Origin: Candidatus Kaiserbacteria bacterium RIFCSPLOWO2_01_FULL_51_21
Lineage (GTDB): Bacteria > Patescibacteriota > Minisyncoccia > Phycocordibacterales > 2-01-FULL-51-21
DNA: 38,205 nucleotides
Assembly: GCA_001781435.1 (NCBI GenBank)
Contig: MFLV01000023.1
Coordinates: 11,191 to 49,395, forward strand
Direction of reading: 5' to 3'
Part shown: positions 1 through 38,205 of the stretch, piece after piece
How positions within the stretch are numbered: position 1 is the stretch's first letter
How the letters are laid out: each line of letters starts with the position of its first letter
Made by a program: the position numbers and the translations under genes
The notes under the pieces: model-generated
The model's database searches: none
The model's input: only the letters and a program-made list of their open reading frames with translations
Told to the model about the DNA's origin: nothing

Positions 1-218
1 CCGGCAACAACGCGAGCGACGCGGCGGATTGAAATGATGCGCTGATCGAGGCCGGATTTGCCGAACTCGCCGCGGCGGCCGCCGCGGCGCGCATTCTTAG
101 ACCGTCTCCCCGTTCGGGAACCCTGTGAAGAAGCCGTCCTTACTTTTTCTTTCTCTTGAGCGACTACTCCCGCGGTGTTACTGCTTACTTCCAATTCTTT
201 TGTTTCATTTTCAGCCAT
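1..218 (-). CDS. rpsE: 30S ribosomal protein S5, N-terminal part (runs off the window)
   Basis: Manual translation from ATG 218: MAENETKELEV...GLDQRIISIRRVARVVAG, the uS5 N-domain motif; follows rplR. Confidence 0.93.
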   Translation of the reverse strand, partial: MAENETKELEVSSNTAGVVAQEKEKVRTASSQGSRTGRRSKNARRGGRRGEFGKSGLDQRIISIRRVARVVA

Positions 219-227
219 ACCGGTTAA

Positions 228-572
228 TTAGAATGAAAGCCCCGCATTGCGAGCGCTCGTCGCAAAGAGAGCGATAACGCCAGCGTAGCGATACCCGCCC
301 CGGTCGAACACCGCTTGGGTAATTTTTTTTGCCGCTGCTTTTTTCGCTAAGAGTTTTCCCATCTCTTCCGCCTTTTTCTGCATCGCGCCGGTAAGTCCTC
401 TCGAGGAAGCTGCAGCGAGCGTCACACTTTTTTCGTCGTCAACAAGCTGTGCGTAGAGCTCCCGATTCGATTTAAAAATGGAAAGTCTGGGTCGTGCGGC
501 AGTTCCTCGCACCTTCGCCCGAATTCGTGCATGCCGCCGTAGACGCTTTGTTTGTTTATTCGTTACGCTCAT
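228..572 (-). CDS. rplR: 50S ribosomal protein L18
   Basis: RRHARIRAKVRGTAARPRL, FDRGGYRY motifs; spc order. Confidence 0.97.
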   Translation of the reverse strand: MSVTNKQTKRLRRHARIRAKVRGTAARPRLSIFKSNRELYAQLVDDEKSVTLAAASSRGLTGAMQKKAEEMGKLLAKKAAAKKITQAVFDRGGYRYAGVIALFATSARNAGLSF

Positions 573-574
573 AG

Positions 575-1111
575 TTATGCCGTGGCAGTTGCCCGCTTAC
601 CTTCCTTGCGTCTGATGATCTCGTCAGAATAGCGGATACCTTTCCCTTTGTATGGTTCGGGCTTCTTAAGAGCCCGGACTTTCGCGGCAAACTGCCCGAC
701 CGCCTCACGATCAATGCCGGAAATCGTCATCGTTCCCTTCTCGATGCTCACCTTTAAGCCTTCTGGAATCGGTATTTTGACGGGGTGCGAAAAACCGAGC
801 GCCAAGGTGAGTGTAGTGCCTGAAACTTCAGCGCGATAACCGATGCCTTCAATGATAAGCTGTTTGGAAAATGGCTTGTTGACCCCTGCGATCATATTTT
901 TGATATGCGCCGTCGATGTTCCCCAAAGCGCCACTTTCTCAGGATCACCGAGTTTTAGTTCAATCGTTTTCTCAAGAATGATAAGTGAGACGCCGCTTGG
1001 GAGCGTGCGCATAAGTTGCCCGCCGGGTCCTTTCACGCGTACGATGTTGCCTTCAACCGTCACCTCGGTTTTCTCCGGTACTGTAATGATTTGTTTGCCG
1101 ATCCTGCTCAT
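575..1111 (-). CDS. rplF: 50S ribosomal protein L6
   Basis: MSRIGK start at 1111; PEPYKGKGIRY motif. Confidence 0.97.
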   Translation of the reverse strand: MSRIGKQIITVPEKTEVTVEGNIVRVKGPGGQLMRTLPSGVSLIILEKTIELKLGDPEKVALWGTSTAHIKNMIAGVNKPFSKQLIIEGIGYRAEVSGTTLTLALGFSHPVKIPIPEGLKVSIEKGTMTISGIDREAVGQFAAKVRALKKPEPYKGKGIRYSDEIIRRKEGKRATATA

Positions 1112-1119
1112 AATTATAG

Positions 1120-1515
1120 TTACCAAATCTTAAACAGTGCCTCTCCGCCGACCCGCTCCTTGCGCGCCTGCCGGTCCGTGAGAATTCCTTTGGGCGTTGA
1201 GAGGATAAGTGACCCTTTTCCTGATTTCACCGGGCGCAGATCCCGTACGCTTTCATATATCCGCCTCCCTGGTTTTGAAATACGCTTAACTCCAGAGAGC
1301 CGCGGGAACCCGGCTTTATTGTAGGTAATTCCCACTTCCAGCAACTTTTTCACCTTTTTGCCTTGCTTGTTCACCGACTCAAGATATCCTTCCTTCCGCA
1401 GTGCTTCAGCAACTGCGTGGCGTAATTTCGAATACGGTGCGATCACTGACGATTTTTTGACCGCCGCCGCGTTTTTAAGCTGTATAATAAAATCTCCGAT
1501 AGGGTCCGTTACCAT
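1120..1515 (-). CDS. rpsH: 30S ribosomal protein S8
   Basis: [25 protein letters not shown] motifs. Confidence 0.97.
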
Positions 1516-1694
1516 GACGATTTCTTAATTCCGGGAATTTCTCCTTCGTTTGCAAGCTCGCGGAAGCAGATACGGCAGAGGTCAAAATCGCGCATGTAGC
1601 CGCGCTTGCGCCCGCAGCGGAAACAGCGCCGAACCACCCGAGACTTGAATTTCGGGGTTTTCTTTGAGCGCGCTACGGTTGACGTTTTCGCCAT
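1509..1694 (-). CDS. rpsN: 30S ribosomal protein S14, zinc-binding type Z
   Basis: 61 aa from ATG 1694; RCFRCGR...[10 protein letters not shown]...KSSW. Confidence 0.96.
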
Positions 1695-1728
1695 GCGTAA
1701 ATAAAAAGACCCCCATGGAGTCTCGCAA

Positions 1729-1757
1729 ATATTAGCAATTTGAACCCTTGAAGTCAA
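1729..1757 (-). promoter_or_regulatory. Putative internal sigma70 promoter for rpsN-rpsH-rplF-rplR-rpsE
   Basis: TTGACT-17 bp-TAATAT in the rplE-rpsN gap. Confidence 0.65.
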
Positions 1758-1809
1758 ACAACAGAGAGTTCTCCTAAGAAGAGGCTCTAGGTCTTTATTC
1801 AAAACAGTT

Positions 1810-2355
1810 CTAAGGCTGTTTCTGAAACGGCACACCAAGCTCCTTGAAAAACGCCGCTGATTCTTCCTTGTTTCTTGCTGTGGTAACAATGGTCACCGCA
1901 AAACCAAATACATCTTTGAGTTCCTCGTCGGCGGTTTCCGGAAAAATGGTGTGCTCTTTGATGCCGATGGTGAGGTTCCCCATCTCGTCAATCGCCTTAG
2001 GGGATATGCCGCGGAAGTCCTTGGTACGAGGAAGTGCCGTATTCAAAAGACGGTCTAAAAAATCATACATCCGCTTGCCGCGCAATGTCACCTGATAGCC
2101 TATGGTGTCCCCCTGCACCACTTTAAACGAGGCGATGGATTTCTTCGCTCCTCGGGGCGCCGCCTTTTGGCCGGTAATTTTTGCAAGCCGATCTATAACG
2201 ACAGCATGCCGATTTTTATCTTTCGCCACTTTCCCGACGCCGACTGAAACGATGACCTTCTGAAGCCGCGGCGACTGCATGACGCTCGTATAGTTAAACG
2301 GCGACTTGAGCGCCTGGAAAGACTTCTTTTCTTTTTCTTTAGTGAGAGACGCCAT
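1810..2355 (-). CDS. rplE: 50S ribosomal protein L5
   Basis: [27 protein letters not shown]; start at ATG 2355. Confidence 0.97.
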
Positions 2356-2359
2356 GCTT

Positions 2360-2617
2360 TTATTTCTCTTTAGTGCGATGCCGCATCGTTTTGCCGCTCC
2401 CACCCACAAGCATCACGTTTGAAACATGGATAGGCATCGTTTTATCGATGATCTGCCCTTTTTGGTTCGCTTTCGTCGCTCGTTGGTGGCGTTTCTTTAT
2501 ATTTACCCCCTCAACCACAACCAAGTCTTCCCTGGGGAGAGCTCGAAGAACTTTGCCGCTTTTGCCGCGGTCTTTTCCAGAAATCACTTTCACCGTGTCT
2601 CCCTTTTTGATTTTCAT
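2360..2617 (-). CDS. rplX: 50S ribosomal protein L24 (short form)
   Basis: KOW motif MKIKKGDTVKVISGKDRGK; PIHVSNV. Confidence 0.96.
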   Translation of the reverse strand: MKIKKGDTVKVISGKDRGKSGKVLRALPREDLVVVEGVNIKKRHQRATKANQKGQIIDKTMPIHVSNVMLVGGSGKTMRHRTKEK

Positions 2618-2622
2618 ATTTT

Positions 2623-3003
2623 CTAAACCACCTCGGGAGCTAACGAAATAATTTTTTGGTAGCCGAGTTCCGCAAGTTCGCGCGGAATGGGACCGAAAAC
2701 GCGAGCTGCTTTGGGCTCTTTTTTGTTCTTACCACTTGTCTCAAGAAGCACCACGGCATTTTCATCAAAGCGGATATAGGAGCCGTCTCGCCGGCGCATC
2801 GGCTGTACTTGTCGTACGACAACGGCATGGTGTACATCCTTTTTCTTAGTCATCTTGCGCGGCTCCGCGCTCTGCACCGAAAGAACCACCACGTCGCCGA
2901 TACGCGCATAGCGCTTGCGAGTGCTCCCAAGAATTTTGAAAATCCTCCCTATCTTCGCTCCGGAATTGTCCGCGATAGTTACCAATGTGCGAGGTTGGAT
3001 CAT
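2623..3003 (-). CDS. rplN: 50S ribosomal protein L14
   Basis: [21 protein letters not shown]. Confidence 0.97.
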
Positions 3004-3257
3004 ATGATTTTAAAATGCTTGTGCTTCGATATCGGCCTTGTCTCTTCAATCCGAACTTTCTCTCCAACTTTATGGGCATTCCCCGGATCATGTGCCTGAA
3101 AACGCTTTGCGCGGCGAATGAACTTCTTATACGTCGGATGCATAACAAAGCGCTCAACACGCACCACCGCCGTGTCTTTCATCTTGTCGGAAACGACGAT
3201 ACCCTGCAGTATCTTCTTTTTATCCGGTGTATGGTTTTGTGTTGCCTCGTCTTTCAT
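3000..3257 (-). CDS. rpsQ: 30S ribosomal protein S17
   Basis: [21 protein letters not shown]. Confidence 0.97.
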
Positions 3258-3260
3258 ACG

Positions 3261-3449
3261 TTACGCGGTTTTTGATAACTGTTTCAACTTGGTATTGATG
3301 CGGGCAATATCTTTATGCAAGTTTTTCCCTTCCTTCACATTACGCGCCTTGCTCCCCGCAAGGCCAAACCGGAACTGCCGGAGTGCCTCCTGCTTTTCAA
3401 GAAGTAATTTCTTGAGATCCATTGGGGTTTTGTTTTTTAGGTCAATCAT
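3261..3449 (-). CDS. rpmC: 50S ribosomal protein L29
   Basis: LRQFRF...KDIARINT; lies between rplP and rpsQ. Confidence 0.94.
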   Translation of the reverse strand: MIDLKNKTPMDLKKLLLEKQEALRQFRFGLAGSKARNVKEGKNLHKDIARINTKLKQLSKTA

Positions 3450-3451
3450 AC

Positions 3452-3871
3452 CTATTCTCGCGCGACTACCTTGACTTTGAGGGGGAGTTTCGCGCCAGCC
3501 TTGCGAAGCGCCTCTTTACCCATTGCCTCTGTGGTGCCGTCAACTTCAAACAGGATACGTCCTGGAAAGACCTGCACCTCGTACCCCTGTGGATCGCCCT
3601 TGCCCTTTCCCATACCGACTTCAGCCGGCTTTGCCGTATAGGGGCGGTCGGGAAAAATCCGCGTCCAAAGCCTCCCTGTTTTCCCTAAGTAGCGTGACGC
3701 GGCGCGGCGAGCGGCTTCTATTTGGTTGGAAGTGATGCGCTTAGCCGAGAGCGCTCGTAATCCGTAAGAACCGAAAGCAACCGTGAGTCCCCGTGTTTCA
3801 ACCCGATGTTTTTTTGGATTCCGGCGACTCGTTTGCCACTTTCTAAATTTTACTTTCTTTGGAAACAGCAT
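3452..3871 (-). CDS. rplP: 50S ribosomal protein L16
   Basis: MLFPKKVKFRK, QIEAAR, MGKGKG. Confidence 0.97.
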   Translation of the reverse strand: MLFPKKVKFRKWQTSRRNPKKHRVETRGLTVAFGSYGLRALSAKRITSNQIEAARRAASRYLGKTGRLWTRIFPDRPYTAKPAEVGMGKGKGDPQGYEVQVFPGRILFEVDGTTEAMGKEALRKAGAKLPLKVKVVARE

Positions 3872-3873
3872 GG

Positions 3874-4536
3874 TTATTTCTTAGCAAACACTTCACCGCG
3901 GTAAATCCAGACCTTGACGCCAATGACGCCGTAGGGAAGATACGCTTTCTCGCGGGCAAAATCAATATCTGCGCGAAGCGTTTGCAAGGGAATGCGTCCG
4001 CGTTTCTGCTCCTCGGTACGAGACATGTCTGCTCCGCCAAGGCGCCCCGAAATGGCAATGCGGACGCCCAAAACATCGCGATTTGCCATAGTCTTTTCTA
4101 TTGTCTGCTTCAGTACCCGGCGGAACGGCATGCGTTTCTCAAGCGCTTCGGCAACCATATGACCGACAATTGCAGCATTCGATTCCGGCGAGCGCACTTC
4201 CTCAATATCGAGCCGAAACTCAGGCATCGATGCGAGTTTGAGTTTCGCGATTTCTGCTTTTATTTCCGCAGTGAGCCGTGTCGAACCTTCTCCGCTTCTG
4301 CCGATGATAAGACCGGGACGGGAAGTTTTAACAATGACGCGAAGCGTCTTCGAACTCCTTTCTATTTCCACCGTGCTTACGTACATGCCGCGCAGACGCT
4401 TGGTCAAGAAGCGGCGTATGGTGGTATCGACTTTGAGAAATTCCCGGTATTGCTTGGGGTTGCCGCTAAACCAGCGCGATTTCCAGTCGCGTAAAATGCC
4501 AAGCCGGTGTGAATAGGGGTGGACGATGTGGGTCAT
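3874..4536 (-). CDS. rpsC: 30S ribosomal protein S3
   Basis: KH motif RPGLIIGRSG; GRIPLQTLRADID; GVIGVKVWI. Confidence 0.97.
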   Translation of the reverse strand: MTHIVHPYSHRLGILRDWKSRWFSGNPKQYREFLKVDTTIRRFLTKRLRGMYVSTVEIERSSKTLRVIVKTSRPGLIIGRSGEGSTRLTAEIKAEIAKLKLASMPEFRLDIEEVRSPESNAAIVGHMVAEALEKRMPFRRVLKQTIEKTMANRDVLGVRIAISGRLGGADMSRTEEQKRGRIPLQTLRADIDFAREKAYLPYGVIGVKVWIYRGEVFAKK

Positions 4537-4550
4537 GGGATTAGGGGTAA

Positions 4551-4621
4551 GAATTACGAATTAAGAATCACGAATAAATGCATGATCCCATTCTTACTTC
4601 TTACTTCGTACTTCGTTATTC
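4551..4621. repeat. Inverted pair of heptamer arrays; the right arm lies in the rplV 3' end
   Basis: GAATTAC GAATTAA GAATCAC GAATAAA (4551-4578) faces TTACTTC TTACTTC GTACTTC GTTATTC (4594-4621). Confidence 0.8.
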
Positions 4622-5019
4622 GACCCACTTGAGCGGAGCTCAAGGGTGATGTGGCTCGTGCGCTTTCTGATGGGAGTCGCCCTCCCGCGCGCGCGAGGCA
4701 TGGATTTCTTAAAGACAAAGCCCTTATCGACGGCGATGTTTTTTATTAAAAGGTTTTCCTTTTCTAACCCACCCTGCTTTGCGTTTGCAACCGCCGCGGC
4801 AAGAAGTTTCTTTACTTGTTTTGCGGCAAGTTTATCCATATGGGTTAAAAGGATCTCCGCGCGTGACACACTTTTACCGCGAATAGCATCGGCAACGAGC
4901 CTGACTTTGCGGGGAGACTGCCGATAGTTTTTTAAAATCGCTTTCGCCCCGTTAGAGATAGGAAGCTGCGCTTCCGAGTGCTTCGTTGTTTCTTTATTTA
5001 GTTGCCTTATCTGTGCCAT
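4594..5019 (-). CDS. rplV: 50S ribosomal protein L22 with an element-derived N-terminal extension
   Basis: NYRQSPRKVRLVAD, PRARGRA, RTSHIT; the first 24 codons lie inside the 4947-5066 element. Confidence 0.95.
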   Translation of the reverse strand: MAQIRQLNKETTKHSEAQLPISNGAKAILKNYRQSPRKVRLVADAIRGKSVSRAEILLTHMDKLAAKQVKKLLAAAVANAKQGGLEKENLLIKNIAVDKGFVFKKSMPRARGRATPIRKRTSHITLELRSSGSNNEVRSKK

Positions 5020-5066
5020 ATATTTCTTTCTTTATTTAAGACAAACTTCCGTAATCTCTAACGGGA
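4947..5066. mobile_element. Palindromic mini-element A (120 bp, GTT/AAC subtype) in the rplV start
   Basis: Ends CCCCGTTAGAGAT and ATCTCTAACGGGA; flanks TTCG (4943-4946) and TTCA (5067-5070). Confidence 0.75.
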
Positions 5067-5076
5067 TTCATCAAGA

Positions 5077-5445
5077 TCATTTCTTTCCAGCCGGCGGCGC
5101 AGTTGTTCCTTCGGTGGTGGCAGCTTTTGCGGCTTGAGCGGAGGCAATCTCAGCTTGCTTTCTCTTCTCCTCAAGCTCTTTTTGCATCTTACCTCCATGT
5201 CGCAGAAATTTCTTGGTCGGAGAAAACTCGCCCAGACGATGCCCCACCATATCTTCCGTGACAAAAACGTCCACGTGTACTTTGCCGTTGTAGACGCCAA
5301 AAGTGAAACCGACCATTTCCGGCGCAATTTGACTCCGGCGCGCCCAGGTCTTAATAACCCCCGCCTTTTCAGATGGGCGTTTGCCGGCAATCTTTTTCAG
5401 CAATGTTTCGTCCACATAGGGACCTTTGATGAGGGACCGTGCCAT
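5077..5445 (-). CDS. rpsS: 30S ribosomal protein S19 with a C-terminal extension
   Basis: [30 protein letters not shown]. Confidence 0.97.
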
Positions 5446-5474
5446 AACAAAAAAGCTCTTGCGAGCGTCTGGCT

Positions 5475-5503
5475 ATACTACGAAAACAATGAGTGAAAGT
5501 CAA
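5475..5503 (-). promoter_or_regulatory. Putative internal sigma70 promoter for rpsS onward
   Basis: TTGACT-17 bp-TAGTAT; the -35 overlaps the direct repeat of element B. Confidence 0.65.
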
Positions 5504-5504
5504 A

Positions 5505-5568
5505 CCCCGTAGCGAATTTTGGCGATAGGGTTCCTGCGCTTCACGCGTCGCAAAAATCTACTACAGGG
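5505..5568 (-). mobile_element. Palindromic mini-element B (64 bp, GTAG/CTAC subtype)
   Basis: Minus strand CCCTGTAGTAGATTTTTGCGA...TCGCCAAAATTCGCTACGGGG; TTTGA repeated on both sides (5500-5504, 5569-5573). Confidence 0.8.
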
Positions 5569-5838
5569 TCAAACGAGAGCCGGCACAATCTTATTGAGAT
5601 TCTTTTTGAATTGCGTAAGCGTACCGCGAGATTTCGCATGGAGAAGTCCGCGAATCATTAGAAGTCCTTCTTCATAGGCGCTTCTGCTTTCGGACCTGCG
5701 CAGAAGCGCAAGCCCGTGATAGGCACGCCCAAGTGAATCCTGGTATTGCTGGAGATTTCCATGGTCGAGGGCAGAGATTGAGCGCACCACGTCAGCGGCA
5801 AGATTGCCGAACTGTAGTGCCGCCACAGGATCCATCAT
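5569..5838 (-). CDS. Small helical hypothetical protein coupled to the DUF5674 gene
   Basis: 89 aa ORF; ATGA overlap with the upstream stop. Confidence 0.75.
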   Translation of the reverse strand: MMDPVAALQFGNLAADVVRSISALDHGNLQQYQDSLGRAYHGLALLRRSESRSAYEEGLLMIRGLLHAKSRGTLTQFKKNLNKIVPALV

Positions 5839-6200
5839 AGGTTGAGCTCCGGTATGTGTTTCTGCACGAGCCCCCGTATGAGATTTCTAAGCAGAGGGTC
5901 CTGCAATTCCATTTCATGGTTTCCCTGCCCGGGGCGAATATTGATGAGTGAAATATATTCAAGAGCCTCCTCCCCCTCTTCCTCGGGATAGAGATTAAAC
6001 CCCCAGGTATCCTCCGGCAGAGAGCCATCCAAAATAAGATGGGCATTCGCGTCCATGTGCCAATCGCCGCCAAGCGCTACAGTGCCGCGGCGGCAATCGG
6101 CAACACCCTTGACCATGGTGCCGTGCCAGCGGCTCGCAAGATCACGAACTTCATCAAGAGAGAGCGGTTCGCGGACAATAAGAATCTCAGGATTTTCCAT
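5835..6200 (-). CDS. DUF5674 family protein
   Basis: VKGVAD...ALGGDWHMD...LDGS...WGFNLYP...SLINIRPGQGN..MELQDP, recognised from memory of the family. Confidence 0.8.
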   Translation of the reverse strand: MENPEILIVREPLSLDEVRDLASRWHGTMVKGVADCRRGTVALGGDWHMDANAHLILDGSLPEDTWGFNLYPEEEGEEALEYISLINIRPGQGNHEMELQDPLLRNLIRGLVQKHIPELNL

Positions 6201-6252
6201 ATACCAGCTATCATACCGTGCAGATACGTGCTCGAGAAGTTATGCCAATACC

Positions 6253-6286
6253 AAAACATCCCCACGCCTTGGCGTGGGGATGTTTT
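6253..6286 (-). terminator. Intrinsic terminator after rplB
   Basis: AAAACATCCCCACGCC / GGCGTGGGGATGTTTT inverted repeat directly after the stop. Confidence 0.75.
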
Positions 6287-6287
6287 T

Positions 6288-7142
6288 TTACTGAGTGGTA
6301 TTCCGTTTCTTGCCGACTTTGCGACGGGAAATAATCAAATAATTAGAATATTTTTTCGGCCGACGGCTCTTCTGCCCCTTGCCGGTTGGCTTGCCCCACA
6401 TCGAAATAGCGCGACGGCGGCCACGGCCAGAGCGTCCTTCACCGCCACCATGAGGATGGTCAACCGGGTTCATCGCGGAGCCTCGCACCGTCGGGCGAAT
6501 GCCGAGCCAGCGGGACCGTCCCGCTTTGCCGATATTGACAAGTTTCCGCTCAGGATTTGAAACCTCACCTACCGAAGCCCATGCGGTATTAAGAATCATT
6601 CGCACTTCAGTTGAAGGCATTTTTACCTGTGTGTAAGGGCTATCCTGAGCAACGATCTCTGCATAATTGCCGGCGCCGCGCGCAAGTTTTCCCCCATTCA
6701 TCGGTTTCAGTTCAATATTATAGACAAAGGTACCAACGGGAATGTTTTTCAAAGGCAGACGGTTACCGGGCACCACTTTGGCCGTTTCAGAAACGATGAA
6801 AGTGTCGCCGACCTTAAGCGAGCGCGGCAGAAGAACATAGCGCCGCTCGCCGTCTTTGTACACAACCCGGCCGATAAAGCCGCCGCGATTCGGGTCGTAC
6901 TCGATTGTTTCAATGGTTGCAGGAATGTCGTGTTTGTTGTACTGAAAATCAATCTCGCGGAAAAGCCGTTTGTGCCCGCCTCCCTTATGGCGCACCGTGA
7001 TGCGGCCAAAAGCATTGCGTCCCACAAAACGCTTGCCGCCGTGTGTCAGCGGTTTATGCGGTTCAGTTGCAGTCAAGAATTTACGATATTCAATTCCGCT
7101 CATGCCGCGCTGGCCTGGTGTTTTTGGTTTGAGGTATTTCAT
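6288..7142 (-). CDS. rplB: 50S ribosomal protein L2
   Basis: GRITVRHKGGGHK, IEYDPNR, AMNPVDHPHGGGEG. Confidence 0.98.
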   Translation of the reverse strand: MKYLKPKTPGQRGMSGIEYRKFLTATEPHKPLTHGGKRFVGRNAFGRITVRHKGGGHKRLFREIDFQYNKHDIPATIETIEYDPNRGGFIGRVVYKDGERRYVLLPRSLKVGDTFIVSETAKVVPGNRLPLKNIPVGTFVYNIELKPMNGGKLARGAGNYAEIVAQDSPYTQVKMPSTEVRMILNTAWASVGEVSNPERKLVNIGKAGRSRWLGIRPTVRGSAMNPVDHPHGGGEGRSGRGRRRAISMWGKPTGKGQKSRRPKKYSNYLIISRRKVGKKRNTTQ

Positions 7143-7145
7143 GGT

Positions 7146-7571
7146 TTATACCATCTCAATCTTATCCCCTGCTTTAAGATACACATACGCCTTCTTGCCG
7201 CCCGCCTTTATGCCGCGAATACGGCGGTTGAAAATAACTTTCGCGGGGATTTTAGTAATTGCGACTTTCCGCGGGCTTACTCCGTAAATCTCCCGCACTG
7301 CCATTTTAATATCGCGCTTGCTGGCTCTCGGAGCAACAATAAACACGTACGTCCCTTTTTCATTCGCAAACGAGGCTTTTTCAGTGATGCGGGGCGAGCG
7401 GAGTATACCGGCATATGTTCCCTTTGCGGCTTGCACCGTTTTTGCCTGGTTCACTTTCGGAGCCGTTTCTTTCGCTGATGGTCCCTTCACCTCTTTTTTC
7501 ACGCGCGAGGGTTGTACCAGCGTTTGAGCTTTTTTTTCTTCAGTATTCTTTTTTCTCTCAAATAGCGCCAT
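7146..7571 (-). CDS. rplW: 50S ribosomal protein L23 with a Lys-rich N-terminal extension
   Basis: PRITEKA, KKAYVYLKAG. Confidence 0.95.
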   Translation of the reverse strand: MALFERKKNTEEKKAQTLVQPSRVKKEVKGPSAKETAPKVNQAKTVQAAKGTYAGILRSPRITEKASFANEKGTYVFIVAPRASKRDIKMAVREIYGVSPRKVAITKIPAKVIFNRRIRGIKAGGKKAYVYLKAGDKIEMV

Positions 7572-7574
7572 GGA

Positions 7575-8246
7575 TTATTTTTTCAGCGCCGCACGCTTCG
7601 CAATGAGGCCGAGGGAAATCTGCGGGTCGACAATTGCTACATAGGTGTATTTGAGCACGTCGCGCGGATTTAGGTTGCGCACCTCGCCGACTTCCACGGT
7701 GCCGAAGTTACGGAAGCTTTTTTCAACCGCCTCATTTCGCGCGGGGAGCGCGATGAATACGGCATTCTTTTTCTTGCTTGCAAGCTTCTCAAACCCAGAG
7801 ACACCGGAGAGCGCCAAAAGCGCCTGCTTTGCTTCCTTTGCTTTCGGCATCGAGAATGAGAGCGAATCAACAAAGAGAACTTCTCCGTCCTTGAGCTTCC
7901 GCGAGAGCGCAGAGAAAAGCGCCTGTACCCGCATCTTTTTATTCAAGCCCTTCGCGAACACCCGCTCTTTAGTCGGTCCGAAGGTGATGCCGCCGCCGCG
8001 CCACAGTGGGCTCCGGATAGAGCCGTGCCGCGCGCGACCGGTGCCCTTCTGTTGCCAGGGCTTGCGTCCGCCGCCGCGCACTTCGCCGCGCTGTTTCGTG
8101 TGGGCGATCGGCACACGGGCATTGGCTTCCATCGCCACCACCACCTGGTGTACTAAATCAGGATTCCACTTTGCGCCAAATACACGCTCCGGCAGCGCAA
8201 CCATTCCAACTTTCTTTCCTTGCTGATTGAAAATAGTCGCCTCCAT
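7575..8246 (-). CDS. rplD: 50S ribosomal protein L4 (alternative start at 8345)
   Basis: TKQRGEVRGGGRKPWQQKGTGRARHGSIRSPLWRGGG. Confidence 0.96.
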   Translation of the reverse strand: MEATIFNQQGKKVGMVALPERVFGAKWNPDLVHQVVVAMEANARVPIAHTKQRGEVRGGGRKPWQQKGTGRARHGSIRSPLWRGGGITFGPTKERVFAKGLNKKMRVQALFSALSRKLKDGEVLFVDSLSFSMPKAKEAKQALLALSGVSGFEKLASKKKNAVFIALPARNEAVEKSFRNFGTVEVGEVRNLNPRDVLKYTYVAIVDPQISLGLIAKRAALKK

Positions 8247-8336
8247 ATTGTTTAAATTCTCAACAACTGGTTCAGAAGACGGACGTTTTGTCTTCCTCGG
8301 CGTTCGCGATACCACTTTTTTTGTTTTTATTTTTCC

Positions 8337-8364
8337 CTGATTCATAATTCTTGATTCCAGATTC
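8337..8364. repeat. Heptamer array, four units
   Basis: CTGATTC ATAATTC TTGATTC CAGATTC at the rplC-rplD junction. Confidence 0.7.
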
Positions 8365-8367
8365 CTC

Positions 8368-8997
8368 CTACATTCCGCGAACTTCGACGAGAGCGCCGCG
8401 GCGTCCCGGCACCGCACCGGAGACGACGAGCACATTGTTGTCCTTATCAATCTGAAGAACTTTCAAGTTTTTGACTGTTATGCGGTCTCCGCCCATACGC
8501 CCCGCCATACGCATACCCTTGATGACACGCCCTCCCGCACGACCGCCACCGCCGATGGAGCCTGGCTCGCGCTCCGAGTGCTTTTGGCCATGAGAGCGAG
8601 GCCCACCGTGGAAACCGTGCCGCTTCACCACACCCTGGAATCCTTTGCCTTTTGAAATTGCGGAGACGGCAACGGTATCGCCTTCTGCAAACACTGAAAC
8701 ATCGAATTGCTTCCCGACTTCCATATCCTCCAGTTTTTCTTTCCGGTCTTCATTCGGGCGAAATTCTTTGAGCCCGCGATAAAGCGCGCCACCCATTTTC
8801 CCTTTTTCAGCTTTAGTGAGATGCTTTTCTTTCCGCGTGCCGTAGCCAAGCACTACCGACGAGTATCCGTCCTTCTCCGGGAGTTTAACTTGCGTCACTG
8901 TCATGGGAGACACAATTAAAACAGTCGCCGGGTGAACTATCCCCTGCTCATCAAAAATTTGTGTCATTCCTTGCTTGGTTCCAACTATGAATTTCAT
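8368..8997 (-). CDS. rplC: 50S ribosomal protein L3
   Basis: Start MKFIVGTKQGMTQIF at 8997; SKGKGFQGVVKRHGF; MAGRMG. Confidence 0.97.
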   Translation of the reverse strand: MKFIVGTKQGMTQIFDEQGIVHPATVLIVSPMTVTQVKLPEKDGYSSVVLGYGTRKEKHLTKAEKGKMGGALYRGLKEFRPNEDRKEKLEDMEVGKQFDVSVFAEGDTVAVSAISKGKGFQGVVKRHGFHGGPRSHGQKHSEREPGSIGGGGRAGGRVIKGMRMAGRMGGDRITVKNLKVLQIDKDNNVLVVSGAVPGRRGALVEVRGM

Positions 8998-9093
8998 GAA
9001 ATGAAAAATGCGCCTCAATGGCGCAAGCAACGAGCTTGTGAGCCATTGGTCCGCCTTCGGCGGACTTAGCGACGCCAAAACTGGCGTAGGGAG

Positions 9094-9121
9094 AGTATAC
9101 ATGAGCACCTGAAAAATGCAA
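9094..9121 (-). promoter_or_regulatory. Putative sigma70 promoter for rplC, followed by a multi-hairpin leader
   Basis: TTGCAT-16 bp-TATACT; leader hairpins ACGCCA/TGGCGT, GTCCGCC-GAA-GGCGGAC and TGCGCC/GGCGCA. Confidence 0.6.
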
Positions 9122-9157
9122 AGGATACAAAAATTGGTGGAAGACTCTACAGAACTT

Positions 9158-9949
9158 TTATTGCGATTCCTGAAGATATCTAGAGACAAAAAATTTACCT
9201 TTTTCAGTCAGCGCAATTTGCTCTGAACCCCCTGACCCACTAATAGTGACTAATCCTTTGGTATGAACTAAGGCAAGGATATTCGAATCAATAAGTCGTT
9301 GGTAACCATAATCAGACTGGAATTTTTGAGTTTTGCCTCCATTATTGTAAAGAACCTCTGTCACCTGTCTTATTTTTGGATAAAGATGATTCTTCTTAAA
9401 ATCTTCAAACTCTTGTTCCCATAATTCTTCCTGTGTTGTCACCCCCTTTATAGTTTTTCTTTTTTCCGCTTGACTAGCTTTTGAAGTTGCAATACTTTCC
9501 AACGTTTTTTCTTTTTTTCTTTCGAGTGAGAGAATCCATTGGTCATGTTCATGCCTTTTGGTCTCAAACATCCTTTTTCTCTCAAAACGACTTTCTAAAT
9601 ATTTTTCAAGAGCCCACTTTTGAACACGGGGCAAATACATTATTGTCACCCAAGTAAAAATTGCTGGAGGAATAAGATGCCAGGCATCATTAGCAAGGAA
9701 GTCGAGTATTGGGTTCCCCAGAGAAAAAGAAAGTTCAGATGAAATATATTCGATACGAGGGCTTATGAATAATGACGAATGCTCAAGAAAAATGATTTGA
9801 AAAAACTTCCAGTTCCAAGCTACAAAAAACCCAATATAGGTAAAATATAGAGGGCTACTTGTTTTTTCACTAGACCATTTTGAAAATGATGACCAAAAAC
9901 CATCCATAAAAAGATCTAGAATTTTGTTGAAGTTTGGAACTTCATGCAA
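9158..9949 (-). CDS. AT-rich hypothetical membrane protein between rpsJ and rplC (start may be 9907)
   Basis: 263 aa ORF; two hydrophobic segments, charged helical middle, C-terminal IALTEKG. Confidence 0.8.
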   Translation of the reverse strand: MHEVPNFNKILDLFMDGFWSSFSKWSSEKTSSPLYFTYIGFFVAWNWKFFQIIFLEHSSLFISPRIEYISSELSFSLGNPILDFLANDAWHLIPPAIFTWVTIMYLPRVQKWALEKYLESRFERKRMFETKRHEHDQWILSLERKKEKTLESIATSKASQAEKRKTIKGVTTQEELWEQEFEDFKKNHLYPKIRQVTEVLYNNGGKTQKFQSDYGYQRLIDSNILALVHTKGLVTISGSGGSEQIALTEKGKFFVSRYLQESQ

Positions 9950-9980
9950 TTACCCTACGTCAATTTGGTTTAAAATCAAG

Positions 9981-10016
9981 GAATGAAAAAGCCCCTGAAT
10001 AGGGGCTTTTTCATTC
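9981..10016 (-). terminator. Intrinsic terminator after rpsJ
   Basis: GAATGAAAAAGCCCCT-GAAT-AGGGGCTTTTTCATTC. Confidence 0.8.
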
Positions 10017-10028
10017 TGTGAATCTTCA

Positions 10029-10430
10029 TTAGATCAACTTCACGTCAATGTTGACGCCAGAGGGAAGGTTGAGGTTCGTGAGGGCCTCAATGACCTTCGG
10101 AGAGGGATTCAAGATATCGATGAGACGCCGATGAACCCGCATCTCAAATTGCTCTCGCGCATCTTTATAGATGAAGGTTGAGCGGTTCACCGTATACTTT
10201 TTAATTTCGGTCGGTAAGGGCACCGGGCCAAGGATCTGCGCGTCGTAGCGAAGCGCGGTATCGATAATTTGCTTTACCGATGCATCGAGAATTTTGTGCT
10301 CATAGGCGCGTACGCGGATTCGAAGGCGCGAAACTTCCGGCGCTTTTTCTACCTTTTTCGCCCGCGGTTTCCGGGCTACGGGCAAGCGCGGTTTCTTTTC
10401 TTCTTTTGGAATTTTAGGTTTTGCCGGCAT
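10029..10430 (-). CDS. rpsJ: 30S ribosomal protein S10 with a basic N-terminal extension
   Basis: LRIRVRAYEHKILD, GPVPLPT, REQFEMRVHRRLIDI. Confidence 0.97.
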   Translation of the reverse strand: MPAKPKIPKEEKKPRLPVARKPRAKKVEKAPEVSRLRIRVRAYEHKILDASVKQIIDTALRYDAQILGPVPLPTEIKKYTVNRSTFIYKDAREQFEMRVHRRLIDILNPSPKVIEALTNLNLPSGVNIDVKLI

Positions 10431-10435
10431 TGAGT

Positions 10436-10516
10436 TTAGCTGTTAGCCGTTAGGTATTAACTTCGTTAGCCATCCAGAATTTCTAATGGCTAAGGCAGCT
10501 AACTGCTAATGAAGCT
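10436..10516. repeat. Inverted arrays of TTAGC/GCTAA units at the tuf-rpsJ junction
   Basis: TTAGC TGTTAGC CGTTAGG ... CGTTAGC, then GCTAAG GCAGCTAA CTGCTAA TGAAGCT. Confidence 0.7.
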
Positions 10517-10518
10517 GC

Positions 10519-11712
<1,194 letters not shown>

Positions 11713-11847
11713 AGTGCTTTTGGCTCGTAGAGAGAAGCGAGTGCGCGAGAGAGGCCTCACTTCCTCCTGCGAGCAGACTAAATTGATAATGCCGCAGAGG
11801 ATAACGCCTCTTCAAAACAAAAAGAACGCACCACTGCGATCGTCACT

Positions 11848-11875
11848 ATCATAATCAAACGACAAAAATAGTCAA
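11848..11875 (-). promoter_or_regulatory. Putative sigma70 promoter of tuf
   Basis: TTGACT-16 bp-TATGAT, directly abutting element C. Confidence 0.6.
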
Positions 11876-11910
11876 CCCCGCACTTTCTGGGTATCAAAGA
11901 AAGTGCGGGG
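11876..11910. repeat. Short palindrome C with CCCCG/CGGGG ends (may also act as terminator of the upstream gene)
   Basis: CCCCGCACTTTCT-9 nt-AGAAAGTGCGGGG; no flanking direct repeat. Confidence 0.6.
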
Positions 11911-11919
11911 CGATGCTGT

Positions 11920-12399
11920 TCATATATCCTGATGATCAGCTTCTTCGAGGGCCTGCTTTGCTGTCTCCTTTCCCCAGTACACCATCATCGCGACGCAGAA
12001 ATACTTGTGCGTTACATCAAGACAAGCTGTTTGGTACGCCTCAAAAAGCTCTTCAAGACCGATACCCTTCTCTGCGGCAATGTGAACTTCGAAGTGGAAC
12101 ACGAACCCGCGGTCGTCTTGAAGCTCGCATTCGCTGTCATGCAGCCGAAAATTTATAAGCTCAACGAGTTTCTTAAGTTCCGTATTTTCGTCGAGGAAAT
12201 AATACAGAGGCGCGCACGAGAGAATCGTTCTTGTGTTTCGAATAATCGAGACATCGCAGGTCGTTACAATTGACTCATACACGGCCGTCCGGCGATATAC
12301 GCAGCTTACGCGATCCTCCCGCATACGGCTCCAGTGTTGTTCGGCCGCGAACTTTTCGAACATATGTTCAAGACGCTTCGTGTCATGATGCTCCCGCAT
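11920..12399 (-). CDS. Hypothetical protein, possibly YbjN-like, between fusA and tuf
   Basis: AAAGGAGG site before ATG 12399; LVELINFRL...GFVF...GKETAKQAL pattern resembles YbjN. Confidence 0.6.
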   Translation of the reverse strand: MREHHDTKRLEHMFEKFAAEQHWSRMREDRVSCVYRRTAVYESIVTTCDVSIIRNTRTILSCAPLYYFLDENTELKKLVELINFRLHDSECELQDDRGFVFHFEVHIAAEKGIGLEELFEAYQTACLDVTHKYFCVAMMVYWGKETAKQALEEADHQDI

Positions 12400-12518
12400 G
12401 ACTGCCTCCTTTCGTCTGGAGAGAATTAGAGCACTTTCAAAAAAATCTGTCAAAACAAAACCCGTGCTGCGCGTTTGGCTACGGGGCGAGACATGGTGAA
12501 GCAAAAGTCTGTAAGAAA

Positions 12519-14666
12519 TTATTTACGAGATTCTATAATTGATGCGGCAACCTGTGCAGGTACCGCTTGATAGTGATCAAATTCCATCGTTGAAGTACCC
12601 CGGCCCTCGGTCATGGACCGGAGCTGCGTCGTGTAACCAAACATTTCGGCGAGCGGTACTTTCGCGTCAATGACCTTGAGCATACCGCGGTCAGACATAC
12701 TTTCGATCTGTCCGCGCTTGGAGTTCAAGCTGCCGGTGATGTCTCCCATGAATTTTTCCGGCACCACTACTTCGATTTTCATAATCGGTTCAAGAAGCAC
12801 CGGGCTGGCCCGACGCGCGGCGTCCTGAAACGCTTGTGAGCCTGCAATTTTGAAAGCGATTTCAGAGGAGTCCACCTCATGGTAAGAACCGTCATAGAGT
12901 TCCGCCGAAACGTCCACCATCTTAAAGCCAGCGACGACGCCTCGTTCCATTCCTTCGCGAATGCCTTTTTCAACCGCCGGAATATATTCCTGCGGCACCA
13001 CGCCTCCTTTGATGGCGTTAATGAATTCAAAGTGATCTTCACGAGTGGTATTCTTTGCGATTTTCTTCCCTTCCACCACCGGCTCAAGCGGCTTTACGCG
13101 AATGCGCACATGGCCGTACTGCCCGCGACCGCCGGATTGCTTGATGTATTTCCCTTCCGCCTCCGCTTCTTTCTGAATCGTCTCTTTATAGGCGACTTGA
13201 GGCTTCCCGACATTTGCCTCGACGCCGAATTCGCGTTTCATGCGGTCGACAAGAATGTCGAGGTGCAACTCTCCCATCCCAGAGATAATGGTCTCCATTG
13301 TTTCCTGGTCGCTTGAAATTCGAAAAGTTGGGTCTTCGTCGGAAAGTTTTTTAAGCGCAAGGCCCATTTTCTCCTGGTCGGCTTTGGTTTTCGGCTCGAT
13401 GCGAAGAGACACCACCGGCTCGGGAAAAATAATTTTTTCCAGTATGATCGGTTTATCCGGATCACAGAGTGTATCCCCCGTCCTCGTACTCTTAAGTCCC
13501 ACTGCAGCGGCGATTTCTCCCGCACGCACTTCTTTAAGCTCTTCGCGGTCGTTGGCATGCATGCGAAGTACCCGCCCGATGCGCTCCTTCTCGCCCGTCG
13601 TCGAATTCAAAACGTAGGAACCCGCCGTGAGCGTTCCGGAGTAGACACGAAAATAGGTAAGCTGGCCGACAAAGGGATCAGACTGTAGTTTAAACGCAAG
13701 CGCGGAAAACGGCTCCGAGTCGCTCTCCTGACGAATTATCTCCTCTCCGGTATCAGGGTTTATTCCTTTCACCGGCGGAATATCGAGAGGTGAAGGAAGA
13801 TAATCGGCAACGCCATCGAGCACCAGCTGCACGCCTTTGTTCTTTAAGGCCGAGCCGGCAAATACCGGCACAATGGTGTTCGCAATCGTCGCCTTGCGCA
13901 GAATCCGCTTCAGTTCGTCGAGCGCGATATTCTTCCCGTCCAAAAAACTTGCCATTGCGGCGTCATCTTGTTCAACAATTTTTTCGACAAGTTCAGCCCG
14001 ATACTTCTCTGCATCCGCTTTCAGATGTTCAGGTATTTCTTTTTCCACCACTTTATTGCCCATCTCGCCTTCGAAATAGTAGGCTTTCATCTTGAGAAGG
14101 TCGACGACGCCCTCATGCGCTCCCTCTTCGCCTACCGGGATTTGCATCCGCACCGCATGTTTGGTAAGACGCTCAAGAATGGACTGGAATGAATGCTCAA
14201 AAGACGCGCCCATGCGATCAAGCTTATTGATGAAGCAGATGCGCGGCACTTTATAGTCGTCCGCATAGCGCCAATTGGTTTCTGATTGCGGTTCGACGCC
14301 CGCAACACCGTCAAAAACAACAACCGCGCCGTCAAGAACGCGAAGCGAGCGCTTTACCTCAACCGTGAAATCAATGTGTCCCGGCGTATCAATAATATTG
14401 AAACGGTAGCTGTTTTCCGGAGTCTTGGGCGTATCGGTTTTATTCCAAAAGCAGGTAATCGCGGCGGAGGTAATGGTGATGCCACGCTCGCGCTCCTGCT
14501 CCATCCAGTCCGTCACGGTGTCGCCCTCGTGCACCTCGCCGATCTTATGCGACACGCCAGTATAGAAAAGCACGCGTTCAGACGTCGTGGTTTTCCCCGC
14601 GTCAATGTGCGCAATTATCCCAAAGTTCCTGACTCTCTCTAATGGATAATGTTGTTCCCCTGCCAT
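12519..14666 (-). CDS. fusA: Elongation factor G
   Basis: [33 protein letters not shown]. Confidence 0.99.
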
Positions 14667-14696
14667 AATTAAAAACGCGCCAGTGGCGTGATTGAT

Positions 14697-14724
14697 AGAA
14701 TAGCTAAAACTGGGGAAAATGCAA
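14697..14724 (-). promoter_or_regulatory. Putative sigma70 promoter of fusA
   Basis: TTGCAT-16 bp-TATTCT. Confidence 0.55.
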
Positions 14725-14760
14725 CGTAAGTGTTAGTGTTTTCGCAGAAGGAGATTCCTA

Positions 14761-15051
14761 ATGGCAAAAAGTAAGCACACGCAGGAACTTCGAGCGCTTG
14801 GTTTTTATAAAGTAAAAATGAACGTACGGAATGAATTCAGAAGCATGGTTCGTGCAAAATTTAATCTTAAGGCCCCCTTCCCAGAATCACCACTTAATTT
14901 TACCTCCGGGAAGGATTTCTTTTTCCCAAATTGGGAATACGTTGAGTACACTTTTGCCACAGACGAAACGGGCCAGGCGTGGGGGAGTTTCGGTCTCATT
15001 GATCTTACCCACCTTGGTTTCGTAAACGATTCGCCCTATGACAAAACTTAG
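14761..15051 (+). CDS. Hypothetical protein
   Basis: 96 aa ORF with AAGGAG upstream and a terminator hairpin at the stop. Confidence 0.7.
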   Translation: MAKSKHTQELRALGFYKVKMNVRNEFRSMVRAKFNLKAPFPESPLNFTSGKDFFFPNWEYVEYTFATDETGQAWGSFGLIDLTHLGFVNDSPYDKT

Positions 15052-15076
15052 CCCGACGCGCACGCGTCGGGCTTTT
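15050..15076. terminator. Terminator between two convergent inserted ORFs
   Basis: AGCCCGACGCG-CA-CGCGTCGGGCT followed by T run. Confidence 0.7.
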
Positions 15077-15078
15077 CC

Positions 15079-15303
15079 TCAACTGTCCAGATGAACTGTT
15101 GAGACAGAATCGAGAAAATTGCAATGGCGAATCATCCGCCGGGCCACTTCGAAGCAGATAATCGCACATACTGCCAGAAAGCCACCCGCCATCCACGCTT
15201 GTATGGCCCCAAGTATCAGAGCCATAATGATGGCAACTATTGCCAGTCCGACGAGGTACCGTGCGCGAATCCTATGGTACCTTGTGAAGGTTGTGAGCTG
15301 CAT
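15079..15303 (-). CDS. Small hypothetical membrane protein
   Basis: TAAGGAG before ATG 15303; two hydrophobic segments. Confidence 0.65.
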   Translation of the reverse strand: MQLTTFTRYHRIRARYLVGLAIVAIIMALILGAIQAWMAGGFLAVCAIICFEVARRMIRHCNFLDSVSTVHLDS

Positions 15304-15357
15304 GGTGCCTCTCCTTATTAAGCTTCCCTTATTCAACAATTTTGAAAGCTAAAATGC

Positions 15358-15383
15358 AAACAGCTCACCCAGGTGAGCTGTTT
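15358..15383 (-). terminator. Terminator-like hairpin after rpsG
   Basis: AAACAGCTCACC-CA-GGTGAGCTGTTT. Confidence 0.65.
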
Positions 15384-15424
15384 AATCCCTCACATTCGTT
15401 CGAGATGATTTTGGTCTACCAAAA

Positions 15425-15892
15425 TCACCAAGCGAAGTGGGCAAATGCTTTGTTGGCTTCCGCCATGCGATGAGTATCTTCTTTCTTCTTGAAAGCGGCT
15501 CCCTCGTTGTTTGAAGCCGCAATGATCTCGTCGGCAAGTTTTTTATGCATCGGCACGCCTTTCTTTGAAAGGGCAGCCGCAATGAGCCAGCGATAAGCGA
15601 GGGAGAGACGGCGTTCAGGCCTAACTTCGCGCGGCACTTGATAGTTGGCGCCTCCCACCCGGCGTGAACGCACTTCAACGGCGGGGCTCACATTTTTTAC
15701 TGCCGCTTCAAAAACGGGAAGTGGATCGCCTTTTGTCTTTTCCTTTATTTCGGAGAATGCGCCATAGACAATTTTCCGAGCAGCGCTTTTGTTGCCCTTC
15801 TTCATGATGTAATTGATGAACTTTGTCACCTTCACCGAGTTGTAGGTTACATCAGGAGAGAGTCCGTGTTTTTTCTTCAGCTTCCTTCTCAT
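15425..15892 (-). CDS. rpsG: 30S ribosomal protein S7
   Basis: [28 protein letters not shown]. Confidence 0.98.
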
Positions 15893-15901
15893 TTCTTATT
15901 T

Positions 15902-15950
15902 GTAATTCTTAATTCGTACTTCGTTATTCATGATTCCTGCTTCTTGATTC
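15902..15950. repeat. Heptamer array, seven units, filling the rpsL-rpsG spacer
   Basis: GTAATTC TTAATTC GTACTTC GTTATTC ATGATTC CTGCTTC TTGATTC. Confidence 0.85.
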
Positions 15951-16358
15951 CTATTTTGGCCGCTTGGCTCCGTAGGAGCTCCGGCTTGTGCGACGGTTTT
16001 CAACGCCGGCGGCATCGAGCTTGCCGCGGACAATGGTGTAGCGAACGCCGATGTCTTTCACGCGCCCACCGCGAAGTATCACTACCGCGTGTTCCTGAAG
16101 ATTGTGGCCGATGCCCGGAATGTAGGCGGTCACTTCCATACCGTTCGTGAGCCGTACACGAGCAATCTTCCGGACTGCAGAGTTCGGCTTTTTCGGCGTC
16201 TTGGTCGTCACTTTTGTACACACTCCGCGCTTGAAAGGCGAAGGGTAGAAGGTCGGACGGTTTTCAAGCGAATTAAAGCCGCGCGAAAGGGCCACGACTT
16301 TTGACTTGCGTTTTACAATCTTTCTCTTTCGCTTAATTAATTGGTTTATGGTGGACAT
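15951..16358 (-). CDS. rpsL: 30S ribosomal protein S12
   Basis: [34 protein letters not shown]. Confidence 0.98.
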
Positions 16359-16394
16359 CCTAATTCAAAAGGCGGCTTAACCGCCATTGCGGAC

Positions 16395-16423
16395 ACTCTA
16401 CTACACCGATTCTAAGGATGCAA
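16395..16423 (-). promoter_or_regulatory. Putative sigma70 promoter of rpsL-rpsG
   Basis: TTGCAT-17 bp-TAGAGT. Confidence 0.5.
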
Positions 16424-17047
16424 CCCAGTGATGAGCTCGAAAAGAAAACCGACAGCTGCAGAAAAAATCGGAAAAAAGATATACCCAAAAAGGAGAAAAA
16501 AGAGAAGGAGCCCTAGGAGACCAAAGCTCGCGACGCGTTCGCCGAAGTCGATAAAGACGCGCTGTAAGCGGTAGGGCAGGAGCACCGCGAGCACTTTCGA
16601 GCCGTCAATCGGCGGAATAGGAATAAGGTTGAAGATCGCGAGCATGAGGTTATAAATGACAACCACACTCGCAAGCGAGATGAATGACGGAGGTAGAGCC
16701 GTACCCACAAACCGAATAAGAAGTCCGAAAATAATCGCAAGCAAGAGATTAATGCCTGGACCAGCAAGCGCAACAAGCGCTTCCCCCCGCTTCCCCCGTA
16801 AATTGTAAGGGTTATAGGGAACCGGCTTTGCCCAGCCAAACACGACACCGGCATGGGTCAACACGAGGAGCGCAGGCAAAAGCACTGACCCAAACAAGTC
16901 AACATGTTTTATTGGGTTAAGCGTAAGACGTCCGGCAAGGCGCGCAGTCGGGTCGCCAAGCCAATTGGCAACGACGCCATGCATCACCTCGTGAATGACG
17001 ATTGAAAAAATAAGAATGACAAGACCGAAAAATACGTCGAGTTGCAT
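16412..17047 (-). CDS. Site-2 protease family (M50) membrane metalloprotease
   Basis: HEVMH, GDPT..LAGRLTLNP, AGP, FNLIPIPPIDG. Confidence 0.93.
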   Translation of the reverse strand: MQLDVFFGLVILIFSIVIHEVMHGVVANWLGDPTARLAGRLTLNPIKHVDLFGSVLLPALLVLTHAGVVFGWAKPVPYNPYNLRGKRGEALVALAGPGINLLLAIIFGLLIRFVGTALPPSFISLASVVVIYNLMLAIFNLIPIPPIDGSKVLAVLLPYRLQRVFIDFGERVASFGLLGLLLFFLLFGYIFFPIFSAAVGFLFELITGLHP

Positions 17048-17050
17048 GGG

Positions 17051-17168
17051 AGCTTCATTAGTTGTTAGCTGCGTTAGCAGTTAGCGTAATACGAAAAATT
17101 GCAAAAGTATATGGATATGCTACCATGCCTTGCTAACGAAGCTAAAAGCTAATTGCTAAAGAAGCTAA
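17051..17168. repeat. Inverted TTAGC/GCTAA arrays bracketing the putative rpmB promoter
   Basis: TTAG units on the left, GCTAA units on the right; centre TTGCAA-16 bp-TACCAT. Confidence 0.7.
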
Positions 17169-17172
17169 TCCT

Positions 17173-17415
17173 ATGGCCAAAATTTGTCCCGTCACTAAAA
17201 AAACCTCGCAAGTCGGAGGCGGCTACAGCAATCGCACGCGTGCGACGCAATACAACCCTATCGGCAAAACCCGCCGGCAAGTGAATCTTCAAAAAAAGCG
17301 GATTTATATTCCGGAGCTTAAGAAACATATCATTGTCCGCATCTCTACCAAGGGGCTTAAAACCATCAGTAAGAACGGCGCCTACGCAACGCTCAAAAAA
17401 GCGGGAGTGATCTAA
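17173..17415 (+). CDS. rpmB: 50S ribosomal protein L28
   Basis: MAKICPVTKK...TRRQVNLQKKR...RISTKGLKT. Confidence 0.92.
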   Translation: MAKICPVTKKTSQVGGGYSNRTRATQYNPIGKTRRQVNLQKKRIYIPELKKHIIVRISTKGLKTISKNGAYATLKKAGVI

Positions 17416-18272
17416 AAATTCCCAATTTCTGTCTGAACACCGTCAGAGCGCATAATAATCGTTCCCTCCTCGCCCGTGCGAAAAATTCTTACGCCGAATT
17501 TTGAAAGCGTGTCGAGAGTCTCTTGATGCGGATGACCATAACGATTGTCCTTGCCGAGGGATATGACCGCGTACTCTGGCGCAACTGCCGCGATAAAGCC
17601 AGCGCCCGTTGAAGTGCGCGAGCCGTGATGTCCAACTTTGAGTACATCGCTTTTGAGCTCCGTAGGATCAATCGCGAGTAAATGATTTTCTACCTTTTGT
17701 GTCGCATCTCCGGTAAGTAATACTTCGGTTTCGCCATAGACGAGCCGCATGACGATTGAACCATTGTTCGGTGTCTCAGTTGAAACATCGAGGTCGGGAA
17801 AAAGAATTTTCAGATATGCTTCGCCACCGAGATCAACGACTTGTCCGCGGCGCGCGAGCACGCGCGTCGCTCCCTCTGCCGTCACCTCCTTTTCAAATTC
17901 CGGATACATCTGCGATTTCCCCACCGTTCCCGGCTCCATCACGGTTGCGATTTCATATTGCTTCAGCACATCTAAAAATCCGGCAAAGTGGTCCTGGTCA
18001 GGGTTGGTGAGGATAAGCATATCAATCGTGCGGTCATACAGCGGCATTACTTTCCCAAGTTCCTGCAACACCTTTGCGTTCGGTCCTCCATCAATGAGTA
18101 CCTGATTCCCCGCGGGTGACTCGATAAAAATAGAATCGCCCTGTCCGATGTCAAAGAAGACAACCGTAAGTCCTTGCGGCTTTTCGGCGAAAACTGCGTA
18201 GTAGATGAACGCATTCGCAATGAAAAGAGCAAGTACCAAATACCATCTGATATGCCGTCGCACACGTTCCAT
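17412..18272 (-). CDS. ComEC/Rec2-type metallo-beta-lactamase-fold nuclease (stand-alone domain)
   Basis: FDIGQGD, LIDGG, TNPDQDH, LLTGD, KVGHHGS, NRYGHP; N-terminal membrane anchor. Confidence 0.92.
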   Translation of the reverse strand: MERVRRHIRWYLVLALFIANAFIYYAVFAEKPQGLTVVFFDIGQGDSIFIESPAGNQVLIDGGPNAKVLQELGKVMPLYDRTIDMLILTNPDQDHFAGFLDVLKQYEIATVMEPGTVGKSQMYPEFEKEVTAEGATRVLARRGQVVDLGGEAYLKILFPDLDVSTETPNNGSIVMRLVYGETEVLLTGDATQKVENHLLAIDPTELKSDVLKVGHHGSRTSTGAGFIAAVAPEYAVISLGKDNRYGHPHQETLDTLSKFGVRIFRTGEEGTIIMRSDGVQTEIGNF

Positions 18273-18318
18273 GCAAATAGTATATCCCGTATCTCCCCAC
18301 CTAATGAGCGAAACGAAA

Positions 18319-18338
18319 CCATTTGATATATCAAATGG
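18319..18338. repeat. Perfect 20 bp palindrome upstream of the ComEC nuclease gene
   Basis: CCATTTGATA|TATCAAATGG. Confidence 0.85.
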
Positions 18339-18353
18339 CCACTTTGGTTTCCG

Positions 18354-18878
18354 TTAGTATTCAATGATTCGATACTGGCCGCGCTTCAAATTGCCCTCGT
18401 AACCAAGTTCCATAAGTAACGTGTTGAATCCTGTACCATGCCCGACAAGAAGAAGTGTTTCTCCGGGGTGCCGGAGAGCATATTCATCGAGTGCGGTCCG
18501 GTGTCGAGCAATAACATCTTCTTGTAGTTCCCCTCCAAAAGCACGATGGTTATAGGAACCCTCGGAATAGTGCAAAATGCCATACTGCTCAAAAGCCTCC
18601 TGTCGAGTGATTCCATCCAAACTTCCAAACGAACATTCGCGCAAGCGCGCGTCGAGATGCACTGGCGCGCCGAGAAACGAGGCAACGATGTCCGCAGTTT
18701 GCGCCGCGCGTTTCAAGTCAGAACTTATAATCCGATGAATGCTAAGCGGCACAAGCTCTTCGGCAAGCGCGCGAGCTTGTGCTTTGCCGTTTTCATTAAT
18801 TTCAGTATCGGTGTGCCCTTGGAGCCGGTTCTCGACATTCCAATCGGTCTCGGCATGGCGGATGAGGATGAATTTCAT
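18354..18878 (-). CDS. Histidine phosphatase family protein
   Basis: RHAETDWN..RLQG, SSDLKRA.QT, LRE..FG, VGHG; start ATG 18878. Confidence 0.92.
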   Translation of the reverse strand: MKFILIRHAETDWNVENRLQGHTDTEINENGKAQARALAEELVPLSIHRIISSDLKRAAQTADIVASFLGAPVHLDARLRECSFGSLDGITRQEAFEQYGILHYSEGSYNHRAFGGELQEDVIARHRTALDEYALRHPGETLLLVGHGTGFNTLLMELGYEGNLKRGQYRIIEY

Positions 18879-18968
18879 ATTCCTTATATAACAGAAGAAC
18901 CAGCTAAAAAGAAATCGCCCGAGGCACACTTGTGCGCTTCGGGACGATGAAGTTGCTGCAAGACGTTT

Positions 18969-19862
18969 CTATGCCGTTGCTGTCTGGCGTAGCAGGGCGG
19001 CTCGTTTTTGTACGACCTCTTCGGGAACCCGTCTGAGGTCGTAGGCAAGCTTGACCTTGGAGCAGAGCCAGATGGCCCACTTCCCGAAATCGAGCGCCCA
19101 CCAGCGCGGGTCAATGCGACAATCGTCCGGCGCAACGTGGTGGCGACCGTGATCGGTTCCTTCGCCTGCGGTAAGTGGCCCGAGCCATGCATTGCTACGG
19201 CCCGTGCCAACACCGTATCGACTCTTCCCGAAGTAGTGGGCGACGGAATTAATGCTCCAGGTCGTGTGGTACTGGACCACGAGACGCAGAAACCCGCCGA
19301 CTAAAAATCCGCCGACCCAATCGCCCCACAAGGCACCAAGACCTGTCGGTAACCCGAAGCCAACCAGCGCACCGAGCCACACGTGATTCCTCTGTTGCCA
19401 CACGAGGATTGGTTTTCTCATGAGTTTTCGGGCACTCGGGGGCACTTGTCTCGTGGAGTACAGATGCCAGATGCAGTGAGCCCACCAAAAACCATGCAGG
19501 ACCGAGTACGGATCCCTCGGAGTGTCGGTGTACTTATGGTGGTCTATGTGATGACCGCTCCACCACGGGATACCGTCCTGCATTGCACCTGGATTCACCA
19601 CAGCGATGCCTAACTCGAGCGCGCGAGACGCCTTGTAGGAATCGTGAGAGTAGAGCCGATGAGGCCCCATGGTGATGGAGAGGTGAACGAGAAGGAACAG
19701 GAGTCCCGCCATCACCGCGGTATTGATACTGAAGTGGACATAGGCCATGTGCCAGATGGCGACTATCCCCGCCACATGGACGATGGTGAACCACGCGAGC
19801 AGGTCGTATCGAAACGGCCGCTCGCGCGCTGGATTGTACAAAGGCGATATGAGTTCCGCCAC
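18969..19862 (-). CDS. Membrane fatty acid desaturase, delta-9 type
   Basis: His boxes HRLYSH, HIDHH and HGRHH; DPYS..GFWWAH; INSVAH; GGGAGG site before GTG 19862. Confidence 0.9.
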   Translation of the reverse strand: MAELISPLYNPARERPFRYDLLAWFTIVHVAGIVAIWHMAYVHFSINTAVMAGLLFLLVHLSITMGPHRLYSHDSYKASRALELGIAVVNPGAMQDGIPWWSGHHIDHHKYTDTPRDPYSVLHGFWWAHCIWHLYSTRQVPPSARKLMRKPILVWQQRNHVWLGALVGFGLPTGLGALWGDWVGGFLVGGFLRLVVQYHTTWSINSVAHYFGKSRYGVGTGRSNAWLGPLTAGEGTDHGRHHVAPDDCRIDPRWWALDFGKWAIWLCSKVKLAYDLRRVPEEVVQKRAALLRQTATA

Positions 19863-19944
19863 GGGCGACCTCCCCATTTGTGTTGCAGTTCTACTCCGAT
19901 AGTAACAATTCATCACAGAAACACAATTGCGCTATACTATCCGT

Positions 19945-20529
19945 ATGTACGAAGCGAAGAAATTCAACTTGCCCGAGCTTAAAGGGCTTTCGCAAAAACA
20001 GCTTGAGGTACACCTTGGGCTCTACGCGGGATATGTAAAATTTTTAAACACGCTTGAGCAGGTAATCGTTGATTTGAAAAAAGACGCGGAGAAAAATGCC
20101 TATGTCTTAGGTGAAGTGCAGCGCCGGAAGGGATTTGAATTTGATGGTATGCGCATGCATGAATACTACTTTGGAAGCATGGAGAATGGCGGAAGTGCGG
20201 TTGAGCCGAATGGAGAACTCACTAAGGCACTTGAGAAACAGTACGGAAGTTTTGACAATTGGACGGCAGAATTTAAAGCAACGGGCATGATGCGCGGCAT
20301 CGGCTGGGCAATCCTTTATTACGACCCCATGGGTAAACAATTCCACAACGCCTGGGTTACCGACCACGAACTTGGTCAACTTGCAGGACTTCCCATTATT
20401 CTTGCCATGGACATGTGGGAGCACGCTTTTATGGTGGACTATGTTCCTGCAGAAAAGAAAAATTACATCGAGGCATTTTTCTCAAACTTGAATTGGGAAA
20501 TACTCGAAGAACATTTTAAAGCAGTATGA
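19945..20529 (+). CDS. Fe/Mn superoxide dismutase family protein
   Basis: HLGLYAGY, MHEYYF, DMWEHAF. Confidence 0.9.
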   Translation: MYEAKKFNLPELKGLSQKQLEVHLGLYAGYVKFLNTLEQVIVDLKKDAEKNAYVLGEVQRRKGFEFDGMRMHEYYFGSMENGGSAVEPNGELTKALEKQYGSFDNWTAEFKATGMMRGIGWAILYYDPMGKQFHNAWVTDHELGQLAGLPIILAMDMWEHAFMVDYVPAEKKNYIEAFFSNLNWEILEEHFKAV

Positions 20530-20536
20530 AAAACAA

Positions 20537-20566
20537 AAGGGCCGCCCTGTTGGCGGCCCTTACTTT
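20537..20566. terminator. Bidirectional terminator
   Basis: AAGGGCCGCC-CTGTT-GGCGGCCCTT between convergent genes. Confidence 0.75.
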
Positions 20567-20593
20567 TCCGATCGGTTACCAACTGCGAAATCC

Positions 20594-20995
20594 CTACGGT
20601 TTGCGCTCGCGCGTCGGCAGCGGCCGACTGGTCTCGACAAGCACGCTCCACTCAGACTGGCGAACCATAATGAACTCGTTGGAGTCGAGGTAGTTGCTGA
20701 CCTGATGCTGACATTCGAAAGTATAGCCGATCCGACAACTCACCGTGAGATGGTAGTCATCCACGCGAATTGAATTGCTTGCAACGGATCGTTTATCCTT
20801 CTCGACCTCGGTAAAAGGATCCTCCTTGTGGACCTTAGAAGCCCTAGCTCTTGGGTCCTGCGGTACGTTGTAGGAATTCGGCCCTGGGTAAGGAATAGAA
20901 ATATCGAACCCTCCCGCAGTGCCAAACACCGCAATTCCAATTACGCTGGCGATCAATAGGCCGGAACCTGTGGACACAAGCCGTTTTTCTTTCAT
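20594..20995 (-). CDS. Hypothetical exported or membrane-anchored protein
   Basis: 133 aa ORF with an N-terminal hydrophobic segment. Confidence 0.6.
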   Translation of the reverse strand: MKEKRLVSTGSGLLIASVIGIAVFGTAGGFDISIPYPGPNSYNVPQDPRARASKVHKEDPFTEVEKDKRSVASNSIRVDDYHLTVSCRIGYTFECQHQVSNYLDSNEFIMVRQSEWSVLVETSRPLPTRERKP

Positions 20996-21071
20996 CAGTG
21001 TTCCCCAAAAAATTAAGTAGAGGTTTTCTCTACTCTTCTATTTTGCATGGAATCACAAATAAGATAAAAAG

Positions 21072-22559
21072 TCAATGTCTTGTGGTCCTTGTTTTAAGCC
21101 ATAAAAATGCCGCAAGTGCGGCGTAGAGCAAGACCATGAGCCAGGCGGGGAAATACGGGATGGTGACCGAGGCAAATGGAAGCGAGGAGAAAAGCTCCAC
21201 GATTTTGAGTTCGTAGGTAAGGAGGGCGTAGGAAATAAAAGCGAAGGGCATGGAAAGAATTGTTGAAAGAAATCCCGCAACGCCGGTAAGAAAACCGAAA
21301 AGCATAGTAATGGGAATGAGCGGAAGTATTAAAAGATTTACCAAAAGCCCGACCACGCTAAACTGCCCCGTGTTGTAGAGAAGAAGCGGCAAGACAAACA
21401 ATTGCGTGGCAAGTGTTGCGGCAATGATGGTGCGAAGTCCCCAAAATTTCGGAACGCGCATAATACGCGCTTCAATCCGCGGCGATATTTGAATGAGGCC
21501 GAGCGTTGCGAGAAATGATAATTGAAACGACGGGTCAAAGAGAAGGATGTACGGATTGTGCAGCACCATAAGAAATCCGGTAAGTATGAGTGCGTGTGTA
21601 ATCGCAGAAGTTCTTCCGGTTGCAAGCGCCAAAAGACCGATAAGTGCCATGGCGCCCGCGCGCACCGCGGTGGCGGACGCCCCAACCATAATGACAAAAA
21701 GGACAATTGAGATGCCTCCCGCAATTAAACTGCCGCTTCCGCGTTTTCGCAAAAACATGCCAAAAAACCGCATAATAAAATTCGCAACAATCGTGATGTT
21801 GAAACCTGAAAGAACAACAATGTGAATAATTCCCGTCATTCGAAACGCATCCAGAAGCTCCTTGCCCAATGATTGTTTCGCTCCAACCACGAGACCTCCC
21901 ATGAGCGATGCTTGCGGCTCGGGAATAACGCGCGAAACCCGCGAGAGAAATGAATCTTTAATCGCGAAGAGTGCACGCTTCAAGGGATTGCCGCTGCCCG
22001 CGTTTAGCAAAGAAACTTTTGCAAAACTTATTTGATAAAAAATACCGTCTTTGGCGAGAAACTGCGGATAATTGAACACGCGGCCGGTATCGGTTTCAAA
22101 ACTTTTCGGTTTTTCGAGCTTGCCGATGACTTGCACAAAGTCGCCGTAATGAAATTCCGGGAATCGTGCGGTACCGACAAGCACGGTATCGTGAAGCGCT
22201 TCGGCTCCCACTTTTTCAAACCGCACGGTGAGAAGCGTTTGATTCTCCCGCTCATCCGGCTCCTCAATAATCGTTCCTTCCGCAACTACACTTGAGCCAA
22301 CTTTTGCTTCGAACAAAGGATCCCCTTGACGTATATCCGCGATATTGAGCCGTAGCATCCCGAGTCCTGCCGCAACAAGGCAAATCGTCAGAAACGTTAT
22401 TCTCCCATTCGCACGAATAAGAGAATGGGCGAAAGTAAGCATAACGCCGATAAGAAGAAGAAAAAATGAAAATGACCAGCCTAAATCAACAAAAGAGCGA
22501 AACGCGACGCCTGCGATGAATCCGCCGATAAGCGCATATAACCATCTTTGGTTTTGCAT
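21072..22559 (-). CDS. comEC: ComEC/Rec2 competence channel (OB-fold plus Competence domain, no nuclease domain)
   Basis: TGIIHIVVLSGFNI, GASATAVRAG, DPSFQLSFLAT; many membrane segments. Confidence 0.93.
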   Translation of the reverse strand: MQNQRWLYALIGGFIAGVAFRSFVDLGWSFSFFLLLIGVMLTFAHSLIRANGRITFLTICLVAAGLGMLRLNIADIRQGDPLFEAKVGSSVVAEGTIIEEPDERENQTLLTVRFEKVGAEALHDTVLVGTARFPEFHYGDFVQVIGKLEKPKSFETDTGRVFNYPQFLAKDGIFYQISFAKVSLLNAGSGNPLKRALFAIKDSFLSRVSRVIPEPQASLMGGLVVGAKQSLGKELLDAFRMTGIIHIVVLSGFNITIVANFIMRFFGMFLRKRGSGSLIAGGISIVLFVIMVGASATAVRAGAMALIGLLALATGRTSAITHALILTGFLMVLHNPYILLFDPSFQLSFLATLGLIQISPRIEARIMRVPKFWGLRTIIAATLATQLFVLPLLLYNTGQFSVVGLLVNLLILPLIPITMLFGFLTGVAGFLSTILSMPFAFISYALLTYELKIVELFSSLPFASVTIPYFPAWLMVLLYAALAAFLWLKTRTTRH

Positions 22560-22584
22560 GTATCAAATAGTAAAAATCTTGTTG

Positions 22585-22628
22585 CCAAAACTCAAACTAT
22601 GCGATATATCGCATAGTTTGAGTTTTGG
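22585..22628. repeat. Perfect 44 bp palindrome overlapping the comEC -35
   Basis: CCAAAACTCAAACTATGCGATA|TATCGCATAGTTTGAGTTTTGG; minus-strand TTGAGT-17 bp-TACTAT-7 bp-ATG. Confidence 0.9.
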
Positions 22629-22656
22629 GTGAATAAAAAAAGTTTCTATTCTCTTC

Positions 22657-23085
22657 TCAAGCAGTGCAACCATCCATTGCTCGGTTGGCTAATCTGTCGG
22701 CTTCCTTATTTTGCTCACGGCGAATGTGTGTAAAGACGATATGCGGGAATGCCGAGACACAGAGATTATGAATTTTTATGAACTGCGGAAAAAGCGTCGG
22801 CTCCTTTATTTGATACTTGCCTGACAGCTGCCTGGCCACAAGCTCGCTGTCCATTTTCACCTCAACGCTCATTTCTTTGAGCTTTGCCACACCAAACATT
22901 TTTTTGAGCGCTTCGAGGCCAAGAACTACCGCCTCGTATTCGGCCCAATTATTGGTCTGACGTCCTAAAAATTTTGAAATTTCTTTGAGGATATCCCCCG
23001 CTTCATCCTGAATCACAACACCGATACCGGCTGGCCCCGGGTTGCCGCGAGCTCCCCCGTCAGTGTAGAGAAAGACTTTCTGCAT
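22657..23085 (-). CDS. rnhA: Ribonuclease HI family protein
   Basis: YTDGGARGNPGPAG, TNNWAEY, DSELV, RREQNKEADRLAN. Confidence 0.92.
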   Translation of the reverse strand: MQKVFLYTDGGARGNPGPAGIGVVIQDEAGDILKEISKFLGRQTNNWAEYEAVVLGLEALKKMFGVAKLKEMSVEVKMDSELVARQLSGKYQIKEPTLFPQFIKIHNLCVSAFPHIVFTHIRREQNKEADRLANRAMDGCTA

Positions 23086-23152
23086 GATCTCAAATGTGAC
23101 AATCCTTTTTTGATAGCGTTTCAAAAAAGTCTATTGCGGTTTATCCTCCGTG

Positions 23153-24853
23153 TCAACGGAATTCGAGACCCACGATACGAAGGCGCAACTCCGGAAAATG
23201 CCGAAATGTCGAACGCTCTATTGTCGCGGTGAGGTCAACCTGATTACCCGCTACGAGCGGAAAGATAAAGTCCTCTGGTTTCATAAAAAATCCGATTGCC
23301 GAGATGCTTCTCCCGCCATGCGCAAAGCGCAATTCTAAATGTTTTTGCTCTTTCCCAAATTGACGTACTTCGGCAATTACCACTTTGGGGAAACGAAATA
23401 CCGGCTTCGGATTGCCTTTACCGAAAGGAGAGAGCGAGGCAATTTGCCGGTAGGTCTCCCAGGTAACATCGGCAAGCGAAAGCTCGCCGTCATGGGGAGC
23501 AGAAAGAGGGATTTCCACGCGAACGGAGAGGGCGAGCGCTTCAACGAGATGCACTTCAAGCAGGTGCACCTTTTCCTGCACAACGCTGAATCCTCCGCTG
23601 AATTGGTGTCCGCCGAAGTCTAAGAAAAGATCGCTACGTGCACGCATGAGCTCAACCACATTCACGCTCCCGTCGGAGCGGCAAGAACCTTTAATAGTTA
23701 AATCAGCCTCCCGTCCCCATAAAAAAACCGGCCGGGCGTATTCTTCGGCAAGCGTATTGGCGGCAAGCCCGAGAAGCGCCGGTTTCCAGCGCGGATCTCC
23801 CATAACGATAACGCCACTCACCGCACGATCCTCCATGCGCTTACGGATCTCTTTGACCATACTTGCCACTACCCCCTTGCGCTCATCATTAATACGGTCG
23901 AGGTGCTCCGAGAGTTCATCCGCGGTCGTTTCATCGTGAGTGGTAAGCAGACGAAACGCGTCCATCGGTGCGTCCATGCGCGACGCCGCGTTAATCCGCG
24001 GCACCAGCATGAAGCCGACATCGTCTTCAGTAAGCTCATTTTGCTTCACCTTCATGCGGCGGCACAGCTTCTGGAGGCCGAGGCGCGGAGATCTGCGAAG
24101 CACGACAAGCCCGAAATGGGCAAGCGCGCGATTTTCGCCAAGAAGAGGAACCATATCCGCGAGCGTCCCGAGTCCCGCCATATCGAGAAGCCACTTTTCC
24201 CATCCGGCCGGCACATTAAAATTCCCTCGTGCCATGAGTCCCTGCACCAGTTTGAATGCAAGGCCGCTGCCGCATAATTCCCGAAAGGGATAGGTCTCCC
24301 CTTCTCGATGCGGATTCAAAACGGCATAGGCGTCGGGTAAGCCCGCTTCTCCCGGCAAATGATGATCCGTTACGATAACATCAATTCCAATCTCCCTCGC
24401 ACGCGCAATTGCTTCGATGTCGGTTGTACCGCAATCAACGGTGATGAGCAGTGACGCGCCGCTCTCCGCAAAGCCTTCAAGAGCAGTACTGTTGAGCCCA
24501 TACCCCTCTCTGTGGCGATGCGGGATGTAGTTTGTGAAGCGCGAGTAACCGACACGCTTAAAAAAATCATGGAGGATGACACCGCCGGGGATTCCGTCGC
24601 AATCGTAATCGCTGTAGACCACAATAGTCTCTTCGCTTCGCATTGCGCCGAGGATCCGCGCAACCGCGCGCTCCATGTCTTGCATGAGAAACGGGTCGTG
24701 CAGATCGCGCTCGTAGTCAGGCTTGAGAAACAGTTCTGCGGCTTCCTCAGTAGTAATCCCCCGAGCAAGAAGCAAACTCCGCAGAAGCCGAGGGTACTGA
24801 GCTAACACCATTTCGCCGTCAAACCTTTCGGAGACAGCTTTTTCACTTTCCAT
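23153..24853 (-). CDS. recJ: Single-stranded DNA exonuclease RecJ
   Basis: DYDCDG, ITVDCG, TDHH, PRINA, GSCRS, FGGH. Confidence 0.96.
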   Translation of the reverse strand: MESEKAVSERFDGEMVLAQYPRLLRSLLLARGITTEEAAELFLKPDYERDLHDPFLMQDMERAVARILGAMRSEETIVVYSDYDCDGIPGGVILHDFFKRVGYSRFTNYIPHRHREGYGLNSTALEGFAESGASLLITVDCGTTDIEAIARAREIGIDVIVTDHHLPGEAGLPDAYAVLNPHREGETYPFRELCGSGLAFKLVQGLMARGNFNVPAGWEKWLLDMAGLGTLADMVPLLGENRALAHFGLVVLRRSPRLGLQKLCRRMKVKQNELTEDDVGFMLVPRINAASRMDAPMDAFRLLTTHDETTADELSEHLDRINDERKGVVASMVKEIRKRMEDRAVSGVIVMGDPRWKPALLGLAANTLAEEYARPVFLWGREADLTIKGSCRSDGSVNVVELMRARSDLFLDFGGHQFSGGFSVVQEKVHLLEVHLVEALALSVRVEIPLSAPHDGELSLADVTWETYRQIASLSPFGKGNPKPVFRFPKVVIAEVRQFGKEQKHLELRFAHGGRSISAIGFFMKPEDFIFPLVAGNQVDLTATIERSTFRHFPELRLRIVGLEFR

Positions 24854-24878
24854 CGCCAATTATTGTAACATTGCTATA

Positions 24879-25010
24879 CCCCGTAGTAGATTTTGGCATT
24901 GTCTCTTCGTTGCGACGGTTATTGTAACAGCGGACAGTGAATTTCATTTCGAGTATAGCTGGAAAGCTTTACTTAGAGACAGGGCAACTATGCCAAAATT
25001 CACTACGGGG
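24879..25010 (+). mobile_element. Palindromic mini-element D (132 bp, GTAG/CTAC subtype)
   Basis: CCCCGTAGTAGATTTTGGCAT...ATGCCAAAATTCACTACGGGG, flanked by TATA at 24875-24878 and 25011-25014. Confidence 0.85.
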
Positions 25011-25023
25011 TATACTGTCTCCC

Positions 25024-25392
25024 ATGGAACAAGATTGCGTATTCTGCAAAATCACGCGAGGAGAAATTCCCTCAATAAAAATATACGAGGACGCTGACTA
25101 TCTTGCCTTTATGGATATCCGACCGCGCGCCCCAGGGCACGCCCTGGTCATTCCAAAACAGCACTATCGCTGGGTATGGGATGTTCCGGATATAGGAACC
25201 TATTTTGAGAAAGCGCGTGATGTTGCTCGGGCAATACAGAAAGCGTTCAGCACTGACATGGTTCATTCGAAGGTAGAGGGAGAAGAGGTTCACCATGCCC
25301 ACATTTGGCTTTATCCTGACCCAAAAAATACTCTGGGAAACAAGGACAACCTCGTTGGAAATGCAGAAAAAATACGCACAGCACTCGGTTAG
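25024..25392 (+). CDS. HIT family nucleotide hydrolase
   Basis: [23 protein letters not shown]. Confidence 0.92.
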
Positions 25393-25455
25393 TTTTTTCT
25401 CTGCTGGTAAGCAGAAGCGGGAGATGAAAATAGAAAGAGCTGCACCGGGAAGCTC

Positions 25456-26274
25456 ATGGGTATGGACACTCTTGAAATAATCAACAAGGAATTGAAGCTC
25501 TCGCGCATTACTCATGCGCTCTTTGATTTTGACGGCACTGTCTCCCTTATCCGTGAAGGATGGCAAAAAATAATGGTCGGGATGATGGTGAATGAGCTCT
25601 TGAAAACTCCTAAGCATGGAGAAAAAGAGGAAGTCGAGCATGCGGTCACCGAGTACGTCAATGAGCTGACGGGAAAACAGACAATGTATCAAATGCTTCG
25701 TTTCGTCGAAGAAATCAAAAAAAGAGGAAGCGAAGCGAAAAATGCCCTCGAATACAAACGTGAGTATCTTCAGTTGATCCGCGAACATACCAAATCCCGT
25801 CTGGAGAATCTTAAAATCGCTTCTGTAGACCCCGATGAATATATGGTGCGTGGGTCCCGTTCTTTTCTTACCTCTCTCAAAGAGAGGAACATTTCCTGTT
25901 ATCTGGCTTCAGGCACTGACGAACCTTTTGTTGTTGAAGAGGCGCGCTTGCTTCGTATTGATTCGCTATTTAAAGAAATATGGGGAGCACAAGATGCCTA
26001 CCTTACGTTCTCAAAAAAGATTGCTATCGAACGCATCCTCAAGGAAGCAAATATTTCTGGAGAAAACCTTGTCGTATTCGGCGATGGATACGTGGAAATG
26101 CAAGAAGCAAAAGCCCATGGAGCGGTCGCAGTCGGCATTGCAAGTAACGAAACGATACGCAAGGGCGTCAACTCTTGGAAACGAGAGAGGCTTATCAAGG
26201 CGGGGGCTGATGTTATCATTGCAGACTTTGCGTCTACAGACGCTCTAGTCTCTTTTCTTTTCTCCGTCTCATAA
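25456..26274 (+). CDS. HAD family hydrolase
   Basis: Motif I FDFDGT, motif II LASG, motif IV FGDG. Confidence 0.88.
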   Translation: MGMDTLEIINKELKLSRITHALFDFDGTVSLIREGWQKIMVGMMVNELLKTPKHGEKEEVEHAVTEYVNELTGKQTMYQMLRFVEEIKKRGSEAKNALEYKREYLQLIREHTKSRLENLKIASVDPDEYMVRGSRSFLTSLKERNISCYLASGTDEPFVVEEARLLRIDSLFKEIWGAQDAYLTFSKKIAIERILKEANISGENLVVFGDGYVEMQEAKAHGAVAVGIASNETIRKGVNSWKRERLIKAGADVIIADFASTDALVSFLFSVS

Positions 26275-26346
26275 GTAACCAGTACCGAGCTTTTTCGATT
26301 ATAGAGTTTGGACTAGAAATTCGGACTAGGAATCAGGAGGTGCCCC

Positions 26347-27357
26347 GTGAGGCAACAACAAACTACCCTACCTTATGCCCGCGTGGCTGATCTTCTCAAA
26401 GAAGCCCGCGAGAAACCCGTCGTCGTCTTAGGCGACGTCATGCTTGACGAATTCGTGCACTGCATGAAGGAAGACTCACCCGAGCCTCCCGGCTTGAAAT
26501 TGTGGGTGACCAACACCGAGTACCGGCTCGGTGGAGCGGCGAATGTCGCCCTTAACATCGCCCGGCTCGGGGGTCGAGCGCTCTTGGTCGGCGTCACGGG
26601 CGACGACGAGAATGCCAAGATGCTGCGCCATAAGCTCGTCGAGCAAGGCCGCTATACCATCGAGGCATTCCTTGTCATCGATCCCTCACGGCCGACCACC
26701 GTTAAGACCCGCTTTCTAAGCGGCGGGGTCGCCCATCTGCGAGTTGACCGCGAGAAGCGTGAGTTCATAAGCGGTCCCGTCGAGAAGCAGTTGAAGGTCC
26801 AGCTCGCCGGCGCGATTGATGAAGTGCTCGGAAGTCCCGGGAGCCTCATCGTATCCGACTACCAGAAAGGAGTGGTAACGGGAGGGTCAGGCAGTTTGTT
26901 CCAACATGTCCTTCATTCTCGTGTCCCGGTCTACGTCGACCCGAAGTACCGGCCCGCGGAGTTCTATCGAGGAGTGGACGTCATCACTCCAAACCTCAAG
27001 GAGGCTTCGGAACTCGTCGGCAGAACCCTCGACACCCCTCAAGAGATCGAGGAAGCCGGACCGGAACTTCTGAAGGCAACCGTGTCAAAAGCAGTCCTCG
27101 TGACGCAGGGCGAAGATGGTATGACCCTCTTCGGGTCATCCGAAGACCCACTTCACATCCCCGCCATACCGGTCAAGGAAGCAGATACGGTTGGCGCGGG
27201 AGATACGGTGATTTCTACCCTCGCGCTTATGCGTGCTGTCGGAGCGACATTTGCCGAAGCAGCGATTATTGCGAACGCGGCGGCAGGCATTGTGGTCAGT
27301 AAAGTCGGCACCGCAACCTGCTCTCCCGAGGAGCTCCTCGCGCAATTCGTGAAGTAA
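26347..27357 (+). CDS. PfkB family kinase, RfaE/HldE domain I-like
   Basis: GDVMLD, GGAANVA.N, SDYQKG, VDPK, TPNLKE, DTVGAGD, N.AAGIVVSKVGTA. Confidence 0.88.
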   Translation: MRQQQTTLPYARVADLLKEAREKPVVVLGDVMLDEFVHCMKEDSPEPPGLKLWVTNTEYRLGGAANVALNIARLGGRALLVGVTGDDENAKMLRHKLVEQGRYTIEAFLVIDPSRPTTVKTRFLSGGVAHLRVDREKREFISGPVEKQLKVQLAGAIDEVLGSPGSLIVSDYQKGVVTGGSGSLFQHVLHSRVPVYVDPKYRPAEFYRGVDVITPNLKEASELVGRTLDTPQEIEEAGPELLKATVSKAVLVTQGEDGMTLFGSSEDPLHIPAIPVKEADTVGAGDTVISTLALMRAVGATFAEAAIIANAAAGIVVSKVGTATCSPEELLAQFVK

Positions 27358-27378
27358 CCTTCCATGCCCTTGTGGCAG

Positions 27379-27415
27379 ACTCTCCCTTGTGGAAACGCAG
27401 GGAGAGTTCTTTTTT
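27379..27415 (+). terminator. Intrinsic terminator
   Basis: ACTCTCCCT...AGGGAGAGT followed by T run. Confidence 0.6.
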
Positions 27416-27499
27416 AATCTATCCCGTGCCCAACCACTTCAATATCGCCGCCGCGATCGATGTTATATTTTCTTTCATAGTTGCCCGCGTATGCATCTA

Positions 27500-28636
27500 T
27501 CAGTTTTTTTCATACAATGCCTGAAGACCCGGCAATGTCCCTTTATACAAAAACTCGAGCATGGCACCACCGCCGGTCGAAACAAACGAAAAGCGGCTCT
27601 CGAGTCCAAGTTTCCCAATTGCCGCAATAGTATCACCCCCGCCGACTACCGAATAGACGCCGCTTGCCGCAATCGCTTCCGCGAGCGCTTCGGTTTGATT
27701 TACAAATCCATGCTCGTAGTTCCCCAGAGGACCATTCCAGAGCACGAATTTCATTTTTGAGAGAAGTTCTGAGACAGTGCTGATTGTTTGAGGTCCTACG
27801 TCCATAATAGTGTCCGAGGGCATCACGTCGCTTATGTTCTTAAGAGTGTTTTTGCCGTTTACTTCAACCACGACAACATCAGAGGGAAGGAGAAGTTTCT
27901 TGTTCCTTAGAATCTTTAAAAAATCGTGTCTCTCGGGAGAGACTCGCGACATTCCAACTTCTTTCCCCTGTGCCTTAAACACATCATTTGCGATGGCGCC
28001 TCCCACAAATACATAATCGTAGCTTTTTAAGAACTTCTCGATGAGCGGTCCCTTTGTTTCAAATTTTGCTCCCCCAATGATACACAGTGAGGGGGAGGGA
28101 GGATGCAGAGCATTTGAAAGTTCGGCAATTTCTTTTTGAAGCTCAAGTCCTGCATAGCTTTGAAGCAGTGTCGGCACCCCGGTGATGGAAGCATGGTTGC
28201 GGTGTGAGACTCCAAACGCGTCGTTTACAAAACACTCGGCGAGCGACGCGAGCTCTTTTGCAAATTGGGGGTCATTTTTTTCCTCACGCGGGTCACTGCG
28301 GAGATTTTCAAGCAATAGTACTTCACCGTTCTTAAGCGCCGCGCGGGCAACCTTCGCCCGAGCACCGAGAATATCCGGAACAAAAGAAATCGGCAAAAAC
28401 TGAGAAAGCGCTTCCGCCACCGGCAACAAGGTGGCTCCGCTACGGCCAAGGTGGCTTACTAAAATAATACGCGCACCGGCCCGCCGCAAAAATTCTATAG
28501 TTTCAAGCGACTGGCGCAACCGAAAAATATCAAGCACGCGCCCGCCCTCAACCGGTACGTTTAAATCAGCGCGAAGAAGCACTCGTTTTCCTTGCAAATT
28601 CTCTGCGGCGCGAATATCGGGCAAAGCCTTAGGCAT
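27500..28636 (-). CDS. pgk: Phosphoglycerate kinase
   Basis: RADLNVP, SHLGR, LLENLR, NDAFG, WNGP, GGGDT, STGGGA; start ATG 28636. Confidence 0.96.
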   Translation of the reverse strand: MPKALPDIRAAENLQGKRVLLRADLNVPVEGGRVLDIFRLRQSLETIEFLRRAGARIILVSHLGRSGATLLPVAEALSQFLPISFVPDILGARAKVARAALKNGEVLLLENLRSDPREEKNDPQFAKELASLAECFVNDAFGVSHRNHASITGVPTLLQSYAGLELQKEIAELSNALHPPSPSLCIIGGAKFETKGPLIEKFLKSYDYVFVGGAIANDVFKAQGKEVGMSRVSPERHDFLKILRNKKLLLPSDVVVVEVNGKNTLKNISDVMPSDTIMDVGPQTISTVSELLSKMKFVLWNGPLGNYEHGFVNQTEALAEAIAASGVYSVVGGGDTIAAIGKLGLESRFSFVSTGGGAMLEFLYKGTLPGLQALYEKN

Positions 28637-29387
28637 TTGAGACGCTCTCAAGAATTTCGTTGAAGCTTTTTGCATCGGTGCTTGCGTGTCCAACAAGAAA
28701 TCCGTCAACATCCCCATAGGTATAAAGCGATGCCACATTATCCGATTCCACTGAACCGCCGTACAAAATAGGCACGCGTTCCGCAATCGAACGATCTATT
28801 ATTTCCGTAAGCGTTTTTCGTATAAAAATAACCGCCTCATGCACCTCTTCCGGCTTCATTGCGTCCGCAGCCGACTTTCCGATCGCCCAAATTGGCTCAT
28901 ATGCAATAAGTACGCGCCGAATCTCCGCACTCGAAAGACCGACAAGCGCTGAGCGAATTTCCTGTCGGAGAATCTCGTGATAGGCGCCCTCTGTATCACG
29001 CTCCGCTTCCCCAATGCAAAGTATTGGCTGCAGTCCTTCGGCAAGAGCGCTGCGAATTTTTTTTGCGACCATGGCCTCATCTTCACCAAGCGCTCGCCGC
29101 TCTGAATGACCGACGATAACATACGCCACCTGAAAAGGGACAAGCATCGAGGCAGACACCTCTCCCGTGTGAGCAACTCCACCCTCTCCGGAAACATTTT
29201 GACTGCCAAGAAACAGTTTTCTTCGCGCGGTGAAGAGGGGAAGAAAAATGACGGGCGGACAAACTACCGTCGTAACATTCCGCGCGCGAGCCGCACTTTT
29301 TTTAGCGGCAGTGAAAAGTTTGAGCGCATCACGCTTTGTGGCGGGATAGCTCTTCCAATTTGCAATAACTATTTTTTTCCGAGCCAT
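28629..29387 (-). CDS. tpiA: Triosephosphate isomerase
   Basis: ANWK, GHSERR, AYEPIWAIG, LYGGSV. Confidence 0.96.
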   Translation of the reverse strand: MARKKIVIANWKSYPATKRDALKLFTAAKKSAARARNVTTVVCPPVIFLPLFTARRKLFLGSQNVSGEGGVAHTGEVSASMLVPFQVAYVIVGHSERRALGEDEAMVAKKIRSALAEGLQPILCIGEAERDTEGAYHEILRQEIRSALVGLSSAEIRRVLIAYEPIWAIGKSAADAMKPEEVHEAVIFIRKTLTEIIDRSIAERVPILYGGSVESDNVASLYTYGDVDGFLVGHASTDAKSFNEILESVSNA

Positions 29388-29416
29388 GTTCGCCTATGAT
29401 AACACGCTCTTTGCCC

Positions 29417-30700
29417 CTAAATTTCTTCCCAGGAATCGATGCTGAAACTTCCCGATGGCCCCGATGAAAAATTGAGATTGATGACGCCTGTCTCGTACGT
29501 CACCAGCGCACTGTTTTGAAGGTGTAATTTATACCCGGTCACTTCACGAAGCGAAACGTTATTTCTAATCAGAATTTCGCCTCGTCCCGCATAAAGAAGA
29601 AGTTTGCCGTTAGCGCTATTTTGCAAGGTTATGGCAACATTCGAACCTCCGGCCTCCGCACTGCGATTTTGCGATAAAAAAACAATATAGGACTGCGGGT
29701 CACCTGATCCGAAAAATGAGCCGTTGTTAAGATCCATAATAGCGCTATTTAAATTGTCCGAAGGATTGTCTGCAATAATCTGTGCGCTGTTCTTTCCAAG
29801 CGACGAGGCAGCAACAATGGTCGGATTGTTTTGAAACGTCACGTTGCCTACGACCCAAATGGGGCCCGCAAAGGTCACGGTTGGATTTCCGCTTACCACA
29901 AGATCACAGGCGATTTTTTTAGGGCCAATCGTTGTATCCGAACTGATAACATACGGGCAGGGCGACGAAATCGTTCCGCCAGAAGCTGCCACACTCTCCC
30001 ATGTTTCGACCAAGGCGTCGGAGATAGGAAGCGAGGAGGTGGACTGATCGGCGCTTCCGGGGTAAGAGGTCCTTAAAACAGTCGACCCCGAAATACTCTG
30101 GTAGTACGCGTCTTTATCAATGGTCGAATTTTGAATCGTATGAGCATACATCGAACTTGTCGCATGAATACCGCTAACGAAACCCGATGGTCCCGCGGAA
30201 ATCACGTCGCCGCCGATACTATTGCCGGACCCCTGTATCGGCCCATTTGATAGGACATTGCCATATACCCGCGAGCTGTTTTCAAGAAGCATGCCTCCCA
30301 CATCGGATTGGACGCCAAAACTAAATGAGGCGCCGGTTCCAACGATAAGCACCGCCGAAATGGCCCGAGTTACCTCGCTTTCAGTTTCCGCAACAGTAGC
30401 GAGCGACTTCCCATTAAACACATCCACAATAGTCGTCGTTGCCGCCACTCCCCCGAGCGTCAGCGTTTGCGGAGAGACGACGGCATTTCCTTGTTTTAAG
30501 CGCAAACTTACGTCTTCCAAAGACCCTTCAGCCGCAAAATAGCTCTGCTTTGATTCGACTAAGGTCCGCACACCGCGTATTTCTTTTACTATCGGGGTTA
30601 CAATGCCGGCAATAATGACAAGGCTTCCAAAAAGAAAGAGCAGCACGGCCGTAATAACTGCTTGCCCTTGTGATCGCGGAATATTTGAAAATTTTTTCAT
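29417..30700 (-). CDS. PilX-like minor pilin with a large beta-rich C-terminal region
   Basis: Prepilin-like GQAVITAVLL; SYFAAEGSLE; ends SWEEI. Confidence 0.7.
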   Translation of the reverse strand: MKKFSNIPRSQGQAVITAVLLFLFGSLVIIAGIVTPIVKEIRGVRTLVESKQSYFAAEGSLEDVSLRLKQGNAVVSPQTLTLGGVAATTTIVDVFNGKSLATVAETESEVTRAISAVLIVGTGASFSFGVQSDVGGMLLENSSRVYGNVLSNGPIQGSGNSIGGDVISAGPSGFVSGIHATSSMYAHTIQNSTIDKDAYYQSISGSTVLRTSYPGSADQSTSSLPISDALVETWESVAASGGTISSPCPYVISSDTTIGPKKIACDLVVSGNPTVTFAGPIWVVGNVTFQNNPTIVAASSLGKNSAQIIADNPSDNLNSAIMDLNNGSFFGSGDPQSYIVFLSQNRSAEAGGSNVAITLQNSANGKLLLYAGRGEILIRNNVSLREVTGYKLHLQNSALVTYETGVINLNFSSGPSGSFSIDSWEEI

Positions 30701-30702
30701 AG

Positions 30703-31206
30703 TTAATAGGCACCACGCAAAACCGCAAAATCCTCAAATGATTCACTTTTTGTTCCTACGGAACTGGTCGCCGTGAGAATTAATTGGATGCGCACTCCAA
30801 GGATTGAACTTGAGGTAATTTTCTCAAACATAAGGGTGTCAACGCTTACATCGGGAAGCGTGAGCGACCCGATGTCGATTCCATTCTCACGTACACGCAA
30901 TGAGCCATTCACAAGCGAGAACATGGTTGTCGTTGCGCCCGAGAGGAGCGTGAGCTGCCCTGGATTTGCGTTTAAAATACTTGCGGCATCAACCGAGCTT
31001 GCGGCGCGAATATCGCGCATCATCCGCTCCATGCCAATCGTCGCACTCTCATTAATATGGCGCGCCACGATAAGCGCTCCATAGGAGCGCATCATGGAAA
31101 CAAAAAGACCGATAATGGCAGTGAGGAGAAGAACCAAAAGTGCAACATAAATAAGCGCTTCAAGAAGCGTCATGCCTCGAGACGATGTCCTCAAAAGACG
31201 ATGCAT
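30703..31206 (-). CDS. Type IV minor pilin
   Basis: Cleavage/N-methylation motif G-MTLLE. Confidence 0.85.
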   Translation of the reverse strand: MHRLLRTSSRGMTLLEALIYVALLVLLLTAIIGLFVSMMRSYGALIVARHINESATIGMERMMRDIRAASSVDAASILNANPGQLTLLSGATTTMFSLVNGSLRVRENGIDIGSLTLPDVSVDTLMFEKITSSSILGVRIQLILTATSSVGTKSESFEDFAVLRGAY

Positions 31207-31207
31207 A

Positions 31208-31681
31208 TTAATTGTCTAAAAGATTAGTCAGATAGGTCATAATGGTTGTCGTGCCATCTTCCCAAACAACTTGGGCGGTCACGTGTCGTGTATTACTGTC
31301 AAAAGAAGCAGAAGGGTTTGCGGAAACAATCTCTTTTGAAACGTCGTCGCGATATACATCATCAAAAATAATGACCCGAGTAAATCCATCGTTCGACGAT
31401 ATGGTTGTCGAGAGAGTCCAGCCATTGTTCCAATCAAGATAATACGCGCTGCTCGAAGCAAGTGGTGCAATATTAGTGGTCCATGAACTATCGCGGAGAT
31501 AACGCACCGCTTCGAGTCCCTCTTCAGCATACAGAGCCGCTTGAATTTTTTGGGTATTTGCCAATCCGCCATGGACCGAAATATTAAACGAAGACAAAAT
31601 ACCGACAAGTGCCGTCGCGATAATTGCCGCCCCAATCACAACTTCAAGAAGCCCTATTCCCTGTTTCCGGCTATACCGCAT
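31208..31681 (-). CDS. Type IV minor pilin (PilV-like)
   Basis: G-IGLLEVVI; AEEGLEAVR. Confidence 0.85.
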   Translation of the reverse strand: MRYSRKQGIGLLEVVIGAAIIATALVGILSSFNISVHGGLANTQKIQAALYAEEGLEAVRYLRDSSWTTNIAPLASSSAYYLDWNNGWTLSTTISSNDGFTRVIIFDDVYRDDVSKEIVSANPSASFDSNTRHVTAQVVWEDGTTTIMTYLTNLLDN

Positions 31682-32147
31682 AGGTAACGTGTCTTGCTAC
31701 GCGGATAAGACCAGTGGCTTCGATAGTTATCGTTCTCGTTTTTGAAGCGTCTGAAACAAGCATGACTACCACGTTTCCGGTCGTGTTCACTTTCCCGCTT
31801 GCTCGGGCAAATACGATATCGCTTCCGCCCGTAGTAAAATTTATGGCACTAATCTGAATGCGCGAAGATAGCGTAGTGATTTGATTGTCCGGATCAGACG
31901 CATTGTAGGTTTCTCCCTTGAAGAGCGTAACGGTAGAACTTGTAAAATGTATGCCGTAGGAGGAGGCGCCAACGCTTCCCATAGCTTTTGATCGCGCCTC
32001 GTTTACTACGGAAGCTATTTCAATTGTACTGGTATCGAGAGTCTTTGTTCCACTAAATTGATTAAGTGCGATGATGCTAAAAATAAAAAGACCGCCAAAG
32101 AGCGCAACGACAATGAGTACTTCCATAAGGGAAAAAGCGCGGCTCAT
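31671..32147 (-). CDS. Type IV minor pilin (FimT/GspH-like)
   Basis: A-FSLMEVLIV; ARSKA. Confidence 0.85.
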   Translation of the reverse strand: MSRAFSLMEVLIVVALFGGLFIFSIIALNQFSGTKTLDTSTIEIASVVNEARSKAMGSVGASSYGIHFTSSTVTLFKGETYNASDPDNQITTLSSRIQISAINFTTGGSDIVFARASGKVNTTGNVVVMLVSDASKTRTITIEATGLIRVARHVTYAV

Positions 32148-33361
32148 ATGGCGTTTGAAAGCGAATAGATCGGGCTAATAACTGAAAGCGCAAAGAAGCC
32201 AACCGCAATTCCGATAACAACCATAAGAATGGGCTCGATAATAGTCGACATATTTTTTGTCTTCTGCTCAACCTCGTTTTCATAAAACGTCGCAACTTGG
32301 AGAAGCATCGTGGAGAGTCCCCCCGTTTCTTCTCCGACCGAAATGAGTTCGCCCATAAGCGGCGGGTAGAGATGCTCGTTTTGAGAAAAGGCTGGTGCGA
32401 TCTGAAGACCTTTTTGGATTTGCTTCTGCGCCTCCGCAAGCACTTCACGGAAGTAGGAATTTTGGATAACCTCACGAGCAATTGAAAATGCCGTTATCAC
32501 TTCAACCCCCGAAGAAAGAAGGGAGGAGAGCGTGCGCGCGGTCCGAGCAGTGTTAACTTCGCGCACAAGCCCTTTAATGATCGGGGTGCGCAGGAGAACA
32601 AATTCAAACGTCCGATGTCCTCGCGGTGTTCTCAAAAGGGCAATAAAACCCATCACTCCGCCGACAACACCGAAAATGGCAAGAAGGAAATTTCCGACAA
32701 ACCAGTCGCTCACGCCGATGATAATGCGGGTGGTAAGCGGTAACTGTACGTCAAATTCTTTGAATGTAGCAGTCAGTGTTGGAACCACAAAAATAAGCAT
32801 CGTAATGCCGATGATTACCATTGCGGAAAGGACGATACCCGGATACATCATCGCGCCTCTGATTTTTTTAGTAAGCATATATGAACGCTCTACCTGGTCG
32901 GCAACACCAAGAAGAGCCCCCGATAATTTACCGCTTTCGTCCCCCGCTTTTACCATAGCGATAAAAAGCTTCGGAAACACTTTGGGAAACTGCTCCATTG
33001 CCTCATGAAGACTTCTCCCGCGTTTGATCCCCTCAATGAGGGAAAGCAGGACTTCTCTTAAATGCCGATTTCTTGTTTGCCGCTCAAGCACCCCGAGTCC
33101 CCGAGAGAGCGGTAATCCTGCCGCAAGCATAGCGCCGAGGTTCCGCGCAAAAACAATTTTCTCGCTCGTACGTACGCTGCCAAAAAAAGAGATGAGCTTT
33201 CTCACATCGATGTGAAGCCCTTCCCTGACTTCATTGATCGAAACGACCGTCCCACCCACCTTACGCACCTCGGCATACACGGCAAAACGGTCCGGCAAGT
33301 CTAGCGTCTCTTCATACGTCTCTCCTCCCGCGTGTGTGGCTTTATAGTGAAATTTTGGCAT
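32144..33361 (-). CDS. pilC: Type IV pilus / type II secretion platform protein (PilC/GspF family)
   Basis: Two GspF domains: AGDESGKL, AMMYP, GEETG, IEP. Confidence 0.93.
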   Translation of the reverse strand: MPKFHYKATHAGGETYEETLDLPDRFAVYAEVRKVGGTVVSINEVREGLHIDVRKLISFFGSVRTSEKIVFARNLGAMLAAGLPLSRGLGVLERQTRNRHLREVLLSLIEGIKRGRSLHEAMEQFPKVFPKLFIAMVKAGDESGKLSGALLGVADQVERSYMLTKKIRGAMMYPGIVLSAMVIIGITMLIFVVPTLTATFKEFDVQLPLTTRIIIGVSDWFVGNFLLAIFGVVGGVMGFIALLRTPRGHRTFEFVLLRTPIIKGLVREVNTARTARTLSSLLSSGVEVITAFSIAREVIQNSYFREVLAEAQKQIQKGLQIAPAFSQNEHLYPPLMGELISVGEETGGLSTMLLQVATFYENEVEQKTKNMSTIIEPILMVVIGIAVGFFALSVISPIYSLSNAI

Positions 33362-33369
33362 ATTATGCA

Positions 33370-33430
33370 GAAGTACGAAGTACAGGAATAAAGCTCATGG
33401 CACGATCTCGTAATTCGTAATTCATAATTC
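33370..33430. repeat. Inverted heptamer arrays at the pilB-pilC junction
   Basis: GAAGTAC GAAGTAC ... GTAATTC GTAATTC ATAATTC. Confidence 0.75.
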
Positions 33431-33438
33431 GCGATTTC

Positions 33439-35190
33439 TTACTCCGAGATAACACGGAGTACTTCTTCAATCGTGGTAATACCCTGTGCCGCTTTGAAAA
33501 TACCGTCTTCAAACATCGTGAGCATTCCCTCCGTCACTGCCTGTTTTTCAATCGTATCTTCCGTGCCTCCTTTCATCACAATGTCTTTAATCGTTGGCGT
33601 CACCGGAAACACCTCATGAATACCGATACGACCGCTAAAACCATCAGGGCACTCGGGAGAAGCTTTCGCTTTATAAAAAGGAATTTTCTCCCACGTAGCT
33701 CCCCCGGGAACGATTTTCTCCTCTTTCAGCGTTGAGAGGACATGATCAAGGTTGACCGACTTGCCAAGTGAAGTAATTTCTGACTGCGAGAGACGGTATT
33801 CCTTCCGCGGAGAACAAAGCTTCCGTACCAGTCGCTGGCCGATAATCACGTTCACGGTTGAAACCAAAAGAAAAGGTTCGGAGCCCATGTCAATCATGCG
33901 CGGGATTGCGCCAGCGGCTGAATTGGTATGCAGAGTCGAGAGAACAAGATGCCCGGTGAGTGCGGCGTTAATGGCAAGCGAGACGGTTTCTTTGTCGCGA
34001 ATTTCCCCGACCATGATGATGTCGGGATCCTGTCGCATAAATGTGCGAAGTCCTGCGGCAAAGGTGAAGCCTATTTCCGGCTTCACCTGCGTTTGGTTGA
34101 CCCGAGGCATTTGATACTCGATAGGATCTTCAATTGTCGAGATATTTACTTCCGGCGTGTTCAGGATATCGAGAAGCGTATAGAGCGTTGTGGTCTTACC
34201 GGAACCGGTCGGACCGGTGGTGAGGAGCATGCCGGTTTTTTGTTTTGCGGCGCTGTGCAAGCGCTCAAGCGCCTCGCCATGAAATCCCAAACTTTCCAAG
34301 GTGAACCCTCCCGCGCTCTCTCGCAGCAACCGCATAACTACCTTTTCGCCATAGAAAACCGGCAGAAGCGAGACGCGCAAAGATACTTTTTGCCCGTGTA
34401 AATCTATTTTGAAGCGGCCGTCCTGTGGAAGCCTTTTTTCATCGAGTTTAAGATTCGCAAGAACTTTAATGCGTGCGGTGATCGAGGAAGCGGCGGTCTT
34501 TGGAAGCATCATCGCATCGTGGAGAATACCGTCAATGCGATAGCGCACGACCAATTCTTTCTCCATCGGCTCGATATGGACGTCGGAAGCATTCTGCACG
34601 ACGGCATGGGAGAGAAGTGAATCAACGATGCGCACCACCGGTAAATCCTCAGCGAGCTTTTTAAGATCACTTACCGAGGCATCGCTTCCCGGTTCGTTGG
34701 AAATAGCCTTGAGGGCCTCTGATTCGGCTTGGATAATATCGCCAAATTCGTCTTTGAGCGTTTTTTGATACTGCAGAAGTGCACTTTTAATGGAATCGGC
34801 ATCGGTAAGCCGCGGCAGAATCTTGAGCCCAACCTTTTTTTTCACGAAATCAATCGCTTCAAGGTCGCCGGTATCAAGCATTGCCACTTCAAGAGCGTCT
34901 CCAGTTTTCTTAAAAGCGAGAATGTTGTGATTGCGCGCGATGGGTTCCGGAATAAGAGAGAGTGCTTCGGGGTCAATCTTCTTCCCCTTTAAGTTAACAA
35001 AGGGAATTCCTAAGACATACGCTTGCATGCGGCGCATATCATCTTCAGTGACTACCGCTCTCTCTACCAGTACCTTACCGATGCTTACGTTGTCTTTTTC
35101 CGCCTGTTTTTCGGCATCTTCAAATTCACTCCGCGGCACCAAGCCAGAGTCGACAATGAATCCTTTGAGTTGTTTCTCGTCAATGTACAT
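33439..35190 (-). CDS. pilB: Type IV pilus assembly ATPase (PilB/GspE family)
   Basis: ASDVHIEP, RLPQDG, GPTGSGKTT, RQDPDIIMVGEIRD, TGHLVLSTLH; start ATG 35190. Confidence 0.95.
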   Translation of the reverse strand: MYIDEKQLKGFIVDSGLVPRSEFEDAEKQAEKDNVSIGKVLVERAVVTEDDMRRMQAYVLGIPFVNLKGKKIDPEALSLIPEPIARNHNILAFKKTGDALEVAMLDTGDLEAIDFVKKKVGLKILPRLTDADSIKSALLQYQKTLKDEFGDIIQAESEALKAISNEPGSDASVSDLKKLAEDLPVVRIVDSLLSHAVVQNASDVHIEPMEKELVVRYRIDGILHDAMMLPKTAASSITARIKVLANLKLDEKRLPQDGRFKIDLHGQKVSLRVSLLPVFYGEKVVMRLLRESAGGFTLESLGFHGEALERLHSAAKQKTGMLLTTGPTGSGKTTTLYTLLDILNTPEVNISTIEDPIEYQMPRVNQTQVKPEIGFTFAAGLRTFMRQDPDIIMVGEIRDKETVSLAINAALTGHLVLSTLHTNSAAGAIPRMIDMGSEPFLLVSTVNVIIGQRLVRKLCSPRKEYRLSQSEITSLGKSVNLDHVLSTLKEEKIVPGGATWEKIPFYKAKASPECPDGFSGRIGIHEVFPVTPTIKDIVMKGGTEDTIEKQAVTEGMLTMFEDGIFKAAQGITTIEEVLRVISE

Positions 35191-35281
35191 GCGAGAGTCG
35201 GTTGACTCCAGTATAACGCAAGGCGCATTGTGTTGTCCTTTTATTTCTATATACTTACTGCGGATATTACGGAGAACTCCG

Positions 35282-35638
35282 ATGAAAGATACGGCAGTCA
35301 AGCGCGATTGGCTTTTTCTTCCCGTTCACAAGATAGACGACCTTGTCCTGCGTAAAGCGACAAAACGGGCGTACTGGAAAGGAGGAAAGGTCAATCTCAC
35401 CGTCAGACAATTCGACCTCGTGGACCTTCTCTTCTCCCACCGCGGCACGGACATTTCCTCCCGCAAGCTATACGATACCTTTCGCGGACGTCCCGGCCTG
35501 CTGGCGGGAAACGGTCCAGAAGGATACCGGGTGAATCTGCGCGTCGTCATAATGCACATTCGGAAGACATTCAAGGCGATTGACCCGGCGTTCGATGAAA
35601 TAGAGACGTTCGCGGGTTTCGGTTACCGATGGAAATAG
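35282..35638 (+). CDS. Stand-alone OmpR/PhoB-type winged-helix DNA-binding domain
   Basis: GGAG before ATG 35282; LT..QFDL...IRKTF..IDP.FD.IET..GFGYRW; no receiver domain. Confidence 0.8.
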   Translation: MKDTAVKRDWLFLPVHKIDDLVLRKATKRAYWKGGKVNLTVRQFDLVDLLFSHRGTDISSRKLYDTFRGRPGLLAGNGPEGYRVNLRVVIMHIRKTFKAIDPAFDEIETFAGFGYRWK

Positions 35639-35651
35639 CCGGGAGAGCCCC

Positions 35652-35680
35652 ACTGCCGCGTCACTAGGCGCGGCAGTTTC
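35652..35680 (+). terminator. Terminator-like hairpin
   Basis: ACTGCCGCG-TCACTAGG-CGCGGCAGT after the stop codon. Confidence 0.55.
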
Positions 35681-35692
35681 AATGCTTGTTGA

Positions 35693-35760
35693 CCCCGTAG
35701 TAGATTTTGGCGATGCGCCGAAGGCGCGGGCATAGCCCTTCGCCAAAATTCACTACCGGA
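35693..35760 (+). mobile_element. Palindromic mini-element E (68 bp, GTAG/CTAC subtype)
   Basis: CCCCGTAGTAGATTTTGGCGA...TCGCCAAAATTCACTACCGGA, flanked by TTGA at 35689-35692 and 35761-35764. Confidence 0.82.
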
Positions 35761-35764
35761 TTGA

Positions 35765-35884
35765 CCCCGTTGAGAGTACGCGGGCGCAGTATTTCAATAC
35801 CGATACCATAAGTACCTCACGAGTTGATGAGCACGGTTCTCTGCGCAAAAAATTCACAGCGCACGCGCCCTACTTCTAACGGGG
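35765..35884. mobile_element. Palindromic mini-element F (120 bp, GTT/AAC subtype)
   Basis: CCCCGTTGAGAGTA...TACTTCTAACGGGG, flanked by TTGA at 35761-35764 and 35885-35888. Confidence 0.78.
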
Positions 35885-35912
35885 TTGACAAAAAACAGGG
35901 AGGGTATAAACT
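35885..35912 (+). promoter_or_regulatory. Putative sigma70 promoter upstream of nusA
   Basis: TTGACA-16 bp-TAAACT; its TTGA is the flanking repeat of element F. Confidence 0.65.
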
Positions 35913-36170
35913 TATGGGCATTACTGAAACGTCCGCCCCCGAGGGGCGGACGTTTCGTTCAAAGAGTCTTGACTGCCCCAGCCCTAACTTTGCGAAGGTG
36001 CTCGAGTAGAATCGGTGTAAAGAATCTTGGTGACAAATTCTTTGGCAACCCGCTTCGCGCAATAGGGACGGCCTGTTCGGCCCCGCGGGTTGCGAGACAA
36101 GAAAATAGCAAAATGAGAGCGGGGTCTAAGATTTTCTAAGCTCGTATTACTCGCTAATAAAATCTAAGAT

Positions 36171-37352
36171 ATGTTCGATTTGAAAGTAATCCATTCCGTG
36201 CTTGACCAGCTTGAGGAAGAGCGGGGTATCCCGCGGGGAAAAGTGCTTGAGGCGATTGAGACGGCGCTTGCGACCGCATATAAAAAGGAATACGGCAAAC
36301 GCGGACAAATTATCCGGGCGGCGTTTGATTTGGGAAGCGGCAATACTCAATTTTTCCAAGTGAAGATTGTTGTCGAGCCTTCTCAGGTCATCATGGAAGA
36401 CGAAGAAAAAAGGGACGAAAACGACGAGCGTGTGCGGTTCAACCCCGAACACCATATCTTTCTCGACGATGCGCGCAAAATCAAAAAAGATGCGCAGCTT
36501 GATGACGAACTTATCTTTCCTCTTGAATCCAAAGGCGATTACGGCCGTATCGCGGCGCAAACCGCCAAGCAGGTCATTATTCAAAAAATCCGCGAAGCGG
36601 AAAAAGTCTCCGTGCTTGAAGAATTTGGGGAGCGCGAAGGAGACATCGTCTCGGGCACCGTTCAGCGCGTCGAGCGGGGAAATCTTTTTGTTGACCTTGG
36701 CCGCGCCACCGGTATCTTGCCCTACGAAGAGCAGATTCCGGGCGAGCGGTACCGGCAGGGAGAGCGCATCCGGGCGTATCTTTTCTCTGTCGAGGAAAGC
36801 CCGCGTGGCGTGTTTTTGCGTCTTTCGCGTGCCCACCCCCAATTTCTCGTAAAACTTTTTGCGCTTGAAGCACCGGAAGTCGCAAGTGGCGTCGTCGAGA
36901 TTAAAACAATCGCACGAGAGGCGGGTTCCCGCTCAAAAATAGCCGTTGCTTCCCGCGATGAGCATATTGACCCGGTCGGGTCCCTTGTCGGCCAGCGGGG
37001 CGTGCGCGTTTCAACCGTGATGAGCGAACTCGGCGGAGAAAAAATAGACATCATCGAGTGGTCCTCGGACCCGCGCCAATTTATCGAAGACGCCCTCTCT
37101 CCGGCCAAGGTCCTGGGGGTTACCATTGATGAGGCAACGCGCAGGGCGGTTGTTGAGGTCTCTTCCGAACAGCAGTCCCTCGCGATCGGCAAAGGCGGGC
37201 AAAACGTGCGCCTCGCGGCAAAACTTACCGGCTGGAAAATAGATATTCAATCTCTCCGCGGCGAATCGCTCGCGGAATCTGGAGAAAGCGGAAAACCAGA
37301 ATTAAAAACTGAAAGTACCCCAATACCAGAAGCATCTCAAAAGTCCGAGTAA
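36171..37352 (+). CDS. nusA: Transcription termination/antitermination factor NusA
   Basis: GRIAAQTAKQ, S1 domain, AREAGSRSKIAV, AIGKGGQNVRLA. Confidence 0.98.
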   Translation: MFDLKVIHSVLDQLEEERGIPRGKVLEAIETALATAYKKEYGKRGQIIRAAFDLGSGNTQFFQVKIVVEPSQVIMEDEEKRDENDERVRFNPEHHIFLDDARKIKKDAQLDDELIFPLESKGDYGRIAAQTAKQVIIQKIREAEKVSVLEEFGEREGDIVSGTVQRVERGNLFVDLGRATGILPYEEQIPGERYRQGERIRAYLFSVEESPRGVFLRLSRAHPQFLVKLFALEAPEVASGVVEIKTIAREAGSRSKIAVASRDEHIDPVGSLVGQRGVRVSTVMSELGGEKIDIIEWSSDPRQFIEDALSPAKVLGVTIDEATRRAVVEVSSEQQSLAIGKGGQNVRLAAKLTGWKIDIQSLRGESLAESGESGKPELKTESTPIPEASQKSE

Positions 37353-37353
37353 A

Positions 37354-37390
37354 CAAAAATACCCTCCGCTTCAGGCGGAGGGTATTTTTG
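37354..37390. terminator. Bidirectional terminator
   Basis: CAAAAATACCCTCCGC-TTCAG-GCGGAGGGTATTTTTG between convergent genes. Confidence 0.85.
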
Positions 37391-37399
37391 ATGTCCTTT

Positions 37400-38205
37400 T
37401 TAAAATTCCCAAACAACAATCATGCCGCTTCCGCCTGCGGTGCCAACGACACCCGCGTCAGCGAATGTTAGTATACCAGTGTTATTCGGGTCACTTCCAT
37501 AATAACCTGTACCGCCCGCACCCCCACCCCCATTTACTCCTGCGATCGCTCCACCTGCTCGTGTGCCGCCACCGCCAAAAAAGGAACCGCCACCAGACCC
37601 TCCGATACCCCCAGAGCCTTTGCCGCCAACTCCTCCGGGATCTCCGCGAAGATTAAGATTTCCTAAGCTCCCGAGGCCTCCACCCCCCCCCAGTCCCGTG
37701 TTTCCGAAACCTCCGGCACCTCCTAGAGCTTGGCAAAGAGAAGGAGATCCAAAAGTGGAAGTACCTCCAGAACCTCCACTAACAGCTTGGCCGCTTGCGG
37801 CAGAACCACCGGCGCCTACTGTAAAAGGAATACTATTAATAGCTGAAACGTCGACAAGTTTTTTACAATAGCCTCCTCCACCACCACCACCACCTCCGCA
37901 GTTAGCTGGCCAATTATTGCCATCCCAGGTACAACTTCGAGCTCCACCGCCGCCGCCGCCAACAACTTCAACAAGAATCTTTGTAATGCCTGCGGGTTTG
38001 GTCCATGTACCAGCACCTGCTGTAGTAAAAGTTTTGACCGATTGATAGAGGCCCCCACTACTACTCGGCCACGCTGTAATGCAATCTGCTCCAATGCAGT
38101 ATTTTGGAGAGGTGACCTTGGGGTCAGTTCCGCCAAGCGCCTGGAGGAGTTGTGAGGCGACTGAGTTTTGTCCAATGAGGTCGGTTGCCGTGATGGAGCT
38201 CGTCT
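37400..38205 (-). CDS. C-terminal part of a glycine-rich, fibre-like surface protein (start outside the window)
   Basis: Manual translation, open from 38203 to TAA at 37400: ...KYCIGADCITAWP...FTTAGAGTWTKPAGITKILVEVVGGGGGG...GGSGMIVVWEF; not in the ORF track. Confidence 0.8.
   Translation of the reverse strand, partial: TSSITATDLIGQNSVASQLLQALGGTDPKVTSPKYCIGADCITAWPSSSGGLYQSVKTFTTAGAGTWTKPAGITKILVEVVGGGGGGARSCTWDGNNWPANCGGGGGGGGGYCKKLVDVSAINSIPFTVGAGGSAASGQAVSGGSGGTSTFGSPSLCQALGGAGGFGNTGLGGGGGLGSLGNLNLRGDPGGVGGKGSGGIGGSGGGSFFGGGGTRAGGAIAGVNGGGGAGGTGYYGSDPNNTGILTFADAGVVGTAGGSGMIVVWEF

Follow-up and report, generated by a model that had tools for sequence, protein, structure and literature searches.

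The minus strand of the window, by which we mean the whole 38,205-nt stretch of DNA analysed here and to which all coordinates refer, carries the ribosomal protein genes rpsS (uS19) and rplV (uL22) one behind the other, and at the point where rplV once started it carries an inserted element bounded by short inverted repeats. The host is a tiny groundwater bacterium with a genome of 629 kb (G000), and the names attached to its closest named uL22 relatives point to Patescibacteria (Ca. Paceibacterota, Ca. Kaiserbacteria). Read from rpsS towards rplV, the features of the site, together with the two competing start codons, are as follows.

5077..5445, minus strand: rpsS (uS19) coding sequence, an ORF matching Pfam PF00203 (Ribosomal_S19; E 4.1e-32, residues 3-83)
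5079-5077, minus strand: stop codon TGA of rpsS, from direct reading of the sequence
5036..5071, minus strand: short upstream ORF (uORF) MNPVRDYGSLS, opened by the ancestral rplV ATG (5071-5069) and closed by TAA (5038-5036)
5067..5070, minus strand: upstream copy of the target-site duplication, TGAA
4947..5066, minus strand: inserted MITE-like element, 120 nt including the outer bases T...G, recognised by its inverted repeats and by empty sites in relatives
4948-5065, minus strand: 118-nt core of the rplV element
5054..5065, minus strand: gene-distal terminal inverted repeat CCCGTTAGAGAT, the pair being 100% complementary
4948..4959, minus strand: gene-proximal terminal inverted repeat ATCTCTAACGGG, giving I-S-N-G in the rplV frame
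5017..5019, minus strand: ATG inside the element, proposed present start codon of uL22 (Met in 6/6 extended proteins)
4948..5019, minus strand: N-terminal extension MAQIRQLNKETTKHSEAQLPISNG, 24 element-encoded codons, predicted to be disordered
4945..4947, minus strand: decayed regenerated start codon, GCG (GTG in the metagenome relative L057)
4943..4946, minus strand: downstream copy of the target-site duplication, now CGAA (TGAA in L057)
4594..5019, minus strand: present reading frame of rplV (uL22), 141 codons plus stop (Pfam PF00237, E 6.4e-34)
4957..4959, minus strand: ATC, the start in public annotation P0121 (MSNGAKAIL...) and a rival start, inside a 12-bp stem

The ancestral rplV ATG lies 5 nt downstream of the rpsS stop. 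A preliminary description of this site had stated that the frame it opens ends after 11 codons within the element, and the sequence reads accordingly: from 5071, ATG AAT CCC GTT AGA GAT TAC GGA AGT TTG TCT TAA gives MNPVRDYGSLS*, passing through the left inverted repeat on its way. The two copies of the CCCGTTAGAGAT repeat are complementary at 12/12 positions and stand 94 nt apart. Directly behind the element, GCG (4947-4945) is followed by AAA GCG ATT TTA AAA AAC TAT, so that the old start position no longer holds a conventional start codon. As had been stated, the nearest in-frame ATG (5019-5017) lies inside the element. It is also the sole ATG, GTG or TTG in frame upstream, at a distance of 24 codons; a further 5 codons up, the frame is closed by a stop, and the protein read from this ATG is MAQIRQLNKETTKHSEAQLPISNG followed by AKAILKNY.... 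In this frame the L22 profile scores 116.7 bits against a cut-off of 28, and ORF residues 27-128 correspond to profile positions 1-103 of 104; the domain thus begins at residue 27, which makes the first 24 residues extra. The gene is present in a single copy in the genome. The element itself contains the 11-codon uORF and the in-frame extension as its only reading frames and has no transposase gene. A scan of 4400-6400 with Rfam covariance models at E<=1 returned nothing on the element or on 4943-5071, and a promoter and terminator scan of 4400-5600 gave results at chance level, with nothing within the element on the gene strand.

Both the repeat and the junction are real features of this DNA. 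Allowing up to 1 mismatch, the CCCGTTAGAGAT 12-mer has 2 matches in the window, compared with a mean of 0.15 in 100 shuffles, 1 of which reached 2; genome-wide there are 33 matches versus 2 for the reversed control. Contigs from three independently assembled runs are identical to the present sequence across the insert junction. That of X1 (record 1, 4300-5700) may derive from the source sample; those of X7 (record 26, 4564-5379) and X10 (record 10, 4940-5168) derive from other samples. The genome is a draft in 28 contigs and 92% complete, and on that account one might suspect that an error of sequencing or assembly produced the GCG or the insert, or that rplV is a pseudogene here. However, the agreement of the three runs over the junction speaks against an artefact, as do the intact frame with its full L22 domain in the only rplV found and the independent presence of Ala at the old start in another uL22 protein (P0005), and we regard this explanation as improbable in the extreme.

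Comparison with relatives established the state of the locus before the insertion. At 29/29 relatives' loci there is no insert, and uL22 begins with M plus 1-6 residues ahead of an LKNY/LKSY-type motif and RQSPR. The 24-residue extension, which on the earlier proposal should be missing wherever the repeats are missing, is absent from every one of these repeat-less loci. In the same-genus genome G001, the start reads TAA tc ATG CGC GCG ACT CTT. Removal of the element (5066-4947) and of one 4-nt repeat from the present sequence gives ATG AAA GCG ATT..., as the preliminary description had it, and four of the 29 loci read exactly MKAILKNYRQSPR, the start expected for the present genome without the insert.

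The filled site is represented by L057, which has the same element at the same place, in front of a uL22 core 81-83% identical to the present one; both the 11-codon uORF and the ATG inside the element recur there. It is the one extended relative whose DNA was read, and that DNA carries both inverted repeats. Its junction reads ...CTCTAACGGG GTG AAA GCG ATT, in keeping with the prediction that a perfect duplication would have produced GTG; the present GCG is thus one T>C transition away from a regenerated GTG start. Elements of other classes occupy the same rplV ATGAA in two genomes, G114 and G280, where ATG is kept. In the comparison with a sample of 400 genomes of the order, the tallies include the unpublished G249, on which no individual claim depends. 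Two further uL22 proteins, P0018 and P0124, have extensions ending in ...SNG-M and ...SNG-V, and P0125 begins MADPVR...AFPISNG-A-DATAKLSNY, with no Met or Val at the junction. In P0125, reading begins at the old start and continues without a break across another of the family's elements. The full 24-residue extension was found in 0 of the 400 sampled genomes, the best match reaching only to residue 14, and a search of genome contigs for related loci returned only distant uL22 loci lacking the element.

The distribution among close relatives is patchy, since the element is present in the more distant L057 and absent from a ~97%-identical strain. In that strain (X13 record 18), 46 letters replace the 155 nt at 4943-5097, and rplV on the contig has 6 differences in 235 nt; 46 letters are too few to accommodate the element, so element-free alleles exist. 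Precise loss through the short direct repeats would restore ATG AAA GCG from the old start. The patchiness also extends to P0006, a uL22 with an 84%-identical core that is called from MLKNY.

Five further proteins (P0002, P0003, P0123, P0004 and P0005, P0123 being the L057 protein) share the same 24-residue extension with 0 gaps. Identity to the extension of the present uL22 (P0001) is 14-22 of 24 residues (58-92%), and in the core it is 69-84%. At the old start position P0001 and P0005 have Ala and the other four have Val. All of the extended proteins were retrieved as open frames from gene callers, a route that overlooks any lineage in which the frame is closed. Between the present genome and L057, the extension differs by 4 synonymous and 2 non-synonymous changes (dN 0.036, dS 0.32, dN/dS ~0.1, from only 6 changes in one sequence pair; the taxonomic family consists of G000 and G001 only), and the core has dN 0.148 and dS 1.19. 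With 21% synonymous sites, the binomial probability of at least 4/6 synonymous changes is ~0.02, a hand-calculated and optimistic value, as all 4 are transitions. The non-coding spacer between the uORF stop and ATG 5019, where no frame has to be maintained, does carry an indel relative to L057. The claim that the repeat was domesticated as the translation start and N-terminal extension of uL22 finds support in this comparison, in the five additional proteins, in the synonymous excess against L057 and in the Ala at the old start of two of the six proteins. A structure prediction gave pLDDT <50 at residues 1-3 and 7-19 and a confident L22 fold from residue 24, and the 24-residue tail is probably disordered.

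The same data bear on where translation of uL22 begins. The public annotation P0121 (NCBI/UniRef) starts the same protein at ATC 4959, as MSNGAK..., and a close relative with an 84%-identical core, P0006, is called from MLKNY, so that somewhere a start lying three residues deeper is tolerated. ATC and ATT both belong to the start codons of translation table 11. One could accordingly propose near-cognate initiation close to the old start, at ATC 4959-4957 (MSNGAKAIL) or ATT 4938-4936 (MLKNY), with the upstream frame serving as an untranslated leader. However, in an untranslated leader one would not expect all six sequences to have retained 24 codons with no indel or stop, nor the changes to be mostly synonymous or conservative. 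The ATC lies inside the 12-bp stem, and the Ile codon is absent in P0005 (PPTSNGA) and P0004 (PSTPSEV), the former also having neither Val nor Met at the old start. Moreover, in bacteria that have been studied, initiation at AUC or AUU is weak and seldom used, and rplV is a highly expressed essential gene. We consider a near-cognate start unlikely, if deserving of more weight than the other alternatives discussed here.

The age of the insertion is a separate matter. The extension is 91.7% identical between the present genome and L057, and rpsS and the rplV core are 82.0% and 75.6% identical, respectively; the part from the old ATG to the spacer has 2 changes and 1 indel in 52 nt. Synonymous divergence is ~4 times lower in the extension than in the core. 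This greater likeness of the element than of its flanks may reflect constraint on RNA structure and the initiation region as well as on the peptide, or else a younger element that arrived by transfer or re-insertion, and a younger age would weaken any argument from long co-evolution. On a rival reading, near-identical elements inserted independently and recently in the two lineages at one hot spot, and the extension is a young accident and not a part of uL22 long maintained by selection, with translation still starting at ATG 5019. The element's identity to L057 of ~92-96% against 76-82% for the flanks would fit this, as would the other element classes at the rplV start (G114 and G280; P0018, P0124 and P0125) and the ~97%-identical strain without any element. 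Repeated insertion from a master copy is opposed by the internal 87 nt of the rplV element, for which no second copy exists in G000 or in 400 sampled genomes of the order, probably the same sample as before. In addition, divergence of the extension in P0002, P0004 and P0005 roughly scales with that of the core, and a tag search with residues 1-40 found the extension in no non-uL22 protein among 737 candidates of 77-247 residues. Independent insertion is in our judgement very unlikely.

The RNA fold predicted for this region places the internal start in an apical loop. Pairing of the two repeats gives a stem of 12-14 bp that continues through GGAAG/CUUCC into an inner stem, and the AUG at 5019 is left unpaired in the A-rich loop of 27 nt at its tip. 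The old start codon adjoins the base of the stem and in L057 extends into it. The predicted minimum free energy is -35.3 (z -2.2) in the present genome and -44.2 (z -5.4) in L057. Upstream of 560 crude ORFs, Shine-Dalgarno-like 4-mers occur in 16.8% of cases, compared with 14.7% of random positions; since the genome is almost without Shine-Dalgarno enrichment, an unpaired AUG in A-rich surroundings is the type of start this organism would be expected to use.

From these observations we think it quite probable that a MITE-like element inserted on the rplV start and that its internal ATG took over as the start codon of uL22. The comparisons show the insertion itself, the loss of the start, an open and conserved frame and the family's tendency to sit on start codons; the codon at which ribosomes begin and the coupling by way of the uORF are inferred. 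In the sequence of events that we envisage, a non-autonomous element landed exactly on the rplV start codon and duplicated its target, TGNN in the family and TGAA here. The last base of the element, joined to the duplicated TG, supplied a start codon behind it, as a rule ATG and in the rplV subfamily GTG, and the old ATG remained upstream to open the short uORF. By chance, the ATG carried by the element was in frame with rplV, with no stop behind it, and would have become the start, adding a 24-residue tail to the protein. Once the internal ATG was in use, the regenerated GTG would have been dispensable and could have decayed to GCG, the position having become an Ala codon in at least one other lineage as well. 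In the present-day gene, ribosomes that have finished rpsS may resume translation at the old ATG, which follows after 5 nt, and translate the 11 codons of the uORF across the left hairpin arm; having stopped at TAA 5038-5036, they would initiate anew 17 nt further on at AUG 5019 in the predicted 27-nt A-rich loop.

The preliminary description had also raised a less favoured alternative, according to which the short form of uL22 is restored in expression or in part of the population, either by ribosomal bypass from the old ATG/AAT or by excision at the RNA or DNA level. The old ATG is intact in the present genome and in L057, the element is predicted to form a long hairpin, the old ATG is followed by AAT (Asn) with an in-frame AAC available in the right repeat, and the X13 contig has no room for the element. 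As a route of expression, however, this alternative gained no support. After AAT comes CCC, the first stop is 9 codons on, and no stop or hungry codon follows the take-off site; the gap would be ~117 nt, and the classical bypass gap of T4 gene 60 is less than half of this. As regards excision, there is no match to an Rfam family, ribozyme or intron, and no element-removing joint occurs in the X1, X7 and X10 contigs, an assembled form of data that drops rare variants. What stands is that an element-free allele exists in the X13 strain, which is another strain and no variant of the present one. Either form of this alternative would also leave the peptide conservation of the extension unexplained, and we rate its chances as slim, below even those of independent insertion.

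The rplV element belongs to a dispersed family. G000 contains 24 paired copies with the same ends, 50-194 nt in length, whose interiors fall into a few unrelated classes. Terminal matches were found in 7/40 relatives, with 16-45 in each of six and 8 in the seventh (reversed controls, 0-1), and there were 0 in the same-genus G001. Our comparison took in 61 copies, namely the 24 of G000 and 37 that came from six further genomes within its order. Immediately behind the element stands ATG in 53 of them, GTG in 2, ATT in 2, GTA in 2, GTT in 1 and GCG in 1, the lone GCG being that of rplV in the present genome. An old ATG stands just upstream of the element in 51 copies, and the base preceding CCCG is T in 55/61. 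The 4-nt duplication described for the rplV site holds across the family: counted from behind the first base of the start codon, TGNN + T is common to both flanks in 29/57 copies, a further 7 are compatible with this pattern, 7 have 3 nt + T, and the rest are irregular. Two copies show re-creation of the start codon directly, for the old start is TTG in L076 and GTG in C23:8245 and the new start beside it is ATG in both. The anatomy is thus common to the family: a target duplication of 4 nt, an element reckoned with its outer T...A, and a start codon re-created from the element's last base and the duplicated TG. A model with a 2-nt "AT" duplication was rejected, as empty sites have a single ATGAAAGC and not ATGAATGAAAGC.

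All copies looked at within one class turn the same end towards the gene. The genes behind the elements are genuine and keep their native N-termini, with 8/9 tested downstream ORFs matching housekeeping Pfam families from profile positions 2-6 onwards; the matches include FtsW/RodA, a MurA-type EPSP synthase, a MurB-type FAD domain, glycosyl transferase 4, methionine aminopeptidase, adenylate kinase and PBP, and an L35 ORF fell slightly below the Pfam cut-off. Frames between the old and the new start are evenly distributed (20/16/15), and no more than 12/51 copies have a uORF that stops 4 nt ahead of the new start. Translational coupling through the TAA of the right repeat was therefore discarded as a built-in feature of the family.

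With its short length and lack of a transposase gene, its terminal inverted repeats, its target-site duplication and its dispersed copies with matching empty sites, this is a MITE-like element that has the unusual habit of sitting on start codons. No autonomous partner with the same ends was found; in the small sample considered, 12 regions of G015, G010 and G029 whose ends had looked unpaired all turned out to be ~105-nt elements. Other copies share with the rplV copy only the repeat-encoded ...SNG.

Twenty of the 24 copies in G000 are on a start codon. By our own rough estimate there are ~650 start-codon sites and several thousand intergenic TGNN sites, and the concentration on so few sites argues for real targeting rather than survival bias. 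We tentatively put forward a joint reading, towards which we lean slightly less than we lean away, in which insertion is aimed at start codons, the elements act as portable 5' leaders, and rplV represents an end point of the process. The element would integrate at the (A)TGNN of first codons and rebuild the start from its terminal base and the duplicated TG, and it would be tolerated because its hosts initiate without Shine-Dalgarno pairing. Such leaders would then have come to stand on essential genes, including those for murein synthesis, ATP synthase and ribosomal proteins. The host start would have been lost in two separate insertions at the least, those of the present clade and of P0125, and uL22 would be initiated from transposon sequence.

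Several known systems resemble parts of this arrangement. Like MITEs, the present elements are small (50-275 nt), lack a transposase gene, have terminal inverted repeats and short target duplications, are numerous in each genome, with relatives showing both occupied and unoccupied sites, and form a long hairpin as RNA. Unlike MITEs, they sit on start codons (53/61 abut ATG) in one orientation relative to the gene, and their last base helps to rebuild the start codon; furthermore, the small sample of 12 regions yielded no insertion sequence that shares the family's ends and could be its partner. Programmed bypass is known from phage T4 gene 60 and from the mitochondrial "byp" inserts, which likewise place a hairpin insert between the start of a frame and its continuation, but the rplV insert has no matched take-off and landing sites with a stop, would require a much longer gap and has a frame conserved as peptide.

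Closer to the inferred outcome at rplV are the Rickettsia palindromic elements (RPE), which Ogata et al. (2000) reportedly found inserted in frame into protein genes. In two reviews, RPE are palindromic repeats lying in frame within protein genes (PMC3184786, PMC10969869), and in-frame fusions of small repeats to host genes are described there for RPE, ERIC, BOX and Anabaena MITEs (PMC3184786, PMC10969869). As with RPE, a palindromic mobile repeat would at rplV be read as part of an essential protein without destroying it. In contrast, RPE lie within coding regions and encode a peptide conserved across the family, whereas the present copies share only S-N-G and most of them are not translated into host protein; the rplV element would also supply the initiation codon. 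The lineages are unrelated, the present one belonging to the CPR-type bacteria.

The Neisseria REP2 repeat, described in the same reviews as carrying a promoter, an RBS and an ATG (PMC3184786, PMC10969869), is similar in that a dispersed repeat gives host genes their translation start. It differs, on that description, in having an RBS and a promoter, whereas the present genome makes hardly any use of Shine-Dalgarno sites and the element has no promoter-like site above chance; at rplV, moreover, a host start existed, was duplicated and was then lost, and the gene encodes a universal ribosomal protein. Mycobacterial interspersed repetitive units (MIRU), as outlined in one of these reviews, are intercistronic repeats with small ORFs overlapping the flanking genes and with tetranucleotide direct repeats (PMC3184786). 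They share with the rplV element an intergenic position within an operon, 4-nt duplications and a gap bridged by a small ORF, but they are tandem-repeat units with no strong terminal inverted repeats and no tie to start codons, and coupling is only occasional in the present family (12/51).

Repeats that contribute sequence or a start to host proteins are thus an already known kind, and the start-codon-anchored element family is the more novel part of these findings. Our literature search, which covered full text and few subscription journals, returned no start-codon-anchored repeat family that rebuilds the codon, no description of MITEs in Patescibacteria and no universal ribosomal protein whose own start codon had been so replaced. 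If the preference for start codons lies in the insertion machinery, it would represent a target choice unreported for bacterial transposons in the literature searched, and it would be informative on how the ribosomes of ultra-small bacteria find their starts beside strong hairpins.

For the gene itself, the element explains why public records give conflicting starts, and hence proteins of 141 aa and 121 aa, for the same rplV. A direct metaproteomic test is available in the tryptic peptide HSEAQLPISNGAK of the long form, which bridges element and gene; (M)AQIR is a further tryptic peptide of the long form. In genomes without a Shine-Dalgarno signal, where start prediction is hard, the repeat family marks true starts. 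At rplV, the initiation codon of an essential and universal ribosomal protein would have been handed over to a selfish element, with the GTG intermediate still kept in the relative L057.

Between rplB and rpsS, within the ribosomal protein cluster, the window carries two additional reading frames (5569-6200, minus strand):

5835-6200, minus strand: DUF5674 protein of 121 aa (Pfam E 1.5e-24)
5569-5838, minus strand: 89-aa frame overlapping the DUF5674 frame, with no Pfam match

Interruption of an S10-type operon by two frames at this point is unusual. Directly upstream of rpsS lies a copy of a second hairpin or inverted-repeat family, whose termini, of the type ACCCCGTAGTAGATTTTGGC, are similar to those of the rplV element (CCCGT). 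This copy overlaps the sole promoter-like match of our scan, TTGACT-17-TAGTAT at 5503-5475, a match at chance level. The uS19 protein itself continues past its Pfam domain in a Lys/Ala/Glu-rich C-terminal tail of ~35 residues (5080-5199, minus strand), which is also present in the same-genus relative G001 and in the metagenome relative L057. Repeats and a palindrome lie at the following positions in the window:

5503-5572, 24875-25014 and 35689-35762: second hairpin or inverted-repeat family
15896-15943 and 33408-33444: related copies of a heptad-like repeat (GAAGTAA / GAATTAC type)
22585-22628: perfect palindrome of 44 nt (22+22 nt, without spacer)

An inverted pair of the heptad-like repeat occupies 4548-4621, between rplV and rpsC, where it encodes the final residues of uL22 (…NNEVRSKK) and the stop codon; thus, the C-terminal tail of uL22 may also be repeat-derived. 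The same tail was found again in P0002 and P0003, two of the uL22 proteins sharing the 24-residue N-terminal extension.

The start of rpmI (L35) bears an rplV-family element in two different genomes, the source genome (contig 23, 2505-2691, outside the window) and the relative G010 (locus L077). In the former, an in-frame ATG lies inside the element, 29 codons upstream, and the frame is likewise open. Genes beginning MYINK (loci L082 and L110) are further repeated targets. A third small repeat family, with ends CCCGTGAGATA...TATCTCACGGG, is not located at start codons; TATAC / GTATAC-like repeats flank some of its copies. The family was found in the source genome outside the window:

contig 4, 738; contig 8, 10681; contig 10, 3714; contig 11, 8201; contig 26, 3872

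Across the whole source genome, the enrichment of Shine-Dalgarno-like motifs upstream of genes is very slight: they precede 16.8% of the 560 crude ORFs, versus 14.7% of random positions. The organism seems to initiate translation without Shine-Dalgarno pairing.

Follow-up and report, generated by a model that had tools for sequence, protein, structure and literature searches.

Six hairpin elements in one window

How can palindromic DNA settle in the promoter boxes and first codons of essential genes and leave those genes with their signals? The window studied here, by which we mean the whole 38,205-nucleotide stretch, raises this question at rplV, rpsS, tuf, nusA, and a gene of the HIT family. 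The answer that we hold to be fairly probable is that two related MITE-like families, non-coding hairpins of 41–295 bp, occur across Patescibacteria, restore the signal into which they insert, are made nearly harmless by leaderless and re-initiating translation, and are moved by an enzyme acting in trans. Signal-rebuilding insertion would be an unusual lifestyle for selfish DNA in a very compact genome.

All six elements listed in the initial annotation were found in the sequence, and in each of them the terminal inverted repeats are predicted to close a hairpin (-22 to -55 kcal/mol). The proposed division into three subtypes held in part: B, D, and E form one true family (type 1), with 19-bp ends CCCCGTAGTAGATTTTGGC, and A and F form a second (type 2), with ends CCCGTTAGAG, but the third subtype came down to the lone hairpin C. 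The 4–5 bp direct repeats described at five elements are also present. Element B (5505–5568, type 1, 64 bp, predicted fold of -26 kcal/mol with two inner mini-hairpins) lies between copies of TCAAA at 5500–5504 and 5569–5573, and element D (24879–25010, type 1, 132 bp, -55 kcal/mol) lies between copies of TATA at 24875–24878 and 25011–25014; a near-identical copy of D with the same flanks occurs on a public MAG contig (L101). Element E (35693–35760, type 1, 68 bp) has a degenerate right end (CCGGA), and element F (35765–35884, 120 bp) belongs to the C...G-ended lineage of type 2. Both are flanked by TTGA, and because there are three copies of this tetramer around them (35689–35692, 35761–35764, and 35885–35888), the pair is a tandem insertion at a single target site. 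Element A (4947–5066, minus strand, type 2, -33 kcal/mol) has its core CCCGTTAGAG...CTCTAACGGG at 4948–5065, sits at the start of rplV, and has the repeat TGAA/CGAA.

Element C (11876–11910, minus strand) is a 35-bp perfect hairpin, CCCCGCACTTTCT...AGAAAGTGCGGGG, followed by TTGACTATTTTTG. It has a 13-bp stem, a 9-nt loop, a predicted energy of -22 kcal/mol, and the tail UUGACUAUUUUUG. As had been noted, it adjoins the tuf -35 box and lacks a target duplication. C begins 9 nt past the stop of the upstream ORF 11920–12504 and has a U-rich tail, so its position is terminator-like; its absence from the output of our terminator scan goes with a loop limit of 8 nt in that scan. C is most likely a terminator, possibly one derived from an element. 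Besides C, we saw only one CCCCGCAC-ended element in the genome (C22:30365-30537), and this one has the target duplication TATA.

Empty sites and target duplications

We compared six occupied sites (rplV, rpmI, and the mraY-, ftsW-, murG-, and gltX-like genes) with G001, a genome of the same genus. In agreement with the prediction that empty orthologous sites would be found, all six are empty there and each has a single copy of the repeat, with the alignment at the ftsW-like site being poor; at the gltX-like site, the upstream flank is conserved as well. Thus, the elements are insertions, and they show the presence/absence polymorphism at orthologous sites that is expected of MITEs.

Near-identical type-1 copies on contigs of one MAG are flanked by different repeats (TTGA, TCAA, and TCGTA), so it is the target, and not the element, that provides the repeat. 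Of 98 type-1 copies, 83 lie between exact direct repeats of 2–7 bp, mostly 4–5 bp, and the other 15 have no exact repeat. The length varies, from 2–3 bp at some start-codon copies to 7 bp (TTATCCA) at two loci. Among 42 start-codon copies, a set in which only ATG-abutting copies were kept outside the genome of the window (G000), the upstream and downstream pentamers are identical in 26. In a more distant family, a direct repeat flanks only 4 of 10 T...A-ended copies, one of the copies having inverted flanks. Target-site duplication, another hallmark of MITEs, is therefore present in these elements.

Copy number and spread

The 629-kb genome G000 holds about 50 such elements, which measure 41–295 bp and contain no transposase ORF; small size, lack of such an ORF, and multiple copies are likewise MITE features, as are the terminal inverted repeats of types 1 and 2. 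The type-1 end gave 26 matches in this genome at up to 4 mismatches, and its 19-mer gave 14 at up to 2 mismatches (reversed control, 0). Type-2 elements with both ends paired number 26, and the type-2 end joined to ATG gave 17 matches (reversed control, 0).

Outside this genome, public MAG contigs of Patescibacteria contain 86 stretches with the exact type-1 19-mer; of the 90 ends read, 85 have a partner end 64–138 bp away. The 19-bp ends are conserved over 98 copies, and the outer 14 bp of type 2 differ by 0–3 mismatches between the two arms in the 42-copy set. We found the start-codon motif YTCTAACGGGATG in 13 of the order's 41 genomes and in 43 of 401 sampled Patescibacteria genomes, the reversed control giving 0–1 per genome in both sets. 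Five further genomes have 15–84 type-2 ends each.

Duplications within promoter boxes

The repeats had been placed within expression signals, and we find them in TTGACT (B), TTGACA (E/F), TATACT (D), and a first codon (A). At rpsS, whose S19 domain lies in ORF 5077–5445, the promoter-like site TTGACT-17-TAGTAT (5475–5503, minus strand) includes the gene-side duplication of B in its -35 box. Upstream of tuf (EF-Tu domains in ORF 10519–11760), TTGACT-16-TATGAT (11848–11875, minus strand) abuts C; it scored 10/12 and was the regional best in the promoter scan. In the nusA region (NusA domains in ORF 36171–37352), TTGACA-16-TAAACT (35885–35912, plus strand) begins its -35 box with the third TTGA copy at F and was also the regional best at 10/12. 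The best promoter-like sites within the window thus touch B, C, and F. At D, the sequence TATACT, 7 nt, and then the ATG of the HIT-family gene (25011–25026, plus strand) form a leaderless-type start that retains the gene-side duplication.

The same association holds over the type-1 copies. An exact TTGA or TCAA duplication flanks 31 of the 98, and C follows it in 26 of these 31. A TANNNT partner lies 16–18 nt downstream at 23 of the 31, compared with 29 of 123 intergenic TTGAC sites (Fisher P 3e-7) and 47 of 612 intergenic TTGA sites (Fisher P 8e-18) in G000, and so the enrichment at -35 signals that had been anticipated was observed. We propose that copies with an outermost C:G pair insert mainly into TTGA followed by C, the start of a -35 hexamer, with TATA and further T...A tetramers as less common targets. 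The duplication would then keep the signal whole next to the gene, which thus retains it. We infer that the elements survive through this restoration, which agrees with every junction that we read.

Restoration need not involve any targeting. If the elements inserted at loose T...A tetramers anywhere, and copies lasted only where the duplication chanced to mend a signal, survivorship could account for their presence at -35 boxes and start codons, a possibility that we regard as unlikely. The genome is about 89.5% coding by rough gene calls and its spacers are very short; the type-1 duplications are diverse (TATA, TAAA, TTTA, TAGA, CAAG, TCGTA, and others), mostly with T first and A last; and of five near-identical, presumably recent copies of one MAG, only two are at TTGAC. 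On the other hand, the -10 partner is three times commoner at TTGA/TCAA targets than at intergenic TTGAC. There are also tandem double hits, both at E–F and in the T...A-ended arrays upstream of L031, L020, L035, and L040, and repeated hits on one site point to a site preference at insertion.

Element A and the start of rplV

Element A is flanked by ATGAA upstream (5071–5067, minus strand) and by GCGAA downstream; taken as 4 bp, the repeat is TGAA versus CGAA, in line with the single mismatch previously reported. The upstream copy, at 5067–5071 and 5 nt past the rpsS stop, is the original rplV start codon, and it now opens an 11-codon uORF, MNPVRDYGSLS. The gene-side terminal base of A is now G and not A. 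As the rebuilt junction codon has decayed to GCG, L22 has acquired a 26-residue N-terminal extension that A supplies from an in-frame ATG inside the element (5017–5019, minus strand; ORF 4594–5019); this ATG is now used for L22 and lies 16 nt downstream of the uORF stop. The Pfam L22 domain covers residues 27–128 of the 141-aa rplV ORF, and G001 has a single ATG directly at the position that A occupies. The placement of A at the first codons of rplV is thus upheld, both by the L22 domain that begins at residue 27 and by the ATG of the empty site.

A lineage on first codons

The type-2 copies with T...A ends were found on gene starts in 19 of 21 cases in G000, where they abut the ATG or GTG of ORFs of 63–750 aa; element A is one of the two exceptions, the other being a copy at a 29-aa ORF. 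When the end pattern was searched without ATG in five genomes from other GTDB families, 21 of 22 T...A-ended copies proved to abut an ATG, with ORFs of 59–448 aa. By rough gene calls, G000 has 120 ATGRA sites at called starts, 247 intergenic, and 2271 intragenic. About 33% of tolerated sites are thus expected at starts, giving a P of ~6e-8 for at least 19 of 21 and ~1e-9 for 21 of 22, values that, like the Fisher values above, overstate independence because copies within a genome, and the genomes themselves, are related. The anticipated enrichment at start codons accordingly exceeds composition. Within the 115-nt and 190-nt classes, all 13 copies have the same orientation relative to the gene.

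At these junctions, the terminal A of the element and the duplicated TG make up the rebuilt ATG. At C23:8245, the upstream copy reads GTGAA and the downstream copy ATGAA, and at two C...G-ended copies on gene starts the codon reads GTG. Both observations fit a reading in which the terminal base of the element would supply codon position 1. We suggest that type-2 copies with an outermost T:A pair insert into first codons (A/TGAA, A/TGGA, A/TGTA) in one orientation relative to the gene, the last A completing ATG and a terminal G giving GTG. The occupied genes recur, with murG carrying a copy in G000, G010, and G014 and gltX in G000 and G014. In one case, the first three bases of a tRNA-Leu gene come from an element copy.

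A 5-base target combined with the loss of intragenic hits leaves the start-codon share of more than 90% and the fixed orientation unexplained.

Selection acting on random insertions would have to explain why 19 of 21 and 21 of 22 T...A-ended copies are at starts when 247 ATGRA sites are intergenic and only 120 are at starts, and survival alone does not explain the fixed orientation. At the opposite extreme, insertion might be directed beyond a mere 4–5 base word to working gene-start signals (-35/-10 boxes, first codons, and one tRNA 5′ end) by an integrase coupled to the transcription-initiation complex or to DNA shape, with the hairpins handled at the RNA level. Ty3 integrates at Pol III start sites. 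We consider direct guidance of this sort quite unlikely. If it were true, the hairpins might be cut at the stem foot to give leaderless mRNAs, or the initiating ribosome might move between the duplicated AUGs, and the elements would be mobile gene punctuation in bacteria that initiate without Shine-Dalgarno pairing.

Translation through the inserted hairpins

A Shine-Dalgarno motif precedes 12.7% of called ATG starts in G000 against a background of 12.6%, and TANNNT peaks 6 nt before the ATG (50 of 412 genes, compared with ~8 at other distances). By these counts, the genome appears to have no Shine-Dalgarno signal and to have many leaderless-type starts. Returning to signal-restoring insertion, we suggest that a short uORF begins at the upstream ATG copy and runs into the hairpin and that ribosomes restart at the rebuilt ATG; a host that does not use Shine-Dalgarno sequences, and whose ribosomes start leaderless and re-initiate, would make the insertions nearly harmless.

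For 36 of the 42 copies, a simple re-initiation walk takes the ribosome to the rebuilt ATG or to an in-frame start. The controls gave 34 of 42 with the element reversed and 33.2 ± 2.2 with the interior shuffled, and the data are therefore compatible with re-initiation without lending it specific support. Only 9 of 42 copies have a uORF whose stop is the TAA of the repeat, which lies 4 nt ahead of the ATG. In 33 of 42, base pairs form in the stem between the preceding AU and the A and U of the rebuilt AUG, and pairing of these bases should hinder initiation.

Another reading of the start-codon copies takes them as putative RNA modules that serve the host, through translation control or through cleavage at the stem foot, which would free leaderless mRNAs from operons in the way that tRNAs punctuate mitochondrial transcripts. 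The lack of a Shine-Dalgarno signal and the many leaderless-type starts in G000 would suit such a function; the copies precede consecutive operon genes (mraY-, ftsW-, murG-, and gltX-like), and the same genes (murG and gltX) are occupied across families. Copies differ in interior and in length (50–194 bp) but have the terminal stem in common, the sense strand is richer in A than in T in 31 of 42 copies, and one copy provides the three tRNA-Leu bases described above. However, any active MITE family conserves its terminal repeats, same-genus G001 lacks the elements at 6 of 6 compared sites, and the motif is missing from 28 of 41 genomes of the order. Comparison with Rfam, which had been recommended, gave no family match: there were 0 matches at the gathering score in the whole window and 0 at E values up to 1 in a 6.5-kb stretch with four start-codon copies. 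A host-serving role thus seems to us rather doubtful.

The mobilizing enzyme

That the elements are non-autonomous we infer from their small size and lack of an ORF. Their mobilizing enzyme would act in trans, make a 4–5 bp staggered cut in the target, and be no recognizable DDE transposase of the families tested. Among the 90 type-1 ends read in the public contigs, none proved to belong to a full-length IS, pairs 1–3 kb apart falling outside the range covered; all 85 paired ends are MITE-sized. The five unpaired ends are degenerate at L057, L084, and L085, have the partner at the locus start at L108, and are a chance match at L122, which lies on a non-Patescibacteria contig. Viral contigs gave 0 matches to the element ends.

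PF13701, PF01609, and PF07282 were each found in 0 of 5 genomes, and PF13586 gave no match in either of two sets of 5 genomes. PF13546 matched 1 of 41 genomes, and PF13843 matched 0 of 41, a weak blank since its control matched nowhere. For PF00665 there were matches in 3 of the 10 checks, which took in nine genomes because G004 belonged to two sets; the one match read, an rve IS of G358, has unrelated ends, TGTTTTGAC, and was rejected as a parent. The only transposase-like family found widely is Y1_Tnp (PF01797), which matched 27 of the order's 41 genomes, among them G000, where the gene at C27:15316-16008 is flanked by, and contains, the palindrome CTTGGAGGCTWAGCCTCCAAG, which has 7 copies in the genome.

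The Y1 genes raise the question of whether the elements are REPIN-like single-stranded hairpins moved by a resident HUH tyrosine transposase (RAYT/TIRYT) that recognizes the hairpin, with no DDE enzyme involved. IS200/IS605 insertion is orientation-specific, and the start-codon lineage inserts in this way as well. Y1_Tnp is present in 11 of 13 genomes with the start-codon motif. Type-1 interiors keep one or two mini-hairpins despite their differing sequences (77 interiors, mean z -2.7, 56 of 77 below -2), and GTAG lies four bases in from the type-1 tip, as in REPs cleaved by RAYTs according to the accessible text of PMC3733652. Nevertheless, Y1 genes do not track the elements (11 of 13 versus 16 of 28, Fisher P 0.16), G029 has 22 start-codon matches and no Y1_Tnp match, the Y1 gene of G000 carries a different palindrome, and type 2 has GTTAG and not GTAG. 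HUH Y1 elements are not known to make a target duplication, whereas the elements have true duplications of varied sequence around identical-ended copies. In the accessible text of PMC3733652, neither "duplication" nor "target site" occurs. We therefore find movement by an HUH enzyme improbable.

Relation to known systems

Like our elements, the IS1380 family and piggyBac have ends that begin with CC(C), make 4–5 bp duplications, and prefer T...A tetramers. The type-2 end seems to resemble the piggyBac terminal repeat, a resemblance that we take as a lead only. Neither derivation is supported by the transposase searches, which gave no cognate DDE enzyme (PF13701, 0 of 5 genomes; PF13843, 0 of 41, the weak blank noted above). 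Derivation from IS200/IS605 as a PATE was set aside, inverted repeats and duplications being present and PF07282 having matched 0 of 5 genomes.

Correia elements duplicate TA, whereas the elements described here duplicate 4–5 bp. The Correia/NEMIS elements, which are MITEs of Neisseria, are likewise small, non-coding, and multicopy, with terminal inverted repeats and target duplication; they too are present or absent between relatives and lie near genes, affecting or preserving expression signals. The accessible text of PMC2649163 describes Correia elements as RNase III substrates whose ends can give rise to promoters. In contrast, our elements bring no promoter (no forward promoter-like site was found inside the four copies checked); what they restore is the -35 box or start codon that the host already had. 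One of their lineages keeps to first codons, always in a single orientation, and no parent IS was found. The accessible text of a 2024 review of prokaryotic MITEs has no "start codon," "Patescibacteria," or "candidate phyla." The behavior of the elements is that of MITEs, and signal-rebuilding insertion at promoter boxes and first codons of essential genes is probably undescribed.

The REP/REPIN-RAYT and TIR-TIRYT systems, as far as the accessible text of Di Nocera et al. (2013, PMC3733652) describes them, share long hairpins with our elements, and GTAG near the type-1 ends is a candidate counterpart of theirs. GTAG is the tag of REPs cleaved by RAYTs in that text; here it occupies positions 5–8 of type-1 ends, inside the CCCC cap, and is absent from types 2–4. 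Y1 genes in most host genomes and the lack of a DDE parent are further likenesses. Unlike REP/REPIN sequences, the elements have target duplications and a CCCC/GGGG cap outside GTAG, and type 2 has no GTAG. REP/REPIN membership was rejected on two grounds, in that the palindrome of the G000 Y1_Tnp gene differs from the element ends and that the duplications, which REPs would lack, are present and differ between near-identical copies.

Bypass elements, such as the gap of T4 gene 60 and mitochondrial "byp," resemble ours in being inserts whose take-off and landing codons are the same, the first being followed at once by a hairpin. Our elements differ in lying at initiation codons and spanning 50–194 nt.

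Rickettsia palindromic elements (RPEs) are also palindromic mini-elements with no known transposase in a reduced genome. In the accessible text of PMC10969869, in-frame RPE insertions are known, and in that of PMC3733652, RPEs lie in frame inside ORFs and end in CGTC. The elements described here can likewise become part of a protein, A encoding the first 26 residues of L22. They differ from RPEs in lying at first codons or promoter boxes, and A is the only one that is translated into protein.

Six hairpin elements in the window

The source genome, Candidatus Kaiserbacteria bacterium RIFCSPLOWO2_01_FULL_51_21 (G000), is assembled as 629,313 bp in 28 contigs with about 50% G+C, and the window spans G000:C23:11191-49395. 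When we read the sequence of the window, all six elements reported by the initial annotation, A to F, were present, and computed folding gives each of the six a hairpin closed by its own ends. Elements B (5505-5568), D (24879-25010) and E (35693-35760) have 19-bp ends in common, CCCCGTAGTAGATTTTGGC on the left and GCCAAAATTCACTACGGGG on the right, and are referred to here as type 1, whereas A (4947-5066) and F (35765-35884) have ends of one other form, CCCGTTAGAG...CTCTAACGGG, and are referred to as type 2. Element C (11876-11910) is a bare hairpin with a 13-bp stem and CCCCGCAC ends. The flanking direct repeats claimed for these elements are also there: TCAAA around B, TATA around D, and three copies of TTGA around the tandem pair E-F (35689-35888), with an imperfect repeat at A, which has ATGAA upstream and GCGAA downstream. 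No Rfam family matched in the window.

By Pfam, the neighboring genes encode L22, S19, EF-Tu, a HIT protein, RecJ and NusA. A consensus promoter scan placed TTGACT-17-TAGTAT directly against B, TTGACT-16-TATGAT directly against C and TTGACA-16-TAAACT directly against F, each among the best sites of its region, and TATACT lies on the right side of D, 7 nt upstream of the HIT start codon. Upstream of nusA, about 20 nt downstream of the TTGACA/TAAACT site, there is also a perfect GC-rich palindrome, acgtccgcccccgaggggcggacgt (35930-35960), which is possibly an attenuator or leader hairpin. Upstream of rpsS, the minus strand carries an 89-aa ORF without a Pfam match (5569-5838) and a DUF5674 gene (5835-6200); rplB is probably the gene at 6288-7142, judged by ORF size and position only, and S19 (5077-5445) has a C-terminal extension of about 39 aa past its Pfam domain.

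Empty sites and element A in rplV

We compared G000 with a same-genus genome, G001, which is syntenic with it over two stretches. Six sites could be aligned, at rplV, rpmI and the mraY-, ftsW-, murG- and gltX-like genes, and all six lack the element in G001, although the ftsW alignment is poor. In these empty sites the start codon follows close behind the preceding stop. Conservation extends to the upstream flank, attgcgct.aaacATGAA, at the gltX-like site, and in G001 this flank leads directly into the gene. These alignments show the elements to be insertions.

At rplV, G001 begins ATG CGC GCG ACT CTT AAA AAT TAT, and G000 reads GCG AAA GCG ATT TTA AAA AAC TAT after the element, which locates element A directly behind the original ATG. 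The codon rebuilt by the insertion has since decayed to GCG. Within the element lies the sole in-frame rplV start, an ATG at 5019-5017, and starting there puts 26 extra residues in front of the Pfam L22 domain. Elements of this kind explain start-codon miscalls in CPR genomes, this extension on L22 being one example.

A search for more empty sites found no synteny with G001 for G000:C10:24500-36500. In four DNA runs read over G000:C23:2000-21999, none of the joints listed (15 of 132) precisely removes an element; in many contigs of these runs the same ends are joined to different interiors and flanks, evidence only of the family's abundance in the samples.

The element supplies the first base of the rebuilt start codon

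Among the 26 paired type-2 elements of G000, 21 lie at gene beginnings and five, including F, lie elsewhere. All 21 gene-start copies have the same end, CTAYYTCTAACGGG, towards the gene, and the base after it is the first base of an ATG or GTG. Behind 19 of the 21 there is an ORF of 63-750 aa, the exceptions being a 29-aa ORF at C11:6126 and element A. The usual junction is ATGAA-T-[CCCG...CGGG]-ATGAA. In a pool of 42 start-codon copies from six genomes, for which only ATG-abutting copies were taken outside G000, the outermost pair is T:A in 38 copies, and the upstream and downstream pentamers are identical in 26.

Three features of the junctions show that the rebuilt codon takes its A from the element. 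Before adk, the upstream repeat is GTGAA and the downstream one ATGAA; both gene-start copies with a C:G outer pair read GTG; and the two bases after ATG agree between both flanks, so that ATGGA upstream is followed by ATGGA downstream in four of four cases. Four copies (L020, L031, L035 and L040) are tandem double insertions on one target, their upstream flanks being the end of another such element.

The occupied genes in G000 are core genes, with names taken from N-terminal sequences and only L22 backed by a family search: murA-, murB-, murG-, mraY-, ftsW- and ftsI-like genes, atpB, atpF, adk, map, tig, smc, gltX, rpmI and rplV. Those in other genomes include rpsL and rpsD.

Bias towards start codons exceeds sequence preference

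The initial annotation had proposed that the elements target expression signals. Our rough gene calls for G000 (692 genes, 89.5% coding) place 120 ATGRA sites at called starts, 247 between genes and 2271 inside genes. Under a null in which all intragenic hits are lost and all intergenic ones kept, 33% of copies are expected at starts, and 19 of 21 are observed there (P about 6e-8). Searching five genomes of other GTDB families with the end pattern alone, leaving out the ATG, gave 31 distinct ends. Of these, 21 belong to T:A-ended elements that abut an ATG opening an ORF of 59-448 aa, one to a T:A-ended element away from a gene start, and six to C:G-ended elements, all with TTGA or TCAA flanks; the others are two second ends of symmetric elements and one odd 42-bp case. 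The same null applied to 21 of 22 T:A-ended elements at starts gives P about 1e-9, and both P values overstate independence because the copies and genomes are related. The proposed enrichment at start codons is borne out: the restriction to first codons exceeds sequence preference, and neither this restriction, at more than 90%, nor the fixed orientation is explained by a 5-base target with loss of intragenic hits.

Five more genomes, which belong to another class and family, yielded 13 readable elements. Ten are T:A-ended: seven border directly on an ATG that opens an ORF of 37-284 aa, in two the ORF is short or cut, and the tenth borders on a tRNA gene, tRNA-Leu(TAG) (L155:1419-1600, on G349:C2). 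In the ARAGORN call the acceptor stem of this tRNA starts with GGA, the last bases of the type-2 element, and the element's flanks are inverted (ACTCG / CGAGT) and not direct repeats.

Sister lineages occupy -35 hexamers

For type 1 we used G000 together with 86 stretches of public contigs holding the exact 19-mer. The contig titles name Patescibacteria, Paceibacterota, Kaiser-, Wolfe-, Zambryski- and Nomurabacteria and "uncultured Candidatus Saccharibacteria", and there is one chance match, in a Bryobacterales contig. An exact flanking repeat is present in 83 of 98 distinct copies, most commonly TCAA (21), TTGA (10), TATA (4) and TTTGA (4). In 26 of the 31 copies with exact TTGA or TCAA the next base is C, indicating that the unoccupied site read TTGAC(A/T). 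A TANNNT lies 16-18 nt further on in 23 of these 31, as against 29 of 123 intergenic TTGAC (Fisher P 3e-7) and 47 of 612 intergenic TTGA (Fisher P 8e-18), the control sites coming from one genome, G000, and the elements from many. Enrichment at -35 signals is found as well.

Five near-identical type-1 copies on contigs of one MAG carry different repeats, so the repeat is made from the target. An inherited "target memory", in which the repeat would travel with the element in the manner of a piggyBac-type overhang or IS608-type guide, was rejected on this evidence, for type 1 only. Two type-1 copies on public MAG contigs, L085 and L100, have flanking repeats of 7 bp (TTATCCA) in place of the usual 4-5 bp, and may be the same site in related genomes. 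Two others, L062 and L065, have T...A outer bases (TCCCGTAG...CTACGGGA) away from ATG codons, so a T:A tip alone does not dictate start-codon insertion.

Distribution within and between genomes

The type-1 end has 26 matches in G000 at up to 4 mismatches, among them eight clear pairs of 64-134 bp, and most of the apparent solo ends have a more degenerate partner. A generic scan of G000 for CCC...GGG inverted ends returned many type-2 copies and two smaller groups, one with CCCCGTGAGATA ends, mostly at TATA, and one with CCCCGCAC ends. From reading the match lists, with no formal count, we estimate about 50 elements in total, or about 1% of the genome.

The start-codon motif YTCTAACGGGATG occurs in 13 of 41 genomes of the order, a set with one same-genus genome, from which the motif is absent, and with every other genome from a different GTDB family. 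Across the phylum it occurs in 43 of 401 genomes sampled (36 of 339 of good quality), with 0-1 for reversed-pattern controls. Type-2 ends number 15-84 per genome in five further genomes searched, and the type-1 end was found in 7 of the 41 genomes of the order. Within a genome, the type-2 copies with a C:G outer pair and those with a T:A outer pair form separate lineages whose interiors differ.

Type-1 interiors are diverse in sequence (median similarity ratio 0.49), and nearly all fold into one or two mini-hairpins; for 77 of them the mean z is -2.7, with 56 below -2 and one above 0. What is conserved is therefore the element's shape, whether to suit the moving enzyme or to serve some host use.

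Reading of genes behind the hairpins

The start-codon copies fold at -17 to -63 kcal/mol, and in 33 of the 42 pooled copies the stem can be lengthened so that it pairs the rebuilt AUG at its A and U. Four start-codon copies gave no Rfam match at E up to 1. We found no Shine-Dalgarno enrichment in G000 (12.7% of called ATG starts against 12.6% background). TANNNT peaks sharply at a distance of exactly 6 nt upstream of ATG, with 50 of 412 genes there and about 8 at other distances. We read this peak as the signature of leaderless mRNAs, and on this sequence evidence G000 appears to depend mainly on initiation that is leaderless or otherwise SD-independent. A TANNNT box at 6-9 nt, counted per hit, gave 17 hits over the 42 copies against 114 over the 412 ATG genes genome-wide; that start-codon sites are transcription starts of leaderless genes is suggestive only. 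Dozens of essential genes with such a hairpin touching the AUG, and with no detectable Shine-Dalgarno use, are a natural experiment on translation start, and SD-independent and leaderless initiation in Patescibacteria becomes directly testable.

One way in which these genes might be read is that the ribosome would start at the upstream ATG copy, read the short ORF (uORF) that it opens, and start again at the next ATG. These uORFs are 3-95 codons long, and for 36 of 42 copies a simple re-initiation walk arrives at the rebuilt ATG or at an in-frame start. The walk is equally successful with reversed or shuffled interiors, so re-initiation is a permissive explanation and was rejected as the cause of the fixed orientation. 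Element A fits this reading: L22 now starts from an ATG that lies 16 nt beyond the stop of the uORF. Three other accounts were set aside. In-frame translation of the element is not the rule, since element lengths do not divide by 3 and the reading frame of the gene is closed by stops 12-138 nt upstream of the ATG; apart from A, just two copies can be read through in frame. A tight coupling of stop and start at the TAA of the repeat holds for 9 of 42 copies only, and a mobile promoter is countered by the lack of any forward promoter-like site inside four start-codon copies.

Classification and search for a parent element

By structure and behavior the elements are MITEs, with four of the five defining features present and the parent IS lacking. 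They are not REP/REPINs strictly speaking, since they duplicate their target and the local RAYT-like gene carries other repeats; neither are they Rickettsia palindromic elements (RPEs). Of the mobile family at start signals put forward by the initial annotation, the insertions and the enrichment stand.

In the portions of the literature searched, PMC3733652 and PMC10969869 included, we found no description of such elements in Patescibacteria or of MITEs aimed at start codons. Measured against those portions, and to our knowledge, both a phylum-wide lineage confined to first codons, with a terminal base that completes the ATG, and sister lineages in the -35 hexamers of real promoters are new. 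If confirmed, mobile DNA persists in genomes of 0.5-1 Mb with almost no spare sequence, landing on gene-start signals, those of essential genes included, and restoring them base by base. Annotation of these repeats can use the conserved ends as a ready marker.

Paired ends in the type-1 set are all MITE-sized, with no parent element among them, and the ends were not found in viral contigs. No transposase bounded by the same ends was found in the families searched: IS1380-type (PF13701), IS4/IS5-type (PF01609) and TnpB genes occur in none of five genomes, PF13586 in none of five in each of two sets, IS701-type in one of 41, and piggyBac-type in none of 41, with the control silent. An rve-type gene occurs in three of 10 checks on nine genomes (G004 was checked twice), and the one read has unrelated ends. 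The hitless genomes include G063, a single contig with nine start-codon motifs.

Y1 tyrosine-transposase genes are present in 27 of 41 genomes of the order. Their presence does not track the elements (Fisher P 0.16), and the G000 gene is tied to a different palindrome. That gene, the only Y1_Tnp gene of G000 (RAYT-like, 230 aa; G000:C27:15280-16045, outside the window), is flanked by a 21-29 bp palindrome, CTTGGAGGCTWAGCCTCCAAG. Of the 7 copies that G000 has in total, two more lie in frame inside the coding sequence of this gene, where they read ..LGGLASKL.. and ..LRGLASKL...
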